In this document: positions 1 to 64,000 of the stretch, piece by piece | Position numbering within the stretch: position 1 is the stretch's first letter | How the letters are laid out: every line of letters starts with the position of its first letter | Assembly: GCA_041649175.1 (NCBI GenBank) | Contig: JBAZNR010000001.1 | Location: 386,332-450,331 of the forward strand | Length of the DNA stretch: 64,000 nucleotides | Source of the DNA: Candidatus Omnitrophota bacterium | GTDB taxonomy: Bacteria; Omnitrophota; Gorgyraeia; Zapsychrales; JBAZNR01 | Reading direction: 5' to 3' | Made by a program: the position numbers and the translations under genes | The notes under the pieces: model-generated | What the model saw: only the letters and a program-made list of their open reading frames with translations | What the model was told of the DNA's origin: nothing | Databases searched by the model: none

Positions 1-2900
1 TGGAAATCATTTCTTTAAATGATGGTTGTTCGCTATAACGAGACACCGGAATAAATTCGAACGATAATCCTAAAGACGGAACAAAAGCGCCAAGCGCAGC
101 GCGCCCTGTATTGGCCGCGTCTTGCTTTAACATCTCTTCGGCGGTTTGAACGGCATCAAAGGTCGATTTAAATGTTTTGATCACCGCGCCGTCTTCCTGG
201 AAGGCCACCGGATTCATTTCGGCAATTTGCGTCACGTCGCCGGTAATGGATTCCATAAATAGAACCTGCGGCAGGCCATCGGCTTCTTTATCTTCGCGAA
301 CATCCAAATAATTTGGCAATCCGTAAGCCGGCAAATAACGCAACAACGCCTCGGCTTTGTAATAATTCGCCATGCGGTTTAAGCCAATTTCTTCCTTAAA
401 GAATTTAATGTATTCTGGATTTTCTTTTTGATCGATCTTTTCAGAGATCACGCGATGGATAGATAAGTCAACTTCATCTTTTCTGACGAGCTCATATTGA
501 TTGGTTTGATTATTGAAAACTAACTCGTGATATTTTAAGTTGAGGCCTTCCACCAACATTCTTTGGCCGTTGGATAGATCTTCCACCCAGCTGCCGCCTT
601 TTTGGCCTTTTTCGTTACGCACGGTCTCAATAACTACATTATGTCCCTGACTCATTAAATAAAGAACAAGCGCTAAGCGGTCTAAGTCGATGGAAGTAGA
701 AAGCTTCACCAGGTCATCCACATTGGTATTATTCATGATCAACGGCAGATCTTCGTTTGACGATTGATATTGACTTAAAAAGTATGCTAGGGCTGCTTCG
801 CGGATACGTTCATTACTGCTATCGCTCGCCAATACCTTTAAGGCGCTACCGCCGTGAACTGTTTGCATCAATGTATATCCATGCCCGAACGGACGGCGGA
901 ACGACACGCCATTTTCTCTGACATATTTTGTAAATCCTGATTCAGCATGGCGGTAACCTTCAAATGTGTGCTGAATGATGAACAGCATGTTTTCCGGGTT
1001 AAATCCGAAGAAGCGATAGTTAACAAATTCTTCCATGATCTGCGCGCCCGTCGCATCATTAACGTGAATAATAACTTTGGCATTACGGATAACTTCCGCA
1101 ATGTTAAGACCGTTTTCCCCGGCTAATTGCTCAAGCTCTAAGCGGTATTGGATCAAAAGGCGAGCACCTAAAGAAAAGTTCTGCGTGTTTTTAAATTGCG
1201 GATATGTTTGTTGCATATAAACTAGAAAGCGGTAAGCGACATATTCATCTAATTCTTTTTCACTAATATCATATTGCGCGTGCACGCCCGCCTTGATCAT
1301 CGACTCGGCGTCATACTTGGCTTTCATAATTTTTTCATTAAGCTCTTGCTTGGCCGCATCATTTAATTTTTCTTCCACATCCCATCCGGCCATTTCGGCA
1401 ACATCTTTTTGCATCAATTGATGCGGATTGAATAAATATTTGGCCCCGCCGCCTAAAATAGCCGCGGCACGCGTTGCCCCGCCGGCAAAAAGCATTTGAG
1501 CGATCAACCCGCCGGAGACCACTAATTGCTCAGCCTTTTGACGCCATTGGGTAAACACGGCACTTAAACGAAATTCGTTCAAGGAAACTCTATCGGCTGC
1601 TTTTAAACTATGCGGATAGCTATTCACTTTGGAGCCGTTAAAGTTAGTTCCGTTTTCGGTTAATTCCTGCAAATGGACGGGAACATAATTGGTGAAACTA
1701 TCTTGTGAACGGTAGGCGTGAGCCTGTGCTAAAACAGAAACCCAGCTGTCCCGGCCCGACCCAATGGTTGTTGCGGCCAGTAAAGCGTCTTGGCTTCTTA
1801 AATGATTCAAGGCATCGGGTAAATTCTTCGGTTCTTTAAAATCATGGATGATGTCGCCGTCACGTTTGAAGAATACCGCGTTGGCCTCAGCCATTTGCGT
1901 AATATCACCGGTCACCGCTTCTAAGTAGAGGAAACCGCCTTTGAAACGCAGATTATAAGGAAGGTCATTACGTAAGAGTTTGCGCAGGCTCTTAACTTGA
2001 TACAAAAGTCTGAAGGCATTATACGGTGCACCCAAACGGCCGGCTTCATCAATTAAAGCGGTTAATTCTTCGCTTCCCTTAACGTTGGATGTTTCAATAA
2101 GGAAATTCTTACCCGACTTGCTTCGCAAGGCATTGCCGCCTTTTTGTTTTCCCGGATTTTCTACCAGTTCGCCCACAATATCGTGGCCTTTGATTGTGAT
2201 CAGATAAATGCCGTAAGCTAATTTTTCAATATTGATAACTTCATCCACCAAAAATTTGGTTAAGTCATTGATACGGTGGCTTCCCATAAAGGCATTGCCG
2301 TCTAGCAGAGATAAAATATCTTTTTCACTATCGGCAACTTTCACGAGTTGGGTAAATTCTCCAACAACCTTAAGCTGCATAATGCCATAACCATGACCAT
2401 AGGGGATTTCCGGACTTTCGGCGGCGAAGATAAGCTGGCCGTCTTTTAAGGAATAGCCGTTTAAGGTCGGCTGAACGATAAAGTAAATTCTTTCCGGATT
2501 AAATCCGTAGAAATGATTTTCGGTGAAATCACGGACAATGCTTTCATGAACATCTTCATTGGTGTGGACAATGATGGTTTGACGCCCTAAAACGGCCACC
2601 GGATCAAGGTTAAATTCAACGGCTAATTTTTCTAAAGCCATACGATAAGCGATCAGTTGTCGCGGGCCCATGCCTAAACGGAATTGAGCCTCATCGACGC
2701 TAGCTAAGCCGGCTTCTTCGGCAAGTTCCCAAATATCAATGCCATACATAGGGCCACGGTTAAGGCGTGTGGCGGCCCCGGCGAAAATAAATTGAGGAAT
2801 ATATTGGCCGTATAATAAGGCTCTTTGGGCTAAGGTAATAAAGAAGTTATGGCCGGGTTTCTTTAAGAAATCGTCTAAAGAGAGGATTTCGGCCAAACTT
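1..2900 (-). other. Two tandem, mutually homologous modules of about 470 aa each with a sugar-nucleotidyl-transferase-like GGxGTR(L) signature (UDP-sugar pyrophosphorylase or NTP-transferase-like)
   Basis: Translated LLYGQYIPQFIFAGAATRL (about 2,760-2,820) and QMLFAGGATRAAAILGGGA (about 1,440-1,500). Both resemble the L-A-G-G-x-G-T-R-L NTP-transferase motif. The flanking blocks FYGFNPE..YGHGYG and FFGFNPE..FGHGYT repeat in the same order about 1.4 kb apart. The second module runs off the left edge. Confidence 0.4.
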
Positions 2901-5900
2901 AATTCGCTTGGAGCAATAGTGTCAAAGGCATTGATGCGGTCAATGATCTTATTAATGGCGGCTTCGGCGGCTTTAACAGCTTCTTCGTCTTTTGAGGCTT
3001 TGGCGCTATTGTATTGATTGATGAGGTTTTCTAATTCGGCTTTGATAGGTTCAATGAGGCGGGCAATGGTCGGAAGCAAATTGGCTTTTAGATCAGCCGC
3101 AACATTGTTCGGAGCAGACGTCTTTATAGCGAACCAGCCGCGCTCTCTGGCCAAGATGCCGAGGCCGGCGAGAACGATAAGGGCGCTAAGCGCCCCGGCA
3201 ACGATATTGGAAGCAAAAATGGCGCTTATCGCCCCCGCTACCATTACAATCGTCGCCATTACAGACGGCAATGTAAAGCCGTTGGCGGAGGAAGATAGAG
3301 AATTATTTTTATTATTAATCGGTGTGGTTTTAATAATCTTAACTCGTGCCGGAACATCAACTACCCACTTGGGCTCACTCCATTTTTCACTTTCAATCCA
3401 AGTCATATAGCTAACATCCCATTCCTTTTCAACTCCAAGATAATGCCCTTCTTCTCTATGGCCTTTTTCAGGAGAATACACAACTTCAAAGTTATGACCT
3501 TCTTCTCGAATTCTCAATGCTTCACGCAAATAATCCCACGCCAAGTTGAGAGGCAATGTTTTCTTTAAGATAGACAATACTTCAATGGCTAATTGAGTCT
3601 TTCTAATATTGTTCTCATACATTCTAAATATCTTTATATTATCTTCTGTTGATTCAATTTGATGTCTACCAAGAACACGTGTAATTTCTTCTATTTCTCG
3701 CGCATTATGCTTGTCTTTCGATATTGCAATGATTGCTTCAAAAACATATAAAACTCCATAAATAATTGGAGACAATGTGACTGAGAAGATGTATGCAAAC
3801 ACCATAAAGAATACCATCCATGCCCCCCTAGTTGGATCCGTGCTAGGATGACTAATATCATGATAAATGCCAAAGGTATAAGATATAGCAATAAATGATA
3901 ACGTTAAAATTACGAAGATTCTGCTGAACTTTTTATTGTCAAAGTTGTCACTTGAAAAAAGATAAGAATACAGGGCAAAATAAATAATTGCTACAAAAAT
4001 AAACGACACTACAGGATGGGCCAAAATTAATGTCCAAAATAAACTTAAAATACCACCTGCCGTTACCATCGCCATCATGGGCGGAAGGATGAAGCCATTA
4101 GCAGAAGTATTGTGAGGATCTTTATTAGCATCATTTTCTTTTGCCGGTAACACTTTCTTAATTAAACTCTTAACGTCGTTTATAAAATAACCTCGGCGGA
4201 TAGTTAATTCCATTTCAGCCTCCTTAGCAGATAATCCTTTGAAGAATGAACCGACAAGAATTCCGCCTAAGATCATCAAGAATGCGGCCGTTTTTGAATG
4301 AGAGCTGATCGTTTGTTGGAGGAGAGGAAGGATCTTGGTAGTGAACCACCATAATGTTACGCTAATGCCCGCTAAGAATATAGAGGCAGAAACTAATTTT
4401 GGCGCATCTTTCTTAATGATCATTCTAATTTTATTGCCGAGAGTAACTGGGATATTGTAAATCAACATTAACGCAAACCCTAAGAGGGTTAGCACAGTCA
4501 TAATAAATGTACCAGTCACATACAGATCAAAGTAATCTCTTGCTATTTTTAACTTGCTAAAAATCCACTCGGCCCATTTAAGCCATTTTACATTCACAAC
4601 TAAGGCATTCACAATACCTATAAAGGCATAAATAACGATTGTTCCTAAGATGGCATAATACTTATAGTCGCCAAAGAAGTAGAATCCTGCCGCTATTAAG
4701 CCCGCTGAAACTACGAGTGCAACAACACCTACTATCCAATTTCCTGCACCAAGCTTCTTAAAGAAATTACCAAAATCTTCTGTGAAATGTATTTTAGTCC
4801 ATGTCCACGCTCCAACTGTCGCCGGCGTAGAACCAGGATTTAAGATAAACGGAGCCATAAGAGCGGAAACAAGCATGAGAATAGGGAATAAAGACCAAAT
4901 AGCCGCCGGGCTTTGCCAGAGGAAAAGACCGCTGACCATTGCTAAGACAGCCGGAACGACCCACCCGAAACCAGGAAGCTTAATCTGAGAATATAAGTCA
5001 CCTTCTGTAAAAAGATCCTTAACGCCGGCAAGCCACATGAAAGGCAATCTATGTTCACGGCCGGTTCTGCGGCCTGTCTTAACATAATCACCGCTATTGA
5101 CCATGGCCTTCTTTTGACCGACAGAAAATGCATTGTAAACAAGCGACATATACACAATGGCCGCTTTAGGAAATACTCTTGCGAACGCTATAGATCCGTC
5201 AATAAACGTTTTCTCAAGAACCAATTGGAAATATCCGGTAAAGGTAATGGCCTGTGATAATAAAAGGCCAATGATACCAGCGGCTAATTCATCGGGGAAT
5301 GTAACGAAAAGACTGGCTCCAAATAAAATCACCACTATAACGTAAAGATTATTTTGGATGACCACAAAAGATTTTCTTAAGAAATAACCGATGGAAGCAA
5401 CAAAGTGCATAAAGGAACGGGAAAACCCGATAATGGACGAAGAATTATGCTGCGCGATTTCATACGATACGGCTTGTTCGCCGGCACCGGCACCGAATTT
5501 ATCAGAAATACCAAGTAACCCGCCATAAACACCTTCACGCGCTTTAGCCGCCTGCATAATTTCTCTATTAATGACTTTTTCTCCGTACATCGTCGCTTTG
5601 TAAGCGCCAAAAATATCTTCGTTAACCCACGGGGCACTTAAAAGGCCTAACTGACGGAAAGAAACTGTTCTGACAAAATCAGGATGCCCGTAATGATAAC
5701 GAATACCCATCCAGTTAAGCGAACGCTGAACCAATGTAGAGAAGGTATGATCACCAAAAGCGTGAACAGCACCGGCCGGCGTTGACACATCGGTAAAGAT
5801 ATCTTCAGGGAAACCGACGATCGCGACACGATTATCTTTAAATTCTTCCATCAGGTTAGGGGCTTTGAAAGTTTCTTCCAAATACATATCTTGATTCATA

Positions 5901-8900
5901 TCCATCATCTGAACAATTTCACCGCGAGTGAATCTAAATATATTGTTTTGGTTGACCGGTTTACCCTGCCCGGCCAAAGGCTTCGAAGATAGATAAATTC
6001 TTCTCACTTCAACAATTCTTCCCTTGCCTCTGTGATCGTTGAAAACAACAACAACTGTTTCTCCTGGTTGAGCCGGCCCTTCACGATACTCTAAAAGAAC
6101 ACCGGCATAGGTATCAACATCAGGGCTGTGATAATCGGTGTTCATATTCTTGTCGTCTCTAGGATTAGCTAAATAAGCGACTCTTAAGCCGGGATATTTG
6201 CGAAGCATATAGTTAACATCGTTGATAATTAACTTTTTGCTCTGGTCAGTGCTTTTTAGCCAATCGCCATACGGCTGATGGCCGACAACATATTCAAATT
6301 TTTCAGATACTTTTTCTTTTATTTCTTGTTCATATTCTTGTTTTGCATCCGTACTCGTAGAATCTATTCCTAAGCTTTCTGGTGTGGGGAAATTGACCTT
6401 AGCAAGCCATGTGTACATTTGATAATAATTCATAATACCGCGAATGGTACGGGCTAAAGGTTGATAGCGGTAGGAGACCCAAAGCCTTACCTCAATAATC
6501 AGATGGTCGTTTGTAATATCAAGTTTTTGTCCATATTGTAAGTTTTCTATGGCTTCAATATCTTTTTCAACCGCATCAACATCATCGGTTCCATATGTCC
6601 ATTTAAATCCAGCCTGATTGTATCTCAGGCTTTCGAATTCCCGACGTATACGGGCCTTAAAGTTTTCCCATTCATTAAGATGTTTGGTAATAAAGTACGT
6701 TAAAAGCGTCGCCTTAGTTTTGTAAGCTTCATTAATGGCATCATATTGCCCGACTGTTTTATCTGAGAATGGATACATGATCGGCTCATCAAAGATCGGT
6801 GTCGCAACGCTGAATAAATATAGCTTCTCCCAAATCGGCATTTGATCCATATCCATCAAGAAGGTGGAGAGAACAAACTGGATTCTTGCGCGAAGGCGTT
6901 GTGTTTCCGGGGCTTTGGAAAGATCCGGCCAACGAGTAACTGTTCCAGCTAAGAAATTATGTTCATCTATGCCATCAATAACAAATAACATTCTTTCTTT
7001 TTCTTCAATAGAGGCGAGGTCATCTTCCAAATACTGGCTGACGATCATGTTCCACGCTTTGGCAAAAGCAACGAGTTTTTCCTGTTCGGTAATAGCCCGG
7101 CGTTCTCTATCAGTACCAACAATAGAAGCAGGAACGATTTTCTCTTGGAATCCTTTAGCCGCCGCTTTAAATTTATCAATAACCGTATCGCCGCCTATTT
7201 TTTCAAGACCAATCCGGCCAAGCAAGGCATTAATAACGATAATACCAATCACAATGGCAGCCACAGCCCCGATAAGATAAAGCCAAGAGGAAGCAATCAA
7301 GCCGTGCACTCCGGCAATAAAGGCCGCTTTCCAAGGAGACAAATAAACAATACCCGCAACAGCCGCAATAAATGTCAGCGCTGATTTAACTCTTAAAGCA
7401 ATAGATGAAATGCCTTTGCCGCCCCAGCTGTTAATACGGTTAGCCCCGGTCCATTTAGCGATCCAGTACCCTAAGGCTCCTTCGATAATGTAGAAATAAG
7501 CGAATATATCCATAAGGAATATCATGAAGAAAATGGAGAATGTGATAGCGATAAGAATATACTGGCCGCCCGGAACTATTGGCCCTATTAGAGCCGTAAG
7601 CCGTTCCCACGGAATATTCCAGCTACTATTTTGCAGGATAATGAAAGCCTTAGATAACCAGCTCCAAATCAATACGTTCGTAAAAATCTTAGCCCCTAAG
7701 GTCAACACCATAACTAAAGAAGCACGGGCTTTACGGCCCAAGGTGCCATCCGGCGGATTATCTTTATAGCCTGCTTCGAACGGTACGGTTTCGCCATATC
7801 TTTGGTTCTTTAATGTATACTCTTGCTGATTGTGTCTATCAACAAACCAAATTGTGAAATAAGCAATAGCTAAAACACTTGTAGCAATTAAAGCGCCGAT
7901 AGCCCACGAACTAAATGCGATAACTCCGGTAAAATTCAAGCCGACCGCCGGAATACCGGATGTCAATCCGACAGAAGAAAGAATGATTGATCCGTAAAGA
8001 ACCGCAAAAATCTTCTTAAAGTTAACGATAACTCTAAACCAGCCTAAACGACCAAACTTAGATGTCTTGATGTCGGGATAAACTTTAGGAAGGATTTTAT
8101 TAACCGTGTCATTGCCATTAGCCAATTCTCTTTCAATTTCAGCCCGGCCACCGTTACGGTAAAATTTAATAAATCCAGGTGTTCTAAAATAACCTTCCAC
8201 ATCATTATGATGGATGGTCGCATATTTTGTTTTGCTCTTTGCTGACTCACTATGAGCAAAAATAATCCTGCTCCAAAGCGCCGCTTCAGCTTCAGCTTGT
8301 AATCCAAATTGATCATTACCGTTATTTAATAGTTCCATACCAGAGAAGAACCGATAGAAATCAAACGACGCTGTAACGTTGGCTAATTTATCTCCGGAAA
8401 GATTGATAAGATTATAAATGTACATCTCTCTTAATCCGTATTGGTCAATTTCTCTCAGCGCAGCTTCATAGTCGTCTGCGCTTAACACATCTTTCATAAC
8501 CGGAATAAACCAAACATGCTTGTATCTACGGAAGAATTCTTTTCGGATATCATCGATTGATTCACCGGAAAATAATCTTCGGCTTACTTCGGCTAACAAT
8601 AGATATTTGGCCTGGTCAACAACGCCGTTCTGGAAGCCATAAGATGGATAATTTTGAATTTCAGACAAGAAATTCTTAATTTCATCACCTGTATGTTTAA
8701 GAACAACTTGGTCAATAATATTTTTCTTAGGAAATAGAGATCTGAATAGTTGCTTGATCCAGGCGAGTAATTTACCGATGGTCATAACACCGGCGATATA
8801 AAGCGATATTAAAAGCAATATACCGCGCCAGATACCGATCTGGTTTAACCAATGCCAGAGTAAATGAGGCCTAATCTTATCAACTTGGTGATCGCCGACA

Positions 8901-11900
8901 TATGTATACTGCTGATCATAGACTTTTGAAACATCCATGCCTTCAGATTCACCGATAAGGATGACTGTTTTTTGATACATACCATCGGGTAATTCAAGCT
9001 CATACTCCTCGTTTGCCTGCTTGGCACCAATGATACTGAAATCAATATCCTTATAAACTTTTACTAAGTCACCATTTTCTAAGAAACTGAATACCGGTTT
9101 GCGATAAGAAGCGGTGGGATCATAAATGGTTGTTTCAACTCCGTTAACGGCAACGCCAAGTTGTTCTTTCATGATCTGCATACGAACAAAAGCATATCGT
9201 TCGGCTAAGAGGCGTCCACCGGGAGAATAAAGGACATTTGATTTGAATTTTGAATCGAGAACATGATACTCATTACCAACAATTGCGATCCGTGATCCAT
9301 CAGGGGTCGTCATAGACATTGTGAGCGGCCCCAACTTTTCTCTGGAAATCATGAACTCACGATCCAAGGTATCTTGATAGGCAAACGTAAACGCAGGATC
9401 TCGATCATTAGGGCCTTTATAGATTTCCACAAATCCAAGCTCACGGCCTTTTTCAACGACCATAACACCCGGCAAAAGATCTTCCGGCATGCGTACTGTG
9501 TCGGTTCCGCCGTTGGTAATAACTAAGGTCTGCGCTTCAAACCACCAAAGATTAAGGCCCAAATCGTTATTGGCGTAAATAGCGGCAATGTCACGGCCAC
9601 GGCTATCGTTAGGAACTAAATAATGGTAAATTGATCTTCCCTCGATAGAAGAATAAGCCCCATCAATATTTATTAATCTCGGCTTTTCTTCAATAATAGA
9701 TAATTGTGTCATCGGAGCGATACCGAGCTTATTCAAACCATCCCAAAGGTTTAATGTCGGATCATTAAATCTCCTGTTGGAAACATCGCTGAAGATACCC
9801 TCAACGCCCTGGTTGAATAATTGTCCGGCACTGATCGTTAATCCACGTTGTTGAGCTGCGGAATCAGATAATGTTCCAAAGGTAGATTTGACTTCATAAT
9901 CCGGAGTTAAGCTATAGGATCTTGTTAATTCACCCGTGCGAGGATCAAATTGTTCAGCAACAATGATCTCCAACACTCTGCCGAGTTCTATGCGGATCGT
10001 TATGAATTTTCTGGCTAAGTGGTCAAACGGAATGCGGTAATCGATGGTTTGAACGCCAAAGTTATTGGTCACGATGGTCGGCTGAAGAACAGTGTTTTCA
10101 TCAATGCCTAATGAACGAAGAGCTATGTTTGTTTCAGAGTTCTGGAAGACTTTTCCGGAATCAATCAAACCGGCTCTAATATTCTCACCTTGTTCGGCGA
10201 TCCAGGCCTTTGCCCAATTGGATTGAGGATCCGGACGATATTCAACAACGCGCTGGATAAATTTGGAATCTTCGTTGTATCTATCGGTCGCTCTCCAGTA
10301 ATAAATATCTCCGTTGATTTGAGCTAATAATTCGGTATCTTTCGTATATCCGACAGGAAGCTCGATAAATCCGATCTGCATATTTTTAACGTAACCATAA
10401 ACTTTATCGTATTCCGTTCTTTCCACAGGAGCATATCCGCCCCATCGATCAATTTCACGAAGATTGATAAACGTTTTGATAACGGTTGAATCGTTTCTTT
10501 GAATATCATAGACACCGGTCACATTGTATTGCCAGCCGCTATGTCCGTTTTGACGGCTAATAAATAAGGAATCAACGCCAAGATCTCTCGAGGAATCAAG
10601 CGATGTTGCATAAACTTCATCCCAGGTGATCGGGTTGACATGAATATCTTCTTGCTGAACGGTGTGTTGGCTACGAACGAGATTGCCTTTACCTGTGAAC
10701 GAATCAACCTGTTTAAATTGGCTTAATTTATTATGGATATACCAAGTTCTATTGTCAGAAGTCGTGCTGTCAGTGACACTGAACCAATTTAAGGAAATCA
10801 GGCCTTTAGCGGAATCTGCGGCCATTTTCTCGATAGCTTTCGGTAAGAATTCGAACGGAGCCGGATAAGGTTCTCTATCTCTTCCATTAACATAGTGGAG
10901 ACTGACAACTTCATTACTCTTTTGTCTTAAATCTAATTTACGAAGGCTTTCAGGATATCGATGATAGATAGTTCCTTCGGGGCCGATTTCCATCGCGAAA
11001 TAATTATCATGAACCCAGTTCATGAACGCCACGCCCTGACGGCCAAGCTCTAATGGAGCTTCTTTGTAGAATTTACCGGACGGTGAGGTGTAATTGGCGA
11101 CGGTGGTGCGATAAACAGGGTCGCCATTTGCATCAACTCTATCTAAGACAATGCCCTTTAAGCGGCCATTGGTTCCATCCACTAAAGCCTGCAACATCGG
11201 TTGTGTGACAGCAATGGAGCTTCCGCGAATAACCCCAAATCCTCTGACATAGCTTAATTCACGCTCGATCGTCGCGATATTGCCTTCGACAATGATCGGA
11301 TAAGCGGAACGTAATTCACTGGATAATTCACTGCCGCGTTTTGGCGTAATAACCATGGTGCGGCCGGTTTCATCGCCAATTTTGATCGGATATGTTTTGC
11401 CTTTATATTCCACGTGAATATAGTAGTTGCTGGAATCATCACGGGTAATACCGGCCGCTTTTAATTCTTCTGGTTTCATAAACGTAAGCGGTTTGCCCAG
11501 ATCATAAACATCACTTGTCACCGCACGCGGCGCTTTTCCGTCGAAGAATATGGCATAACCGGCGTAAGAGCTGTCAGTTAAAGCCGCTAAGTGTTCTCTA
11601 ATCACTCTAGGCCCGTAGGTAAAAATATCTCCGTCTAAGGTTCTATCCGCCGTAACGGTGTAGAATGAATCCGGAACGGTAACTTCTAATCTGGATGTGT
11701 CAGCTTGCGTCTTCATTTCAGCCGGCATAATTAGCGTGTCGCTTACAACCGGCGCAACAACAATGTTAGGAAGTTCTGTAATATTTTTGGATTTTCCACC
11801 GACTTTAACAATTGTCTTTTCAACAGATGCACCGGGAATAACTTGCCCATTGTTAAGATCGGCTGTCACTCTGGCACCGGCGGAAACATCACCATTATCC

Positions 11901-14900
11901 CGATAAGCGGATACGCTGCCGCGCCAATGGCTATCGAAGGCTTGTCCGACGTTAACATGAACGCCTTTAACCGGTGAAGCTTCTACCATCCAGGCAGGTT
12001 TTCCATCCACAAAACTAAAGGTTCCCTTAAAAGATTTGTATTGAATTCCGGCTGTCGTTCTGTCGAGCGTTTTTCCGCCTTTAAGATCAGCCGCCTGTTC
12101 AACACTGATGGTGATAGGGCCAAGATCTAATCCGGCACCGGCAACGCCATGAAGTTCTTTTGTTTTTCCCCAAAGATCATCGGTGCCAAATTGTTCGCTA
12201 AGAATAGAAAAGTTTAAAGTTAAGTTATCCGAAGCCTGAAGCTTGAAGGTCGCCTTCTCAAAACTATATTGATCTTGGGCTTTTAAGGCAACGTCGGATC
12301 TGTTGACAAGAATGCCCGTAAGACCGTCAAAAATTTCGATACGAGAATTAACATTGCCTTCGGATTGAGCAAGGCCGGCTTCTAAAATAACATTGGTGCG
12401 CCCGCTGGTGGAAATATCCAAAATACCGTTTAAGCCGGTAATGCGGTCCAGATCACCCTCATATTCTTCAACGCCCTGGCTTTTTTTGTTAATTTTTAAT
12501 TCATTGGAACGATATGTTTCGGCTTGGAAAATACCGCTAATGCCTAAATAAACGGTATTGGATTTATTATTCACGCCGATATTCTGGATCAAAACGAAGT
12601 AACGGCTGGTTTGTGTTTCAGTGTACCCATCGATAGGCCACTCATTGAAGCTGTAGCTTTGCATTTTTCCGGCGATGGTCTTGGAAATCAGTGTCGCTTG
12701 TTTATTGGTCAGGTCAATACCGACTAAGGCGTATTTAGAACCCATTCCAAGCGCTTCCGGCTGGACCTGGCCGACAAAGGCGTTGACACCGCCAACACCT
12801 AAGCTTTTTAAAATATCAAAAGCGGCGATCTGATTGGACGCGGAAACAATGGGTTTACCATCGCTATCGGTAAGCCGGTTAATAACAGATTGCCAAACTT
12901 GAGGAGCGGTTTGATTATTGAGGGTGAATTGATCGAGGTTAACCAGAGGAACAACTTCGCCTAAGACGTGTAAATTGCGGCCGACGCGAACAACCGCCGG
13001 AGGGGCGTGTTCAAGAGTCGCTAAATATTCTTCGAGCGCTTTGACCAGATTTTCTTTTTCCCCGATGGATAATGTATCGTTGGCATTGATCTGAACGGCA
13101 ACGCGCTCTCTTATTTCGCCTAAGATGCGGTTATATTGTTCATTGCCTTTTAAATAGCTTTCAAAAACGGCGGTAGCGGCATCATTGGCTTCTTTGGAAT
13201 TTTGTTCGGCATTATGAACCGCGCGAATACCCTGCATTTGCTGACGAGTTCCTTGAGCATGATCGCCTAAACTGCTTAACATATTTCCGAGCGGATCGCG
13301 TCCGGCGCCGGTGCGGTCATTGATGCGTTTAATGGATTCTTCTATTTGTTTGGTCCAATAATCTTTGTATTCTTCAACGCTGGCAGAATCAGAACCGATA
13401 TGAGAGAAGATATCATTGAACGCGTATAACCGTCTTAACAATTCAAGGCGCTCACTCTTATAGTTAAGCTGATTGATGTAGAATTCCAATTTTCTCACAA
13501 TAACATCAATAATGGATTCTTCGTTGGTATTGCCCGTCTGGAACAATGAATCTGCTGTTAAGTCCGGATATCCAAATTGGATGATATGCTCCGCTTCGCG
13601 TTCGTAGTTATGGGCGAGGCTGCCGGCTAAAGATCTTACTTCGACTAAAGAATCAGGCAGGCTGTCTCTTAAGGCATTCCAGAATGCAATGCTTTGCGGA
13701 ATGCTTTCTTCAACCGCCGGGTCAAGCCTGTCATTGTAATAATCTCTGGTTTCAGGGATCGTGTACACGCCAAAGGGACGTTTGCTATCTGCCGGCCAAG
13801 TCAAAGGAGAGATAGGAAGCAATAAGTGGTAGCTAACGGTCGTATTATTTAAGGCGTCGTTGATGATACGAATGGTATTTTCTTTCCAGGCGATATAGTC
13901 AATTTCAATGTCTCTTTTAACGGTTAAGATCTCTTGAGGCATTTCAAAGAAGGCAGGAGCAACAGCGTATTCCATGGCATCATTAGCCACTCTGTCTCTT
14001 TGTCTTTGAACAATACCAATACCGACTTGTGTATTGTGGATCATATCCACTGTTAATTGATGCCATGCGCCCTGTTGTCCGCGAGACACGATTTCTTGGC
14101 CTTGCCAGAATGGTAAGGCTTCATTAATACGCTGGACAGCTCCCATGACCGGCGCGTTAGGCGTTTGATCATCTTCATCAAAGTAACGAAACGCGGACGC
14201 AATGGAATCTTCCGGCATAAGGATATTGGCATAAGATAAGCTGTCGCCTCGTTCAAGCCAGATATTAAGCGTATCTAAATAACCAAAATGACGGGCTAAA
14301 TCAGCATTTGCTGAATCAAGTGTTGTATCGCTCCAGCTATAAATATCAGAGATCGGGATGATCGTTCCTTCATGATTCCTAAGGTGATTTAAGTTCTCTA
14401 TGAGGATATCGGTTCTATCAACATCAGCTTCGAGGCTGTCGAGATCAGAGGCCTTAATAATTCCTGAGCTTGAATCCATGGCCGCAAAGTATTCTTGGCG
14501 TAATCCGCGAATTGCATTGTCCGCGCCCAATGTATCGGCTTGGACTCTAATATCAGCCAATAAAGAATCGAATGTCATCTCACGAGAGGTCGCTACTTCG
14601 TGAATGAAATGATAGATATTTAATTTGGAGGAAAGCTTCACTTGTTCTTCCGGTATGGCTCTCATGATCTCATTAAAGCTAAGCCCTTGTTTTCTTAATC
14701 CTTCTTCAATGTCATTTGAGCGCAACTGAATATAAGCAGAATCGGCTTCTTGAGAAAGAAGTTGAGCATTATCAAATTGGCCGCGAAGCGAATCAATAGC
14801 GGATCTTTCTACCGCTAATTGTCTGGCTAATTGTTCTAATGAAGCGCTGTTCAATCCGGCTAAAGATAAGACTTCATCTAATTTTTCTACATCCGCTGAC

Positions 14901-17900
14901 ATCTGGCTGACGTAAAACGATAAAGGCATAACAACACTATCCGTAACGACTTCAGTCGTTCTTTGAGTAACCGGTAAGCTATCTATGTAGAAGGTTCTGT
15001 TACCTTCACTATCAATGCTGACACCAGAGGCATCACGCTCATAAAGTTCTTTTTTGAAATCAGGAACATTAGCGCCGTATTCTAAAATACCGCCTTCGTT
15101 GGCAGCCGGATTAACGCGCGGGCCGGAGATAATGGCTTTTGGCGGTAAGCGGCCTTCTTTAGGAGTAATAATGACTGAGTCAGTCACAACATCGTTCTTA
15201 TCAAACCAGCGGTAAATAATTGATTGACCGGTTCTCAGATCCTTCGTGTTGATCGCATCCATTTCGGCTTGCGTATAAAGATAATAGCTTCCGTGAGGCG
15301 TGATAGCGCGGGCTAAAGGAACACGATTAGGCTTAGCAACTAAGATGCCAACTTCCCCTTCTTTAACGATAGTTGTATCGGTAACAACGGTTAAACCTTT
15401 AGGTAATGTCACCGCGTAAGAACTATCTCCTCTGGTTTCATGAACGGTTAAAAGAACATCTTGAGATTCTGTTAAGACGCTTGATGAAACCGCGCTCATA
15501 TCATTCACAGCCACGGTTCTGGTTCCACTGGCGCCCATTACAATGACATCCGCTTGTTGGCCAACGTCTTCACGGTTGAACCAATAATCGGTCAGGGCTG
15601 TTTCTTCGCTGTAAATAACGACCGGATGAATGGCGCGTCCATCATTGTAGCGGCCAAGATCGCCCGCCGGGTTGACATCCGCTTCAGCCACACCGTCCAC
15701 TAAAACATTCATTCCTTCGCGATGTGGGAGAACTTGTTTGACAGTTAACGGTACGCCTCTGGTTTCATAATAGGTAGCCAGGATCTCGCCGGTTATAGGA
15801 TGGATCTCGGCACCGACGATACGATTACCTTTTTCATCAAACCCGACATAAATATTATATTGTTTTTGGATATTTTCCAACATCTTAGCCGACGGAACAA
15901 TGTAGCGTTGGCCGGGCTGCATATCCCAGGCTTTATTTTCCGGATGTTTAGGATCATCAATGAATGTCTGGATCAAAGGAACATCGCTTCCCTCTTTGGT
16001 TAAAAAGCGTGTGGATGAAAATTCCAAGTATTTTCCTGCCTTGCCTTTGCTTTCCATATATTCTTGAAGATTATATTTAAATCCAAAGACATACCACTGG
16101 GCCGGATCTTTTCTTTCGCGGCCGTTTTCATCAATGACAATTAAGCTGTCGCCTTTTTGTCCGCGTTCGATCACATACATTAAATTATTATCTTTGTTGT
16201 CATAGGCGATTCTGTTGAACGCGACCTCTAATTGGCTTGGGATATACGCAACACTATAGCCGTCAAAGATCCAAGATTGACGTCCATCACCGAAGATTTG
16301 CTTTCCAATGCCGTAACCAAGTGCTTTTCTGAATACATCAGGGAAAATGGCGGCCGGGCCGAATTGATAAAAATTACCGTTATCGGAAGCGATAAAGCTG
16401 GAGTCTTTTAAGACCGGATTGGTATGGAATTTCGTATGTTTAAAGGTTAAGGCATTAATGAACACAGAATTGTCGGTGGATTCCCAGATCCCGCCGTTTT
16501 GTTCGGGGTCAATTTTATTGCTGACAATTTGATTACGAACACCGGATATGGCGTCGATCATATAAACGGCGCCGGCAAATTCACCGAGGGTCAAATGTCC
16601 GCGGAAAAGGTGTTTGAAGGATTCATCGGCGCCCAAACCTTGGTTGAGCAATTCAAAATACGGCGTGTACGGTGAATTGATAATAACGTTGACACCAAAA
16701 CCCTTAAGGTATTCCGGTAAAACTCCATTGAGCGATTTATGATATAAGGCATTGCCCGGTTTCCAATTCCATCCTAAACCTAATCCTAAGCGGGTTGCGC
16801 CTGTATTATAGGTTCCATAAATATTCTGGTAGTCATCAATGATCTTCGATTGAACACTGTCAGGTAAGGAAACAAAGCTTCGGGCATGGGCTGAGATAAC
16901 GGCATAGATGCTATTATCTAACTTATGAATTCTTTCTAAGGAAAGAACCGTATCGCTTAAGGCGAGGCTGTCCCATGATCGCAATTCTTCTCGCATATCT
17001 TCGATGTTGTGGATAACATCTAAAGAATCAGCGATAAGTTTTGCTTCCGCGGAATCAAGCGCGGCCGTTGTGGAGGCGGCCAGTGGGAAGCTGATATTTT
17101 TATTGCTTAAATATCCGTCCGGATCAACAGCTTTACCATTGATTCTTACTTCAAAATGCAAATGCGGTGTTGTAGTGTTATTGGCATTACCGCTGATACC
17201 GGTGAAACCTAAAGTGTCGCCTTTGCTGACTTCTTGGCCGGCTTTCACATTTGTTTCGCTTAAATGAGCATAAATAGCTTTCGTAGCGCCGCTATCAACC
17301 CAAACGTGAAGCCCGAAACCATCTTCGCTGTTACCGACACCAACGATGCCACCCTGCGCCGCAATGACCGGAGTTCCAACGGAAGCGGCAATATCAATAC
17401 CGCCGTGTTCGTAACTCACTTCTTTTCCATCCACCATCTTGGTTCTATGGTCGCCAAAATGCCCGTTCGGAGTTAACGTGAAGAGGTCAGCGCTAAGATC
17501 TAAGGCTCTATTTGTTTCTAATTGGGCTGTTTCGGTAGGATCATTCTCAACCACCGGCGTAAATTCTTCGGTTGAGTTAGAAGCGCCAAATGTGCCCGGG
17601 CCTTCAATAGCGTAAGGATGTTGTTCGGCCGCGAAAACATCCGACGGCATCGCAACCAACATGCCGGTCAAGTAAGATAATCCTAAGAACACTGAGGTCA
17701 ATCTCGGATGACGGCGATAAACATCACGGACGAGAGCAAAAATAGATTGTGGTTCGTCATAATACTCTTCAGCGGTCGTCTTTTCCTGGAAGGCCGCCCA
17801 ATTTTCCTCCGGAGTAAGTAGTGTTTCCTCTTCGGGCTCTAAACCTTCTCCGCTGGTCGCGTTGACATCTTCTTCGGTGTAAAAACCAAATCCCGCTTTG

Positions 17901-20900
17901 TAAATCATACGGCGATGTGCATTCATTAATTGCTCATTTAATTCTTCTTCAGTCAATTCATCAAATGTTTTAGCCGGCTCTACGGTTTCTTCTGTTGAGA
18001 TCTCTTCCGTTGCGGGTTCTTCTGTAACAGCCTCTTCTTGAACTTCTTCTTGCGTGGATTTTTCAGCGCGAACTCTCTTTGTTTCTTTGACAATGGCGGC
18101 AATAACTACGGCAATTGCACCTACCGCTAAAATACTGCCTCCGTTGTCGGGAGAAGCTGTTGTGCTAGCCGTCGTCTGGGCGAAGAGATTACTGCTTGGG
18201 GCAATGATCATGGCAATGATGAACGCGTCTTTGAGATGTTCTCTGAACCATGCAAAAACCGGGGAAAATTTTGATCGATGGGTGAAGTATTTGATTGATC
18301 TTTGAACACGTTTTAAGTTGTAAACGATCGGCGCTACGGCAGCCCAGAATATCATTGCGCCGATCGCATAAGCAATGATATCCCCTATGTCTTCGGTCAA
18401 CGTAAGCCAATAAAGATTGTGCTGATTAATAAAGTCGCTAAAGAATTCTTGTATGCTTAAAGCAACCGTCACGGCCATCAGCGTCACAGGGAAAAGATTA
18501 GGATTAACAGGCTTAATGGGCCTGATCTTTTGTTCCGGAGAACTGTGTTCGTTAAACATGAACTTGGCAATGATCTTAGATTTTCTGGCGATCTCAACTA
18601 AACCAAGAACCACGCTTGTATACCACATCGGATCTAAGACATTAGCGAAATAATCATGCGCCAACGGGCTGATAGCTTTAAAATCTATATAAGCAAAGAA
18701 ATAAAGGAAAATAGCGATCGGCGCGAAAACAAAGTTCTGTCTTAATGAGTAAACTCCGAAAAGGATCGTGCCGCCATAAATAATGATCGGGGATAAAATA
18801 CCTAAAATGCTGGCATCCCACGGCCAAACATCGCCTTGCGCGCCAAAAGCCGCAACTGCCGTTACGGCTAAGGCGGCGAGAATTGCCGTTAAGAAGTTCG
18901 GAGCGACAAAAGAGTTCTTGGTTTTTTCTGATTTAGTTTCTGCTAATTCAACTTCCTGTTTGGCGGTTTCATTGTTCACAAATCCATACGTGCCCGGCCA
19001 GAACCAGAGGAGCGCGATCTGCCCTGCTGAAAACGCCAATTTTAAGATCGGGTCAACCACGCTTACGAACCATTGCGGCATATTGCCTTTACCGAAAAGT
19101 AATTGCGTGGCGTCTGTTTTGAGATAATTTCCGCTGGCGTCTTTGCCCGGGATAAGCGGAATGAGGTTCATAACAAAGAGGAATAAGTTAAGCCAGAAAC
19201 TGTTGGATAAGGCAATGGTTATCAAAAGCTTGAGGCTGATCGCGCCGATCATGATGGATGCAGGGAAGAAAGCAATGACAGCTAAAAGCAATAACCCGGA
19301 AACAGCGAATAATTTAAAGTTATTCCCAGGGCCGGCAAAAATAACTTTTCGATATTCGCTTCCAGTCGTGTAGTCATGGTTGACGCTGACCGGAATAGCC
19401 GCGCCGACTTTAATACCTAAAAACGGTTTAAGAATCGTTTCTTTAAAACTAATGTGCTTCCAAATCTTCCAAACGGTCGCTCTTTCAGGTAAAGATTCTG
19501 TCTTATCGCCAAATAGCAAGGCTGTGATCGCGTGTCCATATTCGTGATAGGCCAAGTAGAGAAGAACGGACGGCCAGACAACAGCCATCCACAACCAACG
19601 TTCCCCAACGAAGAATCCAACAAAAGCCATAAGATCAAATTGACCTAAAGCTAACACAGCGTCTTTCATGGTCGTCAATAACCCGCCAACAGAAAGCATG
19701 GTCGGGTCAATACCGAAAAGTGCGATCGCGATCGCCATCAAGGCAACCGTAACAATTGTACCGACCACAGCAACCGCCACCGGTAAACCGATGCGTTTGA
19801 GCAAAGAATCTTTTTCACGTAATGGCTGACCGTCACCTTTAGTGCGCGGGAAACCTTCCCCGGCTAAACGGTCATGAGCGGCAACGGTAGCTATTTCTTT
19901 AATACGTTTTTCGCTCAGCAATTCAACAATATCTTTTAAAGGACGATTACCGATCAACATCATCTGTAAGACGCGGCTAATCGCTAAAGTCTCTTTGAAT
20001 AATCTTAATTGGCCGTCTTCATCTTTTTCATCAAAGCTGACAATAGAATTTCCGTTAATGAAATCTCTATTAGAAAGATGTTGACCTATACTGCGGCGAA
20101 TAACTTCTCTTTCTTCTTCAGAGGCTTCTAAAATCTTACTGAGGGAAATTGTTCTGTTATTCTGGTTCCAGATCTCACCTAACTGTTCTTCCGTTAAGTC
20201 TAAGCGGCCGCTCACTAAACTCAAGAAGATCGCTTTTTCTTCTTCGGTTGAAAATGACTGTACGGCCCCAAACGCTTGATTGATAGAAATTGACGCTACA
20301 AAATAATCGGAAAGGCCGAATAACTTTTTAGCTTGTTTTTGAGTTAAAGTACCACGTTCTAAAGCTTCTTTGCCCTTTGTGGTTTTCCAAAATCTCTTGA
20401 GCCACGGACGATCTTTGGTCAAACCTTTAAGTTGATCTTTATCAGCAACCAGATAAACGGGCTGATCTTTAATCGCTTGAGCGGTTTTCTTAACGACATC
20501 AATTTTGGCCGGATCAACTAAATATTCATTGTTGGCGAAGTAAAGTGCGGCGGCCGACGGATTGGAAAGAATGAAATAAAGTGTCGAGACATCAATGGTA
20601 GCTCTTAAGAATTCTTGGGCTAAAATCGCATTGTAAAAAAGTTGCGGATTGTTGGTTAAATCTTCAAATCGGTCTAAAGCTTCTTGCAAGGCGGTAACGT
20701 TCATATCATCCTTAATGAACGGCAGGACTTTTTCGTCTTCAATGCTTAAATCTTCCGTTGCCAATGTGCCGTTAGAAAGCCAAAACGCGCGTGCGTCTAC
20801 GGTTAAAGCACCACGGCGCACTAATTCAAATCCTAATTCTCGAAGTTGACGTTCGAGAGCAATGCGGCGTTTTTCAATATCTAATTCTTTGGATAAATAA

Positions 20901-23900
20901 CCTAAGGCTTTGATGATCTCTTCTGCTTCTTTTTGAGCGGATTTTTTGCCGCTTTGAAGAATATTCATCAGCTTTTCATTTAATTCTTTAGCAATATCAT
21001 TTAACTCATTCTCGGCTTCTAAGATCTGTCTAGAGGCTAAACGCTCGATATTGCGTAAAGCGCGGTTGTAAGCTTGTTCGTCATTTTGAATTTCATCGGT
21101 TAAGTCTCTACCGGAATCTCTTCCTTCTTCTTCACGAAATTCATACGTTAAGGTGAAGACTTCAACCATGTGGCGGTCATAGGATTCTAAAGCTTGTTCG
21201 TCTTTTTTATTGAAGATAAGAACAGTTAAAGCTTTGATGGCTTCTAAATTAGCTAAGGCGAGCTTGGCGCGTTTGCCGTCATACAGACGATGAATGGCGC
21301 TAATGATCTCCTCTTCATTGTATTTACCCTTCTTTAGATCAAAGGCAATGCCTTCGGCGATCTCGGAATAATCGAAGAGATTGATCTCTTCATCTTCTAG
21401 GGTTAATGTTTCACCGGCGAGTAAGCGGATAAGAGCATCTTCATCATTGGCAACTAATCGTTCCACGAGGATATCAGCGGCGGCACCGCGTTCAAAAGGC
21501 TGTTGGGCGGCGTCTTCAGTGTTGCGAGTCTTTCCGGAGAGAATATCTAATAATTCACTTACCGGTTTATTGGCTAAGGCGCGATACGCGCGGGTATAAC
21601 GGACATCATCAACTAAAGCGGAACCGTTGTTTTGATTTCTATTTAAAGGAACCACCCGGCCGGCGTCTTTTTGGCCGTTTTTGCTTTCAGCTGCCACGGA
21701 GACCGAGGTATCCCTCGGGAGGGGCCGAAGGGCCTCGGCTCCGTTGTTGGCAACTTTAAATCTGTTAGAATGACCGTTTAAAGACCGCGCGAAATCAACT
21801 AATTCCATCGTCATGGAGAAGTCTTCGTCTACGCCGACTTCATGATTAACAATAACCAATTGACCTAAGGAACGAACGGCTTTTAATGAAGATTTGATCT
21901 TTCCTAAATTGGATAATCTTTGATTGATCTGAATGCGTTCATCAAGCTCTCCTCTGCCGAATGTTTCTAAGGCGAATACAATAGCGGCTAAAGGATTCAT
22001 CATATCTTGAACGCTATATTCATCGCCTACCATCAAACCGGAGATCAAAGCTTTTAATGTTTCATCTTCAGTAGCGTCAAAAGAATCATTGATGAAGTTT
22101 CTTAAATTACCGGCCTTGATGTAAAATTCGATAAATTTCGCTTGGTCAACAGCGCCGTTGGAGTTGGCTTCGTTCCAAAGTGTGAATAATTCCGCAATTT
22201 CGGCGATCAGGACATCAATGAATTCTCTTGTTTCTTCGGTCATCCGTCTTTTAGTTGCCGCGGAACTCAAGTCATTCTGCATAACAGAAGCTTGAGTTCC
22301 GTTGGCAACATCGGATCTGCCTTCCGCCACGGAAGAGGCAGATCCGTTTAATGAAACATGGATCCAATCAATGATCGTAATAAGCGGAAAATCTCTGGTG
22401 GTAATCGTCGGCCAAGATCCTAAAGAAAGCCACGCAATCACATTGGTTAATCCTTCGGAAAGGTCGTCGGCTAATTTCACCATTTCATCTTCGTTGTAAT
22501 TTCTGGCTTGGGCCGCTTCGCCTAAGGCTTGGGCTTTCTTGGAAAGATTGATTTCATCTAAAACTCCCATTGTGCTCAGGAGAACTTGTTCCATGCCTCT
22601 GTAGCCTTCAATGTTTTGGGCGATCTTTAACAGAAGCTGATCAACGATATAGATGTATTCGCCGCGACGTCTCACCGACACTTTATCGCGGGCTTCGGCG
22701 AGATCGTTTTTGATGCGAGTAAGCATCTTGATCAAACGCTCGGCTCTTTGTTTGTTGACGGTCGTTCTGACGCGGTCGGAAATAAATCCCGGGAATATTT
22801 CAGCTAAGGATTCTTCTTGGTGTTCGGTAACCGGCGCAACAGGAGCTCTGTCAGCCGTAGGTTCTAATCCTTCGTTGGATTTAACCAACATCTCGATCGC
22901 ACGGTTAATTCGGCTTTGGAATTGCTGTTCGGTTAAGATCCAGCTCATTTCAATTCGTTCAAACGCGGGATTGAAGAGGCGGATCACTTTATCTTCGAAT
23001 TTATCAGTGGCAAAACTTAAAGTCGCCGCGAAAACCATGGCGAAAACAACCCAGATGAACCAAGGCTGATGAATAATATTCGCGATTTGATCAGCAAAGC
23101 TGACATGGGAAACAACGCTTAAAACTGTGTCTTGAGCGGCGTTGAATGTATCCACGGCAGCTTTGGTTAACGTATCAATGACGGTTGTATCTTGAACAAC
23201 CGGCGTTGTCACAGTTTGAACAGCCGTATCAGCAACTGCCGAAACGTGCTCGACACCGGTTAAGGCGTTTTGCACCGTTTCAGGCAATTGCAAATTGGAA
23301 AGATCGATGCTTTCTCCGACGCGAATGACATCAGGATTGAAATTATTATTTACGCTTGCGGCAAGGCTGTCGGCTTTATGAGAAGCGCCGTTGAATAATC
23401 TTCCGGAGAGAAGCGATTGAACATATCCTTGCGGATCGACCATTTGGTAGGCCAATCTCATTTTCTCTAAGATATGGCCCCAGGTATCGCCGTTTTGGAC
23501 GATGGCCTGAAGTTTTCCGGAAGCGTCATAAGCGAATTCAACAGCCTGGGCAACTTGAGCGTCAATTAATTTGGCGAGGACAACTAAGGCGGTTACGATT
23601 TTCTTGAGGTTAGATCTCAATGCGGGAATGACACGTAAAGCTTGGGGCGCCTTGTTGCCGTGCAATGACGCTGCGATGGCGAACAACAGTTTGCTCATTC
23701 TCTGCCAGAGGATGCCAGCGATTTTGTTGGCGCGTGTAGACGCGTCCGCTGTTGTGGATGAGGAAGAGGCAGAGCTTGTTTTGTTCCCCGCGGGCGGCAG
23801 CGAACGTGCAGTCGTCCTTGGGGTAATCAATGAAATGCTTAAATTGTAAAGTATCCATAATACACCTCCGTGGCTTGTAGGTTTATTGTTGGATTTGGTT

Positions 23901-26900
23901 TGTTGGCCTAACTGGGCTTTTGAAGCGAGATTGGAAGGTTCACTAGACAAGACGAATCCCGCGTGGCTTTCTCGCGAGATTTGAGGTATGTTGGAAACTA
24001 TTTCTCGTGAAGATCCTGGTCTATTTGTAATATCTGAAGCTTGACCGGTAACTTCAGATACTGCCTTAAGGCCTTGTTCGTCTTCAGCAGCATAAGCTTC
24101 GTTAGTACCTACGATCGCCCTAAGGGCGTTCATAGACGCGGCGGCTAATCTTCCCCATATATAGGAAGCTACCGCGCTAAAGCTTACATTCCCGGCTTCG
24201 ATTCGTCCTTCTTCAGGGCGGACTCCGGGAATCTGAGATAATTGAGTATTCTCATCCTTGACGGTGGATGAGAATCTTCCACTGACTTTAGGGGTGTGGC
24301 TGGTATCAGCAGAAGTTACTCTATTATCCTGGCCGTTAACATCTAAAGAGCGAACAGACGCCTTATCTCCACTAAAGATCCTAGTGGACGGTTTGGCAAA
24401 TCCGGAGATCTCAACTGCCACTGCTAGTGTTTCTTGGCGCAGACCTCTCGCACCACCAGTTCTGAAGTTTCCTTCAGAGCTTGTTATTAAGCTTACGCTT
24501 AATTTTTCTGCTTTGTTTCGTATTTCTAGAGCCAGTCTGCTTAAAGCAGCAAACAACAGGCTAACTCCCGTGGTTTTTTGTTCCGCGCTTATACTTTGCT
24601 CTGTCTGCACCATTGCGGAAATGGTGGACAGCGAGACAATACCAGGATCTTGTCTGACGGTTAAACCACTGAAATGCCTCACCTGTCTTTCAACAGCAAA
24701 TCCTGGGCTTTCTACGGAGTTGCTGGCAACAACGATCGTGTTCGGCTTGGCAAAATCCGGCTTCGTTACAGCTATTTCTGTTGGGGCTTTTCCTGAAGTG
24801 CTTCCCTTGGAAGTATTAGGCTCTTCCTGAGGCGCAGGAATGGAGGTTGTTGCTGAAGCCGCGCCAAACGGATCACGTTTTTCACTTAAAGGAATTCTTG
24901 TGCTACTGTCAGCGCTCTTATTAGAGGAAGTACGTGCTAAGCGAAATACGGCTTGAGTAAAGTCCTGCACTCTTCCCATAATAAGCGCCGGCATTGGCAG
25001 AGGCATTTGTAGCGGCGCCGGAGCCAATATCGGGCTTTGCTCTAAAGGTTGTTGTAACTGAATAGCAGGTAAAGCCGATTCTTGGGCTACATTTGGCAAT
25101 ATTTGCTTTATGCTGGCCTTATCTTCTGCCAAGACGCCTATCGCTGGCTGAATCGGTTGAACAACAGTACTTGATACGACAGGAATCGGCCTTAATCGAA
25201 CAAATTCCTTGGTTCCATTATGACCTTTTCCAAAAATTGCTTTATACCCGTTTAAATGCGGAGCCCAATTTCTTGGAATATTGCTGGGGATAAGAAAATC
25301 ATGCAAAATAAATCCAGTTTCATTCAAATATGGCCTGATATTCTGTAAGTGGGGCGCATATTTCTCATTCAAATGCGCCATTCCTAAAGTACTTAAAATA
25401 ATATTGATCTCTCCGGGCTCAAAATAATCCGTAAAATGTTCTTCCGTATCCAAAATAAACCTGATGCCGGATGGAGCCTTTTGCCATTCTTCATGATACA
25501 TATTGGCAAAACCAACAAGCTGGACATTGGTAATTTTCTTTCGTTTAAGTTCTCTGGCAATTTCAATAAGAGCCCTGGCTCTTCCAACGCCCCAATCCAC
25601 CACAGTGATAACTTTACCTTTATTATGGCCGGCTAAACCGATAATTTCATTGACCACATTGGTATTAAAGGTTTCATTCATTGACCGCAAGCTTGTATCT
25701 AAACCAAGCCATTTTTCCAAAAATTTATTGCGCAAGTTCATGCCAATCCACTGGCGAGATTCTGTCGTTTCGGAAGCTAAGCCTAATCCTTCTTCGTCTT
25801 CCATCAAGATAGATTTATCTTCAAGTTGTGCAATATCCGGCCAACGGGTTTCAAGAACCGCGCCGCCGGTTAAAGCATATGTGTATTTTGAATTCGTATC
25901 GGAAAGTGCGCTTTCATTTTGCAGTAATACCACCATGCCTTTGTCGGCTTTTCCGGGTTGAAATTTTGGTAATTTCATAACAACCGTAATGGTTTCGGAA
26001 GGCGCTTGAGGTTTGGTTGTGGAGATAACCGGCGCATTGTGTAAGCTGGCGCGAACACTTTCGCCGAGTTGCGCGAGGCTAAAAACTTCGCCTTGAGTCT
26101 GGGCGAAAATAATTCCGCCTTTGGCAATGATCGTTTTATCGGCAACGAGCGTTTCCACAACGGAATTATTTTCGCCCAAAGTCAGCACGAAAATATTTTC
26201 GCCGGAAACACGATAAACAGGTTTATTTGTTTCTTGCGCCTGTTCGATCGTTCTTACTAAAAGTTGTTTCTTGGCTGGTGTAGCAACCACCACCAAATTA
26301 TGCGAAGCCGCCGTTGTTGTGATCTTAGATAGAACATTCATCCACGTCGGCATACTGACCGCTTCCACGACGGAACCGACAGATGATTTCTTGCCGATAG
26401 GAACACTGCTAATTCCCCAAGACGAACCAAGATCTTGCTGAGCTGAGGCTAATTCTTGCGCCTGAATTCTTTGTATCCATTCCGTAACTCGTGAAGCCTG
26501 TTTAGCACTATCAACACCGAACATCGTGGAAGAATACGAAGAGATTTGATTTGCTAATTGATCTACGGCAATACCCCTATCCGCGGCTACCCGGCCGAAT
26601 AAAAGGCTTGTTATAATATCATTGTCCGGACGGATATCAACGGCAGGTAAAGCAAGCGCCAAGAGATTGTTCTCAAAAGCCATTCTATCTTCGTGTTTTG
26701 AAACGTTTTGTAAAACTATTTTACCGGCCTCAAAAACAATAGACGCGCCTTGTGTATTTTGCCAGAAGTTTAAGATCATTTGTGACGCGTCGGCCGCTGA
26801 GACGTCACCCAAACGAGCAGCAGTTTCTTCTAAGTTTCTCGCTAATCTTTCAACGGATTCTTGACGAAGAGCTCTTTCTTGCTTTTGTTGTTCGGTTTCG

Positions 26901-29900
26901 GTTAGATCAGCAATCTCTAAATCCGCCCTGAATTCTTCTTCAAGCTCTGAACCCACGATATCATAATATGTATCCATCGCCTGGCTGGCACTTTGCTTAA
27001 TTTCCGGAGAGACAAAAGATTTCGTGGTAAACGCGGCAAGAAAATATCCAATGCTTTTAGCAATTCCGAGAGGTTCTAAAGGATGTCCCGCCAATTGCTT
27101 GTTAGCGCGAAGAGCGTCTCGTTCTTCCAATTTCATTAAAAGAAACACGCTGAGAGCATTAAAATCACTTGTATTCATTTGTGCTTCAGATATACGACTG
27201 ACAATTCCATCAATGCGGTCATATTGACCCATTTCCGCTTCCATCGGATCTTTGTCATCATCAAGCCACGATGTATCAAGAAGTGCCTGAGCAATTTCCG
27301 GAATGTTCACCACATGGCCTTTGTCAGCGAATTCTTGCTTCGCCATCGGTGCTGTCGCAAGTTTTTGAGATGTTTCAACGGATTTCCAATGATCATAATC
27401 AGACCAGGCCACCTTTAACGCATCCTCTACTGGGCCCATAGCTTCCTTAAGATACTCTGGAATCTCATCTGTTTCTCGATACCACTGCGTAAGCCATATT
27501 CCGCTATCCGGATAGGCGGCTACCATTTCTTTTATCCAGCTTTGAGCCAAGGCGACTTTTGCAAAAAGCGGCATCGGAGAGTTTTCAGCTAAACGATCTT
27601 TGAGCCAGCCTAAACGAAGGAGATTAACAGACGGTAAAGAAGCGCCTTCGCGAAAATCAATGATGGGGTTTTTCCCTAAAAGTCTATCCTCAAGATCTTT
27701 GCTCCAATGATTGTCGTGAGGAGCAGGCGTCAAACCTTCTTTTTCCGCAAGCTCATTGCCTGCATATGTCCATCCCCAGTCACTGCCAAACCATGACCAA
27801 TGGCCCCCTCGTGTCGTTGTGTATCCTAAATCAGATATGGCGCTGCCCACATGTTCCGTAATCTCACCTTGAGCATCTAAGGAAACTTGTTTATACTGGG
27901 CTTTACCTAAATTTACTCCTTGTGCAAGAGGTTCACTGCCTAAAACAATAGTTCCTTCCGGTAATTCCAAATTGCCTCTTACCCAGGTATCAACTAAATT
28001 AAATCCTTCCACTTTTGATTTTGGTATGGATGTTAAAGGAAGGATAATCGCATACTTCTTTTGCCCCCAAGAAGAACTGCCCGCTAAACCACTATTTCCT
28101 ACGGAGTGGTTAAGAGCAAAATGAATAGTGTCTCGCGGTATTCCTGCCGCAGATAGATCTGTTTTTATAATCCCGTTTTCTGGAAAATAGTCCGTGCGAT
28201 GAACCATCACCAGATCCGCGGGCTTAAGTCCACCAAGTTCTTTTATCGTTTCAGATTCAGAAGAAAATGCACGCGGCGCCATTTCTGCGGTTTCCCAGCC
28301 ATTATCTAAAGCTTGCTGGAACATTTTTTGAGAAATTGCAGCGGGCAAAGGCATATCATCCGGATGCGGCGGAATATTTTCATGAAGCGGCAAGGCTATG
28401 CCGATTTGTACCGCGTCGCCTTCGGGAATTTGGGAGATTTCAGTTGTTGGAGCCGGTAAAGCCGGGCCGTCTTGATAAACACCCGCGCCGGCCAAGATCG
28501 TCGGAGCGCTGACAAGAATAGGAGATTTTTGAGCTAAAGCTTGTTGTGTCTTTTTGCCAAAACCAAAAGCAGCTGTAAACGCATCCCACAATTGAGCACC
28601 AACGCTGGCATTTGAATTGTTTTGCAAAGCAACTTCTTTTTGGCTGTCTTTATTTTGACCGGCCTTGCTTGAGCCAACCAAGCTCAATAATCCCAAAAAT
28701 CCAAAACCGGCTTGCATCGGGACGCTGACAGGCAATGACGCCGGCGCCGGCATCGTCGGAATACTTCCCACCGGCGCGATCGGAGCAGCCGGCACGACAT
28801 CTTTTACTGAATCGGAAACGCTCGGTGTAAGAGTTTTTGTTCTGGCTTCCTCAAGGATTTTGGGATGAGCAGTATTAATTTCGCTTAAGACCGCCGCCGC
28901 TCTCTTAAGCGAAATGTTGCGCAGCGCGTCATTAAGCGGCGTGTGAATTCTTTGAAGCGCCGTCACCGATTCACCGTTAATCTCCTTGATAAAACTATAC
29001 GCAGAGACGGCTCTAGCTTCAGTTTCTTTTCCGGTTTTTACATCTCGTAATCTAAAATCAGCCTGGTCGATCTGGCTAAAGCCGAAGCCTTTGCCGTGTT
29101 CGGTTGGAAATGTGATATCAATAACTTCGAATGTATGAAGCGCCGTTGTGAGGCGATCGCCGATTTTGACATTTCTCATACGCATCGCTTCCAATGACGC
29201 TCCGGAAAACATGACAACAGACCGGGGATCAGCGGGCATGTTGCTGTTAGGCAAGGTTATGTTTGCCGCCGCATCCGCTCTTATTCCCTGCGCGTCCAGG
29301 GCTTTGCGATCGGCGGTACCCACCGTAAACTTTCGCAGACGGTGGTTAAGATCTTCCACTGATGTTGAGCGCGGGAATAGATCGATTCTCATCCCTGGTT
29401 TTCTGGAATAAACTAGACCATCTTTGGTGGACGCAGTAGCGTAAACACTGTCGCGATTGAACGGGATGCTGACAAAAGCTCCTTCACTTTTCTTAACCGC
29501 CAGATCCGCTAAAATAATGTTCTTCGGATTTTGTTCGTCCTGGATCTGAACAATGGCATGATCCCATTTTCCGGTCGTAACATTCTTAACAAAAAGCACT
29601 TGAGGTTTAAGCCCCAAGGCTTTTCCTAAAATATTCGCCGTAATGGAAAACCCTAAACAATCCGGCATTTTTCCGTATTTCTTAGAGAGAACAACGCTGT
29701 CTAAACTGCTGGAAGAAAAATCAAGTACGGAATCGGCCGTCACATCACCGTCAGGGTAACTAAATCCTAATCCTTGCGGCGCGGATGCTTTGATCCATTT
29801 CACTAAAGTATCAACCTTGGCGCGGGTGTTAGATATAGAATTGAAGTGATCTTTGTTGAAATTCGGGATGCGGCTGACCATGCTTCCAAGCGTTTGCGCT

Positions 29901-32900
29901 GTTTGTTCGCTGTAGCCTAAATCTTGCGTGATGGTAACAACATTAGCGCGGGCATCTTGCGTGAGGTTTGTTTGCGCTGAGGATAAAGACGGCATTAGTA
30001 AGGCTACCGTCATGAGCCCGGCAACGGCTAAAGTTTTGAGTGTTCCTACTCTAGTTGGCTTGGCTATTGCGCTGACTGTTGGAACTTTCTGCGCTGCCAT
30101 ATCTCGATATTTCGTCCTGATCTGCTCAACCCTGGAATATTCAATGCTCGGGATCTGGCTTATCCCGGCTTGATCCAAGAGAAATGCCCGATGATGTCCG
30201 TCGGACAAAGCGACAAATCCGTCCGGTAATCGAGAAACGATGACAGGATTTTCTCGTGTAAATTCAAGAAGTCGATTAGCATTATTTTTGTCTGATAAAA
30301 ATAGGCCGACCATTTCTTTCATGGTCGCATCTGGGGAAACTTCTAAATTTAAAACGTGCGTTAAAATATCTCTGACCTGGTTGGCTGCAACTCCTTGATT
30401 TCCGATCTGGCCGTTTGGTTTTTTCATATCAGCGATGTTACTCAAAACCGCGCTATTGGCGATCTCTTGCAACATGGGAGAAACCCAATCCGTTGACAAT
30501 TCAAAGCTTTGATTAACCAAAGTAGCCCGAACGGTTTCGGGAAGCTTGCTAAGCTCAACATAATATCTTCGTCCGCTCGTGGTGGTTATAATACTGCGGC
30601 CGTGATCATCAACGCGTACTTTTCCGCCTTCTTGCGTTAAAACAGCTCCGTTTAAATCAGCAATTGCCATTGTTGACCATTGCCGGCCGTTCGTGTGAAG
30701 GGATGAAACTTGAATTTCTGTCGAGATAACAGGTTGAATATTTGTTTGCGGCAACACGGGTGTTTTACTGACGGCGATTTCGTGAGAAATTCCGAAAATG
30801 GCATCGGCGCTCTTAGCCTGATTAGAAACCTCAAAAGCGTCTTTTGCGCCCATAGCTTTTGCGGATTCTCCAGCGAGTCTACGGCCGATACGGGCAAGCT
30901 CGGCTAATTCTTTGATCTCGTGAATAATCACTTCATTGGACTGAATTTGCGGATTGGCCGCCCAAACAGCGCTATCGATAAAAATGATATTTCCTAAATT
31001 GCGTGCGGCCCCATGTCCGGCGGCTTCAAGCCCATTGACGCTAACAATTTGATAAGCATTTTGCGCATCTTGCGCTCTATTGCCATGCCAGCCGACGGTT
31101 TGATGAGAATTACTATCAACAAAACTTGATAATGCGGCTGCTCCGTTAAATTGTCCGTTTAATGCGCCGGCGCGATCACCGGACGGCGTGTTCCCGAGGC
31201 TTTGATTGACTAAGGCAACGCGGACAGGTTCAGGAAGTTTTTCAAGCTCAACATAATATCTTCGTCCATTAGCCATGGTGAGAATACTACGGCCTTGATC
31301 ATCAACTCTCACGTTACTGCCTTCTCTCATGAGCGTTGCTCCGGTTAGATCAGCCGCTTTTAATGCTGCCGGTTTATTACCTCTTCCAAGAGATACGACC
31401 GGAATCTCAATATTAGAATCAATGCCGGCCATATGATCAATAGCCGGAAGGCCTAAATCAGTGCCGTTATGGCCGTTTATGCCATTTAAGGATCCTGTTG
31501 GATCAAAGGGGCGAACTTCCGGCATACCATTTTCTTCCATGCCGGGCAATGAAGTAATGGCAGGTGAAGCATCTGCTAAATCAGGAATATTTGTGCCGAG
31601 ATCTTCCGCGCGCGGTAATTCAGCCGGAGGTAATCCATTGTCTGCTCCCATATTCGAAGCATCAACAAGAGGTTGCATAACGAGCTGTTCAACTCTGGTT
31701 GTTTCAACGGCAGATGCAGGTTGAGCCGATGGCATCGCGGGCTGTTCCACTCTCGGCGAAGGTGAAGCCTTAGGAGCTTTTGCTGAGACAAGCGCGACTC
31801 CGTCCTCATTTCGAATAACTTGTCCATACGCCGCGATCTGCCCAAAGATATCATTAAATCCGTGATCAAGCCCGAGTTTGGCGCCGAGTTCGTGAATAAG
31901 CATTTCGCTTACTTCTTCAACACTTCGCTCTCTTCCGGCATTAAAATCCTGACGGGTTAAATAAAGCCGTCCACCTTCTTTAAGCCAAGTTCTTTGCCGT
32001 TCGACAGTGCCATCTTCTTTTTGCACCAAAACATCCACATAACGCTGCCTGTCTCCGGATTTATTTTCGCCCCAATGTGCGTCTTGGACCATACTCTCGC
32101 CAATCACAAGATGTGACGCATCAAGTAAGAAAATAATTCCTTCGCGATTAGGATCAGACATCACTTGAAGTTCGCTGGAAATTCTTGCCAATAATTCCGG
32201 TAAATTTTGCCCTCTATTTTCCGCAAATTGTTGTAAACTTTCTAAGGCCCTTGTCTCGTCTTGATCTAATGGCGCTCCGCTTCCGTTAAGCGCACCCATA
32301 AATCGATTTAAACGGTTTAATGTCGTTTCAATAACCGGATGGCTTAAATCTAATTCTTCGGCTCTACCTTGATTCATTAAGTTGGAAATACGTCCATGGG
32401 CACGCGCTTCCATAGCCCGGCCAAAATTTCCTTCTTGATCATGATTGCTACCTGAAGCATTGACCGGGTTATCACGCTGTAATTGCGCATCGGCAACTTC
32501 ATCTACCCCTAAAGGAACAAAACCCGGTTTAGGCTGAACATCCGCCGACACTGGTGTTTCTACTAATAATCTCGGAGCAGAACCAACGGCGTTGGCAACC
32601 GCTTGAGGAGCAGCGCCGGGAATTTGAGATGGGTTAAATGTAGGTGCTGTCGGAGTACTTGGTGTTGTTTGCGAGCCATCAGGCGCGCTCGGAGCTGTTG
32701 GGCTGGCATAAGGATTTGTACCTCTAAAAGAAGGAAGTGATGTACCGGAATTTCTACCAAATCCACGAGCAACACTACTGAATTTTCTTGAACTTCCGCC
32801 GTTTTTATCAAAACCTTCCTGCAGGGCTTCAATGCCAAGGTTATACAGCGAGAAATTCGGATCATTCATGTCGGGTGTGCCGAAATTCATTTGGTTTAAA

Positions 32901-35900
32901 GCTAAGCGAAATGTATTTCCGGCAATTGGCTCACGGACAAATTCTTCAATGATAAAGTTCTGCGCGTTATTGACCGCGTTACCAATCGCTTGCCCCGCCT
33001 TGCTCTCTCCAAAAATAGCCCGTGCATTAAAGACCTTATCCCCGATACCAGATTTTTCACTTTGCCAAACCGACATTATCTCACCAATGATCGGAACAGA
33101 ATTTAATCCGGGTTGAATGACGGGCTTTAACGGATATAAAGCAGGGCCGAAATACAAACCTGTCTTTGCGCCTTCTGCCATGGAATTAGCAATAAAATAA
33201 CGGACAAATCTAGAATCGCTGTCTTTACTTTTTAAATCGTTTAATTTTTCCCCGATTTCTTTATCGCCGGTACGTTTATACTGGATTTCCAACTCATCAA
33301 TTTGTTGTTGCTTAACACTGGCAAAACTTTGCGGATCACCATCTCCAAACATATTTCCCATTAACCACGAGAAGTTAGAATTAAAATTGACAGCTCTATT
33401 CCCAAGTTGGTCCTCTTGAACAAAATCATTGGCATCTCTGACATAACTCGCACGTCTTGCGGCATAGTCCTGAGCAAAAGGAATGAGAACATTCATTGCC
33501 GCTAACTGCGGAATAACACTCGTAGCACTACTGGCCATTTTCTGTCCCATGATAAGCGCTTTGGAACTGGCTGTTAACCCTTTGCCACTTAGCTCAAGCG
33601 CTTCAATGCCAAAACCTTTGCCAAGAATACCGCCGGCCATCAAGATAAGACCTAAATCTTTATAGTTGTCTGATCCAAAGAATAAACCTGCCCCTGCGGC
33701 CGTTGTTGCCAATGTTAAAGCCGATAAAGTTCTTTGCCCTTTTTGCCAACCCTTAATAAGCATCCCTGGACCAACAATACCTAAACCAAACATGGCTAAA
33801 CCGGCATCTTTATGGCCAGTCGCAATCATGCCGGCTGTTGTCCCCCAATAAGCCTTAATGCCAAGATTGGCTCCTATTTTTCTCCAGTTGCTTGCATTCT
33901 GTACTATTTTTCCTCCGGAGCGCTCTAACGTAAACCAATCATCAATATGAGTCGGCTGGCTTAAAAGCGGTTTGGCAAAAAGACCAGCTGATAAAAGCCC
34001 AAGCCCTGTCAATTTCTGATCGTCACGGCCAAAGAATGTTAACCCAACCCCCGTGCCGACAACACCAACTCTGGCAACATTCAAAACCCGGTTAAGCCCT
34101 TTAGATTGAACCAATGTGGGCCAGATAATTGCCCGAATAGTTTCTTTGCGAGTTTCTTTGGCAAACAATCTTCCCGTAGCACTGGCAACATTTTTTACTC
34201 CACTGAACAAAGACGTAACAAACGGCCCAGCAAGCAATATCGTCAGCCCAAGCTTGCGATACGCATCTTTTGTCAGATTATTTTGATTAAGCGCCGGAAT
34301 AGTATCTCCTAACTGAAGAGCAACCGACAACCCGGCTTCAATACCGCGTATTCCTTTAGGGCTAAATATTTTCTGAAAATACGTTAAGGCATCGCCAGCT
34401 CTGGATAGAGACGTATTTGTTACTCTAAACGCAGAATTTTTAAGAATTTGACGCTGGGCATTTCTTGCTTGGTGAAAACCGTTGCGGCCAAACGACGTTA
34501 ATTTGCCGTGGTGAAACAAGGAAGACGTTAATGCCACCCGGCCTATATCATTCCAGTTGATCTGGCCTTTATCGTTAACGACCAAATGCCGGCCGGTGGC
34601 CATTAAAGAAACCGTGTCAGCCACGGTTAAGTCAATACCGACATCAAGAGCTGTTTTGCCTAAACGTTTACCAATGGTTCTGGCTGTTGCCGCGGAAAGG
34701 ATTTTAGCTGTGGCCGCGTTAACACCGCGCCCGACGATCATGCGGCGCATTTCCATATTAACACCGCGAGCGAAAGCTGATCGCCCTTCCGCTTTCACAA
34801 GATTTTTTACGCCATTCTTGAACACAATTCCGTTTATAATGGTTTTTCGGCGAAGTGAAGACAGAATAGCATCTTTACCAACTTTTCTAATAGCCGTCAT
34901 CGTCGCTGTTCTTAGACTTTCCGATCCTGTTGCCGCCGCTCCTGAAATACCGGCAGTAGCAAGGCTACCGACAACTAAGAAAGCATCGACCGTCAACCAA
35001 ACCGCATTGGCGGCATCAAATCCGACGACCATTCTTTCTGTTTTGTTGACTTCTTTAAAAAGATTATAGGCATTGCCGGCTTCCATGTATCCTAAGGAAA
35101 CAAGATAAGAGTTCAAATCTCGCATGGTCGAGGCATCATAACCGCCGCGAGATGTTAAGACGTCACCAAATTCGTAGTTAATTAATTCTTCCGCAACACC
35201 TATGCCGGGATAAAGATCAGGATCGCCTAATTCCTCTTTAAGGTCGGCCGTACGCTTAGGATCCCAAACGAATTCATTTAAATTGTCTTTTGAGATCGCA
35301 AGAGTTATCACTTTTTCTTTTCTGTAATCATTCCACTTCTCCTGCGCTAACCCTTTAAAATCGTCAATGACAAAATCGCTGCGGTCATTCCTGCTGGTCT
35401 GCGGATGAATGGCATCGGTTCTCACCGTATAGGTTTTTCCATCCACAACGATATCCACATATTCCTGCAGATTTCTTAAGCTGGTAACGGTTAATGCTCC
35501 GATAGATACAGAAATGGGCTCCCATTTTCCTGTTGTAGAATTATAGGCATATTTCTTGGGATCAAATCGCTCATCCCACGGATGGATAAATCCGCTATTC
35601 GTCGGGCTTTGAGCTGTCGGAAAATGAGTTTCTGGCTTTGGCCCAACGCCGGCTTCACTCGGATTCATAAAGAAATAATCCATGAAATCTTTATCGACCC
35701 TAAAGCTTTGTTCTCGGCCGTTAACATCCTTGTAATACACTTTCGGACCAAAACCCCCTCCTGCCTGGCTGAGCATATCTCGGCTGATCCGACGATAAAC
35801 TTTGTTGCCATTTTCATCTTCTCTCCAAACTGTAACGACTTTGCTGGGATCGTCTTTGCTGATGGTAATGTCACCATATTTTCCGTAAGGAAGAAGCTCA

Positions 35901-38900
35901 ACAACATCCTGATCGACACCGCTAGCCTGAAAATATTTATCCCAAATATCTTCTTGAGTGCCCCAACCGGTATTGACCGTTCCTTCATAATTCAGTGTGG
36001 AGCGTAGCGCGATCTTTCCGTAATTATCATCTGTAGTATCTTGGATGATGGGATTATTCTCATCAAAGACAATACCCATCGATTGGCCGTCTTGGGTGAA
36101 CGTCGCCGTATCAGAATCTTTGCCTTTCATAACAAATTGATGTTCGCTAAGTCTCGGAATGCCTAAACTAGCCGCATTATCTACAACACCGTCTGTGCCT
36201 CGCGTTGAAGAAGCGGAAGAATCTCGTTTTGCCGCCGCGCTTAAAGAATCTGCCGCAGCTTTTTCTTCAGGGGAACGGATAACAATTAACTTATTCCAAG
36301 GAATGCCGCTGGCATAAGCAATTCCGGAGCGATCCAGTGATTGTTGTGTTTCCGATGGCAAACGGCTGATCTCGCCTTTGGTATTAAACGCCCATCCGGT
36401 GATTTTGCCGTATTGGTCGGCCGCATAAAGCCATCCTTTGTCTTGACCGTATCCGCCGGGAATCATCTCAAGCGTATCATCACCGATCGTAACTTCTCCG
36501 CCGCTAATGAAGAATCTTTCTTGGTCGGGAAGGAAATTGCCCGTACCATCGGGAGTACTTATTTCTTCGCCAGAAAAACGAAGCGGTTTGTCAAAAGAGA
36601 TAGCTGCTTCACGTCCTCCTAAATCTACATCTAAGTTAAGATCAACAGCAGCACCGGCGGCCTGCCCGTGAATAAATTTACGCGCCTCACCGAAGTATTC
36701 GCGAGAATCATCGGTCACCGCAAACCCATAATTATCCGCTAAACTTGTATTGCGAATACGACTGTCCTCGCTGTAATAGCTTGACAACTCATCAGTTGTT
36801 TTTCCCTTAGCATCTTGAGCAAAGGCTCGGACAAGTTTAGACGTATCGGCATAATCTCCTGGCTTGATCTGAACAGTGCTTCCCTCCCCTAACTTCGGCG
36901 TGGACGGATCAAGATAAGAAAATGTTAAATAAGAATTTGCGTCTTGGGCATTCCAAATATCTTTTTGCCCGTCATTTTTAACAAAGAATTTAGAAGGCGA
37001 TTGTAAAGCCGCATTAGATTTTTGGGCTTGGCTTGAGCCGCCTTCGCGGGCAAAAATACGATAACCCGGAATATAAGAACCTTTGAATTGCGCAACAAGC
37101 TCATCTGTTTTTGTATTAAAGCGTAGCCCGGTAGCAGAAAGCGATTGAGTATATTGAGGATTTCCTATCGCATCAACCATTCCGGTTTCTATCGTGCCTC
37201 CATATAGGGCAACATCGTCGGAAACCGCAACGTCAGCAAAGGTTGTCATTATCCCATTGCTTGAGCCGATTCCGGTAATAATTGTTTTCGAAACACCGGG
37301 GACAACAGCCATGCCGACAACTTTTTGTGTTCCATTTTCTTCTTTGGTGATCGGAGTTATATAAGAATCATTGATCGTCATTAAATAATCCGAGAGATGT
37401 TGTGCTTGCACAGCTTCTGCATGACCGGCAAAATCAGTAGACGATTGGCTTTGACCAGATAAATCGATAACACCGTAAATTCCCTGCGCGGCATTAACAT
37501 CTCGTTGGGCCATGGAATCTGAAGAAGTAACTTCCATTGGACGCAATCGTGTTTGGCTGCGGAAATTATCAACCACAACAAAACCATCTTGCTTCGCTGT
37601 TTCGACTTTTTTGTCTTCTCCAACAAGAGAAATGGTGGCAATTTTTTCTTTTGGTTTAGCGACAGAGACTGTAAACTGATCGTCTTGTGCCAAAATATAC
37701 GGACGGCCATTTTCATCAACACCGGCTACCGGTTTGGGTAAAGATGTTGTTCTGGCTGTTAATGTATTCTCTTCTAAAATGGTTTGGTCGCCTTTTTTGT
37801 ATAAGGCGCCGCCTAACAGATCCATGCCGCTGAATTTATAAGGAACGCTTCCCACTTTTCCAAATCCAGCCGTAATCGTATGACGATCTTCACCAACGCG
37901 GACATAAGATCTATTGGCCGGATCATTGGCTTTTTGAGCATCCGCATCAGAGATTTCTTTTTCGCTGTAATGAGTTTTTTGCGCATTGTCTAGACCTAAA
38001 TACGTATCTACTAACATCGCCGCAGGCATGGCTTCTTGTCCGGTTAAGCTATCTAATCCGGCGATTTGAGCAAGCCTCGCTGTATACACATCGTGCTGCT
38101 CACCGCCGATTTTAGCAGCTGTTGACTTGTTACCATTGGTTAATTGTGCGATAACCGGCGCATCATCGCGGACAGATTGGTTAAGAAGGCTTCCTTCAAG
38201 GCCACGATTATTAACATTCAATTCGCCGTTGCCGCCTTTAGATTCAACGCGGCGTATGGCTAAATTAAATTCATCACCGGTAATAATGTCATTCTCAATT
38301 GAGGCGTTATCATTTTTCCAAACAGGAACAACCGTATTAGCACCGTCCCAACGGGCATCTTTACTCGTAAATCTTTGGTCTTGTCCATCCTTATTAGGAA
38401 TAACGAGATCTGAGTAAGCCGGCAAATTGTCTTTGTTTGCCGGAGAATAGACCGGAGCACCGCCCACGTTAGTAGCTTTGAAATTTTGTCCCGCCTTATT
38501 TATCTTTAGCGCTAAAGCATTATCTTTGCTATCGGCGCCATTGTGGAAAGTTAAAGGACGCAGCGTATTAAGAGTAAATTTGCCTTCACCACTGCCGCTG
38601 TATTGCGGAATTCTGCCTTCAGCAAAAGTGATCTTTTTATCGGAATACGTAACGGGTCCAAGGAGAGGATCATTGTAAGGGGCTTCTTGATCAAACTGGT
38701 ATTCTTTGGCGCGGAACACTTCACTTAGGTTATAAAGCGGAATATTCTCACCTTCATTTTGACTGGCATATTCAGCTCCATATTTTAACAATTCGCCATT
38801 TTTCTCAAAATTAATGGGATTAACTTTAAGGACTAAGCCATTGTCTTCACTGTTACCGCCTGCGCCTTGACTGACCGGCATAATGAAATACGGAACGATC

Positions 38901-41900
38901 GGCGCGGAGAAAAGCGGCGTTGTACCGCTGTAGCCGTCTTGCCGAACATCATAAAATTCAACCGGTGTTTTTTGTTCGGTCCCGTTTTGATTGTTTTGCG
39001 TAAATGAGGCCTTTAGTTTTATATCCGTAGAGGTGCGTTTTTCATCGCTAAATGTTCCGCCGGGATTGTTATAATTTTGATAGGATTCTACGCTACCGGG
39101 CGTGGAGAGAAAATCACCGCCGGTAAAAGAGCGTACTACGCCGGTTAATTGAACGGTTTCGGGAATTTGCGGGTTAACGGCAGACAGTAAATAATCTACG
39201 GCCTGTTGCGGATTTTCTTTTTCTTTGATTTCAAAGGTTCTGTTAACAATACCCTCGGCGCCTTCAACGCCGACCGCTGTTAACAATCCTGCCAGCTCTT
39301 CGCGTGTCCGATCATTGACCAGGTTTTCGCTTTGGCTAATTTTAGATTTTAATTCTTCCAGGATTCTGTCTTTCTTCAAAGTTTCATTGATCTCCACGAC
39401 ATGTTCTTTGGTGTCATCACGGCGAACGGTTGTATACGCCTGTCCGATCACAACTCCGCCCACGCCCATGGAAAGCTTTCCCTGTTCGCCTTCGGCGGAA
39501 AGCCAAGTGTTCTCACGGCCGCCGAAAGATGTCTCTTTCTTGGTACTGAATTTGATGGGACCTTTCACGGAAAATAATTCTTTTGTTCCTGTTCCTAATT
39601 TAAGCTCATATTCTTTTTCTTCATCTTGTGGTAATTTCCATTCGGCTCCGGCGGCAAATTGAAGCATTTCGGGAGATGTGGTGAGGGCATATTCTGTCGT
39701 TCCAGCAGAAAACTTTGTAAAAACTTGATTGCCGACAGCAACATTCTCAATGATGCCGTGTGATGTTGTGCTGCGTTCAATACCGGAAGAAATATTAGAC
39801 GGTGTTCCTTCGCCTTCCTCAGGTTTATTGAGCGGCGTATTGAACGTACGGCCATAGACGGGCAACTTGACTGTGTCAATACTGGCTACCGTGCCAAAGG
39901 CTTTAGGTGTAGATTTATCTCCCGCGCCTAAAATATCCGTTTGAAGATCCCTGACAGTACCGCTTATGGCCTCTGCCTGAACAATGCCAACGCCTAAATT
40001 AACAAGCGATTGACTGGAGGAAGAAATCTCATCGATATTCCTTTTAATTAAAGCTTCTCTTTCTTGGGTTGGATCATTGCCCTGCTCAACGGCGAGTTGA
40101 CGAGTCGTTTCAGCCAGATCAAAGAATTTCTGAACTTTTTCTTTGGATAGATCATCTTGGGCAATGCTATCATTAACATCTCCTGCCATAGAAACGATAT
40201 CACTTAATGCCATACCAACATTACTGCTTAATCCTCCGACAACATTGCGTTTGATCTCTAATTTAATTCCTTGATCACCTGCGTTAATACCTTTGGCGTC
40301 CCATTTTTTGGATGTTTCCCACTTCTTTGTTGCAACATTATATTTTCGTTCTTCCCAGGCGCTTCCCTTTTGTAAAGCCATCGGCTTAACTAGTGTTTGG
40401 CCTTCTTCATTTTTTGCACCTAAAACAATTGGCGCGGCATCGGTGCCTGAGAAATCAAATCCGGTTTTGCTTTTATACTTTAAGCGGATAAGCCCGCCTG
40501 ATTCGCTTAATCCTTCGATCACATATTTTTTGTTTAAAAGATGAACGTCGGCTGAATACATAAGGCCGGTGGGATTAACGGTCACGATATGTCCGTTAGT
40601 GAATTTAAGAGCTTCTCCTGCTTCGCTCACGTAAGATCCGTCACGCGGGCTAACGGCCACAAATTTTTCATAGACCGGTTTATTGTCCACCACGCGCCCC
40701 ACCAGTCTTTTGACGTCGCGGTCAACGAGTTTAAATTTATCGTTGGGGCTTACATAAGCAAATCCGCCTTCGAATCTATTAGTATTCGGATTAAACGAAG
40801 GCTCTTCAACGTTAAATCCGCCGCCGGTAACGCCGGGTTTTTCATTGGCTGTTAGTGTTGTCCAGCGCCATTTGCCGGTTTCTTGTTGTAAAGCGTAATG
40901 GTATTGATCTTCCGCTAAAGGATCCTGGAGAGATACGACATCTTGGGTTGACTTAGGTTTTTCAAAGCCATTTCCGATCTGCGTTCTGTCAACATCTGCT
41001 GTCTGATTAGGATTTTTAGGCGTAGTGCCTTCTAAATTTCTAATGACGATATTATCTTTTCCTCGGCGGATAGAATCGGTAAGCCTGTCATTGATGTAAC
41101 TCGTAGGACTGACGGCTGAACCGCTGTTGGCATGATAACTACGTGTCGCACCGGTGGTCCAATTTCCGCGATGGTCTTTGGAGGCAGTGAAATTAAAAGT
41201 TACTTGGTCTAAGCCAGCTTTATGTTGTTCTTGGTTAGCGCTGAACATACCGGCAGGGACCGTGATCGCATTGCCGCTGTCATCGTAACCAATAGTCATA
41301 GCGTCGTGCTGGACAACGCCACCGCTCGGAATTGCTTTTCCATTTTGTTCAACACGGCTTAAGTATTCTCCGGATACCGGAAGAGACATTGTTTTTGCTA
41401 ATCCGGGATATCCGCTAAATCTTTCCACTATTCCATTATTCGCGTCATGGGTTAAAACCGCCGTTTGAAAATCAATGGAACCATCTGCATTTTGTCGGAC
41501 AACACTTCCGCCGAAAGCGGCTTTGTCCAAACTGGCTTCGGCAACAAATTCAAGTCCACGGTCAGCTTGAACAGCCGTAAAGCCTTTCACCGCGTGAGCG
41601 CTGTAAGCTTTGACATCCCCACCGCGGCTTAGGCTATTGCTCTTTGAGAAATCAACCGCTTCTCTTCCTCCCACGCCGAGCTTTCGAGAATAACTCATTC
41701 CCCAAAATTCACCTTTTTTATCTGCCTTTGCGTCAATGATAATTCTGACATCACCTAATTTTTCCTGATCAAGAATAGAAACCCTATTAGAACGAATGCC
41801 CCCTTGCCCATCGCTTAAAGAAGCGCCTGTCGTATTTCCTGCTAAGGCATTTGCGCTCGCAACATCAATGTTTTGAAACTCCCCATTAACATTCACCTGC

Positions 41901-44900
41901 AGATTGGTATCTTTTTCCGTTACCCCATATTTTTCTTGAAATCTTTTAGATAATCCGCGGCCGCCATTGGTGAGATCTAACCAAACTCCTACCTTCCCGC
42001 CTTCTTTGGCTTGCGCGTAATCCACAACACCCCAAGAAACAATGCCAAGCCCCATCCATCCGCCAAAGCCCATTAAAGCGGCGTTTGTTTGCCCGGGTTC
42101 GATAATCGCGTGGCGCGTCAATGGCTTTTCTTTTCCGTCCGGGCCTAAGCCTATTCTCACAAATTTATCTTGAGGAAGCCCTAAAACAGCTATTGTTCCT
42201 TTGGCAAATTTTTCTCTTTGTTCTGCTGATTTGGTAGCGAGCCTGGCGGATAATCCAGCAACGCCTTCCACTAAGGCACCGGTCGTATACGTTATATTTT
42301 GTACAGACGCCTTAGCCAGCGTGGCGTGCATGTTATTAACGTAATAACTTTGCGCAAGCGCGCCGGGTAAAGCAATTAACTGCGCTTCATATTGCTCTTT
42401 CAAATAAATTTCTTTATTTCCATCGTAGGCCTCATATTTTTCTCTGATTTCCGCCCTAGATAACCCTTTATCTTCCGTTTCATTGAAACGGCGCATATCT
42501 TCCTTCATCCGGCGCGACTCACGCACATAATCAATGCCCATACCGGCTGCGGCCGTGACGGAATTAATATAATGATCAAATCCGCTAATGGTCCACTTTT
42601 GGCCGTTTTGAGGAATAGAGCCTTGATACGTATAAAAATCATTGGACATTCTGGCTAAATCGCCATAAGAAACCATGCCAAATTTTTGGAAGAATTTTCC
42701 GACTGTGGAAGCCACTTTAGCTATATCACTTTTTTTACCCCACACCGCTTTTTGCTTATCTATTGTCGTATCATCTTGGAGGTCCTCTACTTTTCCAAAG
42801 GCCCCCATATAAGCTCCGTGCGCAATAGCGGTAGCAAAGAAAGCAATGGTCAAAAATTGTGTAGCTGACATTCCTTTTTTTCCGGTCTCCGCATTGGCAA
42901 CATTATTTTGATACGCTTGATCTAAGGCGAAAGCAAAGAGTGAGCCAACCATGCCCTGTCCAAAAGGAGAGGCCATAAACCGAGAAAGACTATCCCAAAC
43001 AGATGAATCTTTGCTAGAACCACTCGTCCCCGCTCCGAAGAAATTCGTATCAAACCCATTCAAAGCATAACGGCTGCCGGTTTCGCCTAAAACGCCAATG
43101 GCTTCCACCAAATAATAATGTGTTGAAGGGTTAACGGGTTTCCCGAAGAAAAATTTATTTTTAGTAAAATACCATTTCATCAATGTCCCGGTACCTTGCG
43201 TGATCAAACCAGGTGTCAGAGATTTAAATTGATCGAAAGCCGCATGCAAAGGATTATTCGAAAGCTCTATCTGACCTCTTGGATTGTCTATATTAAAGTC
43301 GCCTTGTAACCATCCTCTTTCGAGACCCATCTTAGACCCGGCCCAATCCATACTGACCGTGGTGCCGGCTAAAACCGGAGTTGAAATCCCGGTCATCAGA
43401 ATGTTGGAAACACCTTGGCGGAGAATATCGTTACCAATGTTTTTAACGAGAGGCTGGATAATATGCTTGTCGGCTAAAACTTCTATGCCGGCTTTAGCCG
43501 TGCCATAAAGAAGGCCTCTGGCAAAACCACCACCAAAAGCCGATAAAGCACTACCCTGCGGACCCATCTGCCCTAGCATTGCTTGCAACTGTGTTGGGCC
43601 GGTAAGATTGCCCGAATTCCATGCAATCTGCTCTCCAACCATTGAGGGAGTAACGCCTGACAACCCAGTAGATTCCAATGTTCCCCCGGTTAATTGTTGA
43701 AATTGCGTGGGGCCTGTGAGATTACCCGCTTCCCATGCGGCTTGTTCAGTTAAGATATTTGGATTTTTTAAAATTTCTTTGGAAGCCGCATCAGCGCCTG
43801 CTTTAGCACCTAAATTATTTGCGTACGCGCTAACCCCCATGGACACACCAACCGTAAATGCCGTCGAAAAGATAAAAGCACCGGTTTCATTCCACCAGCC
43901 CTTCATCACGCCGATCTGTCCTAAGGTACTTCCCAAACTTCCTATCCCGTTGCTTATGGCAAAAGCTCCGGGATTAAATCCGGTGGAAGCAAAATTGACC
44001 AAACTCATGAGCGCTTGCGTTCCCACAACGGTCCACATGTCGCTACGGCTAAAAGCTACTCCCGGTAAAAAGTCATGGGCGCGGCTGTGCCACTGAGAAC
44101 CCCAAACAAAGGCTTGAGTAGCTTCGCTGACAATTTCCGCTTTTTCTGATTGGACAATACTTGGCGCTAAAACGAACCCGGTAGATTGTTTGGCAAAATC
44201 TTCGCGCGAAATGGTAAGGGACTTTCCAATATCGGTGTACGAAACCTCTTTGTCATCAATCGCTGTTACAGTAATGAAATGTTCAGATTTGAAGTTGGCG
44301 ATGAATGGCGGTCTTAAATTGAAAATCTCTTCAGCCGGTAAACGAACAGCTTGGACATTTAATCCATAAGCATTGGCGATCTTATTCAAAGCAAAAAGAG
44401 AGGTCTTAAGCTTCGGCTCACCCGGCTCAATAATGTTGTTCAAAAGGTCCACTGCTAAAGTAACCACCGAAAGCTCTTCTAAAGCCACTTCAATGTCGCG
44501 GCTCATGAGAAGATCTTTAAGGGCGTAAACACCGCAGTTTAAAGGGTGAATACTGGGATCGCGCAGCCAAGAATAAATCTTTTTGATGCGGCTGTCGGTC
44601 ACGGTTGTTTCTGACTTTATTTCAATGGTTCTGTCTTCTAATTCCGGATTGGAGACATTTTGACGGGGCAGTCTGAGGTTGATTTGGGGCTTTTCTTTGT
44701 AGGCGATTTGTTTTAAAAGATTCTCAACGCTTCCGGCAATTTGGGCAGAAGCGACTTCTTCGGGAGAGGCATCGGGGCTAACGGCATTGACAGCTTTGTC
44801 TTTCCAGAGAACAGCCGGATTATAGTTAAACGCCCAGCTGATCTGGTCAGGAATAAAAATGACAACAATGAGCAAGGCCACCGTTCTGATCCAGGCCTTA

Positions 44901-44965: not shown

Positions 44966-45104
44966 TCTGTTCTCCATATGGTTTTGAAACACCATTGTCC
45001 AATCTGGAATAAACTAAAATGGCACCATTTTTACCAAACGCCAATGAGCTGAAAAAATCCATAAAATGAGAAATCTCCGGCAACAAATCCGGAGATCGGG
45101 ATAT

Positions 45105-45133
45105 AACATAGCCAATAAGACTATTATTGACAA
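45105..45133 (-). promoter_or_regulatory. Candidate sigma70-type promoter for the giant gene on the minus strand (TTGTCA-17-TATGTT)
   Basis: The -35 box tgacaa lies at 45,128-45,133 and the -10 box aacata at 45,105-45,110, both read as reverse complement, with a 17-bp spacer. The site is about 140 nt upstream of the ATG. Pattern match only. Confidence 0.25.
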
Positions 45134-45220
45134 ATTCAATAATCCGTGGCTTTTTAATTGTAAATGTTTTCACTACCCTTCTCCGTGGCTTGTTGGCTTC
45201 GGTCGCCCCCAACCGAAGCA

Positions 45221-45261
45221 TCAAAAAAGGCTGCTGAAAACGTTTGACGTTTTCGGCAGCC
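45221..45261 (-). terminator. Rho-independent terminator for minus-strand transcripts. It could end the tad operon with a long 3' tail or end a small RNA unit.
   Basis: A 14-bp stem ggctgcTgaaaacg / cgttttcGgcagcc (45,229-45,261) is followed on the minus-strand RNA by UUUUUU, seen as aaaaaa at 45,223-45,228 on the plus strand. Confidence 0.6.
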
Positions 45262-45360
45262 CAGGAGGGTTACTTAAAATTCCGACACTTCTTTTTCCCG
45301 TGGCTTTGCGGGCCTCATTTTTACTTACTTCCGGCCCACCTTTATCGATCCGTCAATTGC

Positions 45361-45393
45361 ATTATAAATATAACATTGTAATAGGATGTGTCA
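45361..45393 (-). promoter_or_regulatory. Candidate promoter (TTGACA-15/16-TATATT) reading toward the terminator at 45,221-45,261. Together they would define a candidate small RNA or leader unit of about 130 nt.
   Basis: On the minus strand TTGACA sits at 45,388-45,393 and TATATT or ATATTT at about 45,366-45,372. The downstream RNA holds only a 14-codon ORF (MRPAKPREKEVSEF). Confidence 0.2.
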
Positions 45394-45795
45394 ACTTTTT
45401 ATTTCCTTGATTTGGAGCAAAAGTGTCTATTTTTCAATGACTTATGAAATAAATAAAAAATAATTTATTTTTTTTGGAAATTATTCCCAAAAGCGAATTT
45501 TTCTTATGAAAATGTTTTAAAAAATGTTTAATAACATCCGGTGTTTGAAATAAAAAATTGACGGTGTTTTTTTATTTTACGCTTTCCGTCATGATCAAAA
45601 AAGAGAGAGAAAATGAGAAGAACGTTATGAGAAAAACTATACTTCCGTCGGAATACTACACTTTTCCGACGGAGAAATTGTTTTCCGCTTGATGATCCAT
45701 TTTCGTTTTTAGTCAGGATCTTTCTGGAAATCTACGACAAGAAAAATGAACTGATGCGAAAGGAATATATTCGTAATCCATGAACGCCTGCGTGG

Positions 45796-45895
45796 ATAAA
45801 TTCGTGGAAATATTGCACGAATTTATATAGATTGGACATTAAATAAATATGATTGGACATTAATCTCTGTGTAATTATTCTAATTTAATGTCCAA
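45796..45895. promoter_or_regulatory. Cluster of likely protein-binding motifs just downstream of tadC. An 11-bp perfect inverted repeat ATAAATTCGTG-9-CACGAATTTAT lies at 45,796-45,826. Three copies of TTGGACATTAA follow, two direct (45,832-45,842 and 45,853-45,863) and one inverted (45,885-45,895).
   Basis: Read directly from the sequence. A degenerate copy, GATTGGACAAT, lies 20-30 nt upstream of the giant-gene start codon at about 44,993-45,003 on the minus strand. Confidence 0.35.
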
Positions 45896-45909
45896 AGATA
45901 TATATGAAT

Positions 45910-46815
45910 TTATCGTTTCTGTGAAGCGCCGCCAACCAAATTCTTCATAGGATTGTTCTGCATGAAATCCAAGAATATGGGAGCGCCAACGAGAATAGCA
46001 ACAACGGGGAAAATGAAAAGCAAAAGAGGAACAAGCATTTTTAAAGGAGCTTTGAGAGCTACTTGCTCGCCACGGCGAAAGCGCGCCAGGCGCATATCTT
46101 CCGATAGGATATTGAGCGCCTCGGCAACCGAGGTTCCCATTCTATCCGCTTGGATAAGCGTACGGGTAAACGTGGTTAGATCCGGCAGGTCGTATTTTTT
46201 GGACAAATCGCTTAGGGCATTGCGGCGCGACTTTCCGACATTGATCTCCTGCATGATCAAATTCAGCTCATCCGCTAAAGCCGAAGGCGGTGTTTTCTCA
46301 ATGACCCATTTTAAGGCCAACATAAAATCAAGGCCGGCATTAACGCATAAGCCTAGAAGGTCAATGGTGTCAGGAAGCTGTTTGACGATAGCATTTTTGA
46401 CTTTACTGATCTTTCCTTTAAGCCAAAACTCCGGCAATATATAGCCAATGGCAAAACCCATCAGCGATGTAAATAGGATCACATCTGCCTGAATAAAGGG
46501 CAAAGTTGCCCCCAAAAGCCCTCCAATGATAAGCTCTTTAATGAGCAAGAATTCTTCGGGAGACATATCAACCTTGGCTAAAGCTAAATCCTTTGAAATA
46601 CGGGCCCCTAGAGGGCCAATACACAGCGGTTTATTGAACATCGCCAAACCCTTAATAAGGGCTCGCGGAGCATCTGTCCATTTCTTCTTTCTATCGGTTG
46701 CGGCTTTTTCGTGAACCAAAGAAAGGGTAGGGCGAAGCACCTGGTCAAAAGGCAAAATGGCATAAGCCAGAAGCACTCCGGTAGCAAAGGCTAAAATAAG
46801 GATGACAATTTGCAT
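45910..46815 (-). CDS. tadC: Tad/Flp pilus assembly inner-membrane protein TadC-like (T2SS-F family)
   Basis: A 301-aa ORF with the GspF/T2SSF-type layout of TM helices and a cytoplasmic helical domain. It lies immediately after a paralogous T2SSF gene, matching the tadB-tadC order. Confidence 0.75.
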   Translation of the reverse strand: MQIVILILAFATGVLLAYAILPFDQVLRPTLSLVHEKAATDRKKKWTDAPRALIKGLAMFNKPLCIGPLGARISKDLALAKVDMSPEEFLLIKELIIGGLLGATLPFIQADVILFTSLMGFAIGYILPEFWLKGKISKVKNAIVKQLPDTIDLLGLCVNAGLDFMLALKWVIEKTPPSALADELNLIMQEINVGKSRRNALSDLSKKYDLPDLTTFTRTLIQADRMGTSVAEALNILSEDMRLARFRRGEQVALKAPLKMLVPLLLFIFPVVAILVGAPIFLDFMQNNPMKNLVGGASQKR

Positions 46816-46837
46816 TATTTTCTCACCAGTTAGTTAA

Positions 46838-46966
46838 TTTCCAATAACCAAATGCCAATGACCAGATAAACTTCAATAACCAATTTTCTAATTTCCAAAC
46901 GTTTTTAACATTGATTATTGATAAATTGGGAATTATCTGGATGTTGAAATTTGGTCATTGGTTATT
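46838..46966 (+). repeat. MITE-like intergenic repeat, copy A, about 130 bp, with imperfect terminal inverted repeats (aataaccaa..caatgacc / ggtcattggttatt)
   Basis: It fills the whole tadB-tadC spacer. Its first 100 bp are about 88% identical to copy C at 52,069-52,165 and it is the reverse complement of copy B at 47,915-48,040. The shared core is ccaaacgtttttaacattg. Confidence 0.6.
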
Positions 46967-46969
46967 ATC

Positions 46970-47827
46970 CTAAAAATCCTTAAACGTACTTATTTTCCAT
47001 ATCAAAAATGCTCCGACGAGCTCGGAGGCGACAGCGTACATCAAAAGCATTTTCCCAATATCGGAATTAAACATCTGGTCAAAGAAATTCTTATTGGTCG
47101 CTGTCACAATAAAGGCAAAACCAATAGGTAAAAGCGACATAACAACGCCCTGAATTCTTCCTTGCATCGTTAAATTATCCAGGTTTTGTTTTATCTTTTT
47201 ATTCTCCCGGATAACGCCGATGATGCGGGCAAAAATGACGGGTAAATTACCGCCGGTTTCCCGGGCTAAAAGAATAGCCGTGATCATCTGATTTAAAGCG
47301 GTGGAAGGCACCCGGTCATAAAGGTGCGCGAACGATTCTTCTAAAGACACGCCCATTTTATTCTCGCCGAGCAAAATGGCAAATTCCTGATTAATAGGGT
47401 CCGACATTTCTTCGGTGACCACTTCGATAGCTTGAATAAGGCTTAAGCCGCCGCGCAAAGAGCTTGACATGATCATCAGCGCGTCAATGAGCTGATCATT
47501 GAATTTATCCATTCTTTTTTCTGCTAAAACCTTGATCCAAAGCCCCGGGCCGATGAGGCCTAAAAATACGCCTAAGCCTAAACCAAACCAGCGAAATTCC
47601 GTCGGAGCGACAACAAATCCGGCTACCGCGCCGATCACAGGCGCGAATGTATAAAGCACCACAATACGGTTAATTTTTGAGCGCATGAACATGCGGTCCA
47701 TTTTATCGGAAAGTCCTTTGGCGCGTTTTTGATTGATCTGCATAGCCAGATTAAAAGCGGAAGGGGCAATGACCCATGTTAAAAGGCCGGCGGCAGAGAA
47801 GATGAGCAGCATAATAAAAAGACGCAT
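46970..47827 (-). CDS. tadB: Tad/Flp pilus assembly inner-membrane protein TadB-like (T2SS-F family)
   Basis: A 285-aa ORF with the T2SSF-like domain (...LDALMIMSSSLRGGLSLIQAIEVV...) and N- and C-terminal TM helices. Confidence 0.75.
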   Translation of the reverse strand: MRLFIMLLIFSAAGLLTWVIAPSAFNLAMQINQKRAKGLSDKMDRMFMRSKINRIVVLYTFAPVIGAVAGFVVAPTEFRWFGLGLGVFLGLIGPGLWIKVLAEKRMDKFNDQLIDALMIMSSSLRGGLSLIQAIEVVTEEMSDPINQEFAILLGENKMGVSLEESFAHLYDRVPSTALNQMITAILLARETGGNLPVIFARIIGVIRENKKIKQNLDNLTMQGRIQGVVMSLLPIGFAFIVTATNKNFFDQMFNSDIGKMLLMYAVASELVGAFLIWKISTFKDF

Positions 47828-47914
47828 GGTACTATTTTTGCTTAAAGCCTTTCAAAAATCAACTTTAATATGGAAAATTAACTTTGCGGGTTGTGGGGAT
47901 GCATTATGAGTTTT

Positions 47915-48040
47915 GGTCAATGACCAATCACCAAATTCCAACATCCAGATAATGTTCAATTTACAAATAACCAATGTTAAAAACGTTTGAATATTGATTA
48001 TTGGAATTTGTTTGGTGATTGTGTTTTGGTTATTGGAATT
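47915..48040 (-). repeat. MITE-like intergenic repeat, copy B, in inverted orientation
   Basis: Its reverse complement aligns base for base with copy A (...attccaataaccaaa...caaacgtttttaacattgg...attatctggatgttggaatttggtgattggtcattgacc). It lies between the Cys-rich pilin gene and tadB. Confidence 0.6.
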
Positions 48041-48048
48041 TCAGAAGT

Positions 48049-48567
48049 CTACTGGCAGATATTATCATCCGCGTTGATGCAGTCTTCAATGCAGTTTTGT
48101 TCTTCGGTCAATTCGCAACTTCGTTCGCAATCTCCGTGAAATTGGCTGGGATTACCGTTGGATTGGTTGCACCGATCACGACAGATCGTTGCGCATGCCG
48201 GATCGTAAAACATGCTATCAGGATCACAGAACATATCATAACAACCGTTGAGACAGGCTTGATAGTGGTTATAAAGCCCTCCTTCACAGCCAGACACGCA
48301 AGACGTGTGGATGGGATCATAACAAGCATTGTAGCATTGCAGGCTATACCAGCCTTCGTGCTCACCTTGAGCCCAAAGGCATTCGGTTGTTTTTTGCGGG
48401 TCATACTGGCGGCCTTCGCTGAACACTTCCGACGCTGATTTCCAGCGCCCGGCAAGTCCGCGCAAAATATATTTTTGCATTAACAGAATCGCACCGATCA
48501 TTAGAATGATCAAGGCGACATATTCTAAAGTTGAAGCAGCTTTTTTTTGACAAAAAAATTTAATCAT
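48049..48567 (-). CDS. TadE-like pseudopilin with a cysteine-rich C-terminal domain (172 aa, about 22 Cys)
   Basis: The N-terminus KKAASTLEYVALIILMIGAILL matches the TadE/Flp-type class-III signal and hydrophobic stem. The C-terminal half is packed with CxxxC and CxC pairs. Confidence 0.6.
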   Translation of the reverse strand: MIKFFCQKKAASTLEYVALIILMIGAILLMQKYILRGLAGRWKSASEVFSEGRQYDPQKTTECLWAQGEHEGWYSLQCYNACYDPIHTSCVSGCEGGLYNHYQACLNGCYDMFCDPDSMFYDPACATICRDRCNQSNGNPSQFHGDCERSCELTEEQNCIEDCINADDNICQ

Positions 48568-48570
48568 CGT

Positions 48571-51500
48571 TTACCATTGGCATTGGTCGCTAAATTTGAC
48601 ATTAAATCCCCAGGGATTGCCGTTATGCCAGAAATATTCCGCGCAAGATAAAGACATGACCCCGTGAGAAAGCAAGCTTTCGGCGCGCGCCCGGCAATCG
48701 TCATCCTTCACCATAAAAGCACCCTCAGTCGGAGTATCGAGACAACCACTTAAACTATTGATATTGCCGACAGAAGCAGGGCCTTTTTGCGGATGAGAAA
48801 ATGACATACCCCAAATCGGCATGGCATTAGCAAATCGAAATGATAAGTCTTTATCCTGATCCCAGCGGGTGACACGCACTTTTACTTTGCCGCCTTTGAA
48901 ACAACCCGTATGATGATACTCGTCTTGTTCATTGCACCAACTCACCTTGTCATATACATCACCTACTGAATTACAGCGGTGTTGATTAAATGTCCCGTGG
49001 ACAGAGTTCTTTACTCTTGGCCAGTCCGGTTCAGGAAGTCCAGGTCGTCCGCATCCGCCATCACAGCGCGTTGGTATCTTGGCTTCTACTCTCACAATAT
49101 GCCAACAACCCTTTTCTGAGCCGTCCGGATTACGCCCGCATCCTTTATCTGTTTTCCATCCATAGATCGCGTAAGGCGGCAAAGAAGGAATATCGCCCAG
49201 AAGAGAATCTTCGACGCTGCTAATGCCATTGGGGAGGTTGGCTGTTGTTAAAAACTCACTGATCTTTGTTCGCGCGTCAGCAAGTTTGGTAGCAGCATCA
49301 CCGGCTTTTGTATAGGCATCGCTTAGAAAATTGTAACGCTGTTGATATTTTTCCCTTAAAAGCGCTATATGTTCTAGAAATCCTGGATCAGCGCACTGCG
49401 GCCAAATACCGTTAACTGTATCGTATCCTAACGTGTTGTTGATAAAGTGAGTATTGAACAAGTGGCACGGCGTGACATCGCCGGAAGCATTACAGCTGTT
49501 ATAGCAAGCCTGCAGCATTTCAATGGTTCCATTGCCGGCGGGATTTTGGTAACAGCTAAGAACTTGCGGAATAATAGGAACACCCGGATAAGGAGCGATA
49601 TTATTATTGATCCACGTAACATTATTCGGACAAAATACCGATCGCATGCCTTCTGAATCCCAATATCCATGATACTGGCTATTGCCGTTGCGCCATCCGG
49701 ATAATTTTGCCCGCCACATATTTAAAGGCCCGGAGGCTTTCGCTAAGTCATAAAGAGCATTTCCATTAGAATTATCAATCCAGGTCTTAGCCTCATTATA
49801 CCAATCGTTAAACGAACTATAAATATCCTCGGGTGGCATGGCTAATGTTTTGGTGGCCCACACAATAAAATCATCCGTTGTTATTTTCATTTGGTCTAAG
49901 GAATCTTCCGGCCATTCGGAGGCGGGTGTGCCTGGGCTAGCGCTAAACGCATCCTCACAAGACTGATTGGCGGCGCAATGATCCGGATTATCATCATGAT
50001 CTAGATCTGCCGAGGGATCTAAGCAGCTTGGACAATCCCCCGGGCAATGTTTTCCGACACAGTTTTGATTATACGGCCACGTTTCTGAACAAAACTGATC
50101 ATCACCGCGTTTCCACTTAGGCCTGCTTCCGGTACAGGGAGCAGGCCCGAGATCCGCGTTGGTGACACAGCGGTCTTCTTGAGCGATCACGCATGTGGCA
50201 TTATGAATATTATCAAAATAGGCATCATCGTCCTGGTTTGTCGTCGTTAAACAACAGCTTTCTCCGGAACAATTTCCCGTAAGCGAAAGGCGCCCGACGG
50301 CATCAAAACTATCGCATCCCGGATAACGCGCATCACACCAAAAACACCCCTCGGGATGGTCCGGATTATGACTTGTATTATTTTGCAAATATGTCCGGTC
50401 GGCAACTTTCCAAAGGGCCGGAAATAAGCCGGTGGCATCTTCCGCGCGGTATTTTCCCATCACGTCACTAATCTGAGGATTGTTGTAGTTTCCCGGCGGG
50501 GAAGTTTTAAGCAGAGGATTTTCATCGTCGTGACCGAGAATTTCTCGAAAAGACTTAAAAGCATTGTTGCCGTTTTCATAAATGGGATCATAGACATAAG
50601 GCCAAGAAGTTGCCGGACAGGAGCTTGAGGGATCTTCCGTCGCATTGCAACGCAGTTCAGCTTCATCTTCCGTGCAGCATTCCGGGCGGATCTCTTGAGT
50701 AACGCCACGCCTCCACCACCCACCGCCAACAGGTATTGTCACCGTTTCTTCCGGCAAACAACAACAATTGCATTCCGCAGGACGGTTAGGATCCGTCACA
50801 TTGCAACAAGCATGCTCGCCGGCAGACTGCTGATGCGTATTTCCATCCGTACAGGTTGGCGTAAACGGATCCCACATGCCCCAATCATCATCGTGCACCG
50901 TTCCGCTTCTATCGGTATAAGATTCATAGATCAACTTTGAAAGAAGATCCTGAAACTGAGCAATTTTTTCAATATTTTCTAAACGCTCCTCCACCACATC
51001 AGAATTTTCTTGGATTTCCCGAACACGATTAGCATAATAATAACCGAACCGATTGGTTTTATCTCCTACGGAATCATCTGTCCCGCACCGATCACAAACT
51101 CCGTCCATATCTTCATCGAGATTATCTGGCATTTCTTTATTATCATCCACCACATTTTGAATCCCCATAAGGATCCCACGCTCTAAAAACTGGTCTTGCT
51201 GGGTCATTTTAGGAAACATCTTATTATAAAATTCGCTTAAACCGGGTTGAAGGACAGCAACAGAAAGAACGAAATTGATAGTAGCTCCGGCAAGCCCGGC
51301 ACCAGCCGAAATAGTCAACACTGTGGCTGCTTGTATAGCTGCAGGTGTCGCAGCTCCCGCCGTAAAGATAATAACGGCAATCAAAATAATCGCTGCTATA
51401 ACCAAAGTCGTTAAGTTCCTAAGAAAATTATGATCGGTCCCGCAAACATGCAAGTCCGCGCCGCCGTCTAAAACGTATTGATACAAATACTGCGAATAGC

Positions 51501-51720
51501 TGGCGATCTCAGATGCCAAAAACGCCGCGCCCAAATTAGCCGCGATGGTCACCTGCGCTTTTGTTTGCGCCACGCGCCCCAAATTCATCACCACCGCCAA
51601 AAAGATGATCAAAACCGCGGTGATCAAAATGAGGATAAGCGCCACTTGCCCTAAGCGTGCGTGCTTTGGCTTGATCGGCCTTAACGGATGAAGCAGTCTA
51701 TTTAAAAATTGAAAAATCAT
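48571..51720 (-). CDS. Giant TadG-like pilus-associated protein (1,049 aa) with a Cys-rich extracellular region
   Basis: The N-terminus RLGQVALILILITAVLIIFLAVVMNLGRV matches the TadG/TadE-like N-terminal motif. It is followed by a large Cys-rich segment (CCNVTDPNRPAECNCCCLPEE, CDRCGTDD...). Typical TadG is about 500 aa. Confidence 0.6.
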   Translation of the reverse strand: MIFQFLNRLLHPLRPIKPKHARLGQVALILILITAVLIIFLAVVMNLGRVAQTKAQVTIAANLGAAFLASEIASYSQYLYQYVLDGGADLHVCGTDHNFLRNLTTLVIAAIILIAVIIFTAGAATPAAIQAATVLTISAGAGLAGATINFVLSVAVLQPGLSEFYNKMFPKMTQQDQFLERGILMGIQNVVDDNKEMPDNLDEDMDGVCDRCGTDDSVGDKTNRFGYYYANRVREIQENSDVVEERLENIEKIAQFQDLLSKLIYESYTDRSGTVHDDDWGMWDPFTPTCTDGNTHQQSAGEHACCNVTDPNRPAECNCCCLPEETVTIPVGGGWWRRGVTQEIRPECCTEDEAELRCNATEDPSSSCPATSWPYVYDPIYENGNNAFKSFREILGHDDENPLLKTSPPGNYNNPQISDVMGKYRAEDATGLFPALWKVADRTYLQNNTSHNPDHPEGCFWCDARYPGCDSFDAVGRLSLTGNCSGESCCLTTTNQDDDAYFDNIHNATCVIAQEDRCVTNADLGPAPCTGSRPKWKRGDDQFCSETWPYNQNCVGKHCPGDCPSCLDPSADLDHDDNPDHCAANQSCEDAFSASPGTPASEWPEDSLDQMKITTDDFIVWATKTLAMPPEDIYSSFNDWYNEAKTWIDNSNGNALYDLAKASGPLNMWRAKLSGWRNGNSQYHGYWDSEGMRSVFCPNNVTWINNNIAPYPGVPIIPQVLSCYQNPAGNGTIEMLQACYNSCNASGDVTPCHLFNTHFINNTLGYDTVNGIWPQCADPGFLEHIALLREKYQQRYNFLSDAYTKAGDAATKLADARTKISEFLTTANLPNGISSVEDSLLGDIPSLPPYAIYGWKTDKGCGRNPDGSEKGCWHIVRVEAKIPTRCDGGCGRPGLPEPDWPRVKNSVHGTFNQHRCNSVGDVYDKVSWCNEQDEYHHTGCFKGGKVKVRVTRWDQDKDLSFRFANAMPIWGMSFSHPQKGPASVGNINSLSGCLDTPTEGAFMVKDDDCRARAESLLSHGVMSLSCAEYFWHNGNPWGFNVKFSDQCQW

Positions 51721-51730
51721 TATGTATTTC

Positions 51731-52060
51731 CTATTCTATTTCCTCTTCCGAACCGTCATCCGGAGGAGTGTCCCAGCCGTTAAAAACAAGATTCATGTCT
51801 GTCCCATCGTAGAAATCTGTTTGTAGCTGGCGCAAAGGCCCCGACATTGGGGAAGTGTCCCAATTTGAACCTTCGTTCACGAATCTGTCCGATAAGCTTT
51901 GATCATGCGCGATGCGCCGTTCGGCTAAACTTACTCCCGCCCATTGAAACGCCTTAATACAGCCGTAAATAATAAGCAGGATCATAATGAAACAAAAAGT
52001 GAATTCCATTGTCACTTGGGCCTGTTTGTTGCAAGATTTCTTAAAAATGGGACTTATCAT
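51731..52060 (-). CDS. TadE-like pseudopilin. The ORF track starts it at a TTG at 52,081, inside repeat C. An ATG at 52,058-52,060 (MISPIFKK...) is more likely.
   Basis: The TadE-like N-terminal motif is NKQAQVTMEFTFCFIMILLIIYG. The C-terminus is acidic. Confidence 0.55.
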   Translation of the reverse strand: MISPIFKKSCNKQAQVTMEFTFCFIMILLIIYGCIKAFQWAGVSLAERRIAHDQSLSDRFVNEGSNWDTSPMSGPLRQLQTDFYDGTDMNLVFNGWDTPPDDGSEEEIE

Positions 52061-52068
52061 ATTTAAAG

Positions 52069-52165
52069 TTCCAATCACCAAATTCCAATGGCCAGATAAA
52101 TTTCAAAAACCAATTTTCTAATTTCCAAACGTTTTTAACATTGTTTATTGAAAATTGAATATTAT
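52069..52165 (+). repeat. MITE-like intergenic repeat, copy C, apparently 3'-truncated
   Basis: ttccaatcaccaaattccaatggccagataaatttcaaaaaccaattttctaatttccaaacgtttttaacattg... is about 88% identical to copy A. It sits upstream of the small TadE-like gene. Confidence 0.55.
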
Positions 52166-52228
52166 TTGGTTATTGTTGCTTGTATCCTGCCTGCCTGCCG
52201 GCGAGGCAGGGTTATTTTCTTTTCTTTA

Positions 52229-53752
52229 TCACTTCACCGGATTAACATCATCCACCGGCGTTACCCATTTACGACCGCCGCTATCGGCAATAGCGCTTCG
52301 GACATAAAGCATTTTCTCAGCCTTGTTATAACAAGTTTGATTAAGATTTGCCTCTGACGAACATTCTCCCGCATTGGCCACGCAAACTTCAACAGCCGGA
52401 TTATCACAACCAGGATTCCAAGCACATTTATCGCCGTGGCTTCCGCAGCTGTCTGATCCATAGTTACAATATTCCGAATCATTAGGATTGAGATCAAGGC
52501 AACCATGCCGCGCCCAAAAGGGAACTTCTCCACAGGCCTCGTGGATATTATCATCTCCGGCTAAACAATTCCACATACGCCCCGTATCGTTGCTCAGTTG
52601 AAACTGCCGTTCAATAACATCGGTACAGTTTCTTTTTTGCGTATGACGAGTATATTGCTTGTCATCGTCATACAACTTTCCCTCTTCAACGGACATATGT
52701 GTTCCCTCAAAACACACCGAACGAATATAACTGTCTTGCTGAAATCCGGGGCGAGTTCCTTGCGGCCGTCCGGTAGCAGCTGTCGCCGGCGTATAGCCGC
52801 CACGCTCATCCCAAGTATTGTACGTTGTATCGATATCCCCATCCTGATAATCCATCACGTAAAACGTTTCAATGTTTGAAGTGCCTCCTTGGCAAATGGT
52901 ATCTAGGCCGCCGGTGTTACGCATGGTGGCAATGGCATCGCATTTTCCGTCGAAACCGCAGGCTTTTTGCACAAATTCTTCTTTTAAATCTCCGTCTAGA
53001 TCCAGCGAAATATTTTTTCCTTTATCAACATCGACACTGCCGCGTCTGATATCCACCGGTTTCCATTGCCAAGAAAACCTGCAGCGGGTGATGGGGACAC
53101 CTTCTACATCCGTATCTCCGTCCCTATCGAGATCGAAACGTTCATTTATTTGCGCGGCATTACAACTGCCTCGTCCTTCCGAACAATACGGGGAAGCCGC
53201 CGGAGCACAAAAACTATCATCCGCATTAACGATCTTCGTGTAAGCAACGGGGCATCCGATATTACCCGGCAGGCACATTTCATTCCATCCGAAATGGGGA
53301 TTGCCCGAAGCACCCGGAACTTGGATGATCTTAAAAGAAGCAGTAGAAAAATTGAATTGTTTTCCGTTAATATGAATGTCTTGAACAGGTATTTGTTCTG
53401 TATGCCCAAAGTCCGTTCCCATAAATAAATTGCGGGTAAATGTGCCTGTTCCGCCGAGAATATACGGCGTGCGGGAGCTGGAGCCGTATTTACCAGTTTC
53501 TACCGTTTTTCTATCTTCAATAAAAAGAACGCTGGCTGTATTGCGGGATGTGTTATTGGCTTGTCCGGAAAGAAATGAATTTTGCAAAGCTAAGCGCATG
53601 GCGCCCAAAGACTGATTTTGCACATAATTAAAATTGACCGCGTAGCGGATCATAGCCCCGAGGACAAAAATGAGGATAGCGCCAAAAATGGCCAACTCAG
53701 TGACTGTTTGGGCTTTTGGTTGGGCGAAAAACTTCTTTATTCTTTCTCTCAT
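52229..53752 (-). CDS. Large TadE/pseudopilin-like protein (about 507 aa) with a Cys-rich and Asp-rich ectodomain. The start is probably the ATG at 53,749-53,751 (MRERIKK...). The ORF-track start at 53,818 (TTG) would overlap flp7.
   Basis: The N-terminus KAQTVTELAIFGAILIFVLGAMI matches the TadE/Flp-type motif. The ectodomain has many Cys residues and Ca-binding-like D-x-D-x-D runs (DLDRDGDTD, DLDGD). Confidence 0.6.
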   Translation of the reverse strand: MRERIKKFFAQPKAQTVTELAIFGAILIFVLGAMIRYAVNFNYVQNQSLGAMRLALQNSFLSGQANNTSRNTASVLFIEDRKTVETGKYGSSSRTPYILGGTGTFTRNLFMGTDFGHTEQIPVQDIHINGKQFNFSTASFKIIQVPGASGNPHFGWNEMCLPGNIGCPVAYTKIVNADDSFCAPAASPYCSEGRGSCNAAQINERFDLDRDGDTDVEGVPITRCRFSWQWKPVDIRRGSVDVDKGKNISLDLDGDLKEEFVQKACGFDGKCDAIATMRNTGGLDTICQGGTSNIETFYVMDYQDGDIDTTYNTWDERGGYTPATAATGRPQGTRPGFQQDSYIRSVCFEGTHMSVEEGKLYDDDKQYTRHTQKRNCTDVIERQFQLSNDTGRMWNCLAGDDNIHEACGEVPFWARHGCLDLNPNDSEYCNYGSDSCGSHGDKCAWNPGCDNPAVEVCVANAGECSSEANLNQTCYNKAEKMLYVRSAIADSGGRKWVTPVDDVNPVK

Positions 53753-53759
53753 CAATATT

Positions 53760-54086
53760 TTATTCTCCGGCCACGGCGGAAGAGCCGCGGGTTCGCTCGA
53801 CACTATTTGAAGAATCAATACGAGTCGTCACTATTCCGTCTTCTCCATTCACTGTTGCGTTACTTGTTGTGATCCAGCTCACAGCGTCGGAAGTGATCGT
53901 ATGATTAATATGAGTATTCATCAGCGTCGGGTCATATTGCTCGCCTAAATTATCCACCGATTCTTTCCAGTTTCCCTGAATACCACGCTTCACATAAGTA
54001 CTGACCGCCACAAAAGCCCCTAAAATAATGATGATCAAAATCGCGTATTCCAAAGTTGTCTGAGCCTGATGTTTTTTTATGCGCAT
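53760..54086 (-). CDS. flp: Flp-type pilin paralogue 7 (108 aa)
   Basis: The N-terminus KKHQAQTTLEYAILIIIILGAFV fits the Flp motif (x)QxTxEY plus hydrophobic stem. Its stop lies 7 nt before the next gene. Confidence 0.65.
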   Translation of the reverse strand: MRIKKHQAQTTLEYAILIIIILGAFVAVSTYVKRGIQGNWKESVDNLGEQYDPTLMNTHINHTITSDAVSWITTSNATVNGEDGIVTTRIDSSNSVERTRGSSAVAGE

Positions 54087-54088
54087 AT

Positions 54089-54418
54089 TTACTCCCCGGG
54101 CGTAAAGCCCATATTGACCAAAGAATCCGATGAAGATGTTATTTCGTCATTAAAAACATAAGTAATATCATTGACCTGATGAATGAGCTGGCGATTCATA
54201 ATGCTATGACTATTTGAAACAGAATTGACCACATATTGATCCGTCGCTCCGGATTCTTGTTCCGACGCGCTTTGCGGAGCCAGCTGATCGGCGGCTAATC
54301 TTACCACATCTTGTAATCCGCGCCTGATGGGTGGGGACATCACCACCAAAGCGGTGGAAACAATTCCGACCAAAATAATGTATTCCATCAACGATTGGCC
54401 GCGCGTCATTTTTAACAT
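54089..54418 (-). CDS. flp: Flp-type pilin paralogue 6 (109 aa)
   Basis: The N-terminus MTRGQSLMEYIILVGIVSTALVV carries the G/QSxxEY class-III motif. Confidence 0.65.
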   Translation of the reverse strand: MLKMTRGQSLMEYIILVGIVSTALVVMSPPIRRGLQDVVRLAADQLAPQSASEQESGATDQYVVNSVSNSHSIMNRQLIHQVNDITYVFNDEITSSSDSLVNMGFTPGE

Positions 54419-54421
54419 ATT

Positions 54422-54793
54422 TTATCCGCCTTCTCCCGGAGGAAGTTGTACAGATACCGTATTAACAGACGTTGTATCGTCCTGTGACTTCCTGGAAATT
54501 CCAGTGCTTCCGCCGGGCAAAAGGATCTTATTTTGTTGAATACTGCGTTCTATATCAGAATTCGTCGCGGCATAATACGGTTCATATTCGCCGTAAAGCC
54601 TGCCGACGGCATTCGCTTCCACGCTGGCGTCTTTGACGATGTCCATCATGGTTGATTTGGCGTCATGAAGCCGCCCTTGCAAAGCCCGTTTTAACACAAT
54701 GGTCATCGCCATCAGCGCGGCGATCACCAGCGCGATCATGATAGCGTGTTCATTGGCCATTTGTCCGTTTTGACGAAAGAATATTTTACGCAT
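54422..54793 (-). CDS. Flp-like pilin paralogue 5 (123 aa), a divergent copy
   Basis: The N-terminus RQNGQMANEHAIMIALVIAALMAM is a divergent Flp-like motif. Confidence 0.5.
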   Translation of the reverse strand: MRKIFFRQNGQMANEHAIMIALVIAALMAMTIVLKRALQGRLHDAKSTMMDIVKDASVEANAVGRLYGEYEPYYAATNSDIERSIQQNKILLPGGSTGISRKSQDDTTSVNTVSVQLPPGEGG

Positions 54794-54880
54794 AAATTTC
54801 TACGAAATGTATTTTATATTTTAGATGAAAACAAGGTAAATCAAAAACGAAATTTGTTGAAGCTGCCCCGACTCGTGTGC

Positions 54881-55011
54881 TGCGGCGAAATTCTTTTCAA
54901 TAATTTCGCCGCACTCGTCGAGGTTCACTTTCTTCGTCTACAAACGTAGATGAAGAAAGTGAAAAAACACACATGGCTTACCCGAAGGTTTTTCTCTCCG
55001 GGTAAGCCATG
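54881..55011 (-). terminator. Three consecutive strong hairpins between flp4 and flp5, acting as an attenuator or partial terminator inside the operon
   Basis: At 54,972-55,011 a 13-bp stem catggcttacccg / cgggtaagccatg is followed on the minus-strand RNA by UGUGUUUUUU. At 54,926-54,961 there is a 16-bp perfect stem cactttcttcgtctac-aaac-gtagatgaagaaagtg. At 54,881-54,913 there is a 12-bp perfect stem tgcggcgaaatt-9-aatttcgccgca. Confidence 0.55.
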
Positions 55012-55029
55012 GTTTACAAACAATACAGG

Positions 55030-55365
55030 TTAATTTCCCCAATACTCCTGCTGTTGGTTGATGATCACCGTTTCAGAGTCGACATTGACCGTTTCTGCCT
55101 CAGTCAGCTCTGAGCGTGTAACGCCAGCATTGAACGTTTCTCTCGTTGAGCTAGTGGAGCTGGTTGTGCTATTAACCCTGGTGTTCCCGGGAGAGAATTG
55201 TTCGCCGATATCGTCGGCGGCCGATCTCAAACGCCCCTGAACACCTCTTTTAATGTAGAATTGAATGGACAGCAAAGCGCCGATGATAATAATGATCAAA
55301 ACAGCGTATTCCAACGTGCTTTGCGCCTTCATTTGTCTTAGTTTTTTTAACATTTTTATGTTCAC
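55030..55365 (-). CDS. flp: Flp-type pilin paralogue 4 (111 aa)
   Basis: The motif is KAQSTLEYAVLIIIIIGALL. A canonical ribosome-binding site, AGGAGGTG, precedes the ATG. Confidence 0.65.
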   Translation of the reverse strand: MNIKMLKKLRQMKAQSTLEYAVLIIIIIGALLSIQFYIKRGVQGRLRSAADDIGEQFSPGNTRVNSTTSSTSSTRETFNAGVTRSELTEAETVNVDSETVIINQQQEYWGN

Positions 55366-55399
55366 CTCCTAAAGAACTTAAGTTAGTGTGATCGATATT

Positions 55400-55801
55400 T
55401 TACGGAACCATTTCTATTTCAACGGCGCCACCACCTCCACCACCGCCGCCACCATCAGCTCCGGGGCCATTATATTGGTATTCCTGGAAACCACCTTCCA
55501 GGCGCTGAATATCGCTATTAGACGTCATCCCGATACCGCTTTCCGCTTCATTCATCACAACCGATGACTCGGAATTACGCGAGACATCGAATGCACTGGT
55601 CAGCTGTGTCGGTTCAAACTGCGTCGTTGTACCCAGCTCTGATGTATTATCGGCCATATACTGAGTAGCGTCATAAACTCTGGCCTGCAGAGCACGTTTG
55701 GCGTAAACCTGCATGGCAATGACCGCGCCGACGACAAGCGCGATCAAAATCGCGTACTCGGCGGTATTTTGCCCTCTTTTTTTGTTTAATTTTCTGAACA
55801 T
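55400..55801 (-). CDS. flp: Flp-type pilin paralogue 3 (133 aa) with a C-terminal poly-Gly tract of 10 residues
   Basis: The motif is KKRGQNTAEYAILIALVVGAV. The ribosome-binding site is AAGGAGGTG. The Gly tract is encoded by the ggyggyggy repeat at about 55,425-55,455. Confidence 0.7.
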   Translation of the reverse strand: MFRKLNKKRGQNTAEYAILIALVVGAVIAMQVYAKRALQARVYDATQYMADNTSELGTTTQFEPTQLTSAFDVSRNSESSVVMNEAESGIGMTSNSDIQRLEGGFQEYQYNGPGADGGGGGGGGGAVEIEMVP

Positions 55802-55849
55802 TTTATTTACACCTCCTTAAAAGGCTTTGATGTTCACATTAAAAATTAG

Positions 55850-56095
55850 TTACGGAATGACCACATCTTCATTGCCACCGCCGCCACCGCCACCTGAAGT
55901 ATGCGAATTGGAAAGTTTATCGGCCATGGTTTCCATTCCGTTAACGGTTGTCCCTAATGTACGGTCTAAGGCCGGGCGCAAAACTCCGCTGGGCCCTAAG
56001 AAAACGATGAGAACCGCCACAACTGCCGTCACTAAAATAATATACTCTAGTGTGCTTTGACCTCTTTTACTTTTTAGCTTCATGTTTTCATTCAC
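55850..56095 (-). CDS. flp: Flp-type pilin paralogue 2 (81 aa) with a C-terminal G7 tract
   Basis: The motif is KRGQSTLEYIILVTAVVAVLIVF. Confidence 0.7.
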   Translation of the reverse strand: MNENMKLKSKRGQSTLEYIILVTAVVAVLIVFLGPSGVLRPALDRTLGTTVNGMETMADKLSNSHTSGGGGGGGNEDVVIP

Positions 56096-56143
56096 CTCCT
56101 TAAGAGTGAACTTTTGTATGCTCCATAAAGCGAAGCAATATTT

Positions 56144-56299
56144 CTAGTTATCCCTCAATCCTTCTTCTACATTCTTTTGAGCTGCCTGAACCGCCCGGTA
56201 AACATAAGTACTCATGGTGATCATCGCCGCTGATACAAGAGCAATCACGAGGACATATTCTATTAGATTTTGTCCGTTTTTATTTTTCAGCCTCATCAT
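56144..56299 (-). CDS. flp: Flp-type pilin paralogue 1 (51 aa), not in the ORF track because it is under 60 aa
   Basis: Hand translated as MMRLKNKNGQNLIEYVLVIALVSAAMITMSTYVYRAVQAAQKNVEEGLRDN*. The ribosome-binding site AAGGAGGTG precedes the flp2 start in the spacer. Confidence 0.6.
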   Translation of the reverse strand: MMRLKNKNGQNLIEYVLVIALVSAAMITMSTYVYRAVQAAQKNVEEGLRDN

Positions 56300-56471
56300 C
56301 GCCTTGCCTATGTTTATCAAAGATTGTAGCCGCCCGCTTACAGCATCTCCGGCAACCGAAGAGCGAAGGATTTCATCCGCGCGGGCCCTCTATCTGTGAT
56401 CGCCTCTCGAAGACGATCACGTGAAAACGCCCGAGAATATCCATCGGGCGCAAAATACGTCATTTCTAAGC

Positions 56472-56504
56472 GAAAAAAAATCTCCGGAAAAATTTTCCGG
56501 AGAT
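56472..56504 (-). terminator. Rho-independent terminator after the 827-aa gene on the minus strand
   Basis: A perfect 9-bp stem atctccgga-aaaatttt-tccggagat (56,480-56,504) is followed on the minus-strand RNA by U8, seen as aaaaaaaa at 56,473-56,480 on the plus strand. The same ATCTCCGGA/TCCGGAGAT stem recurs at 45,073-45,096 in the giant-gene leader. Confidence 0.6.
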
Positions 56505-56682
56505 CACAATAGCTCCTTAAAAAATCATTAAGTAACGTGATGCAATATGTGTGAACAACGCTTGGTACCTTCATCATTTCTCCGTGGCTTAAGAAACAAT
56601 GAGACTTTGACTAAAATGGTATTACCTTTAATGCGTTATAAATATAACACATACAAAAAACAGGCGCAAGCACTTGTTTGGG

Positions 56683-59166
56683 TTAATTTTTCTCCTGATT
56701 TTCGATGCGGATTTGAAGCTTGCACCCCAAGGGATCACGCACATCGCTTTCGTTAAGGCGCGCCAGGGCATATTCCAGGTCTTTGCGGTAAAGATGGGTT
56801 GGGGGAAGAACAAGGCTCACAATGATACTATCCTTGCTCCTTTGAACAGAGCCGGATATTTGGTAAAAACGTTCTCTGATATCAGAAAAATTAAGCTTTT
56901 CATAGTGCAGTGGAAAGAAATGGCGCTGGCAATAGTTATTGAGCGCCGATAGAAGAAACTCAATATTCGTCTCCAAAGACGGCTCAGCCCTCAAAAGATT
57001 GTATTGGCCTCCTCCTTCTAACAAGTTAACTCGGTCATGGGACGGAGTAACGCTCACAACTCCATAAGAAGCTTTTTCGGTCCGGGCGGTAAAATCCTGA
57101 TAACTTTCTTGAAAGTTTGGCCAGCGAGCAAGAAAAGCGGCGATTACATCTTCCGCCGACATTTCTTCCGAAAGGATATTGGTGACGATCGCCATCACCG
57201 GCCAGTCTAAGGCGCTATCACGCAAAAGAAGGGCTCTCACGCGCGTTTTTTGCCCAATGAGCGGTTGTTCCAGTTTTGTTTTAAGTTCGCTGTAATACAC
57301 TTCTTTTCCGACGGAATCACAATAAAAATGATTGATCAAGCGCGCGTCTTCTTCGATAAATTTTCTGCATTCTTCCTGCCAGGGCCAGGCGCCGGCCATA
57401 AAAAGCCTTCGTTTGGCCGGAATAGCCGTAAACTTGGCGATCTCTTCTTTGTTGCCGTCAAAAATACCGATGCGGGATATGTTTTTTCCGGATGAATTTT
57501 CGAAACTTAAAAAAAGCTCATAGAACTGTTTCGCAAAACTCTTGTATCCGGGAATACTATTAATAATAACGGGCTGAACATTGCTAATGATATTTGAAGA
57601 AAGAGACTCAATGATCTTGTTCATGGGCATCGTAAATGCAGATTGAACATTATTTTCATTCCAAATCGTTTGAAATTGCCCGTCGACGCATATTTCAGAT
57701 TTATCCTGCGCTGTTATCTTGATATAGCTTATTTCAGAAAATGTCTGCGAGTACTCATTGGCCATTTGCATGGAAAGACTTTTGAGATTTTGAACGCTGG
57801 TGGTTAGTTTTTCTAATATTTCCGCGTTAAGATGTTGTTTTTGTTTGATGCCGTTGATCCCCCAAAGGCCGTCTTGGGTATAATTCTTAATATCCCCGAT
57901 TTTCTTAATATTAAACGCCGGAAAATATAAAAGCACTTCGCTGGCTAAATTGATATCGACCGGCAAATAAACTTCACTATGCTTGCTTAAAAGTCCGCCG
58001 AGCATAGACGCGTTCGATAACTGCCACTGGGCGGCTTTTAAAAAGAAACATCCCATCCCATCCCAAACGGGAGGTTTTTCTCCCGAAATAATTTCCGGCT
58101 TCTTTTCCGGAGAAAAATATTCCGCTTCCGGAGTCCATATTTTGTCATCAGAAGAGGCGGCCGGTTTTGGTGTAGCTTCTTTTGGCTTCTCTTCTTTGGA
58201 AGTTTCTTTCCCGGCAAAAGGATCGGCTAGTAGGGGGCTTTCCTGCGGAACCGTTGGCGCGATTTCCGGCATAGATTCCGGAACACTGTCCACAACAGCT
58301 TCGGGAACAGCCTCCGGTGCGGCTTCAGGAGCAGCTTCAGGAGCAACTTCAGGCACAGCCTCTGGCGCGACTTCAGGAGCGGCTTCAGGAGCGGCTTCAG
58401 GAGCAGCTTCAGGAGCAACTTCAGGCACAACTTCCGGGACAACTTCAGGGGTAATTTCCGGCGCAGGCTCCGGTACGGGTTCTGGGACACTTTCTTGAGG
58501 CGCGGGTTCAATTTTCTTTTCGGGAATAGATTGTTTTTCTTCCACGATCGGCGCTTGAGCCATAGGATCCGGAAGAAGTGAAATATATTCTTGCGGTTCT
58601 TCTTGTTCCGGTTCCAAAATAGGCAAAATAGGCTCTGTGGCGCTGGGCTCTTTCTCTATTTGAACTTCCTTAGAAATATCAGCTAGGGCTTCCGACTTCA
58701 CTTCGGTCAGATCCGGTAAAATAATGGGAGGTTTTTCGGAAGACTTTTCAGGAAGTTTTTCCTCTTTGGACATTTTTTCTTGCGAGGCTAAGTCTATTTT
58801 TCCAAGTTCCACGGAAATATCTTTATTTTTTGACGGTTCGACCGGAAATTGCTCTTTCGTAACCGAAATTTTTGGCGGCTCGTCATGAACAGAGAGCAGT
58901 GCTTGTTTTTCCGTAAATAATTGTTCTTTTCTTTTTTCGGGAATCTTGAATTTCTGCGGCTTGCCTTCTTTTTCGGCCCTTCTTCCGACGGGACTGCTAA
59001 GAGCTGAACTTTTCAGAATGGCGTTGACGGAGGATTTGGAAACTTCGCATTGAAATTTTTCGCGGATCAAATCGGAGATCTTGCGGCAGCTAAGATCGGG
59101 ATTATCCCGTTTTTGCGTGACAACAAAATCAATAACTTCCTGTTTTAATTTGTAAACAACACCCAT
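56683..59166 (-). CDS. 827-aa protein with an N-terminal HTH, a long Pro/Glu/Ala-rich region (including a PE(A/V) tandem repeat) and a C-terminal domain of unknown function, possibly transposase-derived
   Basis: The HTH-like N-terminus is ...LSCRKISDLIREKFQCEVSKSSVNAILK. A Pro/Glu/Ala-rich segment about 250 aa long includes the uninterrupted tandem repeat PEVVPEVVPEVAPEAAPEAAPEAAPEVAPEAVPEVAPEAAPEAAPEAVPEAV. The C-terminal 450 aa contain an RW...E...K stretch, AAFLARWPNFQESYQDFTARTEK, that loosely recalls the DDE-transposase YREK region. No TIRs were seen. Confidence 0.55.
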   Translation of the reverse strand: MGVVYKLKQEVIDFVVTQKRDNPDLSCRKISDLIREKFQCEVSKSSVNAILKSSALSSPVGRRAEKEGKPQKFKIPEKRKEQLFTEKQALLSVHDEPPKISVTKEQFPVEPSKNKDISVELGKIDLASQEKMSKEEKLPEKSSEKPPIILPDLTEVKSEALADISKEVQIEKEPSATEPILPILEPEQEEPQEYISLLPDPMAQAPIVEEKQSIPEKKIEPAPQESVPEPVPEPAPEITPEVVPEVVPEVAPEAAPEAAPEAAPEVAPEAVPEVAPEAAPEAAPEAVPEAVVDSVPESMPEIAPTVPQESPLLADPFAGKETSKEEKPKEATPKPAASSDDKIWTPEAEYFSPEKKPEIISGEKPPVWDGMGCFFLKAAQWQLSNASMLGGLLSKHSEVYLPVDINLASEVLLYFPAFNIKKIGDIKNYTQDGLWGINGIKQKQHLNAEILEKLTTSVQNLKSLSMQMANEYSQTFSEISYIKITAQDKSEICVDGQFQTIWNENNVQSAFTMPMNKIIESLSSNIISNVQPVIINSIPGYKSFAKQFYELFLSFENSSGKNISRIGIFDGNKEEIAKFTAIPAKRRLFMAGAWPWQEECRKFIEEDARLINHFYCDSVGKEVYYSELKTKLEQPLIGQKTRVRALLLRDSALDWPVMAIVTNILSEEMSAEDVIAAFLARWPNFQESYQDFTARTEKASYGVVSVTPSHDRVNLLEGGGQYNLLRAEPSLETNIEFLLSALNNYCQRHFFPLHYEKLNFSDIRERFYQISGSVQRSKDSIIVSLVLPPTHLYRKDLEYALARLNESDVRDPLGCKLQIRIENQEKN
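58230..58500. repeat. Near-perfect 9/18-bp tandem DNA repeat encoding the PE(A/V) array (gcttcaggagcRgcttcaggagca...)
   Basis: About 15 units are seen directly. This explains the artefactual ORFs 57983..58498(+) and 58227..58511(-). Confidence 0.7.
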
Positions 59167-59245
59167 AAATGACGGCGCAATTCTAAGTTAGCAGTTTGGA
59201 CATTTCTTTAATAAGATTGGCTCTATCATATACTACCTATTTTAG

Positions 59246-59575
59246 GTGAGTCAAGCTTTTTATCCGCAAACAGGACTAAAAAAGCAAATAACCTTAGATT
59301 TTGCTTGCCAAATAACCTTTGCCGTAGTTAAATACCTTATGCTCAAAAAATGTCCTTACTGTTTTGAGATCGCCAGCGAAGGAATGAACAAATGCCCCGT
59401 TTGCCTTCAGTTCATTATTGACCCACTCATTGATTCGGAATATAAAAGTATTGATAAAAAGAAATGTTTTTTCTGCGGGAAGAATATCCTCAAAGAGGCT
59501 CGCATCTGCCGCTTTTGCCATCAATGGATCGACGAAGTTGACCGCACGGCAGGGGATATTGAGCGAATTGATTAA
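59246..59575 (+). CDS. Small zinc-ribbon protein with four CxxC pairs (CPYC, CPVC, CFFC, CRFC). It may start at an internal Met.
   Basis: Eight Cys in four evenly spaced CxxC pairs within 80 aa is highly non-random. It is the only convincing plus-strand gene. Its stop overlaps the stop of the convergent DUF192 gene in the sequence ttaa. Confidence 0.5.
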   Translation: MSQAFYPQTGLKKQITLDFACQITFAVVKYLMLKKCPYCFEIASEGMNKCPVCLQFIIDPLIDSEYKSIDKKKCFFCGKNILKEARICRFCHQWIDEVDRTAGDIERID

Positions 59576-59916
59576 CCTTCTTGAGTTATAGAATCTCCAA
59601 GGCAAGTACCTGAGGCCTGGATCGTTCCGGCGGGTAGTTCTATCGCGCGCTGCGCCTTCCAAAAAATAGGGCTTAATGAAAACGGTTTGATGTTTTTAAC
59701 GAGCCCTACCACCGAGTTATCCTTTCCGACGAAGATCACATCAATAGAAAAACGCATAAAGAACATATGGATGGAATTGCAGGATTCGATGACCAACGCT
59801 TCCGATGGAAGGATTTGTTTTCTGTTCAAAAGTCCGATCATTCTCGAAAGCGGCGTATCAGCGATAGCCACCTGATCAGCGATAACCGTTTGGCGTGTCG
59901 TATTAATGATCTTCAC
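59572..59916 (-). CDS. DUF192-family small protein
   Basis: The 114-aa sequence ...ADTPLSRMIGLLNRK...ALVIESCNSIHMFFMRFSIDVIFV... resembles the conserved DUF192 (COG1430) core. Confidence 0.5.
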   Translation of the reverse strand: MKIINTTRQTVIADQVAIADTPLSRMIGLLNRKQILPSEALVIESCNSIHMFFMRFSIDVIFVGKDNSVVGLVKNIKPFSLSPIFWKAQRAIELPAGTIQASGTCLGDSITQEG

Positions 59917-59926
59917 GATGGATATT

Positions 59927-62092
59927 TTAAGTGTGAATTAGGAAAATTTCTTTTTTAAGAGGAATACCGCGCATCACCAGCTCATTATAACAAGCAGGCG
60001 TATAGCCGGTGGGCCGGTAATGGCCTAAAACTTTTCCGTCTTCACTCATACCGGTTTGCTCAAATAAAAAGACGTCTTTTAGATCAAGCTGGGTCGCATC
60101 TAACATTCCGACCACTTCGGTAATTCCGGTAATTTTTCTTGTCCCGTCGGAAAAACGGGCAATGTGGACAACAATGTCAATGGCGGTGGCGATCATTTCA
60201 TACATGGCGCGAAGGGGGAGTTCAATGCCGCTTAAAAGCATCATGGCACTCATGCGAATAAGAACATCGCGGGTAGAGTTGGCATGCAATGTAGTCAGTG
60301 ATCCGTCGTGGCCGGTATTCATCGCTTGAAGCATATCCAAAATTTCCGGCCCACGGCATTCTCCAATAATAATACGGTCGGGACGCATACGCAGCGTATT
60401 AATGAACAGGTCACGAATAGTGATCTCACCTTTGCCTTCTACGTTCGACGGCCGAGACTCCAAACGGCCCCAATGGCGCTGTTTGAGTTTTAACTCGGCG
60501 GCATCTTCAATGGTGATGATGCGTTCTCCCTCGGGAATAAAAGAAGAAATAACATTTAAAAGGGTGGTTTTTCCGGCACCGGTCCCTCCGGAAACGATAA
60601 TATTTTTTCGCCCCACAACACAGGCATTAAGAAAATCCGCCATGGATTGCGACATGCTGTCAAAACGTTTTAAGAGATCTTCAATGGTGTAACGTTCTTG
60701 GCCGAATTTTCTGATGGTCACCATCGGGCCGTTCAAAGCCAAAGGCGGGATGATCGCGTTAATACGCGACCCGTCGGGAAGACGAGCGTCGACCATCGGG
60801 ACCGATTCATCAATGCGCCGGCCTAAAGGAGCGATGATCCTTTCAATAATGGCGCGAACCTGCTCATTGGAAATAAATTTCTTATTGGTTAAGATCATCT
60901 TGCCGTTTTTTTCAATATAAATTTCATCTTTGCTGTTGACCATAATATCGTTAACATCCGCATCCGCTAGAAGGTCTTCCAGGGCGCCTAACCCTAAAGC
61001 CTCGTCGGCAATTTCTTTGACCAAGCGGGTTCTTTCTTCGTGAGAGGAAATAATAGCCCCGGCTTCTTGGGTTAAAAGATCCCCGATGATCTTTTCGGTG
61101 GTGGCACGCAGCGCTGGCGCCCGGCGAGGATCGCTTAAAGATTCGACGCTGATCTGTTGAAGATTTAATTTTTCTATTAATCGTTCATGGATTTTCTTTT
61201 TTAATTTAATAATGTCATCATCTTCATCCACCTGGGCCATAAAATCTTGGCCTTGGATGATTTTTTCGGTCAGCCCGAATTTATCCCAAAATCCGGCGGG
61301 CTTGGGCAGATCAGCGGTGGTGCGTAATTTGGCGATTTCCGTTCCCTGGACAAATAGATCTTCTTTGCTTAATTCTGCGGCGATCTTTTTAAATGCTTCC
61401 GCAACGGCACTGCGCGGGCTGTCCATCACGCATGGAACCCCGCGGTTTAAGGCCATACCGACCACTTTTCCGTCGGAAGGGACATGGGCAAAGATCTCAC
61501 AGGGAAGAGCCATGCGCACTTCCTGCCAGGCAACGCCTCCGCGGCTTTCCGAACGGTTCAAGATCATCTTGACCATCTTGAGCGGAAAATGCAGGCTTTG
61601 GAGAACATCCAAGCTCCAGCGTGTTTGATAAACTGCTAAAATATCCGGGGTGGCCACCAGCATGATCAAATTGGAATGGTCAAAAACGGTGATGAGCGTT
61701 TCGCTAAAGGCTTTTCCGACGTCAATGACCACATAATCATAAAAAGCGGCAGCGGCTTTTAAAAACGGCTTGATATTGTCGGGCGTGATATGGCCAACTT
61801 GCTTGGTGTGGGCAACCGCCGGAATAAAATCTAATCCAGACGTGTGCGTGGTGACATATTTCTTGATAACATTTTCCTGGCCAGGTTTTTCCAGTTCGCC
61901 TAAAACATCGACCATGGCGTGGCGTGGCGCGACATTGAGCATGCGCGCCATATCCTGGCCGGCCTGAAAATCCATATCGACCAGTAAGACCTTTTGGCCC
62001 GTCAAAGCCAGCGCTACGGAAACATTCACCGAAATAAATGTTTTTCCGACGCCGCCTTTGTTGCTAAAAACAGAAATTGTTTTGGATTTCAT
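59927..62092 (-). CDS. Fusion ATPase with an N-terminal MinD/ParA-like domain (TadZ/CpaE-like) joined to a CpaF/TadA (VirB11-family) secretion ATPase
   Basis: The N-terminus has a deviant Walker A, SNKGGVGKTF. The C-terminal half has the Walker A GGTGAGKTT and the family motif IIGECRG, plus other conserved CpaF blocks. Confidence 0.85.
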   Translation of the reverse strand: MKSKTISVFSNKGGVGKTFISVNVSVALALTGQKVLLVDMDFQAGQDMARMLNVAPRHAMVDVLGELEKPGQENVIKKYVTTHTSGLDFIPAVAHTKQVGHITPDNIKPFLKAAAAFYDYVVIDVGKAFSETLITVFDHSNLIMLVATPDILAVYQTRWSLDVLQSLHFPLKMVKMILNRSESRGGVAWQEVRMALPCEIFAHVPSDGKVVGMALNRGVPCVMDSPRSAVAEAFKKIAAELSKEDLFVQGTEIAKLRTTADLPKPAGFWDKFGLTEKIIQGQDFMAQVDEDDDIIKLKKKIHERLIEKLNLQQISVESLSDPRRAPALRATTEKIIGDLLTQEAGAIISSHEERTRLVKEIADEALGLGALEDLLADADVNDIMVNSKDEIYIEKNGKMILTNKKFISNEQVRAIIERIIAPLGRRIDESVPMVDARLPDGSRINAIIPPLALNGPMVTIRKFGQERYTIEDLLKRFDSMSQSMADFLNACVVGRKNIIVSGGTGAGKTTLLNVISSFIPEGERIITIEDAAELKLKQRHWGRLESRPSNVEGKGEITIRDLFINTLRMRPDRIIIGECRGPEILDMLQAMNTGHDGSLTTLHANSTRDVLIRMSAMMLLSGIELPLRAMYEMIATAIDIVVHIARFSDGTRKITGITEVVGMLDATQLDLKDVFLFEQTGMSEDGKVLGHYRPTGYTPACYNELVMRGIPLKKEIFLIHT

Positions 62093-62100
62093 CTGTGTAT

Positions 62101-63720
62101 TTAAGATCTATCTAAATTATAAACGATCGGTATCGTCACCGTGATATCTTGCAGATTTAGCTCGGAGGGAAAAACCGTATAAGGCGCTAAGTTTTTAGCC
62201 GCGTTAACAGCGTCGCGGTCAAAAATATCATAACCGGAAGATTCCTGAACAGAGGCTGACGCGAGTGTTCCGTCTTTGAGGATATGCAGCATCAGCTTAA
62301 CCGTTCCTTCCCAGCCATATTGCCGGGCTTTTTCCGGGTAAACAACCGATTGGGCGATCTTTTCTTGGATCGAGCGCACATACGGGATGAGTTCTTGTGG
62401 GATAAATGTTTTTGCCGACGCGGCCGACGGAGAAACCAAAGCCGATGTTACGTTTTGATCCGCCTTTTTTTCATTAGGCACGCTAAAATCTTCCGTGGTC
62501 ACGGTTTGTTCGGCGGCGGCTCTTTTATGATGCGTTAAGATCGTCGGCGTTAAGCTGATGACAAGTTCTGTTTCTTTATTTGGCGTTTTATTGGTTGTGC
62601 GAAATAAAGCTCCTAAGACCGGGACATCGCTAAAAATGGGAATGCGCTTAATGGTCTCTCCGTTATCATATTTGATAAGCCCGGCTAAAATAACCGTTTG
62701 CCCGTTTTCCAAATACAATTGGGTTTGAGCGGTGCGCGTGGTAAAGGCCACATTATTCCCGACGGCATTGGTCGAGTCAATATCGCTGACTTCCAATTTT
62801 AATTCAACGTCGATCTTTTCGTCTTTGATGGTCGGCTTAACGGTTAAGTTAACGCCGTAATCTTTGTACTGCAAGTTTTCTTGAACATTCCCGCCGGAAG
62901 AAGTTGTCGTCGTTGAAACCGGGATTTGTCCTCCTACTAAAAAGCTGGCTTCTTTACCGCTGACGCAAACTAATTTTGGCTTAGATAAAATGCGGCCCTT
63001 GCCTTCGGTAATCAAGGCATTAATAGTGCCTAAAATTTGTGTGGTACGGCTAAATTCTCCCACGCGAAAAACATCTTTGATCTTATCAATTTTCCCCGAC
63101 GGCAACGCTTCGGTAAAGGTCAAAGCGCTGGTCCATTCAATGCCCATATTTTTAGTATAGCTAGAGGTCAATTCCGAGATCTGCGCGTCTATCTGCACTA
63201 AATCATTGATATCTTCTTCTTTGGTCAAATTAAGAATGCTTTCCGAAAAACGCTCCAAGACTTTATCTAAACTTTCTTTCTTGTCCGAACCGATCGTTCC
63301 CGAAACCATCACTTTTCCTTCGAGTTGGTTCACTTCGGTATAAATTCCGGAAATATTGGACTCAGCTAAAAGTTCTTGCATGCGGGTTTTTATAAGATTG
63401 AGGTCTTCTCCGACAACGCGCAAGACCAAAGAACGTTTGCCGTAGCTATCCCAAATAAAAAGCAATGTTTTACCGGGCTGTTTGGCGATCATCAAGATAT
63501 GATCATCCTCAGCTTTAACAACATCCGCGACGTTAGGATCGGTGATAGAAACACGCGTGAGGCTGTACGTTTTGATGGTTTCGAGTTCTCCGACGACCAT
63601 TTGAATCTCTTCTTCTACCATGGAATCAAAGATGGCTTTGTTGCTATCAGCAGCCAAAAGGAAGGAGGCAGAGAAAAATCCACCGACTATCAAAGCTAAA
63701 AATAAAAATTTTTTCATCAT
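62101..63720 (-). CDS. Tad secretin (CpaC/RcpA-like) with a C-terminal TonB-C-like domain
   Basis: There is a signal peptide MMKKFLFLALIVGGFFSASFLLAAD. Secretin-core blocks are present (...ILSKPKLVCVSGKEASFLVGGQIPV...YKDYGVNLTVKPTI...IPIFSDVPVLGALF). The C-terminus, YPEKARQYGWEGTVKLMLHILKDGTLASASVQESSGYDIFDRDAVNAAKNLAPYTVFP, matches the TonB_C pattern YP..A...G.EG.V...F.I..DG.V....V..SSG...LD.AA..A......F.P. Confidence 0.85.
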   Translation of the reverse strand: MMKKFLFLALIVGGFFSASFLLAADSNKAIFDSMVEEEIQMVVGELETIKTYSLTRVSITDPNVADVVKAEDDHILMIAKQPGKTLLFIWDSYGKRSLVLRVVGEDLNLIKTRMQELLAESNISGIYTEVNQLEGKVMVSGTIGSDKKESLDKVLERFSESILNLTKEEDINDLVQIDAQISELTSSYTKNMGIEWTSALTFTEALPSGKIDKIKDVFRVGEFSRTTQILGTINALITEGKGRILSKPKLVCVSGKEASFLVGGQIPVSTTTTSSGGNVQENLQYKDYGVNLTVKPTIKDEKIDVELKLEVSDIDSTNAVGNNVAFTTRTAQTQLYLENGQTVILAGLIKYDNGETIKRIPIFSDVPVLGALFRTTNKTPNKETELVISLTPTILTHHKRAAAEQTVTTEDFSVPNEKKADQNVTSALVSPSAASAKTFIPQELIPYVRSIQEKIAQSVVYPEKARQYGWEGTVKLMLHILKDGTLASASVQESSGYDIFDRDAVNAAKNLAPYTVFPSELNLQDITVTIPIVYNLDRS

Positions 63721-63755
63721 TTAATAATTCTAGTCATATTCAAGTTGAAGCGTTT

Positions 63756-64000
63756 TTATTGTCCGCCGCGGAAGATCTCGACCGGTTTTGATTCTTCCTT
63801 AACGGGTTTATCTTGGTCCGCGTCTTTCCCGATCTTAAGATCGAGGCCTTGGGTCGTTTTAAGATAATTTGATAAAGAATCCCAGGATGCCGTCGGTAAT
63901 TGATAGGACTCGCTTTCACCGGGCTGGCGCAAAACAAGCTGTAATTTTCCGTGCTGTTCAGCAAAGGCCAGAAGGTTCGCCTCATCAGGATTTAAAGCAA
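63756..64000 (-). CDS. 3' end of an upstream gene (C-terminal 81 aa), positionally a CpaB/RcpC-like pilus assembly protein
   Basis: The frame ending in TAA at 63,756-63,758 translates to ...ALNPDEANLLAFAEQHGKLQLVLRQPGESESYQLPTASWDSLSNYLKTTQGLDLKIGKDADQDKPVKEESKPVEIFRGGQ*. This is preferred over the listed ORF 63740..63985, which is basic and low-complexity. The CpaB assignment rests on position only. Confidence 0.4.
   Translation of the reverse strand, partial: ALNPDEANLLAFAEQHGKLQLVLRQPGESESYQLPTASWDSLSNYLKTTQGLDLKIGKDADQDKPVKEESKPVEIFRGGQ

Follow-up and report, generated by a model that had tools for sequence, protein, structure and literature searches.

A giant Omnitrophota gene of at least 15,190 codons encodes a C39 peptidase head, an M23 domain and a predicted FKS-type GT48 glucan synthase module

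We analyzed a 64,000-nt stretch of DNA (the window) from an Omnitrophota genome and found that positions 1 to 44,965 of its minus strand almost certainly represent the first 45 kb (5') of a single genuine gene that codes for protein, has at least 15,190 codons and belongs to the giant-gene class of this phylum. The predicted product begins with a conserved head carrying a C39 peptidase domain and continues with a non-repetitive, nearly cysteine-free body, about 90% of which is without annotation. This body includes an M23 peptidoglycan endopeptidase domain and what is, judged from homology and modelling, a complete FKS-type GT48 module with intact catalytic residues. Giant genes as a phenomenon are already documented in Omnitrophota and the locus is a further example of them; its originality lies mostly in the GT48 module and in a leader motif that the giant gene has in common with pilin genes.

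Results

An open frame of at least 15,190 codons

A six-frame scan for stop codons revealed one minus-strand frame that is free of stops over window positions 1-45,013, that is, over 45,013 nt or 15,004 codons. The second-longest open stretch in the whole window amounts to 3,162 nt, and within 1-45,013 no open stretch in any other frame exceeds 582 nt. From the base composition of the window, stop triplets are expected to make up about 5.8% of the codons on the minus strand and, by our own arithmetic on that composition, 15,004 codons without a stop would occur by chance with p ~ e^-898. A sequence-only reading of this DNA had proposed a single giant gene running beyond position 1, and had allowed for one in-frame stop near 10 kb. 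The scan found no stop at that place, nor the regularly spaced in-frame stops anywhere in 1-45,013 that had been named as evidence against such a gene.

Over the 10,998 nt open to comparison, the window and an independent Logan assembly of run SRR8542065 are 100% identical; the gene call of this assembly for the giant ORF comprises 15,190 aa and runs off the contig end. Therefore, the frame is open for at least 607 nt past window position 1. These 607 nt are what the Logan contig adds to the window, and the length of at least 15,190 codons is a lower bound. The final 400 aa encoded in the window were used as a query against JGI metagenome contigs and gave no match. When a codon model trained on 14 neighbouring genes was applied, the giant frame was favoured over both shifted frames in 29 of 29 consecutive 500-codon blocks, in each case by more than 200 log-likelihood units. 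A reassignment of stop codons was considered and rejected, since the neighbouring genes terminate with TAA, TAG and TGA, and the genetic code is therefore standard. The stop-free frame, the uniform codon usage and the Logan extension together bear out the proposal of one gene that continues past position 1.

Inside the ORF, promoter- and terminator-like sites were not in excess over shuffled sequences (observed/shuffled: 39/43.6, 25/30.0, 21/21.7 and 20/25.3). Scans of the giant gene with Rfam (gathering thresholds) and for tRNAs and tandem repeats yielded nothing, and no repeats able to mislead an assembler were found. The whole ORF is predicted from its sequence to be translated as one chain.

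In-frame ATG codons are located at 44,995, 44,977 and 44,965. The last of these had been chosen as the start in the earlier reading and we retain it, since it is preceded by GGAG about 8 nt 5' and its product begins with MDIKDK, in agreement with the consensus start MDxK of the head family described below. From this ATG, the giant ORF (1-44,965, minus strand) has 14,988 codons inside the window. As had also been pointed out, 24 minus-strand ORFs are listed in 1-45,224 and none of them is in the giant frame: all are of at most 113 aa and no end coordinate is congruent to 1 mod 3. ORFs that run off the source sequence are not listed, and this is the sole reason for the absence of the giant ORF.

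Membership of the Omnitrophota giant-gene class

Four neighbouring proteins are exact NCBI entries annotated as 'MAG: Candidatus Omnitrophota bacterium' on a contig of 1,225,647 nt, and the N-terminal head and the GT48 module both have their closest homologues in Omnitrophota. The giant protein itself was not found in the protein database, where the best match to its GT48 region is 51% identical. The connection with Omnitrophota giant genes, previously offered as an inference, is now supported by the exact neighbour proteins, by the homologues and by a matching upstream locus.

ORFs larger than 20 kb occur in 77 of 116 Velamenicoccia and in 20 of 23 Omnitrophia genomes (PMC10066038; Seymour et al., 2023), and the remark that proteins above 15,000 aa are extremely rare in bacteria was overstated as far as Omnitrophota are concerned. 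A 2026 corpus counts 3,650 proteins that reach or exceed 10,000 aa. Giant genes of Omnitrophota, the 'Archaeovorin' type among them, are also covered by a 2026 preprint (10.64898/2026.06.07.730766), and the set of West-Roberts et al. (2023; bioRxiv 10.1101/2023.11.21.568195) is limited to genes of >90 kb, or at least 30,000 aa. With 45,013 stop-free nt, the ORF studied here exceeds the 20-kb class threshold; it differs from the >90-kb set in that only at least 15,190 codons are documented, its 3' end lying beyond the sequence.

The giant gene resembles those described from Omnitrophota in phylum, in an N-terminal C39 domain beside a signal or anchor segment, in many TM segments, few domains and poor conservation, and in the presence of peptidase and glycosyltransferase modules. 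Directly upstream it has genes for a secretin, a GspE-like ATPase, two GspF-like proteins, RcpC and Rotamase_2 as well as genes with class III signals, and a T2SS/Tad-like locus of more than 10 genes upstream of giant genes with the same C39 head was described by West-Roberts et al. (2023). In contrast, SecA_DEAD, methyltransferase, glycoside hydrolase and NUDIX domains are not significant in the part of the protein encoded in the window. West-Roberts et al. (2023) reported a SecA-like domain in most giant genes and placed it in the 3' part; for the window part of the present protein, SecA families were absent at E ≤ 1 from Pfam searches of fifteen slices of ~1,000 aa and from a PDB search. 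From the Archaeovorin domain set, the window part contains a glycosyltransferase (GT48) and peptidases (C39 and M23), with Methyltransf_25 reaching only E = 0.23, and Pfam searches of this part of the incomplete gene gave no glycoside hydrolase or NUDIX domain. Pfam matches of the kind expected for Dockerin-type giant proteins were not found in the window part, and the protein is non-repetitive. The main texts of the giant-gene papers searched make no mention of a GT48 module, an M23 domain, cysteine depletion or the leader motif.

A conserved head with a predicted C39 peptidase

Homology to 80 related loci defines a conserved head of aa 1-400 (43,766-44,965, minus strand), in which a basic tail at the N-terminus is followed by a TM anchor (aa ~25-45) and then by a C39 peptidase domain. 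In those loci, homology to the giant protein ends at aa ~390-418; only the head is conserved among them, and past aa ~400 the body has nothing detectable in common with the 80 relatives. The head family comprises 463 cluster representatives at E ≤ 1e-3, and its named members are Omnitrophota entries called 'C39 domain-containing protein, partial'. Where at least 2,000 aa follow downstream (38 of the 80 related metagenome loci), the head-led ORF runs off the DNA that was fetched in 37 cases.

The C39 cysteine peptidase domain (aa ~120-290; 44,096-44,608, minus strand) was recognized by Pfam PF03412 with 34.8-38.5 bits (cut-off 22). Across 18 sequences, Cys144 and His229 are invariant and Asp245 is at least 90% conserved. 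An AF2 model of the domain has pLDDT >90 and, in Foldseek searches, matched the peptidase domain of PCAT1 as well as LahT150 (6mpz) with a TM-score of 0.70. According to the model, the domain adopts a papain-like fold with an intact Cys/His/Asp triad and is a predicted peptidase. It shares fold and triad with the C39 domains of PCAT and bacteriocin exporters (PCAT1, LahT, ComA). Unlike these, it has no ABC transporter fused to it, it stands behind a single N-terminal TM anchor that by the positive-inside rule would place it outside the cytoplasm, and no double-glycine substrates were identified for it. Cutting by the head at many double-glycine sites found no support: double-glycine leader-like motifs are not enriched in the giant protein (2 observed versus 0.8 expected) and GG dipeptides are depleted (72 versus 100.6 ± 8.6).

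The body: unannotated sequence, membrane segments and an M23 domain

For about 8,000 aa after the head, the protein is non-repetitive, contains almost no cysteine and resembles nothing known. Overall, for ~90% of the protein no homologue or domain was detectable in Pfam, NCBIfam, PDB and homology searches. Relaxed Pfam searches (E ≤ 1, fifteen slices of ~1,000 aa) returned only noise with the exception of a weak M50 match, NCBIfam gave nothing beyond C39 and M23, and a PDB sequence search with aa 1-5,000 gave no match. Self-BLAST detected a sole internal duplication, of aa 14,097-14,394 with aa 14,597-14,950 at 28.6% identity (116-2,677, minus strand).

About 33 strongly hydrophobic segments, grouped in three blocks, were counted with a crude method (Kyte-Doolittle 19-residue mean of at least 1.7). 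Between the M23 domain, expected outside, and the GT domain, expected inside, this count gives an even number of strong TM segments, so that the resulting topology is not self-consistent. A polytopic block with ~9 hydrophobic segments is located at aa ~8,390-8,960 (18,086-19,798, minus strand), and the lone HExxH encoded in the window, HEYGH at aa 8,474 (nt 19,532-19,546), lies there in a hydrophobic stretch. The sequence NLIPLIPGKDASG is found ~120 aa past HEYGH, and the block includes the motif NLIPLIPGKD (NxxPxxxxDG would be expected for M50). Pfam PF02163 (M50) matched the block with E = 4.5e-4 and 20 bits, below the cut-off of 27.2, and on these sequence features an M50/site-2-protease-like module is possible. 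The region of aa 8,350-9,350, from this block to M23, had no homologue at E ≤ 1e-5.

Two internal signal-peptide-like segments were read from the sequence. One is at aa ~4,965-4,997 (KPTR-VGTLKTLAVAGLMTVALLMPSLSSA/QTN; 29,975-30,073, minus strand), and the other at aa ~9,083-9,113 (RRHPR-LTSVFLGLSYLTGMLVAMPSDVFA/AEQ; 17,627-17,719, minus strand), just ahead of the M23 domain. This LytM-type peptidoglycan metalloendopeptidase domain (aa ~9,169-9,295; 17,081-17,461, minus strand) scored 84-85 bits with Pfam PF01551 (cut-off 28.7) and matches M23 chains in the PDB down to E = 1.3e-16. Both zinc motifs are present, HxxxD as H9187-GGI-D and HxH as H9268-L-H.

A complete FKS-type GT48 module

Homology, AF2 modelling and hydropathy delimit an FKS-like GT48 module at aa ~11,350-13,750 (3,716-10,918, minus strand), in which a helical accessory region and 6 TM segments precede the GT domain and ~11-13 further TM segments follow it. 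This block is colinear and conserved in 16 genomes. Its catalytic (GT-A) domain (aa ~12,630-13,213; 5,327-7,078, minus strand) scored 249.7 bits with Pfam PF02364 (cut-off 37.2) and matched FKS1 in the PDB with E = 7e-39. When the catalytic and UDP-Glc residues of FKS1 are used as a reference (PMC12715860), E851, K1082, N1085, D1102-x-N1104 and E1221-D1222 are kept in the module and Y849 is replaced by F. The TM arrangement of FKS1 is 6 + 11 (PMC12715860), and the module has 6 hydrophobic segments before and 11-13 after the GT domain.

An AF2 model of aa 11,990-13,189 (pTM 0.79) aligned with FKS1/FKS2 cryo-EM structures over ~1,260 columns (E = 2.7e-29, TM-score 0.53-0.56), superposing over the accessory region, TM1-6 and the GT domain. 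Profile-profile comparison (hhalign) with eukaryotic FKS aligned the GT domain and the C-terminal TM region that follows it; upstream of the GT domain no similarity to eukaryotic FKS was detectable at the profile level, and structure comparison was needed. Taken together, sequence and model define a complete FKS-type GT48 module with its catalytic residues intact, and we lean towards the view that it is active. With fungal FKS1/FKS2 and plant callose synthases it shares the Glucan_synthase Pfam family, the UDP-glucose and catalytic residues, the fold and the TM pattern of 6 + ~11. It differs from them in being bacterial and embedded in a giant ORF, in an identity of only ~24-30% to the eukaryotic sequences, and in having no Rho1 partner. 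The bacterial enzymes known to make beta-1,3-glucan (curdlan) belong to family GT2. In a neighbour-joining tree, the bacterial GT48 groups fall outside the sampled eukaryotes in 178 of 200 bootstraps.

The upstream Tad/T2SS-like locus

All genes of the upstream locus described here are encoded on the minus strand. Two T2SSF/TadB-TadC-like platform genes (45,910-46,815 and 46,970-47,827; Pfam PF00482, exact NCBI entry MFA5059276.1) lie next to the giant gene, and in 47 of 50 related loci T2SSF is found upstream of the head on the same strand. They are followed by genes for three cysteine-rich proteins without a known domain in Pfam or NCBIfam (48,049-53,818; 172 aa with 17 Cys, 1,049 aa with 47 Cys and 529 aa with 21 Cys); such proteins are present in 29-32 of the 35 related loci with at least 9 kb of upstream sequence. 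Further upstream are a pair of small genes for pilin-like proteins that carry a class III signal peptide (55,400-55,801 and 55,850-56,095; Pfam PF04021), a gene for an ATPase in which a ParA/MinD-like (TadZ-like) part is fused to T2SSE (TadA-like) (59,927-62,092; Pfam, exact NCBI entry MFA5059292.1), and a secretin gene whose product combines, by Pfam, a pilus-formation domain at its N-terminus with TonB_C at its C-terminus (62,101-63,720). RcpC and a Rotamase_2 PPIase are encoded just past the window end, as seen in locus L017.

With the Tad (type IVc) loci of predatory or adherent bacteria this arrangement shares the TadB/TadC-like pair, the TadZ/TadA-like ATPase, the RcpA-like secretin, RcpC and the pilin-like genes. 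It differs in the fusion of TadZ with TadA, in the TonB_C domain of the secretin and in the three conserved cysteine-rich proteins that are interposed. A prepilin peptidase was not seen within the window, whereas all other Tad components were found.

A leader motif and hairpin in common with the pilin genes

The giant gene and the first platform gene are separated by an AT-rich leader of 944 nt (44,966-45,909, minus strand), which was scanned for motifs, promoters and hairpins. In a scan of 60 kb (window 1-60,000), no promoter-like site ranked above the one in this leader, TTGACA-16-TATATT at 45,394-45,367 with a TG upstream. The giant gene has one good start codon with its ribosome-binding site and one promoter-like site. 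The sequence AAGCCACGG occurs three times (45,298-45,306, 45,183-45,191 and 45,144-45,152), and a hairpin with a T-rich tail is located at 45,097-45,072. The giant-gene leader and the leader of the pilin genes (56,479-56,590) have AAGCCACGGAGAA and an identical hairpin stem in common. Among related giant genes, GCCACGG is enriched 12-fold in the leaders; a leader terminator occurs in 15 of 79 related loci, a 4-fold enrichment in AT-rich DNA that provides modest support. The common motif and hairpin suggest that the giant gene and the pilin genes may be co-regulated.

Discussion

We propose that the giant protein would be inserted co-translationally into the cytoplasmic membrane of its own producer, because a processive GT48 enzyme needs a cytoplasmic GT domain supplied with UDP-glucose and a TM channel in that membrane. 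The long soluble stretches would then lie outside the membrane, and the protein could act as a mosaic cell-surface machine, which would extrude a glucan, cleave peptidoglycan and display a surface arm that evolves fast. Such an arm might form a coat or touch host or prey cells; the proposal is based only on position and composition, and we give a surface or host-contact role somewhat less than an even chance. The protein might work together with the Tad-like pilus encoded directly upstream, and the head peptidase, possibly with the M50-like block and a signal peptidase, may trim the product. As a whole, this explanation, in which identity and architecture weigh more than mechanism, appears to us quite probable.

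Trimming leads over to an overlapping explanation, by which the one chain would be a precursor that the C39 head, signal peptidase or the M50-like block, alone or in combination, would cut into independent enzymes and surface proteins. Three protease-type modules do occur within the chain, the two internal segments resemble cleavable Sec signal peptides, one of them directly ahead of M23, and GT48 also exists as a stand-alone gene elsewhere (L004, 2,470 aa; P0007, 2,446 aa). The same possibility was raised for C39 and S8 heads by West-Roberts et al. (2023). However, neither the frequency of double-glycine leader-like motifs (2 versus 0.8) nor the depletion of GG dipeptides speaks for such processing and no recurring linker or cleavage motif was seen, so that we regard a polyprotein as rather unlikely.

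Much less can be said for export of the whole giant protein through the adjacent Tad/T2SS-like machine and its injection into, or deposition on, prey as a lytic toxin. The tight conserved synteny with the secretin, ATPase and platform locus and the presence of the lytic M23 domain would fit, as would the role in degradation of prey cell walls proposed in the giant-gene literature. The ~33 hydrophobic segments, among them an FKS-like fold of at least 17 TM segments, nevertheless point to a stable integration into the producer membrane. Moreover, to our knowledge, the Tad machinery builds pili and the cargo of T2SS secretins is folded and soluble, unlike a polytopic membrane protein of >1.6 MDa. 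A secreted effector is thus very unlikely. Although mis-joined and broken giant genes have both been described in metagenome assemblies (West-Roberts et al., 2023), an artefact through mis-assembly, chimeric joining or a chance or antisense frame is already largely refuted and its probability negligible, given the chance expectation of e^-898, the codon usage in 29/29 blocks, real domains sharing the frame at aa 144, 9,200 and 12,700, two independent assemblies that agree where compared and both contain a long ORF, colinear homologous ORFs of >7,000 aa in other genomes, and the lack of repeats that mislead assemblers.

Several implications follow from the locus. A reader of the raw sequence alone can correctly recognize a giant gene that goes unseen in ORF lists and in fragmented assemblies. 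The anatomy of the family becomes cleaner, with a C39 head of ~400 aa and a fixed upstream pilus locus as its defining elements. An FKS-like synthase in bacterial giant proteins bears on coat building by ultra-small episymbionts, and the leader motif and hairpin common to giant and pilin genes could explain the control of an expensive transcript.

A bacterial GT48 module also bears on the origin of the eukaryotic GT48 enzymes. A far-reaching scenario, which we consider improbable in its entirety, would combine several of these points: FKS-type GT48 would have a deep bacterial clade, mostly as modules in giant Omnitrophota and Endomicrobia genes, that was the source of the eukaryotic enzyme or arose by ancient transfer from eukaryotes; the giant protein would be a coat builder extruding beta-glucan for host adhesion; and a conserved leader element of AAGCCACGG repeats and a terminator-like hairpin, present at the pilin genes as well, would serve to gate production of the costly giant transcript.

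Literature searches gave no report of GT48 in Omnitrophota or other bacteria, and no paper on run SRR8542065. In the literature searched, FKS-type GT48 is handled as a fungal and plant enzyme. As the one indirect hint at synthesis of beta-1,3-glucan from UDP-glucose, the related bacterial stand-alone GT48 protein P0007 has a weak GH72-like match, and its gene has a sugar nucleotidyltransferase gene as a neighbour.

One uninterrupted frame encodes a single giant protein

A six-frame stop scan revealed a minus-strand frame that is free of stops from position 1 to 45,013 of the window (15,004 codons), whereas the runner-up open stretch anywhere in the window amounts to 3,162 nt and the other frames within 1-45,013 are open for at most 582 nt. 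Given the base composition of this strand, a random triplet would be a stop in about 5.8% of cases, and therefore the probability that such a frame is open by chance is about e^-898. An in-frame stop near 10 kb, which the sequence-only reading had considered possible, is absent from the giant frame. The same reading had counted the ORF track correctly, as it lists exactly 24 short minus-strand ORFs and none in the giant frame; the giant ORF is missing there because ORFs that run off the source sequence are not listed. When 14 neighbouring genes served to train a codon model, the giant frame scored better than both shifted frames in 29 of 29 consecutive blocks of 500 codons, by more than 200 log units in each. 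Reassignment of a stop codon was rejected, since neighbouring genes terminate in TAA, TAG and TGA.

The ATG at 44,965 is preceded at a distance of about 8 nt by GGAG, and the product starts with MDIKDK, in agreement with the consensus start of its family. Within the 60 kb scanned, the top promoter-like site (TTGACA-16-TG-TATATT, 45,394-45,367) lies in the gap 5' of the giant gene, and promoter-like and terminator-like sites within the giant ORF were not more common than in shuffled sequence. A tandem-repeat scan found no tandem repeats in the giant gene, and self-comparison of the window part of the protein (14,988 residues, numbered from this ATG) detected a sole internal duplication, to which no domain was assigned, between residues 14,097-14,394 and 14,597-14,950 (28.6% identity over 364 alignment columns; positions 116-2,677, minus strand). 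Repeat-driven mis-assembly is therefore unlikely. In the Logan assembly of run SRR8542065, all 10,998 nt that could be set against the window are identical to it, and the gene call for the giant ORF comprises 15,190 amino acids and is still open at the contig end, so that the gene has at least 15,190 codons. Four proteins of neighbouring genes are exact NCBI entries named 'MAG: Candidatus Omnitrophota bacterium' (e.g. MFA5059276.1 and MFA5059279.1; locus tag WC676_01450), a public MAG in which a contig of 1,225,647 nt encodes all four. The proposal of a single giant gene running past position 1 is thus borne out by a frame without stops, neighbour-like codon usage, an ATG preceded by a ribosome-binding site and the agreement of a second assembly.

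The giant gene belongs to a described class of Omnitrophota genes

The single giant ORF, with its C39 peptidase-containing N-terminal head, an M23 endopeptidase, an intact FKS-like module and many membrane segments, is of the Omnitrophota giant-gene class. The earlier interpretation in these terms is therefore supported, and the class itself had already been described; it has been known since 2022-2023. Most genomes of Omnitrophota contain ORFs of more than 20 kb (Seymour et al., 2023; PMC10066038), and one corpus from 2026 includes 3,650 proteins with 10,000 or more amino acids, the longest having 147,155 (10.64898/2026.06.07.730766). The giant protein differs from Dockerin-type giant proteins. 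Assignment to the Archaeovorins would be made without confidence, because the gene is incomplete in the window and no SecA, NUDIX, methyltransferase or GH domains were found in the window part of the protein.

A conserved head and a conserved neighbourhood define the family

The first 400 residues (the head, minus strand) comprise a basic tail, a transmembrane anchor at about residues 25-45 and a C39 peptidase, which exceeds the cut-off of Pfam PF03412. The catalytic residues Cys144 and His229 do not vary in an alignment of 18 sequences, in which Asp245 is conserved to 90% or more. The AF2 model of the head has a pLDDT above 90 across residues ~120-290 and resembles the peptidase domain of PCAT1 as well as LahT150 with a TM-score of 0.70.

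A 330-residue head query retrieved 463 cluster representatives at E<=1e-3, 95 of them at E<=1e-30. The head is nearly always N-terminal in its matches, which reach lengths of up to 7,820 amino acids, many being ended by contig edges, and those with a name are Omnitrophota entries termed 'C39 domain-containing protein, partial'. We analyzed 80 metagenome loci with the head. The head-led ORF reaches the locus end in 37 of the 38 loci that have DNA for at least 2,000 amino acids downstream, and of the 50 loci whose upstream DNA extends for 4 kb or more, 47 carry a T2SSF gene 5' of the head on the same strand. Where the upstream DNA reaches 9 kb or more (35 loci), two T2SSF genes are present in 33 each, and the Cys-rich proteins of 172, 1,049 and 529 amino acids in 29, 32 and 29, respectively. 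Similarity ends sharply at residues ~390-418, and past residue ~418 the giant protein has no match in the 80 loci, a comparison in which some 14,500 residues were set against a downstream ORF of up to 3,300 amino acids that is present in 38 of the 80 loci. The conserved head and the synteny therefore define the family, and the body beyond the head is a hyper-divergent mosaic.

In the window, all family-matching ORFs between 45,910 and 64,000 are on the minus strand and make up a Tad-like pilus locus, the same locus as described directly 5' of giant genes by West-Roberts et al. (2023; 10.1101/2023.11.21.568195). Nearest to the giant gene, upstream, are two T2SSF (TadB/C-like) genes identified by Pfam, followed by genes for the Cys-rich proteins of 172 (48,049-48,567), 1,049 (48,571-51,720) and 529 amino acids (52,229-53,818), none of which matches a Pfam or NCBIfam family. 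Farther upstream are several small ORFs, among them two pilin-like genes whose products have class III signal peptides (Pfam), an ORF for a protein of 827 amino acids, a DUF192 family match, a fusion ATPase that joins ParA/MinD-like (TadZ-like) and T2SSE (TadA-like) parts (59,927-62,092; Pfam) and a secretin with a C-terminal TonB_C domain (62,101-63,720; Pfam). RcpC and a Rotamase_2 PPIase are encoded just past the window end. The ParA/MinD-T2SSE ATPase and the secretin-TonB_C protein are two unusual fusions. A 12-nt tandem repeat with about 10.8 copies (58,296-58,449; plus-strand consensus CAGCTTCAGGAG) lies within the gene for the 827-residue protein and is the only notable one in the window.

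Anatomy of the giant protein beyond the head

Residues ~400-8,390 are rich in G, S, T and N and contain four isolated hydrophobic segments; Pfam, PDB and homology searches with this region detected no domain, PDB relative or homologue. A hydropathy scan placed about nine hydrophobic segments at residues ~8,390-8,960 (minus strand), where a Pfam M50 match is weak and under the cut-off, and where the lone HExxH of the window part (HEYGH, residue 8,474) is followed by an NLIPLIPGKD motif. An M23 endopeptidase (residues ~9,169-9,295, minus strand) is indicated by Pfam and a PDB match and has its HxxxD and HxH motifs intact. Then follow the FKS-like GT48 module (residues ~11,350-13,750, minus strand; Pfam, PDB, AF2) and the final ~1,200 residues of the window part on the same strand, which hold the duplication. 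In all, about 33 strongly hydrophobic segments were counted by the hydropathy scan, a crude method whose implied topology is not fully self-consistent.

Two internal segments, at residues ~4,965-4,997 (29,975-30,073) and ~9,083-9,113 (17,627-17,719), show the n-h-c layout and an AxA-like site as in cleavable Sec signal peptides, and the second is located directly N-terminal of the M23 domain. The first is one of the four isolated hydrophobic segments mentioned above. Both may be remnants of secreted proteins that became fused, or else signals within the chain for export or cleavage.

The GT48 module resembles fungal FKS1 and recurs in other giants

The Pfam Glucan_synthase model gave 249.7 bits, the cut-off being 37.2, and yeast FKS1 (PDB) aligned at E=7e-39. 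Among the FKS1 residues named essential in a 2025 review (PMC12715860), alignment with FKS1 showed E851, K1082, N1085, D1102-x-N1104 and E1221-D1222 to be retained, and Y849 to be replaced by F. The AF2 model of residues 11,990-13,189 (pLDDT 75.7, pTM 0.79) aligned with the cryo-EM structures of FKS1 and FKS2 over ~1,260 columns (E=2.7e-29, TM-score 0.53-0.56). As judged from this modelled structure, the helical region and the six transmembrane segments ahead of the GT domain are FKS-like too, a likeness that profile comparison alone did not reveal. FKS1 has 6 transmembrane segments before and 11 after its GT domain; the giant protein has 6 and 11-13 hydrophobic segments, respectively.

The module was found in 16 genomes of GTDB species representatives, 11 of them named Omnitrophota, 3 being 'Planctomycetia/Planctomycetales' MAGs and 2 Endomicrobia. 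In 13 of the 16, the ORF fills the entire fetched locus, with up to 7,831 amino acids. Stand-alone GT48 proteins occur in an Omnitrophota single-cell genome (locus L004; 2,470 amino acids) and as bacterial protein P0007 (2,446 amino acids, with a weak GH72-like match), whose gene adjoins those for a sugar nucleotidyltransferase (NTP_transferase) and a PilZ protein. GT48-bearing giants resemble each other only in the module of ~2,000 residues, colinear similarity being weak upstream and absent downstream. A simple neighbour-joining tree over 605 columns, thinly sampled and with three of its six presumed eukaryotic sequences lacking a source name, set these six apart from every bacterial sequence (178 of 200 bootstraps), and the mean bacterial-eukaryotic distance was 1.7, compared to 0.9-1.0 within each group. 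The main texts of the two giant-gene papers (10.1101/2023.11.21.568195; 10.64898/2026.06.07.730766) and of Seymour et al. (PMC10066038) do not mention GT48 or glucan synthase, and literature searches on GT48 in Omnitrophota or bacteria gave no result. The recurrence of an FKS-like GT48 module in giant genes may be new.

The giant protein is nearly free of cysteine

The 14,988 residues include two cysteines, one being the catalytic Cys144; the cysteine share is 0.013%, compared to 1.98% in neighbouring proteins. Other GT48-bearing giant ORFs are cysteine-poor as well (0-0.69%), with none in the 7,545 residues of that at locus L008, and the near absence of cysteine, a trend that other giants share, may also be new. 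The contrast is extreme beside the three adjacent conserved proteins, which hold 17 cysteines in 172, 47 in 1,049 and 21 in 529 residues. GG dipeptides are rarer in the giant protein than expected from block shuffles (72 versus 100.6 ± 8.6), which is curious beside a C39 peptidase of the double-glycine type.

A membrane-anchored chain is proposed

A processive GT48 synthase depends on UDP-sugar from the cytoplasm and on a channel through the membrane of the producer itself, and therefore we propose that the chain would be anchored in the producer's inner membrane and not exported whole. Its long soluble parts would lie outside and could make a 'coat' or contact surface, as has been proposed for Velamenicoccus (PMC10066038). 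The M23 domain would cleave peptidoglycan, either of the cell itself or of a host, the GT48 module would extrude glucan, and the hyper-divergent N-terminal arm would suit host-specific contact. The chain may be kept intact or, like a polyprotein, be processed into parts: three protease modules and the two internal signal-like segments favour processing, but double-glycine sites are lacking and GG is depleted, so that cutting by the C39 head at many sites finds no support. The Tad-like pilus is probably co-regulated with the giant gene.

Giant and pilin genes have leader elements in common

In the AT-rich gap of 944 nt 5' of the ATG, AAGCCACGG occurs three times (45,144-45,306); the whole window contains six copies, all on the minus strand, compared to 0.38 expected, and one of them is in the leader of the pilin genes (56,479-56,590). 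The giant-gene and pilin leaders also have in common AAGCCACGGAGAA and a hairpin stem, GATCTCCGGA...TCCGGAGATT, with a T-rich tail behind it; in the giant-gene leader the hairpin lies at 45,097-45,072. The 700 nt ahead of the head are 12-fold enriched in GCCACGG in 78 related loci, and a leader block of ~80 nt is 72-79% conserved among the closest relatives. Terminator-like hairpins are modestly enriched in related leaders (15 of 79 loci), and an Rfam search gave no match to the leader. By its sequence, the motif with its hairpin is possibly a shared regulatory or attenuator element, and the occurrence of the motif in the leaders of both giant and pilin genes may be new.

A second motif, TTGGACA(T/A)T, is located about 35-45 nt 5' of the start codon and appears again at the start as ATGGACA (44,960-45,010), and inverted copies, AATGTCCAAT, occur twice toward the T2SSF end of the gap (45,830-45,900). 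It recurs in the leaders of eight related loci (L021-L027 and L046). Compared with the giant ORFs, the stretch from -90 to +8 in 79 related loci is 12-fold enriched in TTGGACA, but only about 10% of the loci show it.

Follow-up and report, generated by a model that had tools for sequence, protein, structure and literature searches.

Enzymes of the UDPGP superfamily (PF01704: UAP1/AGX1, UGPase and USP) are the closest described relatives of the two protein modules treated here, and many of the motifs in which the modules match them are known to form the active site of the family. UAP1/AGX1 (1jv1, 2yqs, 4bqh, 8yp3) is soluble and about 500 aa long, with a helical N-terminal extension ahead of a Rossmann-like core. 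The eukaryote-type UGPases (7ppr, 8c0b, 3r2w, 2icx) have a P-x-GHGD motif, which the GHG of the modules resembles, and a C-terminal beta-helix. Sugar nucleotidyltransferases of the NTP_transferase family (PF00483: RmlA/GalU/GlmU) resemble the modules in their overall chemistry and in a Rossmann-like, GT-A-type fold that begins with a related G-x-G-T-R-(L/M) loop. The GT48 enzymes, to which the neighbouring domain in this locus belongs, use UDP-glucose; in fungal FKS1 (PDB 7xe4) transmembrane clusters flank the GT48 domain on both sides, and we know of no FKS1 with a fused pyrophosphorylase.

For long Omnitrophota proteins, a 'sugar metabolism' Pfam module with starch synthase, GT1, PGM/PMM and ROK is described in the accessible part of a recent preprint (10.64898/2026.06.07.730766). 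The word 'pyrophosphorylase' is absent from the main text of that preprint, and the accessible parts of it and of a second one, on 'Archaeovorin'-type giants (10.1101/2023.11.21.568195), make no mention of pyrophosphorylase, UDPGP or glucan synthase. As presented in those parts, the giant proteins of both resemble the one analysed here (N-terminal C39 peptidase, many transmembrane helices, very few Pfam matches), but the module family described below is invisible to the Pfam/InterPro panels used there.

The giant gene and its GT48 synthase

A six-frame stop scan of the window (i.e. the whole stretch of 64,000 nucleotides that was analysed) returned one uninterrupted frame of 15,004 codons on the minus strand (positions 2-45013), in which the start codon, as called on the public contig, lies at 44965 (Table 1). 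The gene crosses the left window edge and exceeds 15,000 codons in total, being a giant gene of the Omnitrophota type. That more of it lies to the left, as had been proposed, was confirmed by a Logan contig (SRR8542065) carrying the same gene, which continues for at least 202 codons past the edge and is still open at the contig end (called length 15,190 aa). For this left extension, a scan of genome contigs returned only relatives at 52% identity or less, and an exact-match scan of metagenome contigs with the first 49 bases returned no match. Because the gene lies on the minus strand, positions 1-2900 are its most C-terminal visible part and not its start.

The 15,004-aa frame has only three Pfam matches. 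In the preliminary description the modules were seen as fused to peptidases, which is at odds with their surroundings: Peptidase_M23 lies ~4,700 aa and Peptidase_C39 ~13,800 aa upstream, and the immediate neighbour is an FKS1-like GT48 synthase with a transmembrane block. Its catalytic domain aligns to residues 748-1316 of yeast FKS1 (E=5.8e-40) and, as in FKS1, is flanked on both sides by hydrophobic helices, located with a Kyte-Doolittle scan (19-residue window, threshold 1.8) that is crude, gives helix counts only approximately and gives no orientation. The first module starts 76 aa downstream of the last hydrophobic helix in this block. Unlike FKS1, the synthase here forms just part of a much longer, bacterial polypeptide. 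Next to the giant gene lies a type II secretion/Tad-like cluster, a further point in common with the giants of the two preprints.

Table 1. Features of the giant gene in the window (m1 and m2, modules 1 and 2; aa, residues of the 15,004-aa frame; helix counts approximate)
Feature	Window positions	Strand	Details
Giant open reading frame	2..44965	minus	14,988 codons or more within the window; six-frame stop scan
Hydrophobic helices, 6, preceding GT48	7220..8839	minus	aa 12059-12598; Kyte-Doolittle scan
FKS1-like GT48 beta-1,3-glucan synthase catalytic domain	5327..7072	minus	aa about 12648-13229; Pfam Glucan_synthase PF02364, E=4.6e-72
Hydrophobic helices, about 11-13, between GT48 and m1	3149..5365	minus	aa 13217-13955; Kyte-Doolittle scan
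m1, predicted divergent UDPGP-fold nucleotidyltransferase domain	1604..2923	minus	aa 14031-14470
m2, predicted second UDPGP-fold domain, other subfamily	2..1603	minus	aa 14471-15004
m1 putative nucleotide-binding loop FIFAGAATRL	2762..2791	minus	aa 14075-14084; G45, A47, T48, R49 (m1 numbering)
m2 putative nucleotide-binding loop MLFAGGATRAAAILGGGA	1442..1495	minus	aa 14507-14524; same alignment columns as the m1 loop
m1 motifs FYGFNPERIYFIVQP through PYGHGYG	2384..2512	minus	counterpart of UAP YFGL...FFQQ and P-x-G-(N/H)-G; profile alignments to 4bqh, 1vm8, 8yp3, 2yqc
m2 motifs FFGFNPENMLFIIQH through PFGHGYT	872..1012	minus	BLASTP alignment to m1 and motif location
m1 putative active site, C-terminal half: HRINDLTKF, ELVENPGKQKGGN, FLIETSN, APYNAFR, LYLEAVTGD, IIHDFK	1820..2278	minus	profile alignment to UGPases
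m2 putative active site, C-terminal half: NTNVDDLVKL, ETVRNEKGQKGGS, MLVEGLN, GLNRMANYY, LFMESITGD, VIKTFK	155..730	minus	motif location

Duplication and kinship of the modules

The two modules fill the last ~970 visible codons (window 2-2923). Aligning the copies, which had been suggested as a check, gave 29% identity over 364 aa (BLASTP, E=5e-30), so that m1 and m2 are adjacent segments homologous over their full length, i.e. a tandem intragenic duplication in two copies; phmmer found no third copy in the whole 15,004-aa frame. The recurrence of motifs in the same order was borne out, with the peptides quoted in the preliminary description located (FYGFNPE at window 2468-2512 and PYGHGYG at 2384-2404 in m1; FFGFNPE at 968-1012 and PFGHGYT at 872-892 in m2) and equivalent motifs lying 1.30 to 1.51 kb apart, in agreement with the ~1.4 kb given there. 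Its uniform size of ~470 aa has to be revised, however, since m1 measures about 380-440 aa (its conserved core ends at ~aa 14410, and the remainder is a low-confidence linker) and m2 about 500 aa. The latter contains two insertions, one of extra helices after the nucleotide-binding loop and one of ~40 aa, largely beta-stranded, after the LVEGLN motif. Nor is m2 cut by the window, as had been supposed: its conserved motifs are present up to the last ones, TFK (window 155-184) and then QD, and only the part that follows, beginning with the last ~30 aa of the m2 segment, is truncated.

At the DNA level m1 and m2 share a single 64-nt stretch of 70% identity, and they are members of different subfamilies of the module family. 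Because the DNA similarity is almost nil and the subfamilies differ, a recent tandem duplication is ruled out; the duplication is, to judge from the sequences, old and its copies long diverged. An orthologue of m2 (P0070) is 63% identical to it.

No Pfam or NCBIfam model, NTP_transferase and UDPGP included, matches m1 or m2 even at E≤1 (the HMMER check proposed earlier came back empty, and the PF01704 gathering threshold is not reached), while single-sequence phmmer searches of the modules against the PDB also returned no match. The relationship to the UDPGP enzymes becomes visible only through profiles and predicted structures. With a profile of alignment A1, the best 12 PDB matches were all UDPGP enzymes (best E=4.9e-4), as were the best 19 with a profile of alignment A3 (best E=1.2e-7); a profile of the C-terminal half alone matched UGPases (E=9e-4), and all three alignments are in motif register with the UDPGP enzymes. 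The AlphaFold2 models of m1 (pLDDT 83.9, pTM 0.84) and m2 (pLDDT 85.4) both show a Rossmann-like core preceded by a helical extension at the N-terminus, as in UAP1/AGX1. In Foldseek searches against the PDB the best 50 matches listed were all UDP-sugar pyrophosphorylases for m1 (top 8yp3_A, E=2.6e-16) and all UDPGP-family enzymes for m2 (top 2yqs, E=2.5e-14), at probability 1.00, TM-scores of 0.42-0.62 and about 380-550 alignment columns. By these profiles, models and conserved equivalents of catalytic residues (see below), m1 and m2 are assigned to the UDPGP superfamily, within a clade that has diverged deeply and lacks annotation.

The likeness to sugar nucleotidyltransferases that had first been noticed in the loop is upheld by its register in the alignments and by the matches of the AlphaFold models, but the family is another one. 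NTP_transferase gave no Pfam match at E≤1 and is absent from the best 50 structural matches listed per module; the downstream motifs FYGF, GHG, QKGG and DFK are of the UDPGP type. Within the module family, Pfam UDPGP matched the module itself in one of 44 members, below threshold (E=0.0036), and as m1 and m2 have no match either, the family falls outside the current PF01704 model. Matches to PF01704 occurred in two of the 26 large members scanned. In P0075 the PF01704 match is a separate, canonical USP-like UDPGP domain beside the module.

UAP1/AGX1 gives the best structural match of both modules and the best match of the family profiles. The loops align in T-R (AGAATRL in the modules, GGQGTRL in UAP, with FAGAATRL in register with LAGGQGTRLG of the UDP-GlcNAc pyrophosphorylases), YFGL...V-F-F-Q corresponds to FYGF...V-F-I-x-Q, and P-x-G-N-G to P-Y-G-H-G. 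The identity is, however, just 10-17%, His replaces the Asn of GNG, helices follow the catalytic core in the AlphaFold models, and the modules sit inside a membrane protein of more than 15,000 aa. The eukaryote-type UGPases are alike in the C-terminal half, where E-L-x-x-K-T-x-x-D-V-KGG corresponds to ELVxNPxxQKGG of the modules, LLE to L(I/V)E and FNTNN to N298 (7ppr, E=9e-4), and their substrate would suit the adjacent GT48 synthase. They differ in their loop (G-G-L-G-T-S-M-G, lacking the Arg), their profile E-values are weak (9e-4 to 0.4), and their C-terminal beta-helix has no counterpart in the module models.

Candidate active site and proposed reaction

We propose, with a probability of roughly 60%, that m1 and m2 are pyrophosphorylases of the UDPGP superfamily that work in the cytoplasm and make an NDP-hexose (probably UDP-glucose) for the adjacent GT48 synthase. 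The xAGxATR loop of each module would bind an NTP (probably UTP), and the GHG, D216, QKGG, E273 and N298 elements would bind a hexose-1-phosphate (probably glucose-1-phosphate), after which the lysine of the (I/V)xDFK motif would assist in the reaction NTP + sugar-1-P → NDP-sugar + PPi. The modules are expected to face the cytoplasm, and since they immediately follow the membrane block of the synthase on the same polypeptide, they would supply UDP-glucose locally. Belonging to different subfamilies, m1 and m2 may make two different nucleotide sugars or form a catalytic and modulatory pair.

The residues named in this proposal are widely conserved. Across 143 family domains the G, A and R of the loop are each conserved in 88-95%, H173 in 99%, and D216, K257-G-G, E273, N298, E331, G335-D336 and K359 in 85-99%; for D216, K257-G258-G259, E273, N298 and K359, all present in both modules, the range is 92-99%. 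The profile alignments support the Gly/Ala-rich xAGxATR motif as the putative nucleotide-binding loop, and K359 may, from motif resemblance and position, be the equivalent of the catalytic Lys of the P-(V/L)-K motif.

Alternatively, the modules (maybe m2 only) could be pseudo-enzymes of the UDPGP fold that bind a nucleotide sugar or NTP and regulate or scaffold the glucan synthase or another region of the giant chain, without nucleotidyl transfer. Consistent with this, the loop deviates from the canonical G-G-x-G-T: compared with the signature L-x2-G-x-G-T-x-(M/L)-x4-P-K, F-A-G-A-A-T-R-L retains one Gly, the Thr and the Arg, but has Ala for two Gly (the loop of the family member P0022 reads AGAGTRMG), and no lysine of the modules aligns with the Pro-Lys position of the signature. 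As a conjecture, the arginine of a family-specific LGxGPRQ motif (R84) may stand in for the missing lysine. In addition, m2 has its large insertions and scores far lower than m1 against the m1-type majority of the family, and there is a precedent in plant ADP-glucose pyrophosphorylase, in which catalytic and regulatory paralogues are paired. On the other hand, m1 and m2 each retain all 21 positions with a conservation of 85% or more in the 143 domains, and many of these map to UDPGP active-site motifs by profile alignment or motif comparison (G/A/R of the loop, GHG, D216, K257-G-G, E273, N298). Separate proteins of the m2 type, about 450-480 aa long, also exist (P0076, P0085), which is hard to square with a purely regulatory appendage, and the direct fusions of the module with PGM, hexokinase and NDK suit a catalytic step in a pathway. 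We consider the loss of catalysis unlikely.

These fusions are part of a wider pattern. The family comprises at least 413 homologous clusters (163 at E≤1e-30), the members of which are stand-alone or lie within large, mostly Omnitrophota, proteins. A phosphohexomutase is by a wide margin the commonest fusion partner among the 88 large members, with a phosphoglucomutase-like domain in 17, usually abutting the module. Further members have hexokinase (P0036), ROK, NDP kinase (P0025), starch synthase GT5/GT1 (P0027) or GT48 (P0057, P0117), GT48 adjacency being found in only 2 of the 88 in a local search. The partners are the steps before and after a sugar-1-phosphate nucleotidyltransferase (Rosetta-stone evidence). 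The idea that the modules might bind or modify glycans at the cell surface finds no support here, as the fusions with PGM, hexokinase, NDK and starch synthase point to cytoplasmic nucleotide-sugar synthesis. Neighbourhoods of three stand-alone members were weakly informative, with one lying in a GT2/epimerase/aminotransferase polysaccharide cluster and the remaining two giving no hint of function.

The same fusions bear on whether the modules, as active UDPGP-fold enzymes, could serve another reaction or substrate unrelated to the supply of GT48, be it an ADP-, GDP- or CDP-sugar, a non-hexose phosphate acceptor, or the nucleotidylylation of a polymer or protein. In P0075 the module stands beside a canonical UDPGP domain, so that it may act on something other than the classical substrate; in P0027 it accompanies a starch synthase GT5, whose usual donor in bacteria is ADP-glucose. 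Where UAP has its sugar-contacting GNG, the modules have GHG-Y, and the giant gene has two different subfamilies side by side. Against this, the retained motif set is that of UGPase/UAP for UTP and hexose-1-phosphate, the phosphohexomutase predominates among the partners, and GT48 enzymes are UDP-glucose users, which together make such a divergent role quite unlikely. Finally, the suspicion that chance Gly/Ala-rich loops in low-information sequence mimic a repeat, to which the lack of any Pfam or NCBIfam match might have lent weight and which the preliminary description itself had raised along with copies that fail to align, is refuted by the E-value of m1 against m2, the 413 clusters and the specific fold matches of confident AlphaFold models.

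Meaning for the giant Omnitrophota proteins

Giant Omnitrophota proteins are almost wholly unannotated, and two enzyme domains give ~1,000 residues of this one a testable function. The module family to which they belong was missed by standard annotation. It could provide the nucleotide-sugar step lacking in the Pfam inventories of giant proteins, as far as these are covered by the accessible parts of the published sources. Its fusion partners are the Pfam families listed, in the part accessible, for the sugar-module proteins (10.64898/2026.06.07.730766), and the Pfam-invisible family would fill the pyrophosphorylase step of the 'sugar metabolism' module described in that part of the preprint.

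A more far-reaching and tentative reading, which we regard as possible but on balance doubtful, is that the family is the missing sugar-activating step of these 'sugar metabolism' giants as a whole. Together with hexokinase/ROK, phosphoglucomutase, NDP kinase and a polymerising glycosyltransferase (here GT48) on one membrane-anchored chain, it would form an assembly line that starts with free hexose and ends in a polysaccharide for export, with m1 and m2 as a hetero-pair (for two nucleotide sugars, or catalytic plus allosteric).

The stand-alone members of 430-550 aa, among them P0012 and P0021 for the m1 type, offer a practical lead for direct expression and assay. For the giant protein itself, the adjacency of GT48 suggests that this part of it builds beta-glucan rather than degrades prey walls, which shifts the possible interpretation of such giant proteins.

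Position and composition of the tandem modules

Window 1-2900 holds the most C-terminal visible part of the giant gene and not its start. The frame runs for 15,004 codons without a stop on the minus strand (window 2-45013), and the same gene is found on a 47.5-kb contig of Logan assembly SRR8542065, where its ATG corresponds to window 44965 and no stop follows within 15,190 codons, of which at least 202 lie past the left edge of the window. A Pfam scan of the 15,004-aa frame returned only three domains (two peptidases and a glucan synthase), and more than 90% of the giant protein is without annotation.

The peptides and recurring blocks earlier quoted for this region are indeed present (see the table), and the two modules that contain them, m1 and m2, are 29% identical over a 364-residue alignment (E=5e-30); the 15,004-aa frame holds no third copy. 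The window takes in the whole of m2, which does not run off its edge, only the downstream sequence being cut. The nucleotide-binding loop of m2 is followed by additional helices, and ~40 aa are inserted after its LVEGLN. At the DNA level, the only similarity common to both modules is one 64-nt stretch of 70% identity. When 143 family domains were scored against m1 and m2, 127 were m1-like and 16 m2-like, the m2 type including the stand-alone proteins P0076 and P0085. Since other proteins with tandem pairs combine two m1-like modules, the window pair, which is real and ancient, consists of long-separated paralogues placed side by side, and a recent duplication is rejected.

Features of the giant frame (residues of the frame) and domain order in four family members (residues of the protein named)
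Feature	Residues	Window	Strand	Basis
Peptidase_C39	~200-283	44165-44416	minus	Pfam; near N-terminus
Peptidase_M23	~9202-9298	17120-17410	minus	Pfam
Six hydrophobic helices before GT48	12059-12598	7220-8839	minus	hydropathy scan
Glucan_synthase PF02364	~12705-13233		minus	Pfam, E=4.6e-72
FKS1-like GT48 beta-1,3-glucan synthase catalytic domain		5327-7072	minus	yeast FKS1 residues 748-1316, E=5.8e-40
~11-13 hydrophobic helices after GT48	13217-13955	3149-5365	minus	crude hydropathy scan
m1	~14031-14470		minus	BLASTP-aligned repeat
m2	14471 to ~14975		minus	repeat partner of m1
FIFAGAATRL (m1 nucleotide-binding loop)		2762-2791	minus	quoted peptide located
MLFAGGATRAAAILGGGA (m2 loop)		1442-1495	minus	quoted peptide located
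F(Y/F)GFNPE blocks		2468-2512; 968-1012	minus	recurring motif located
(Y/F)GHGY blocks		2384-2404; 872-892	minus	recurring motif located
P0036	hexokinase 392-797, module 1002-1427
P0037	module 352-781, PGM 807-1350
P0025	NDK 421-541, then two modules
P0027	GT5/GT1 176-640, then module, response regulator, second module

The modules are positioned directly after the GT48 synthase, m1 starting 76 residues past the last hydrophobic helix, after a helical linker. A fusion beside peptidases, as first described, does not hold, the peptidases being 4,700 and 13,800 residues away. The GT48 domain has the motifs NQN...RGE.(I/V)Q..D.NQD.YLEE, HYGHPDF, NEDI(F/Y) and GAG.GEQ in common with yeast FKS1, and the hydrophobic clusters on either side repeat the FKS1 arrangement; another such cluster (~9 helices) lies at aa 7318-8975. 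To our knowledge GT48 is overwhelmingly eukaryotic, and here a eukaryote-type domain with its flanking transmembrane blocks stands inside a bacterial giant protein. Two preprints on Omnitrophota giant genes (10.64898/2026.06.07.730766, 10.1101/2023.11.21.568195) do not mention it.

Directly upstream of the giant gene is a Tad/type II secretion-like gene set (window 45910-47827 and 59927-63720, minus), made up of two T2SSF-family membrane proteins (Pfam matches) and two proteins of 721 and 539 aa. The former resembles a CpaF-type secretion ATPase whose N-terminal part is ParA/MinD-like, and the latter a secretin that is TonB-like in its C-terminal part. T2SS-like loci near giant genes have already been published, and the arrangement in the window agrees. 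Three proteins of 1,049, 529 and 172 aa (window 48571-51720, 52229-53818 and 48049-48567, minus) combine a very high content of Cys, Asp, Asn and Trp with a hydrophobic helix at the N-terminus and may be pilus-associated or secreted; for the 1,049- and 172-aa proteins no Pfam matches are on record for the Logan contig. The first half of an 827-aa ORF (window 56683-59166, minus) is marked by a long low-complexity repeat of Pro, Glu, Ala and Val, PEVVPEVAPEAAPEAAPE.

Kinship to UDP-sugar pyrophosphorylases

Neither module matches a Pfam family, even at E<=1, or an NCBIfam model, and single-sequence phmmer searches against all PDB chains gave no match for them. Profiles and predicted fold nevertheless place both in the UDPGP superfamily (PF01704; UAP1/AGX1, UGPase, USP). 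With the profile of family alignment A1, the top 12 PDB matches were all UAP, AGX or USP (best E=4.9e-4); with that of A3 (44 sequences), the top 19 were all UAP, UGPase or USP (best 4bqh, E=1.2e-7), and the C-terminal half alone still matched UGPases (7ppr, E=9e-4). These alignments are in motif register: AGAATRL aligns with the nucleotide-binding loop GGQGTRL, FYGFxPxxVxFIxQ with YFGLxxExVxFFxQ, P-Y-G-H-G with P-x-G-N-G, I-N-D-L with I-D-N-L, ELVxNPxxQKGG with ELTDKTxxDVKGG, L-I/V-E with L-L-E, and the conserved N298 with FNTNN.

Confident AlphaFold2 models built with family alignments (pLDDT 83.9 for m1 and 85.4 for m2, pTM 0.84 for each) had UDP-GlcNAc, UDP-glucose or UDP-sugar pyrophosphorylases as all of their 50 best Foldseek PDB matches (best E=2.6e-16 for m1 and 2.5e-14 for m2, probability 1.00; TM-scores 0.42-0.62 over ~380-550 columns at 8-17% identity). 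The nucleotidyltransferase-like character first proposed is thus upheld, though as UDPGP and not as the bacterial NTP_transferase type (RmlA/GalU/GlmU), of which there was none among the 50 best matches per module.

Family members and their fusion partners

A word-indexed search gave 24 relatives, mostly stand-alone proteins of 430-740 aa without a Pfam domain and, where named, mostly Omnitrophota. Together with the gene architecture, the named relatives point to an Omnitrophota-type bacterium as the source of the window. When a profile was run against 1.84 billion cluster representatives, the family widened to 413 clusters at E<=1e-3 (163 at E<=1e-30), with members alone (~450-550 aa) or within proteins of 1,000-7,700 aa; at least 10 of the proteins listed have two copies. 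The consensus reads, in order, FAGAATRL, LGMGPRQ, H-x-N, FYGFxPxxVxFIxQP and PYGHGY in the first half and HRINDLTK, ELVxNPxxQKGG, FLIE, PYNAFR, YLExVTGD, IHDFK and QD in the second.

Enzymes that activate or polymerise hexoses are recurrent fusion partners of the module. In Pfam scans of 26 large members, PGM_PMM was present in seven, and the other partners were hexokinase, ROK, NDK, starch synthase GT5 with GT1, Glucan_synthase, NAD-dependent epimerase/GDP-mannose dehydratase and several GT2/GT4 domains. Of all 88 representatives of >=800 aa, a local iterative search showed 17 with a PGM-like domain, mostly abutting the module, and two (P0057, P0117) with GT48 immediately upstream of it. Phosphohexomutases yield sugar-1-phosphate, NDK yields NTP, and GT5 and GT48 use NDP-sugar; the gap between these partners is exactly the sugar-1-phosphate nucleotidyltransferase step. 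Genomic neighbourhoods of stand-alone members lend weak support to this pathway reading. The 2026 preprint 10.64898/2026.06.07.730766 describes a 'sugar metabolism' module of Omnitrophota long proteins (starch synthase, GT1, PGM/PMM, response regulator, ROK) whose Pfam set is the partner set seen here, and the word 'pyrophosphorylase' is absent from its main text; the 2023 preprint (10.1101/2023.11.21.568195) mentions neither pyrophosphorylase nor glucan synthase.

Several members have further peculiarities. P0084 joins an m2-like module (residues 499-1002) to a DprA/SLOG-type domain (1168-1359; DNA_processg_A E=8.6e-36, LDcluster4), a combination not expected of a sugar nucleotidyltransferase; SLOG ligands are nucleotide-derived. 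The m2 orthologue P0070 (63% identity; contig L006 40-3226, its own ATG 39 nt inside the 3.2-kb contig) extends ~360 aa beyond the module (residues ~700-1062) without a Pfam match, and this stretch, with which the window sequence after m2 is not alignable, contains KAPKAGASQAQAHMQLMRF, reminiscent of the GalT/HIT-type H-x-H-x-Q nucleotide-transfer motif. The Omnitrophota MAG contig JAHJJA010000162.1 (10,327 bp) is open in one frame over its whole length (3,441 codons), with a tandem module pair (match at 2985-7340, 40% identity), and is another giant-gene fragment with the window's module arrangement. Many large members (e.g. P0034-P0059-type) have in common an N-terminal region that is conserved but without Pfam annotation (alignment A2, ~400 columns; LPxxG...NPLxFxFIV...WVNLSPYEKxRIIP...GRDLLAQDYxLKQLTASL, then LKVMLEEDYLA...RKYFSGG) and GGID-type motifs at their C-terminal ends.

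Putative activity of m1 and m2

Both modules are putative active NTP:hexose-1-P nucleotidyltransferases, with UDP-glucose as the most likely product. Among 143 aligned family domains, >=85% of the sequences agree at 21 positions (m1 numbering, frame aa = number + 14034: G35, G45, A47, R49, G82, R84, F134, G136, H173, G174, D216, N252, K257, G258, G259, E273, N298, E331, G335, D336, K359). By the profile alignments and what is established for UAP1 and UGPase, most of these fall in nucleotide-, phosphate- and sugar-binding elements. The active-site-like set is kept in full (21/21) by m1 and by m2 alike. By its motif position, K359 (IHDFK) is comparable to the P-(L/V)-K motif's catalytic lysine. 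The family departs from the classical signature in that alanine stands in for two of the three loop glycines and no lysine aligns with that of Pro-Lys, whose role could, as a conjecture, be taken over by R84 of LGxGPRQ, a family-specific, nearly invariant arginine. That the modules, especially m2, form a pseudo-enzyme or regulatory pair seems unlikely. Somewhat less probable still is a UDPGP fold acting on another nucleotide, sugar or acceptor; P0075 (residues 128-690 and 961-1135) carries a divergent module as well as a canonical USP-like UDPGP domain (AGGLGERLG; PF01704 E=2.3e-13), a pairing which hints that the two are non-redundant in specificity and that the module differs in this from the classical enzymes. 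A chance resemblance behind the motifs is excluded.

As nucleotidyltransferases, the modules probably serve biosynthesis in the cytoplasm instead of being the surface glycan binders earlier envisaged, because their substrates occur only there and the catalytic domain of GT48 has to face that side; a crude hydropathy and positive-inside analysis did not settle the membrane topology. Their products would then feed the adjoining GT48 synthase. The m1/m2 family, which Pfam does not see, is thereby a form of a known type of enzyme, placed here on one polypeptide in an unusual setting.

Follow-up and report, generated by a model that had tools for sequence, protein, structure and literature searches.

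A giant open reading frame downstream of a T2SS/Tad-like cluster

The window analysed here is a 64,000-nt stretch of a Candidatus Omnitrophota contig. A six-frame scan revealed a minus-strand frame that is free of stops from window position 45013 to 2, that is, over 15,004 codons, a lower bound as the frame continues past the window start. Its earliest ATG codons stand at 44995, 44977 and 44965, giving a giant ORF of at least 15,004 codons (2..44995, minus strand); residue numbers count from the codon at 45013, where the open frame starts. The program-made ORF list omits ORFs running off an end, so this frame is absent from it. Run SRR8542065, as assembled independently by Logan, is identical over 10,998 nt, which shows that the frame is not an artefact of this record's assembly alone; the Logan contig calls the giant gene at 15,190 aa or more. 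Three short plus-strand ORFs (17004–17267, 18054–18305 and 18783–19127) overlap the giant frame and are taken to be spurious. Homology searches found no orthologue of the giant protein.

Upstream of and co-directional with the giant gene, Pfam searches identified a T2SS/Tad-like cluster (45910..63720, minus strand) with genes for a secretin (62101–63720), a fused CpaE/ParA-like and T2SSE ATPase protein (59927–62092) and two T2SSF proteins (46970–47827 and 45910–46815). Several ORFs of the cluster are unannotated, and RcpC and Rotamase_2 genes lie just outside the window, on contig L001. According to the hydropathy scan, the giant protein begins with a hydrophobic signal anchor (TVALLIVVIFIPDQISWAF, aa 44–62; 44828..44884, minus strand) that resembles the N termini of giant-protein fragments P0007, P0013 and P0105. 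A peptidase C39 domain follows (44165..44551, minus strand; PF03412, E = 1.6e-8, aa 200–283); its putative catalytic Cys160, in NCGVYAL, is one of two cysteines in 15,004 aa.

A complete M23 peptidase domain

The five motifs on which the preliminary description based an M23 and an M50-like peptidase were all present on the minus strand in a single reading frame. Peptidase_M23 (LytM-type; PF01551) matched aa 9202–9298 (17120..17410, minus strand) with E = 1.1e-25 and 90 bits (cut-off 28.7), aligning positions 2–96 of the 96 in the profile and covering the zinc ligands. All five catalytic and zinc residues were present, namely H9203 and D9207 of HxxxD (in YEHGGIDIA, starting at aa 9201, window 17413), H9250 (AHLS, aa 9249, window 17269) and H9284 and H9286 of HLH (HLHFE, aa 9284, window 17164). 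The closest named families were NCBIfam Pgp3, MepM and ShyA (E = 1e-20 to 1e-15), and PDB 6jmx matched with E = 1.2e-18, its H..D, H and HxH residues in register. The M23 domain is unambiguous and, as far as its residues tell, catalytically complete.

Active M23 endopeptidases (Campylobacter/Helicobacter Pgp3/Csd-type 6jmx, MepM, ShyA) share with it the full profile, HxxxD, the central His and HxH, as well as a position after a membrane anchor, predicted to be outside the cytoplasmic membrane. However, its scores fell far under the equivalog cut-offs (73 versus 300 for Pgp3; 67 versus 341 for MepM), so this is an M23 domain but an orthologue of no named enzyme. Unlike Pgp3, MepM and ShyA, which are proteins of 250–450 aa, it forms part of a giant polypeptide, and a LysM or coiled-coil regulatory domain is absent.

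A divergent M50/site-2-protease homologue in the same polypeptide

HEYGH (aa 8490–8494; window 19546–19532, minus strand) lies 2.1 kb before HxxxD in the same frame, in keeping with the 2 kb first estimated, and some 700 residues separate the two peptidase domains in one polypeptide. A long helix ends in HEYGH, and NLIPLIP follows at aa 8616–8622 (window 19168–19148). Given the length and composition of the giant protein, HExxH would be expected 0.21 times; it was observed once. A phmmer search of 1.84 billion proteins with the HEYGH–NLIPLIP stretch returned 107 matches, about 100 of them on aa 8476–8624 (E = 1.7e-8 to 1e-3), and all 60 that were tested belonged to PF02163. An HMM of M50 homologues built without the query gave the module 86 bits, a profile of giant-protein M50 modules retrieved 7,995 'site-2 protease family / Zn-dependent protease' proteins, and the M50 family profile matched MjS2P (8e-13), RseP and SpoIVFB. 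The Pfam Peptidase_M50 match itself was subthreshold (15.4–22.7 bits versus a gathering score of 27.2), yet the segment is, by homology, a real, divergent member of the M50/site-2-protease (S2P) family rather than a generic HExxH (aa 8471 to ~8640; 19094..19603, minus strand). The proposal of two metallopeptidase modules in one polypeptide thus stands, with a complete M23 and a divergent M50 homologue.

Compared with small stand-alone S2Ps (~200–230 aa, 'Zn-dependent protease', PF02163), the module has 24–31% identity over the whole alignment and 30–40% over the ~150 residues of the local phmmer matches, and it conserves the GD, R, H, PV..N, GP..N and N..P..P positions. As in MjS2P (3b4r), RseP (7w6x/7w6z/9j83) and SpoIVFB (8vjl), HExxH ends a transmembrane (TM) helix and the predicted fold is the same. 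Unlike the stand-alone S2Ps, however, the module falls under the Pfam cut-off, has its LDG aspartate displaced by an insertion, leaves the last third of the family profile unmatched and is fused within a giant protein, a fusion also seen in four or more other metagenomic proteins of several thousand residues.

The LDG aspartate is the third zinc ligand of site-2 proteases. Of the second S2P signature reported for this region, N..P..P is kept, but an insertion puts the aspartate 1 or 10 residues out of register, with D8625 (19139–19141) and D8634 (19112–19114) as candidate ligands. Since, in addition, the family profile alignment ends at NLIPLIP, just short of the displaced aspartate, and pLDDT in the predicted structure drops below 50 at K8624–A8626, the M50 module may be inactive. 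In the fullest form of this alternative, which we consider rather unlikely, the module descends from an S2P, has lost catalysis and now serves as an anchor, scaffold or substrate-binding module, leaving M23 as the sole working metallopeptidase of the region. The shifted aspartate, the early end of the alignment, the low pLDDT and the sub-threshold Pfam score all speak for it, as does the presence of canonical PLDG in the M50 modules of P0007, P0013, P0016 and P0105, which makes the present copy the odd one out; it has to contend with an intact HExxH, catalytic Glu included, with the retention of the further family-invariant positions GD, R, H, P-V, GP..N and N..P..P, and with two Asp near the motif that could act as ligand. 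A coincidence or artefact, with HEYGH an HExxH that arose by chance among hydrophobic residues or with the 45-kb frame produced by mis-assembly or gene fusion, was rejected as highly improbable: although the Pfam score for M50 missed the curated threshold and word-indexed homology searches returned no match, the roughly 100 significant M50 matches of the exhaustive search spread over 150 residues, beyond the motif itself, a single frame of 45,012 nt without a stop is impossible by chance, and the second assembly is identical.

Predicted topology separates the two active sites

Topology was read from a Kyte–Doolittle scan and charge counting. Between aa 8381 and 9160, the charge of successive loops alternates consistently; for the parity of the topology to hold, the hydrophobic segment at aa 8452–8470 has to be counted with the long HExxH helix. 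Hydropathy and flanking charges agree with the multi-pass membrane region described around HEYGH and, with the positive-inside rule and S2P homology, place the M50 active site within the membrane, probably towards the cytoplasmic face. Between the peptidases lies a conserved multi-pass membrane module of unknown function (aa 8719–8904; 18302..18859, minus strand) with invariant residues in E..R, LQE and D..D..Y..G motifs. It is followed by a 129-aa acidic linker (17702..18088, minus strand; 35 D/E, 14 K/R) predicted from sequence and charge count to be cytoplasmic, and by an internal signal-peptide-like anchor (aa 9105–9123; 17645..17701, minus strand) recognized by translation, hydropathy and flanking charges. 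Just ahead of M23, the order is RRHPR, LTSVFLGLSYLTGMLVAMP and SDVFA/AEQ, with a putative cleavage-like site at about aa 9128/9129.

By the same reasoning, this anchor would run from inside to outside. M23 would therefore be extracytoplasmic, the leading domain of an ectodomain of ~2,900 residues. The domain forms the N-terminal end of ~2,935 aa (aa 9124–12058; 8840..17644, minus strand) that have no strong hydrophobic segment (hydropathy maxima ≤1.54) and are predicted to be extracytoplasmic; outside M23, Pfam and a PDB sequence search recognized no domain in this stretch. From aa 12059, TM segments resume in the hydropathy scan and tether the ectodomain again. M23 is thus predicted to be tethered in the cytoplasmic membrane, and not, as had been suggested, at the cell surface.

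Further downstream, a side finding is an FKS-type 1,3-beta-glucan synthase domain (GT48; aa 12705–13424; 4742..6901, minus strand; PF02364, E = 8.2e-74, profile positions 6–703 of 819), which matched yeast FKS1 and GSC2 in the PDB at E ~1e-37 to 1e-38 and sits inside a dense TM cluster (aa 12059–13955).

Modular neighbours in a known class of giant proteins

The M50 module occurs without detectable M23 in four other multi-thousand-residue proteins, and the intervening membrane module occurs without M50 in two further giant proteins; the three modules therefore appear, from their distribution in sequences, to be shuffled independently. We found no evidence of functional coupling of M23 and M50. 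Given this unlinked occurrence, and active sites predicted on opposite sides of the membrane, the coupled protease machine that was first envisaged is not supported, and we regard the two as adjacent parts of a modular protein rather than as an established functional pair. The arrangement recalls SpoIVFA–SpoIVFB of Bacillus sporulation, in which an M50 protease shares its membrane with an M23/LytM domain that is anchored there and lies on the outer face (PMC3533761; bioRxiv 10.1101/2021.07.09.451828). However, those are separate polypeptides whereas M23 and M50 are covalently linked here, the SpoIVFA LytM domain, catalytically degenerate, acts in localization and inhibition (PMC3533761) whereas the present M23 keeps its catalytic residues, and the present protein lacks a BofA, pro-sigma-K or CBS-domain context; the resemblance is best taken as analogy, not membership.

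The protein as a whole resembles the 'Archaeovorin'-type giant proteins (West-Roberts et al. 2023, bioRxiv 10.1101/2023.11.21.568195; Seymour et al. 2023, PMC10066038) in having an ORF well over 7,000 aa, an N-terminal anchor and then a C39 peptidase, numerous TM segments, mostly unannotatable sequence with scattered peptidase and glycosyltransferase domains, and an upstream locus of secretin, GspE-like, GspF-like, RcpC and Rotamase_2 genes. Both a C39 domain near the N terminus and this conserved upstream locus have been described for Omnitrophota giant proteins, and C39/S8 domains were earlier suggested to cut giant proteins into pieces; the one cultured relative discussed preys on the archaeon Methanosaeta (10.1101/2023.11.21.568195). 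On the basis of the anchor, the C39 domain with its Cys kept and the upstream locus, we assign the protein to this class already described in Omnitrophota, in line with the preliminary description, rather than to a new kind of machine. M23, M50 and glucan-synthase domains are unmentioned in the main texts of 10.1101/2023.11.21.568195 and PMC10066038, and a SecA-DEAD domain was not seen in the 15,004 aa within the window, beyond which the C terminus lies.

Proposed roles in wall opening and self-processing

On balance, we favour a role in own-wall opening and self-processing for this ~900-residue stretch of S2P homologue, multi-pass module, acidic linker, anchor and M23. M23 peptidases cut the peptide cross-links of peptidoglycan, and other envelope-spanning machines use dedicated wall hydrolases for local opening of the sacculus. 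By that precedent, the most likely role of M23, put forward tentatively, would be to open the producer's own sacculus locally, so that the very long ectodomain and the T2SS/Tad-like apparatus next to it could pass or be inserted.

A predatory weapon seems doubtful by comparison. Here the long ectodomain would deliver M23 to bacterial prey, possibly after proteolytic release, and prey peptidoglycan would be digested. Such a role is consistent with the catalytic completeness of M23, its place at the head of ~2,900 extracytoplasmic residues, long enough to extend past the envelope, the cleavage-like site ahead of it, the secretin-containing system encoded directly upstream, and the prey adhesion and wall digestion proposed in the literature for Omnitrophota giant proteins. 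However, M23 comes right after a cytoplasmic-membrane anchor and the ectodomain is re-tethered from aa 12059, domain and PDB searches detected no adhesin or carbohydrate-binding domain beside M23, and the prey of the cultured relative, Methanosaeta, to our knowledge has no peptidoglycan.

Under the favoured reading of own-wall opening and self-processing, the M50 module, if active, would cleave type-II transmembrane stubs. Its most plausible substrates would be stretches of the same giant protein, for instance the anchor at aa 9105–9123 following a signal-peptidase-type cut at VFA/AE, and M50 and the N-terminal C39 peptidase may jointly process the giant polyprotein.

A single giant open frame carries both metallopeptidases

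The preliminary description had placed an M23 peptidase and an M50-like HExxH domain in one polypeptide. Six-frame translation located all five motifs in a single minus-strand frame, open from 45013 to 2 (15,004 codons, residue 1 at 45013) and still open at the window edge: HEYGH at aa 8490–8494 (window from 19546), NLIPLIP at aa 8616 (19168), YEHGGIDIA at aa 9201 (17413), AHLS at aa 9249 (17269) and HLHFE at aa 9284 (17164). The ORF listing for 14–23 kb was nearly empty, such listings leaving out ORFs that run off the window. An independent Logan assembly (run SRR8542065) matches 10,998 nt of the window without a difference, so the frame is not peculiar to one assembly; gene calling on its contig returned the same giant gene, of at least 15,190 aa and also incomplete. 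The uninterrupted 45013–2 frame and this identical second assembly led us to reject an assembly artefact. Composition predicts 0.21 HExxH motifs for a protein of 15,004 residues and the frame has exactly one; a chance motif was rejected on the exhaustive phmmer matches and HMM score given below. A hydropathy scan found 50 hydrophobic windows in the protein, some overlapping, in several clusters.

The M23 domain retains all zinc ligands and catalytic residues

Pfam Peptidase_M23 (PF01551) matched aa 9202–9298 with E = 1.1e-25 and 90.1 bits (cut-off 28.7), covering profile positions 2–96 of 96. The best NCBIfam matches were Pgp3, MepM, Pgp6, DipM and ShyA (E = 1e-20 to 1e-15), which are active endopeptidases. 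All NCBIfam matches fell far under their equivalog cut-offs; judged by these profile scores, the segment is an M23 domain that is not the orthologue of any named enzyme. In its best solved relative, the M23 peptidase 6jmx (E = 1.2e-18), H9203 and D9207 (EHGGID, HxxxD), H9250 (AHLS) and H9284 and H9286 (HLH) all matched the same residues. The M23 motifs read in the preliminary description thus withstood alignment to the full Pfam profile and to 6jmx, with every zinc ligand and catalytic residue in register. We regard the domain as a catalytically complete, putative endopeptidase of peptidoglycan peptide cross-links.

The HEYGH segment is a divergent site-2-protease homologue

Pfam by itself was equivocal on the M50 assignment. 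Peptidase_M50B (PF13398) gave E = 0.005 and 17 bits against a cut-off of 26, and Peptidase_M50 (PF02163) gave E = 0.012 and 15.4 bits with a 581-aa query and E = 7e-5 and 22.7 bits with a shorter 241-aa query, against a cut-off of 27.2; all three are under the gathering score. The M50-like region had no match in NCBIfam or among PDB sequences, and word-indexed homology searches with this region and with the whole M50-to-M23 region returned nothing, the 8,000 candidates considered probably being taken up by low-information words.

Although the Pfam gathering score was missed and NCBIfam was blank, exhaustive searching recovered PF02163 homologues. With aa 8400–8960 as query, phmmer found 107 matches at E ≤ 1e-3 among 1.84 billion representatives. 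About 100 of these span aa 8476–8624, from just before HEYGH to NLIPLIP (E = 1.7e-8 to 1e-3), and are mostly proteins of 200–230 aa with 30–40% local identity. PF02163 was present in 60 of 60 aligned matches (best E 6.7e-20), whose consensus reads HExAHA..GDxTA..GRLTLNP..H.D..GWAKPVPVNP..AGPxSN..FNLLPIPPLDGS; the giant protein keeps HEYGHA, GD, R, H, P-V..N, GP..N and N..P..P. An HMM built from the 60 matches without the query scored 86 bits on aa 8471–8622, a value somewhat inflated by picking members for similarity to the query. The profile of this alignment matched all of the solved site-2 proteases MjS2P (8e-13), RseP (4e-12 to 6e-7) and SpoIVFB (1e-6). A profile that combined the query with the M50 modules of four other very long proteins retrieved 7,995 proteins; all 120 of those listed carry PF02163, and source names, where given among them, are 'site-2 protease family protein' or 'Zn-dependent protease'. 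HEYGH closes the hydrophobic stretch WLWMAVVWPSVLLYLAY, aa 8461–8500 form a single helix in the predicted model, and the predicted fold of the module has the site-2-protease (S2P) core. On these alignments, the HEYGH segment is truly homologous to the small site-2-protease family, though divergent, and the M50-like reading of the motif is borne out.

The second motif held in part. In the family motif N-x-x-P-x-x-x-L-D-G, N8616, P8619 and P8622 are conserved, but GKDASGNYLKTDAT stands in place of LDG, and the third zinc ligand is uncertain. At the family P-L-D-G site the query reads P-G-K-D-A-S-G-N-Y-L-K-T-D-A-T, and alignments differ as to the aspartate, choosing either D8625 by a one-residue shift or D8634 after a ten-residue insertion. 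The HMM alignment stops at NLIPLIP, the model has pLDDT below 50 at K8624–A8626, and canonical PLDG is intact in the four M50 modules taken from other long proteins. Because the aspartate is out of register, model confidence is low and the other modules retain PLDG, it is uncertain whether the window's copy is an active intramembrane protease. That it is a pseudoprotease is a serious rival reading, to which the displaced aspartate points and with which the retained HEYGH, N8616, P8619 and P8622 fit less readily; we consider it rather unlikely.

The two active sites are predicted on opposite faces of the membrane

Topology was assigned from a Kyte-Doolittle scan and loop charge counts, and is self-consistent if aa 8452–8470 are counted, as the model has them, with the long HExxH helix. 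The assignment begins inside at aa 8381–8411 (seven K/R) and crosses in to out at 8412–8430. The HExxH helix (about 8473–8500) would run out to in, as in S2Ps, followed by segments at 8574–8592 (in to out), 8596–8614 (out to in, with NLIPLIP at its inner end) and 8650–8668 (in to out). Three further segments at 8707, 8736 and 8760 end inside, those at 8840, 8879, 8927 and 8957 alternate with K/R-rich inner loops, and the acidic linker 8976–9104 is predicted inside.

At aa 9100–9131 (window 17645–17716, minus strand) lies a Sec-signal-peptide-like segment with a V-x-A site, comprising RRHPR, the 19-residue hydrophobic core LTSVFLGLSYLTGMLVAMP and SDVFA-AEQ. It directly precedes M23, as if a gene for a secreted M23 protein had been fused in frame, and may provide an outer-face cut site of the giant protein. 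By hydropathy and the positive-inside rule, M23 is presumably outside the cytoplasmic membrane, past this anchor.

After M23, the next comparably hydrophobic segment is at aa 12059, which puts M23 at the head of about 2,935 presumably extracytoplasmic residues. Apart from M23 this stretch has no Pfam match, and a PDB sequence search with aa 9320–12058 was blank. The 'dark' part, aa 9299–12058 (window 8840–17119, minus strand), comprises about 2,760 residues with no strong hydrophobic segment, cysteine, or Pfam or PDB sequence match.

M50 and second membrane modules were detected apart in other proteins

Between the M50-like module and M23 lies a second, multi-pass membrane module (aa 8719–8904, window 18302–18859, minus strand) with invariant E..R, LQE and D..D..Y..G. 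It is common to two short proteins (P0001 and P0002) and two multi-thousand-residue proteins (P0004 and P0015) from the phmmer search; for these residues we found no Pfam family, no reliable model and no informative fold match. Compared with the giant protein by BLAST, P0001, P0002, P0004 and P0015 aligned in the second membrane module only, and P0007, P0013, P0016 and P0105, which came from the same phmmer search, in the M50 module only. M23 was not detected by BLAST, a limited method here, in any of these eight proteins, some of which are fragments. The modules thus appear to have been shuffled independently.

Scans for orthologues or the same architecture returned only an unrelated Oceanobacillus M23 gene from species-representative genomes and nothing in a first scan of JGI metagenomes; a second JGI scan, with the alignment of the second membrane module as query, returned one 1.5-kb contig.

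P0007, P0013, P0016 and P0105 are complete or fragmentary proteins from metagenomes, 619 to 4,189 aa long, with canonical M50 modules (HEYAH ... NLLPxxPLDG). An N-terminal anchor like that of the window protein begins P0007, P0013 and P0105. Their four modules and that of the window share an H-I-S motif that the stand-alone family is without, which suggests a giant-protein-specific lineage of S2P modules.

The preliminary description had joined M23 and the M50-like domain into a tethered machine for envelope attack or remodelling. Both domain calls are supported, with the third M50 ligand as caveat, and one giant membrane protein does contain both a complete M23 domain and a domain homologous to S2P. 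The coupling fared otherwise: a functional unit of the two is not supported, because the topology assigned here puts the active sites on opposite faces of the membrane and BLAST detected the modules apart in other long proteins or fragments, M50 being found there without M23.

The N-terminal anchor, C39 and the upstream locus match a known class of giant proteins

A hydrophobic anchor at aa 44–62 is followed by a Peptidase_C39 domain (E = 1.6e-8; region aa 155–283, window 44165–44551, minus strand). Cys160 (window 44536, motif NCGVYAL) lies about 40 residues before the Pfam-aligned part, at the position expected for the C39 catalytic cysteine, and is one of only two cysteines in the 15,004 aa; this suggests that the domain is a working protease and not merely C39-like. 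Far downstream, within a dense transmembrane cluster (aa 12059–13955), lies a 1,3-beta-glucan synthase domain of the FKS/callose-synthase type (PF02364, GT48; aa 12705–13424, window 4742–6901, minus strand; E = 8e-74); structures of yeast FKS1 and GSC2 matched it as well (about 1e-37 to 1e-38). The GT48/FKS family is known mainly from eukaryotes.

Directly upstream and co-directional with the giant gene (45910–63720, minus strand) is an operon whose domain content is Tad/T2SS-like: a secretin with a TonB_C domain, a fused ParA/CpaE-like and T2SSE ATPase (721 aa) and two T2SSF genes, together with ORFs of 1049, 827, 529 and 172 aa without Pfam match. RcpC and a Rotamase_2 isomerase lie just past the window on a Logan contig.

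Giant ORFs of this kind are reported across the phylum Omnitrophota (Seymour et al. 2023, PMC10066038). Giant Omnitrophota genes have been described as combining an N-terminal signal with C39, many transmembrane segments, and an upstream secretion-system locus of gspD/E/F-like genes, rcpC and a Rotamase_2 isomerase (West-Roberts et al. 2023, bioRxiv 10.1101/2023.11.21.568195). Like the 'Archaeovorin'-type members, the present protein is encoded by one ORF of more than 7,000 aa (15,004 aa or more within the window, 15,190 or more on a Logan contig) and has many transmembrane segments. Also shared are the N-terminal anchor and the C39 domain after it, here with Cys160 retained, and the upstream secretin, T2SSE, two T2SSF, RcpC and Rotamase_2 genes. 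Its assignment to the class rests on this shared anchor and C39, the transmembrane segments and the upstream locus; the 15,004 aa gave no match at E ≤ 0.01 to the divergent SecA DEAD-helicase domain that most members have, and the C-terminal part lies outside the window. The window contains no marker gene.

The class and its genomic context are already published, and M23 and M50 are textbook families. S2P-like or M50, M23 and GT48 domains go unmentioned in the main text of two published giant-gene papers. What is new is the domain set of one member, C39, an S2P-like module, M23 and GT48, and the recurrence of S2P modules in several very long metagenomic proteins.

Possible roles of the two peptidases

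Predicted to lie outside the cytoplasmic membrane, M23 would cut peptidoglycan cross-links. Dedicated hydrolases open the sacculus locally for other trans-envelope machines. By analogy, we tentatively favour a role for M23 in opening the producer's own sacculus locally, to make room for the huge ectodomain and for the envelope-spanning apparatus encoded by the adjacent genes. The main alternative is that M23 attacks the wall of bacterial prey; it is in keeping with the predation role proposed for these proteins, and we judge it the less probable use of the domain.

Natural S2P substrates are the type-II membrane stubs left by a first, outer-side cut, as for RseP and in signal-peptide clearance. 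If the M50 module is active, the anchor at aa 9105–9123 with its VFA-AE site would be a candidate stub. A signal-peptidase-type cut at this site (about aa 9128) would come first, and M50 would then cleave the 9105–9123 anchor and similar stubs. The giant protein would on this account be a membrane-inserted polyprotein of more than 15,000 aa maturing through its own C39 and S2P domains, with an ectodomain headed by M23 as one product. That the module is active and processes the giant protein in cis, this stub included, we hold to be improbable. Self-processing of giant proteins by C39 and S8 domains has already been raised (West-Roberts et al. 2023, bioRxiv 10.1101/2023.11.21.568195). SpoIVFA–SpoIVFB, in which a LytM-domain membrane protein is known to pair with an M50 protease, offers an analogy only; there, however, the LytM domain is without catalytic activity and the two partners are separate proteins (PMC3533761; bioRxiv 10.1101/2021.07.09.451828).

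The locus sharpens the known picture of the giant-protein class without changing it. Omnitrophota giant proteins are largely unannotated, and the proposed predation role leans on few recognisable domains; an M23 domain at the start of a very long, predicted extracytoplasmic stretch is an expressible handle on the 'cell-wall degradation' hypothesis. The FKS-type glucan synthase domain suggests that the giant protein may build envelope polymer besides degrading it. Together with C39, an S2P module recurrent in several giant proteins gives a testable route to the question of whether such proteins work as an uncut chain or as separate fragments. If cis-processing is true, the recurrent M50 modules of P0007, P0013, P0016 and P0105 would mark self-processing as a general strategy among giant proteins of bacteria.

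Follow-up and report, generated by a model that had tools for sequence, protein, structure and literature searches.

A giant open reading frame below a Tad/T2SS-like cluster

The minus strand of the window (the whole stretch of DNA analysed, 64,000 nucleotides) carries an open reading frame without stop codons from 45013 to 2. It comprises at least 15,004 codons and runs past the low edge of the window, so that the gene, from a member of the phylum Omnitrophota, is longer than 45,000 bases. Residues are numbered here with the codon 45013–45011 as residue 1. There are two ATG start candidates, at 44977 and 44995, of which the former is the likely start because relatives begin at a position aligned with M13; the latter is the alternative. 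The sequence is not repetitive, as only two internal repeats were found, and a hydropathy scan reveals about 30 or more hydrophobic helices. The N-terminal transmembrane or signal-anchor helix is directly preceded by four Lys/Arg residues and, by the positive-inside rule, the domain that follows it is therefore predicted to lie outside the cytoplasm, as it probably does. The giant protein is encoded directly downstream of a pilus-secretion cluster of the Tad/T2SS-like type, the components of which are listed in Table 1 together with the features of the protein. The preliminary description had drawn attention to four short motifs, two near the N-terminus and two in the middle of the protein; all four were found where it had placed them, on the minus strand and within this single frame.

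Table 1. Location of the genes, domains, motifs and candidate catalytic residues in the window
Feature	Residues	Window positions	Strand	Basis
Tad/T2SS-like cluster upstream of the giant ORF		45910..63720	minus	Pfam matches
Secretin with TonB_C domain		62101–63720	minus	Pfam
ParA/CpaE-like domain fused to T2SSE ATPase		59927–62092	minus	Pfam
Two T2SSF proteins		46970–47827 and 45910–46815	minus	Pfam
Several small Flp/TadE-type pilin-like ORFs		within 45910..63720	minus	class III signal motifs G/Q-x-T-L-E-Y
Giant ORF, at least 15,004 codons		2..44995	minus	stop-free frame 45013..2; start ATG 44977 or 44995
Conserved head	about 7–394	43831..44995	minus	40–54% identity to fragments of Omnitrophota proteins
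N-terminal transmembrane / signal-anchor helix	about 40–62	44828..44896	minus	hydropathy scan; AlphaFold helix at model residues 31–56
C39-fold cysteine peptidase domain	about 140–300	44114..44596	minus	PF03412, conservation, AlphaFold, Foldseek
NCGVYAL	159–165	44539–44519	minus
Candidate catalytic Cys of the C39 domain	C160	44534–44536	minus
EHFITVTAIDD	244–254	44284–44252	minus
Candidate catalytic His of the C39 domain	H245	44279–44281	minus
Candidate catalytic Asp of the C39 domain	D261	44231–44233	minus
Internal hydrophobic segment, signal-peptide- or TM-like	4989–5013	29975..30049	minus	hydropathy scan; sequence ending ...LKTLAVAGLMTVALLMPSLSSA/QT
Candidate thiol-hydrolase core	5117–5173	29495..29665	minus	motifs present; without significant homology
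PDCLGFS	5117–5123	29665–29645	minus
Candidate Cys of the mid-protein site	C5119	29657–29659	minus
KWDHAIVQIQDE	5149–5160	29569–29534	minus
Candidate His of the mid-protein site	H5152	29558–29560	minus
Candidate Asp of the mid-protein site	D5170 (D5159 as alternative)	29504–29506 (D5170)	minus
Probable M50 (site-2 protease)-like membrane metalloprotease region	about 8483–8621	19151..19567	minus	PF02163 19.5 bits, below cutoff 27.2
Peptidase M23 domain	about 9202–9298	17120..17410	minus	PF01551 E = 6e-24; HGGID and HLH motifs read directly

Conservation is confined to the N-terminal head, and similarity to relatives stops at its end, at about residue 394. The head has 31 homologues, all of them partial proteins; those with a named source all come from Candidatus Omnitrophica/Omnitrophota, and most of the 31 carry a precomputed PF03412 match. 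In a tblastn comparison, one relative matches residues 33–394 of the giant protein only. For the body, a 1,200-residue slice (residues 4520–5719) gave no homologue in a word-indexed search of 5.8 billion proteins. This agrees with the description of giant ORFs as 'poorly conserved' (PMC10066038).

The N-terminal C39 peptidase domain

Pfam, fold and conservation evidence agree in identifying the N-terminal module as a cysteine peptidase of the C39 fold. The preliminary description had proposed a module with C39 triad spacing just after the single N-terminal transmembrane helix, and this part of it is confirmed, with the Cys/His/Asp set intact. Peptidase_C39 (PF03412) scores 43 bits (E = 5e-11) on a slice of residues 90–330 and 35 bits on a slice of residues 7–4800, against a cutoff of 22, with a match that spans positions 41–127 of the 133 in the profile. 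Weak NCBIfam and PHROGs matches over the same stretch correspond to peptidase-containing ABC exporters. Across 24 aligned Omnitrophota sequences there is no variation at the candidate catalytic residues C160, H245 and D261, nor at N159, E244, F246 and G263. The Cys and the His are separated by 85 residues, and the His and the Asp by 16.

The AlphaFold model of the N-terminal head, obtained with an alignment, has a mean pLDDT of 81, with values above 90 within the C39 domain. The domain adopts a papain-like C39 fold, in which the Cys is located at the N-terminus of a helix and the His opens a strand. In a Foldseek comparison with the PDB, the best 18 matches are all C39 domains (probability 0.99–1.00, TM about 0.7 on the target), and the alignments cover about 132–149 columns of domains of roughly 140 residues; the structures matched include 6mpz, PCAT1, 5xe9, 3b79 and 3zua. 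The sequence has diverged so far that a profile of the family matched no PDB sequence, and the C39 assignment is consequently based on Pfam and on the fold.

The domain matches the C39 domains of PCAT/AMS systems (LahT, 6mpz; PCAT1, 4ry2; ComA, 5xe9) in its fold, its Cys/His/Asp triad, the Asp 16 residues after the His and the Cys that starts a helix. By contrast with PCAT C39 domains, it is not fused to an ABC transporter, as no ABC Pfam match was found in the 15,004 residues, and its predicted position after a transmembrane helix is extracytoplasmic, whereas the PCAT domains are cytoplasmic. The giant protein also differs from PCAT systems in that no double-glycine leader motif was detected; both the ABC fusion and such a leader are features of PCATs and not of the fold.

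The oxyanion-hole Gln of C39 peptidases is expected about six residues before the Cys. In the giant protein the residues leading to C160 read S-I-H-P-L-N-C, with no conserved Gln upstream of the Cys, and the invariant N159 might substitute for it. The lack of this Gln at the usual position, the failure to find double-glycine substrates and the presence of HlyB C39-like domains among the structural matches (3zua, 7sgr) would fit a non-catalytic C39-like domain limited to substrate binding or chaperoning, as in HlyB, but this is improbable, given that the full Cys/His/Asp set occurs without variation in 24 relatives, that HlyB-type domains lack the catalytic Cys, and that the best structural matches are the active double-glycine proteases LahT (6mpz), PCAT1 and ComA. 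We infer catalytic competence for the C39 domain as an endopeptidase, which would act either on the giant protein itself, so as to release or mature it, or on some other substrate.

A candidate thiol-hydrolase site in the middle of the protein

The 15,004 residues contain exactly two cysteines, C160 of the C39 domain and C5119, compared with about 260 Cys codons expected from the positional base composition and an average Cys content of about 2% in the neighbouring ORFs. The relatives of the giant protein are Cys-poor, not Cys-free. The count of two cysteines is absent from the preliminary description. Two preprints on giant proteins (bioRxiv 10.1101/2023.11.21.568195 and 10.64898/2026.06.07.730766), in which the words 'cysteine' and 'transglutaminase' have 0 occurrences, mention neither this extreme depletion nor the C5119 site.

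C5119 forms a candidate triad with H5152 and D5170, with a spacing of 33 residues from Cys to His and of 18 from His to Asp, or of 7 if D5159 is taken as the Asp. In real BTLCP proteins these distances are 34 and 15, and in lasso-B2 proteins the Cys-to-His distance is 35. The order and spacing fit transglutaminase-like/papain-like hydrolases, which alone is weak evidence; as a caution, a Cys/His/Asp spacing picked out by inspection should not be counted as evidence of a transglutaminase fold. At the level of motifs only, the site shares with BTLCP/LapG-type, Transglut_core and lasso B2 cores a D-C-x-x-aromatic-small start (here DC-x-x-F-S) and a turn Gly followed by a hydrophobic residue at +15/+16 (here G-L). 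It further shares with them an H-A dipeptide at about +33/34 (here +33), with an Asp that follows hydrophobic residues 15–18 positions later (here H+18). A simple signature (an aromatic residue at +3, A or S at +4, the dipeptide HA between +25 and +60, then D between H+10 and H+20) was drawn from real family alignments, but defined after the site had been seen. It occurs at 4 of 14,914 anchor positions in the giant protein, C5119 among them, and the match, being post hoc, is suggestive only.

About 105 residues upstream of C5119 lies a hydrophobic segment whose sequence reads like a signal peptide. The candidate site closely follows this internal signal-anchor-like helix and belongs to a lineage-specific segment for which no relatives could be detected. 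LapG, a BTLCP, is a known transglutaminase-like protease that clips giant surface adhesins. LapG-type enzymes are separate, periplasmic proteins, whereas the present candidate is embedded in the giant protein. In sequence, profile and structure alike, its similarity to them or to the minimal transglutaminase-like cores stays below significance.

The preliminary description had assigned a transglutaminase-like or papain-like core to this region, and profile, profile–profile and structural tests all failed to reach significance. At E up to 10, neither slices of the whole protein nor seven short sub-slices gave a match at the site in Pfam, NCBIfam or PHROGs; the families covered include Transglut_core (PF01841), Transglut_core3 (PF13471) and BTLCP (PF06035). 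A sequence search of the PDB returned only a spurious chemokine match. A 251-residue slice likewise gave no match in the word-indexed search of 5.8 billion proteins, and phmmer against 1.84 billion representatives yielded no credible homologue; three phmmer matches, to TPR or cadherin-like repeat proteins, align outside the Cys–His stretch and were judged spurious. Collections of genome and metagenome contigs contain no relative of the site, and the source contig itself is also absent from them. Within the giant protein, self-BLAST detected no paralogous copy of the site.

HMMs for three families, transglutaminase cores, lasso-B2 and BTLCP, were built from 10, 3 and 8 real members respectively, which were fetched by tblastn on plasmids with consensus queries. 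When run with --max, these HMMs did not place the site among their top matches, and it scored no better than shuffled sequence. Profile–profile alignment with hhalign gave P = 0.047 for BTLCP, and 0.56 and 0.2 in the other alignments, with a probability of at most about 1%. For the BTLCP profile and for that of canonical transglutaminases, the helix with the catalytic Cys falls on PDCLGFS in the top local alignment; with the BTLCP profile, Cys is aligned to Cys and the His is left unaligned. A single-sequence AlphaFold model of the site is unreliable (pLDDT 41). At this low confidence, a helix begins at C5119 and is followed by strands that carry the His and the Asp; Foldseek with this model returned no papain-like match, and the matches that it did return are meaningless. 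Several other assignments of C5119 were rejected, namely an intein/Hint start (wrong motif, helix predicted), a lipobox (Cys about 105 residues from the hydrophobic segment), a thioester domain (no TQxxxW motif) and a clan CD/C80 site (no hydrophobic strand before the Cys). The resemblance to transglutaminase-like, BTLCP and papain-like cores is one of motif and spacing only, unverified, and the site is treated here as a hypothesis and not as a second protease.

With homology and fold tests all negative and the surrounding 1,200 residues unconserved, a reading to be taken seriously, if at somewhat less than even odds, is that C5119 is a non-catalytic leftover or a recent substitution in an orphan, fast-evolving segment, and that the spacing of the His and the Asp is coincidental. 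Cys is tolerated in the family, and a single 'leak' in about 15,000 sites would be the outcome of strong but finite selection against Cys. This reading has to accommodate a local context that agrees with the thiol-hydrolase signature much more closely than a randomly chosen position, and the fact that both hhalign runs (BTLCP and transglutaminase) anchor on C5119.

These same observations, together with the helix-then-strand pattern of the low-confidence model and the small number of positions that carry the simple signature, allow a more tentative proposal, in which the region is a genuine, highly diverged papain-like (transglutaminase/BTLCP-type) thiol hydrolase, a second cysteine protease or a transamidase. 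Adjacent to the membrane, it would act on the giant protein or on a substrate at the surface of prey, much as LapG does on giant adhesins. Because no Cys other than C160 and C5119 is present, retention of C5119 for a function can be argued, and the term 'unverified' may understate the case. The failed family searches, HMMs of three real families that do not beat shuffles, an hhalign probability of about 1% with the His unaligned, a pLDDT of 41 without a papain-like Foldseek match, homologues for a triad comparison not found in the collections searched and a signature defined post hoc count against it. A stronger version, which we consider unlikely, holds that all but two cysteines were purged because both are protease nucleophiles, that C5119 belongs to an unrecognised, extremely diverged BTLCP-like domain and that both sites, with the M50-like and M23 modules, cut the precursor, which exceeds 15,000 residues, into functional pieces at the membrane; if true, the protein would be a bacterial 'polyprotein' containing a new thiol-protease family. 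That C5119 is functional but not papain-like is improbable. Its role could then be in redox chemistry or in a disulfide, perhaps with C160 itself, which would keep the C39 site locked; it could also carry a lipid or a thioester, or form a His-before-Cys arrangement with H5056. The ORF does have exactly two cysteines, the best non-self match in the whole protein of the C39 family His-motif HMM is IPNFNKDHF (residues 5049–5057, 62 residues upstream of C5119), and hhalign gives P = 0.099 for the same pair, but the match has a score of -0.8 bits and a helical prediction where a strand would be expected, no lipobox or thioester motif is present, and no Pfam cysteine-peptidase family besides C39 matches at E up to 0.1, C80 included.

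Peptidase modules and relation to Omnitrophota giant proteins

The preliminary description had counted at least four putative hydrolase or protease modules in the protein. Two are verified, C39 and M23, and one is probable, the M50-like region. The M23 module is a solid assignment by its Pfam match and its sequence motifs, with HxxxD and HxH intact. For the M50-like module, HEYGH at residue 8490 is the only HExxH in the giant protein, lies within a cluster of transmembrane helices and is followed by NLIPLIPGKD at about residue 8617; the Pfam score lies below the cutoff, but with these motifs the module is probable. Overall, we put at roughly three in four the probability that this is a giant membrane-anchored multi-domain Omnitrophota protein with a true C39 head, in which the mid-protein site has the standing of a hypothesis only.

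Autoprocessing of the giant precursor had also been suggested, and a search for cleavage motifs lends it no support, as double-glycine-leader-like motifs are not enriched (0 strict matches versus 0.8 expected). A parallel in concept is provided by MARTX and large clostridial toxins, in which an internal cysteine protease (Peptidase C80) autoprocesses a very large secreted protein. Peptidase C80 belongs to clan CD, with the His before the Cys, and has a different fold from the modules described here; the giant protein has no C80 Pfam match at E up to 0.1 and no cleavage-site evidence. The combination of modules had been called very unusual, which overstates the case, since an N-terminal C39 domain, several peptidase domains and the hypothesis that C39 cleaves the giant protein were published in 2023 (bioRxiv 10.1101/2023.11.21.568195). 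Whether Omnitrophota giant proteins exist as a single chain or as cut pieces is stated there as an open question. The present protein offers a clean handle on self-processing: it exceeds 15,000 residues, yet has just two thiols, and a verified protease fold contains one of these, so that thiol-directed probes or Cys-to-Ala mutants would be unusually specific.

The giant protein belongs to the described Omnitrophota giant ('Archaeovorin-type') class and is no new kind of element. Omnitrophota giant genes have been described as encoding an N-terminal C39 domain and many transmembrane helices and as being preceded by a T2SS/T4P-like cluster with small class-III-signal genes (West-Roberts et al., bioRxiv 10.1101/2023.11.21.568195), and the association of a C39 head with an upstream Tad/T2SS-like cluster is thus already known. 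Like Archaeovorin-type proteins, the present one has an ORF of tens of kilobases, many transmembrane helices, a C39 domain beside an N-terminal signal/TM segment, further peptidase and glycosyl-transferase domains, a T2SS/Tad-like cluster ahead of it and a poorly conserved body. A divergent SecA_DEAD domain occurs in most Omnitrophota giant proteins (bioRxiv 10.1101/2023.11.21.568195), whereas none was found in the visible 15,004 residues of an ORF that continues beyond the window. A cluster of 24 long proteins that share the PF03412 (Peptidase C39) architecture has also been reported (bioRxiv 10.64898/2026.06.07.730766).

The giant reading frame and its N-terminal C39 domain

The giant ORF is a single minus-strand frame without stops that runs from 45013 to 2 (15,004 codons) and is open at the low end of the window. 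Residues are counted from the codon at 45013; the alignment of relatives favours ATG 44977 as its start, with 44995 as the alternative. All four peptide motifs quoted in the preliminary description are found in this frame, within the ranges assigned to them, and the first, NCGVYAL, is preceded by a hydrophobic helix (aa 40–62).

The C39-like module proposed at the N-terminus adopts a C39 fold with an intact Cys/His/Asp triad (C160, H245 and D261). The Peptidase_C39 profile (PF03412) matches with 43 bits, and this region also weakly matches NCBIfam and PHROGs families of ABC exporters that contain a peptidase. The 31 homologues of aa 7–330 are all partial proteins with 40–60% identity; most carry a precomputed PF03412 match, and those with a source name come from Candidatus Omnitrophica/Omnitrophota. 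Across 24 aligned head homologues, N159, C160, E244, H245, F246, D261 and G263 do not vary, and D261 lies 16 residues after H245, the spacing found in C39 peptidases. The AlphaFold model of the head, computed with the homologue alignment, has a mean pLDDT of 81, with values above 90 in the domain; C160 is located in the first helix turn and H245 begins a strand. A Foldseek comparison with the PDB revealed C39 domains as the best 18 matches (probability 0.99–1.00, TM about 0.7 on the target), including LahT150 (6mpz), PCAT1, ComA (5xe9), 3b79 and the C39-like domain of HlyB (3zua). A search of PDB sequences with the head-family profile returned no match because the family is so diverged.

By contrast with transporter-borne C39 domains, the module is not accompanied by an ABC domain (Pfam, 15,004 aa), follows a TM helix and lacks the Gln at the usual oxyanion position. 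The helix carries Lys/Arg on its N-terminal side, and the C39 domain is therefore predicted to face outward. Motifs resembling double-glycine leaders, searched as candidate cleavage sites, are not enriched in the giant protein (strict 0, relaxed 2 and minimal 7, versus 0.8, 2.9 and 7.7 in shuffles). Fold and triad are thus shown by Pfam, alignment, AlphaFold and Foldseek, whereas activity and substrate are putative. The domain would face the periplasm or the exterior and work as an active endopeptidase, whose target may be the giant protein itself or some other substrate; the autoprocessing suggested in the preliminary description is hypothetical.

A conserved head, a divergent body and the upstream cluster

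Omnitrophota relatives resemble the protein (about 47% identity) no further than about aa 394. The relative on a 139-kb contig (L022, 9647–11075) resembles the giant protein over aa 33–394 only (window 43831–44995, minus strand), and its following ~3,000 residues have no detectable counterpart there. A homologue search with a 1,200-aa interior slice around C5119 was empty. The family thus combines a conserved head with a non-conserved body, and the whole body is lineage-specific, because the interior slice lacks homologues and the relative matches aa 33–394 alone. Self-BLAST found two internal duplications only (both pairs at 27–53% identity), and the protein is hence non-repetitive.

Pfam matches are few over the entire 15,004 aa. 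Among the additional hydrolase modules proposed earlier, M23 is a solid assignment by profile and motif because HGGID and HLH, its metal-binding motifs, are both preserved; such a module would fit an attack on the cell walls of prey, as already proposed in the literature. The M50 match falls below its cutoff, but the assignment is probable because HEYGH (aa 8490–8494; window 19532–19546, minus strand), the sole HExxH of the protein, lies inside this match among clustered TM helices, and because NLIPLIPGKD, a sequence similar to the second motif of site-2 proteases, comes about 125 aa further on. The giant protein is a multi-pass membrane protein of an Omnitrophota bacterium, with a TM helix and C39-fold domain at its head and M50-like, M23 and glucan-synthase-like modules in its body, encoded behind a Tad/T2SS-like cluster.

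The Glucan_synthase match is embedded in a TM-rich stretch of this bacterial protein. This family, 1,3-beta-glucan synthases of the FKS/callose-synthase type, is known chiefly from eukaryotes. A term search for 'glucan synthase' found no mention in either preprint on Omnitrophota giant genes (10.1101/2023.11.21.568195; 10.64898/2026.06.07.730766).

The protein belongs to an already described kind of Omnitrophota giant protein, a class for which the N-terminal C39 domain is known. A 2026 preprint (10.64898/2026.06.07.730766) describes a cluster of 24 long proteins with a common PF03412 domain architecture, and Tad cassettes adjoining giant genes. West-Roberts et al. (bioRxiv 10.1101/2023.11.21.568195) report that a T2SS/T4SS-related secretion system precedes such genes, with small class-III-signal genes nearby. 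The window agrees with both, having a secretion cluster and small class-III-signal ORFs upstream on the same strand. The cluster includes two T2SSF proteins (Pfam) and two unusual fusions, ParA/CpaE–T2SSE and secretin–TonB_C. The small ORFs begin with ...G/Q-x-T-L-E-Y, a Flp/TadE-type signal; two of the six tandem ones have runs of 7–9 glycines near their ends. Three Cys-rich ORFs without a Pfam match contrast sharply with the adjoining, nearly Cys-free giant ORF; signals at the start of the two that were read (48049–48567 and 52229–53818) are ...STLEY... and ...TVTEL....

Features of the giant protein and its upstream region
Feature	Residues	Window	Strand	Basis
Secretin with C-terminal TonB_C domain		62101–63720	(-)	Pfam
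ParA/CpaE-like P-loop domain fused to T2SSE ATPase	721-aa ORF	59927–62092	(-)	Pfam
Six tandem small ORFs	81–133 aa each	53760–56095	(-)	Flp/TadE-like class III signals
Cys-rich ORF, 4.0% Cys		52229–53818	(-)	Flp/TadE-type signal
Cys-rich ORF, 4.5% Cys		48571–51720	(-)	composition
Cys-rich ORF, 9.9% Cys		48049–48567	(-)	Flp/TadE-type signal
NCGVYAL	159–165	44539–44519	(-)	read in giant ORF
Peptidase_C39	about 200–283			43 bits on aa 90–330 slice, cutoff 22
EHFITVTAIDD	244–254	44284–44252	(-)	read in giant ORF
Duplication 1	4536–4680 vs 4766–4908	about 30290–31408	(-)	self-BLAST
PDCLGFS	5117–5123	29665–29645	(-)	read in giant ORF
KWDHAIVQIQDE	5149–5160	29569–29534	(-)	read in giant ORF
Peptidase_M50 (weak)	about 8483–8621			19.5 bits, cutoff 27.2
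Peptidase_M23	about 9202–9298			E = 6e-24
Glucan_synthase (PF02364)	about 12705–13424	4742–6901	(-)	E = 8e-74, profile positions 6–703 of 819
Duplication 2	14113–14410 vs 14613–14966	about 113–2677	(-)	self-BLAST

Two cysteines and the mid-protein site

The giant ORF encodes exactly two cysteines, C160 (44534–44536) and C5119 (29657–29659), one by TGC and one by TGT, against about 260 Cys codons predicted from its positional base composition. These are precisely the two nucleophiles proposed in the preliminary description. The other ORFs of the window average about 2% Cys, with 4–10% in some pilin-like neighbours, and relatives are Cys-poor yet not Cys-free. C5119 could be the single leftover of strong but finite selection against cysteine, which would leave just one such residue; since the only other cysteine, C160, has been verified as the nucleophile of the C39 domain, C5119 may reasonably be suspected of being kept for a reason as well. 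Of all these results, the restriction to two cysteines is the one that merits further work, since it renders the giant protein an unusually clean subject for thiol-directed experiments.

The transglutaminase-like module placed at C5119, H5152 and D5170 is unconfirmed. The site shares D-C-x-x-F-S at the Cys and Gly-Leu at +15/+16 with alignments of bacterial transglutaminase-like cysteine proteinases (BTLCP), lasso-peptide B2 proteins (lasso-B2) and canonical Transglut_core-type domains. H-A is offset by +33 from the Cys (34 in BTLCP, 35 in lasso-B2), and an Asp after hydrophobic residues lies at H+18 (15 in BTLCP). A simplified family signature occurs at 4 of 14,914 anchor positions, C5119 included, a count that must be discounted because the signature was written after the site was seen.

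Pfam, NCBIfam and PHROGs gave nothing relevant on slices of 76–285 aa around C5119 (E up to 10), nor did a PDB sequence search; a word-indexed protein search and contig scans found no relatives of the region. With phmmer, 1.84 billion representatives yielded three repeat-protein matches only, all outside the Cys-His stretch. HMMs were built from annotated plasmid proteins (10 canonical cores, 3 lasso-B2 and 8 BTLCP, 'transglutaminase-like cysteine peptidase') and scanned against the entire giant protein with all filters off; the C5119 region was absent among the best matches of all three. The aa 5096–5190 slice did not exceed its own shuffles with any HMM: its score was equalled or exceeded by 74 of 500 shuffles with lasso-B2 and by 13 of 500 with BTLCP, whose alignment was off the Cys, and the canonical HMM did not report the slice at all. 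hhalign was slightly kinder, with the top local alignments of the BTLCP and canonical profiles setting the catalytic-Cys helix on PDCLGFSITANILGKALGLKPQ (P 0.047 and 0.56, respectively; probability at most about 1%) and leaving the His unaligned; the lasso-B2 profile gave nothing. A true papain-like thiol hydrolase at C5119 is, on balance, less likely than not.

Directly upstream of the C5119 segment lies the duplication pair aa 4536–4680/4766–4908. Apart from the self match, no segment of the whole protein fits the C39-family His-motif PPFIANFxSEHF better than IPNFNKDHF (aa 5049–5057; window 29843–29869, minus strand), located 62 residues upstream of C5119; with -0.8 bits and an hhalign P of 0.099 the likeness is insignificant and probably coincidental, given this score and the predicted helical structure of the segment. 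A stretch resembling a Sec signal peptide (aa 4989–5013; window 29975–30049, minus strand), with a basic n-region, a hydrophobic core and ...PSLSSA/QT, precedes C5119 by about 105 aa, mirroring C160, about 98 aa past the first TM helix; this stretch may be left over from a gene fusion or serve as an internal signal-peptidase site.

Follow-up and report, generated by a model that had tools for sequence, protein, structure and literature searches.

The stretch of DNA analysed here, hereafter the window, spans 64,000 nucleotides (64 kb) of a Candidatus Omnitrophota genome and carries on its minus strand a Tad-type pilus operon, located immediately upstream of a giant ORF with at least 15,004 codons. 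The part of the operon considered below contains the following genes and elements:

45910..46815, minus strand: gene of a TadC-like inner-membrane platform protein with a T2SSF domain, 301 aa (PF00482, E 4e-15; orthologues)
46836..46966, minus strand: copy A, a 131-bp imperfect palindrome filling the TadB|TadC spacer
46970..47827, minus strand: gene of a TadB-like platform protein with a T2SSF domain, 285 aa (PF00482, E 3e-15)
47911..48041, plus strand: copy B, inverted with respect to A and C, in the g172|TadB spacer
48049-48567, minus strand: g172, conserved, function unassigned
48571-51720, minus strand: g1049, conserved, function unassigned
51731-52009, minus strand: g92, conserved, function unassigned
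52066..52186, minus strand: copy C, oriented as A, in the g529|g92 spacer
52190..52210, no strand assigned: GC-rich stem-loop CCTGCC...GGCAGG between the g529 stop and copy C
52229..53818, minus strand: g529, a conserved gene upstream of copy C

The TadB-like protein is 100% identical to a protein of a Candidatus Omnitrophota MAG named type II secretion system F family protein. The genes g172, g1049 and g92 are separated by 3 and 10 nt only, and these two junctions carry the element in the closest relative of the window, L128 (GCA_040960315.1). Since the alignments of g92 homologues begin at residue 1 of its ATG-52009 start, the start TTG-52081, located inside copy C, is probably spurious. The stem-loop at 52190..52210 is terminator-like on the plus (antisense) strand only and lies outside the repeat family. 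On the sense strand, from 54793 to 45910, no terminator-like site was found except weak intragenic matches. Because the copies are inside an operon without terminators, they are probably transcribed. Their location between co-directional genes, in both orientations, is that of ERIC-type sequences, which are transcribed intergenic imperfect palindromes of about 127 bp.

It is confirmed that three related imperfect palindromes fill three intercistronic spacers of the Tad operon. The original prediction had proposed two direct copies and one inverted copy in three intergenic spacers of this operon, essentially at the coordinates given above. All three lie in non-coding spacers between minus-strand genes, within 5.3 kb. 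Copy A begins 3 nt past the stop codon of TadB (TAG, 46972-46970), and from its end 20 nt remain to the TadC start (46815). The core of this copy reads CAATGTTAAAAACGTTTG on the minus (mRNA-sense) strand. Copy B, which lies 7 nt past the g172 stop and about 85 nt ahead of the TadB start, carries its core in the CAATGTTAAAAACGTTTG orientation when read on the plus strand, and is devoid of 8 nt (GGAAATTA) adjoining the core. Copies A and B therefore flank the T2SSF (TadB-like) gene in opposite orientations, as had been noticed. In BLASTN alignments, A and C are 87.4% identical over 111 nt (E 2e-34), close to the 88% first estimated, and share an exact run of 36 nt. Copy B had been described as the reverse complement of A over some 125 bp; the alignment extends over 131 nt, with an identity of 78.6% (E 7e-28), lower than that of the A-C pair. 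Both values stand above the 60% below which, it had been allowed, a careful alignment might fall. Repeat finding in the window also returned a three-copy family, with 91% ungapped identity over 89 nt for A and C and, for the inverted pairs of A and B, 85 nt at 84% and 56 nt at 79%. The conserved core is likewise retained: the 19-mer CCAAACGTTTTTAACATTG is exact in A and C and shows one mismatch in B (minus strand), and no further site occurs in the 64 kb window, where 0.09 chance matches are expected. The inner part of copy C is 87% identical to A. Its end had been placed at 52165, and this limit had to be corrected: beyond it, up to about 52186, the copy has another outer 5′ arm (sense strand), GATACAAGCAACAATAACCAAATAAT, a module common to the L128 copies, and its 26-nt terminus is identical to that of L128a.

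Taken over the window and L128, the copies measure 121-165 bp and are strongly AT-rich. No ORF spans any of the copies, in which the longest stop-free stretch is of 43 codons without a usable start, and gene callers place no ORFs on any of the known copies. Such a small size and absence of coding capacity are typical of MITEs.

It may be asked whether the resemblance arises by chance in low-complexity spacers or from faulty assembly, as AT-rich, internally repetitive spacers inflate weak matches. This explanation is hardly credible. The E-values range from 1e-28 to 1e-43 (6e-43 to 2e-32 for the window copies with nhmmer), the identical run in A and C is long, and three core matches were reached in 0 of 100 dinucleotide shuffles. 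An nhmmer model built from the window alone also recovers the family in a different genome, with E-values of 2e-15, 8e-15 and 4e-13 for the three L128 copies. Furthermore, an independent Logan assembly contig from a public run (L001, 5.3 kb) contains copy B at 100% identity and stops at one end within A and at the other within C. Thus, the repeats are not an artefact of one assembly.

Each arm of the element is an array of degenerate heptamers, of the type ...TAACCAA... in the 5′ arm and ...TTGGTTA... in the 3′ arm, flanking a short asymmetric core. The spacing of the TTG motifs is 7 nt in 29 of 38 intervals, and that of the CAA motifs in 28 of 44. TRF reports period-7 arrays in the L128 copies and none in the window copies, which are more degenerate; in the L128 spacers it also finds other arrays of this period (TAAGAAC x5.7, TTTTGAA, CAAAAGG). 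Tandem 7-bp units able to form hairpins in an intercistronic spacer are also a property of STRR-like sequences.

Folding in both orientations, as had been suggested, gives contrasted results. On the sense strand, copy A is predicted to form a hairpin of about 50 bp (MFE −39.9 kcal/mol, z −5.4 to −5.8). The MFE of copy B is −34.2 kcal/mol on the plus strand and −28.7 kcal/mol on the mRNA-sense strand. Among the window copies, only A and, more weakly, B give a clean hairpin, whereas the arms of copy C are poorly complementary (z about −1). Copy C is a decayed or chimeric copy. The imperfect terminal inverted repeats attributed to the element are thus recognized in the complementary arms of A and are lost in C. 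The value for L128c is −64.0 kcal/mol (z −10.7). In the intact copies (A and the three copies of L128), the arms are complementary over 45-70 bp and correspond to the terminal inverted repeats of MITEs. No family of Rfam 15 matches at the gathering score; the matches below threshold are attributable to chance (E 0.25-0.73, with bit scores far below). Analysis of covariation on the consensus structure gave nothing informative, the paired columns being almost invariant, and the counts of G-U and A-C pairs on the strand defined by the core (28 vs 17) do not differ significantly. A role as promoter or terminator was rejected, because the promoter search returned only weak 9-of-12 matches and the sense strand has no U-tract behind the hairpins.

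Comparison with orthologous loci shows where the copies stand in relation to the genes. The order g529-g92-g1049-g172-TadB-TadC is found for the six genes in five orthologous loci and as a collinear subset in five shorter ones. A recent rearrangement of the locus, which had been considered, is therefore not supported, gene order being conserved wherever contigs reach. The TadB proteins of the window and of L128 are reciprocal best matches with 64% identity. In the search for closer relatives, the nearest TadB was 66% identical, and the window itself is the nearest relative of L128. If the five junctions are numbered J1 to J5 from g529 to TadC, they measure 219 nt (copy C), 10, 3, 221 (copy B) and 154 nt (copy A) in the window, as against 93, 241 (copy a), 214 (copy b), 5 and 175 nt (copy c) in L128. 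Hence, only one L128 copy is at the same gene junction as a window copy, and J2, J3 and J4 are filled in one genome and empty in the other. This corresponds to the insertion polymorphism of MITEs, with the reservation that the two genomes are related at the level of genera and are not strains. The family is absent from nine other orthologous loci (L126, L127, L129, L130, L133, L141, L143, L144 and L145), where the same spacers can be as short as 3-60 nt (24 nt at J4 and 12 nt at J5 in L141). The short contigs for P0004-P0008 are without it. The spacer orthologous to that of copy B measures 5-62 nt in seven complete loci, and fragment L143 has 169 nt of unrelated sequence at this junction. Because the other occupied junctions are of 3-10 nt in the other genome and nine loci are without the family, the copies must have arisen by insertion after the lineages split. 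Identity between copies is 65-95% within a genome and 56-63% between genomes, with a maximum of 94.5%, including an exact run of 55 nt, between L128b and L128c. Since the copies of one genome are more alike than those of different genomes, new copies have arisen or been homogenized since the window and L128 diverged. The differing junctions, the two orientations and the likeness within genomes are together the signature of insertion and ongoing turnover expected for a MITE/ERIC-like element. This comparison shows a family that spreads by inserting itself where co-transcribed genes are separated by short spacers.

All six known copies are within the block of five junctions from g529 to TadC of one operon. 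No copy was found in the other spacers of the same clusters in the window and L128 (about ten further junctions per cluster), nor in the extra 2.5 kb beyond the window provided by a Logan contig of 8.1 kb (L140). Such clustering of all six copies in one block counts against the explanation retained below; it could mean local spread or a locus-specific role, and not genome-wide mobility.

Local spread might be imagined without any transposition machinery. In such a model, heptamer arrays of a microsatellite-like type, resembling the cyanobacterial STRR sequences, would be produced and lengthened by replication slippage and then copied between neighbouring spacers by template switching or gene conversion. 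The arms are indeed degenerate heptamer arrays, other period-7 arrays exist in the L128 spacers, the copies stand within about 5 kb in both genomes, target-site duplications were not found, and the near identity of L128b and L128c with its long exact run is what gene conversion would give. However, the copies have a non-repetitive core in common, and their heptamer variants come in one and the same order, which indicates one template and not independent slippage. Moreover, the placement of a block of 125-165 bp, once inverted, in spacers that are elsewhere of 3-10 nt, with the genes undamaged, needs an insertion-type event, and the family persists in two lineages with TadB proteins only 64% identical. 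A purely local duplication is thus quite unlikely.

The search for traces of mobility gave the following picture. Reading of the flanks of the six copies revealed no consistent target-site duplication, and the ends of the element are not sharply defined; TAA/TTAA-like strings near the L128 copies are as expected by chance in AT-rich flanks. Pfam scans of 17 window proteins other than the giant ORF, together with the precomputed gene table of L128, brought no transposase to light in either sequence, nor was any longer parent element sharing these ends seen there. The designation as MITE-like, proposed at the outset, agrees with the non-coding nature of the element, its inverted arms, its two orientations and its differing junction occupancy, whereas neither a target-site duplication nor a matching transposase was recognized in the sequences covered. 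The copies, by inspection, are also AT-rich and devoid of the GTAG motif, and so differ from REP/REPIN sequences. Exact scans with the 18-mer core CAAACGTTTTTAACATTG yielded 23 loci in species-representative genomes, 101 in metagenome contigs and 4 in viral contigs. These were rejected as chance matches, similarity ending in every case within about 18-35 nt of the core. Nothing related to the core was therefore found in 185,579 species-representative genomes and 241 million metagenome records; as the source genome is not among the matches, this result is silent on its other copies. The L128-type arm pattern gave 0 matches in viral contigs.

Other lineages have palindromes of their own at the same junctions. 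At the TadB|TadC junction, hairpins of unrelated sequence are predicted with z values of −8.9 in L126, −6.4 in L133, −5.2 in L130, −9.5 in L143 and −7.2 in L145; the same junction is unstructured in L129 (z −0.4). A palindrome family peculiar to L130 is present at J2, J3 and J5 and after TadC. L127 has another, GC-rich, whose copies stand at J2 or close to it and after TadC, the others being inside genes. A link between the L126 palindrome and a neighbouring IS30-like transposase was rejected, since this IS has its own, unrelated inverted ends of 15 nt. The same junctions of the operon are thus occupied in each lineage by a different palindrome family or by small selfish genes. This marks the locus as an insertion hotspot, where the turnover of repeats in uncultured bacteria can be followed simply by comparison.

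These palindromes may also be considered from the point of view of regulation. The copies would then be operon-specific cis-regulatory hairpins under selection rather than selfish repeats, the distal Tad block needing intercistronic stem-loops to adjust the relative amounts of its products. The hairpins would serve as processing sites, as stabilizers, or as arrays for an oligomeric RNA-binding protein reading UUG every 7 nt, and the lineages would use different sequences for this purpose. The confinement of the six copies to five junctions, the unusually stable unrelated hairpins at TadB|TadC in many lineages, the families of L130 and L127 at some of the same junctions, the strict 7-nt period of the motifs, the start of the copies 3-27 nt past the upstream stop codon and the single orientation of five copies out of six relative to transcription all agree with this idea. 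However, the orientation bias is not significant, and there is no covariation. Such hairpins also appear dispensable, since some orthologous operons have essentially no spacer (J4 and J5 of L141) or an unstructured one (J5 of L129). The decay of C and the inversion of B suggest that neither the exact structure nor the strand is maintained. Finally, species-specific palindromes filling many operon spacers are normal for selfish repeats of the REP or ERIC type. Altogether, selection for regulation is an unlikely explanation, though not a negligible one. A bolder version would make the hairpins a functional, recurrently acquired feature of the Omnitrophota Tad/giant-gene locus, where UUG/CAA arrays of 7-nt period are read by RNase III or, as HutP and TRAP read spaced triplets, by an oligomeric RNA-binding protein. 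They would set the stoichiometry of the pilus platform proteins accompanying the giant predation-associated protein, the lineages having recruited unrelated palindromes to the same junctions. This version is rather improbable.

The explanation that accounts best for these observations, and which we consider reasonably probable, is a family, restricted to this clade, of small imperfect palindromes that are AT-rich, non-coding and ERIC/Correia/MITE-like, and that are co-transcribed as long hairpins. The element would be a non-autonomous mobile repeat of this type, moved in trans by some enzyme. Intact copies would fold in the RNA as hairpins of 45-70 bp starting a few nucleotides past the upstream stop codon. 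These hairpins would be substrates of RNase III and/or barriers to 3′ exonucleases, and the stability of the upstream message would thereby be uncoupled from that of the downstream one. RNase III is known to cleave Correia-containing transcripts, and ERIC-containing mRNAs are altered in stability (PMC10969869, PMC2649163). In addition, the Chunjie MITE, cited in PMC10969869, is inserted in an operon that it does not disrupt. By analogy, such an effect on message stability would be the most likely consequence of the copies, although their effect may well be close to neutral. The role as RNA-processing site or attenuator initially suggested is putative, given hairpins without a U-tract, without an Rfam match and without informative covariation.

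The family is probably new, but its copies look like the small "junk" repeats, prone to insertion, that are well known in other bacteria, and the finding is real but fairly ordinary. Omnitrophota are ultra-small, probably predatory or parasitic bacteria with compact genomes, and, as far as the searched literature shows, small palindromic intergenic repeats have not been described in them so far. The practical consequences are modest. The repeats break short-read assemblies inside the Tad/giant-gene locus, as seen with the two ends of L001, they can give rise to spurious start codons, of which the TTG start of g92 in copy C is an example, and they may uncouple the expression of neighbouring pilus genes.

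Several known systems can be compared with this family. Rickettsia palindromic elements (RPE), mentioned in PMC10969869, are also AT-rich, about 100-150 bp long and spread in the small genomes of host-dependent bacteria. However, they often lie inside protein-coding genes, in frame, whereas the present copies are without exception intergenic. REP/BIME/REPIN sequences, mobilized by RAYT, are likewise species-specific extragenic palindromes of operon spacers without target-site duplication, and REP hairpins are reported to protect the upstream mRNA (PMC3184786, PMC3337134). REPs are nevertheless of 20-40 nt, G+C-rich and marked by a conserved 5′ GTAG; the present element is AT-rich, three to five times longer and without GTAG. 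Cyanobacterial STRR sequences share with it hairpin-capable 7-bp units located in intercistronic spacers such as that of hupS-hupL. One STRR unit is presumably TTGGTCA, a heptamer also present in the arms described here. STRRs have been proposed to raise transcript stability or to affect translational coupling (PMC2670836), and heptameric intergenic repeats are nearer to the upstream ORF (PMC4692102), as are the present copies. STRRs belong to another lineage and consist of plain tandem arrays that have neither a unique, conserved core nor variant units in a fixed sequence, whereas here a whole unit of 125-165 bp is repeated. The Correia elements of Neisseria (CREE/NEMIS) are small palindromes with inverted ends, measure about 100-155 bp and are often part of the transcripts of neighbouring genes; RNase III cuts or binds their hairpin RNA (PMC2649163, PMC10969869). 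They differ by defined terminal inverted repeats of 26 bp, a TA target duplication, an IHF site and outward promoters; reading of the flanks and the promoter search revealed neither a TA duplication nor a convincing promoter at the copies. Finally, ERIC/IRU sequences are non-coding imperfect palindromes over their whole length, of 127 bp as compared with about 125-130 bp here, found in either orientation. They occupy transcribed intergenic sites in operons or 3′ UTRs, their presence differs between related genomes, and they are reported to affect how stable the mRNAs containing them are (PMC10969869). ERICs, however, belong to a different phylum and are present in 30-700 genomic copies, and the arms of the present element are degenerate heptamer arrays. 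Given the phylum and these heptamer arms, homology to the enterobacterial consensus would not be expected, and the likeness resides in how the element works rather than in membership of the ERIC family.

All genes around the repeat copies lie on the minus strand.

Features around the three repeat copies (window positions)
45910-46815, minus: TadC-like gene, T2SSF domain
46836-46966: copy A
46970-47827, minus: TadB-like gene, T2SSF domain
47911-48041: copy B, inverted
51731-52081, minus: mechanical ORF of the 92-aa gene (g92), with a TTG start falling within copy C
52066-52186: copy C

The genes found upstream encode a secretin with an RcpC-like neighbour, a ParA-like/T2SSE fusion ATPase, a Flp pilin and pseudopilins with class-III signals. 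With these neighbours and the two T2SSF genes, the Tad operon label is correct, and the location of the repeats inside this operon, as put forward in the original prediction, is upheld. The window TadB protein is identical to that of a Candidatus Omnitrophota MAG (1,225,647-bp contig). The three copies occupy intercistronic spacers. Copy A runs from 3 nt past the TadB stop to 20 nt ahead of the TadC start, copy B lies 7 nt past the stop of a 172-aa gene (g172), and copy C is found between a 529-aa gene (g529) and g92. Homologue alignments place the start of g92 (92 aa) at ATG 52009 and not at the TTG in copy C; the element can thus lead gene callers to extend the protein falsely at its N-terminus. 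A GC-rich stem-loop (52190-52210), positioned between copy C and the stop codon of g529, resembles an intrinsic terminator on the plus (antisense) strand only; a similar GGCAGG-rich stretch is also present in the TadB|TadC spacer of the orthologous locus L145.

According to BLASTN, copy A (46830-46972) is 87.4% identical to copy C (52060-52175) over 111 nt (E 2e-34) and 78.6% identical to the reverse complement of copy B (47908-48048) over 131 nt (E 7e-28), which confirms the three related stretches proposed at 46.8-52.2 kb. The conserved core, also part of that proposal, was recovered as a 19-mer, exact in A and C, differing at one position in B (opposite strand), and absent from the rest of the 64 kb, where 0.09 matches would be expected by chance. 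A profile derived from all three detected no further copy in the window. The Logan contig L001, from a separate assembly of a public run, reproduces copy B exactly and its ends fall inside A and C, at a 36-nt run common to both. Thus, the repeats are real and long enough to break k-mer assembly; that they reflect chance or artefact is scarcely credible.

Every copy is an imperfect palindrome. The arms are degenerate heptamer arrays, in which 29 of 38 TTG intervals (3′ arms) and 28 of 44 CAA intervals (5′ arms) measure 7 nt. The asymmetric core CAATGTTAAAAACGTTTG sets the orientation; in A and C it is read on the mRNA-sense strand, in B on the antisense strand, in agreement with the anticipated two direct copies and one inverted copy. 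For copy A, the predicted hairpin measures about 50 bp, with a free energy of -39.9 kcal/mol and a z-score near -5.5; predicted folding is weaker for B, and C hardly folds. The copies have no coding capacity, no Rfam match and no convincing promoter, and no U-tract follows the hairpins. In RNAalifold, the paired columns are almost invariant, so that covariation is uninformative. The strand defined by the core has more G-U pairs (28 vs 17), a surplus that does not reach significance.

Ten orthologous loci, obtained via TadB homologues, were compared. The order g529-g92-g1049-g172-TadB-TadC is kept wherever contigs reach, with all six genes in 5 loci and a collinear subset in 5 shorter ones. A profile built from the window copies only gave three significant matches (E 2e-15 to 4e-13) in L128 (GCA_040960315.1), the closest sampled relative, and no match in the remaining nine loci. 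Window and L128 TadB are reciprocal best matches (64% identity) and fall into one group in a rough tree. At about 155-165 bp, the copies of L128 exceed those of the window in length, and they contain period-7 arrays, as detected by TRF; for one of them, the predicted hairpin is near-perfect (-64 kcal/mol, z -10.7). The same orientation relative to transcription is observed in five of the six copies, which is not significant. Spacers of L128 hold more period-7 tandem arrays (CAAAAGG, 5632-5650; TTTTGAA, 6187-6211; TAAGAAC x5.7, 12003-12055), which suggests that heptamer repeats are generally abundant in this genome.

Spacer lengths and repeat copies at the five junctions
J1, g529|g92: window 219 nt (copy C); L128 93 nt
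J2, g92|g1049: window 10 nt; L128 241 nt (copy a)
J3, g1049|g172: window 3 nt; L128 214 nt (copy b)
J4, g172|TadB: window 221 nt (copy B); L128 5 nt
J5, TadB|TadC: window 154 nt (copy A); L128 175 nt (copy c)

Junction occupancy differs, and in loci free of the family the spacers measure 24-62 nt at J4 and as little as 12 nt at J5 (L141). The copies are therefore insertions, mostly independent in the two lineages. Identity between copies is 65-95% within a genome vs 56-63% between genomes, and even the J5 copies common to both have been replaced or homogenised after the lineage split. It might be imagined that heptamer arrays were copied by purely local duplication or gene conversion, an explanation that we regard as improbable. 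A 26-nt terminus is identical in window copy C and L128 copy a, so that the repeat ends are constrained.

In window and L128, every copy lies inside this five-junction distal block, and none was found in the other spacers of either cluster. With about 10 further junctions per cluster (own count from ORF and gene tables), a hand-calculated Fisher probability would be ~0.02 per genome. In other lineages, unrelated palindromes or small selfish genes occupy the same junctions. In L130, a separate palindrome family (AACCTACGCGGTTT...AAACCGCGTAGGTT) occupies J2, J3, J5 and the spacer after TadC that precedes the giant gene described below. L127 has a GC-rich one, whose copies are found at J2 or close by, after TadC, and also within genes. 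Both are unrelated to the window family. L126 carries a palindrome with a 25-bp stem at J5 and a half copy after TadC, and L133, L143 and L145 have strong unrelated predicted hairpins at J5 (z -6 to -9.5). At J1 of L126 there is a 23S_rRNA_IVP-family gene with 49-nt inverted repeats of periodic CGAA motifs on its two sides, and TadB and TadC of L127 are separated by a HepT/MNT toxin-antitoxin pair. Further selfish-type genes in or beside orthologous operons include a PDDEXK_3 gene, a Fic gene and a BrnT/CopG pair.

Palindromes and small selfish-type genes in orthologous loci
L130 palindrome copies: 748-804, 4817-4966, 6356-6416, 7446-7592
L127 palindrome copies: 4257-4295, 6041-6105, 11533-11594, 12678-12728, 13024-13069
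Small selfish-type genes: L126 4800-5281, L126 1703-2071, L127 10895-11523, L128 12051-13106, L129 3343-3910

Either the distal block tolerates insertions and is a hotspot on which the repeat families of the individual genomes draw, or hairpins may be favoured at its junctions. That the repeats are operon-specific regulatory hairpins under selection is unlikely; the junctions of L141 are essentially spacer-free, which shows that hairpins are dispensable.

Directly downstream of TadC, on the same strand, window 1-45013 (minus) is one frame that stays open for at least 15,004 codons and runs off the left window end. Its probable start is ATG 44977 or 44965, and a gene of 85,803 aa is called at the same position in the orthologous locus L135. 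Giant genes of Omnitrophota are known to accompany Tad/T2SS cassettes (bioRxiv 10.1101/2023.11.21.568195, PMC10066038). Within the 900 nt that separate TadC from this gene lies a near-consensus sigma-70-type promoter candidate (45367-45394, minus; TTGACA, 16 nt, TG-TATATT; 11/12 matches); the giant gene may therefore be driven by its own promoter. A conserved box (TTGGACATTAA / TTAATGTCCAA) occurs 2-3 times just past the TadC stop in the window and in seven of nine loci scanned, this arrangement being absent from L126 and L130. An extra box, TGGACATT, overlaps or nears the giant-gene start codon (ATGGACATT). Since the start-codon box and the boxes upstream of it are complementary to each other, the sequences suggest a pair of operators or, alternatively, a long-range pairing masking the start. 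The same terminator-like hairpin (GATCTCCGG...CCGGAGATT, then a T-run) is found twice, just 5′ of the giant-gene start and after an 827-aa gene, before the Flp pilin gene. A longer one with a conserved stem (GGCTTACCCGG... / ...CCGGGTAAGCC) follows a pseudopilin gene in three lineages (own reading of gene tables), suggestive of a conserved terminator or attenuator that would divide the cluster into sub-operons. The contig L140, a further Logan contig encoding window proteins, ends inside the 827-aa gene, in a low-complexity coding repeat encoding PEVVPEVVPEVAPEAA-like units.

Boxes, terminator-like hairpins and contig end
Conserved box: window 45830-45900, 44957-44965; L127 12870-12910; L128 13385-13421, 14257; L129 3942-3982; L133/L135 11911-11991; L141 2477-2545
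Terminator-like hairpin, minus: window 45072-45097, 56479-56505
Long terminator-like hairpin: window 54972-55011 (minus); L126 1579-1633; L133 3098-3146
L140 end: 8000-8117, window about 58400-58520

As to mobility, no consistent target-site duplication surrounds the six copies of window and L128, and no transposase or parent element was found for the family in the window or in L128. The 18-mer core gave chance matches only in two large sequence collections, the source genome not being among those returned. On balance, the repeats are probably small palindromic elements, non-autonomous and of the ERIC, Correia or MITE type, that make up a new clade-specific family with STRR-like arms. They would insert into intercistronic spacers and be co-transcribed as long RNA hairpins. 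By analogy, RNase III cleavage and/or 3′-end protection is a likely effect of such hairpins and would uncouple the stability of adjoining cistrons. No earlier account of such repeats in Omnitrophota was found in the literature searched; the kind of element is already well known. Correia and ERIC elements are precedents for cleavage and/or protection (PMC10969869, PMC2649163), and raised transcript stability or an influence on translational coupling has been proposed for the hairpins of cyanobacterial STRR (PMC2670836), the heptamer arrays of which are built like the arms of the present family.
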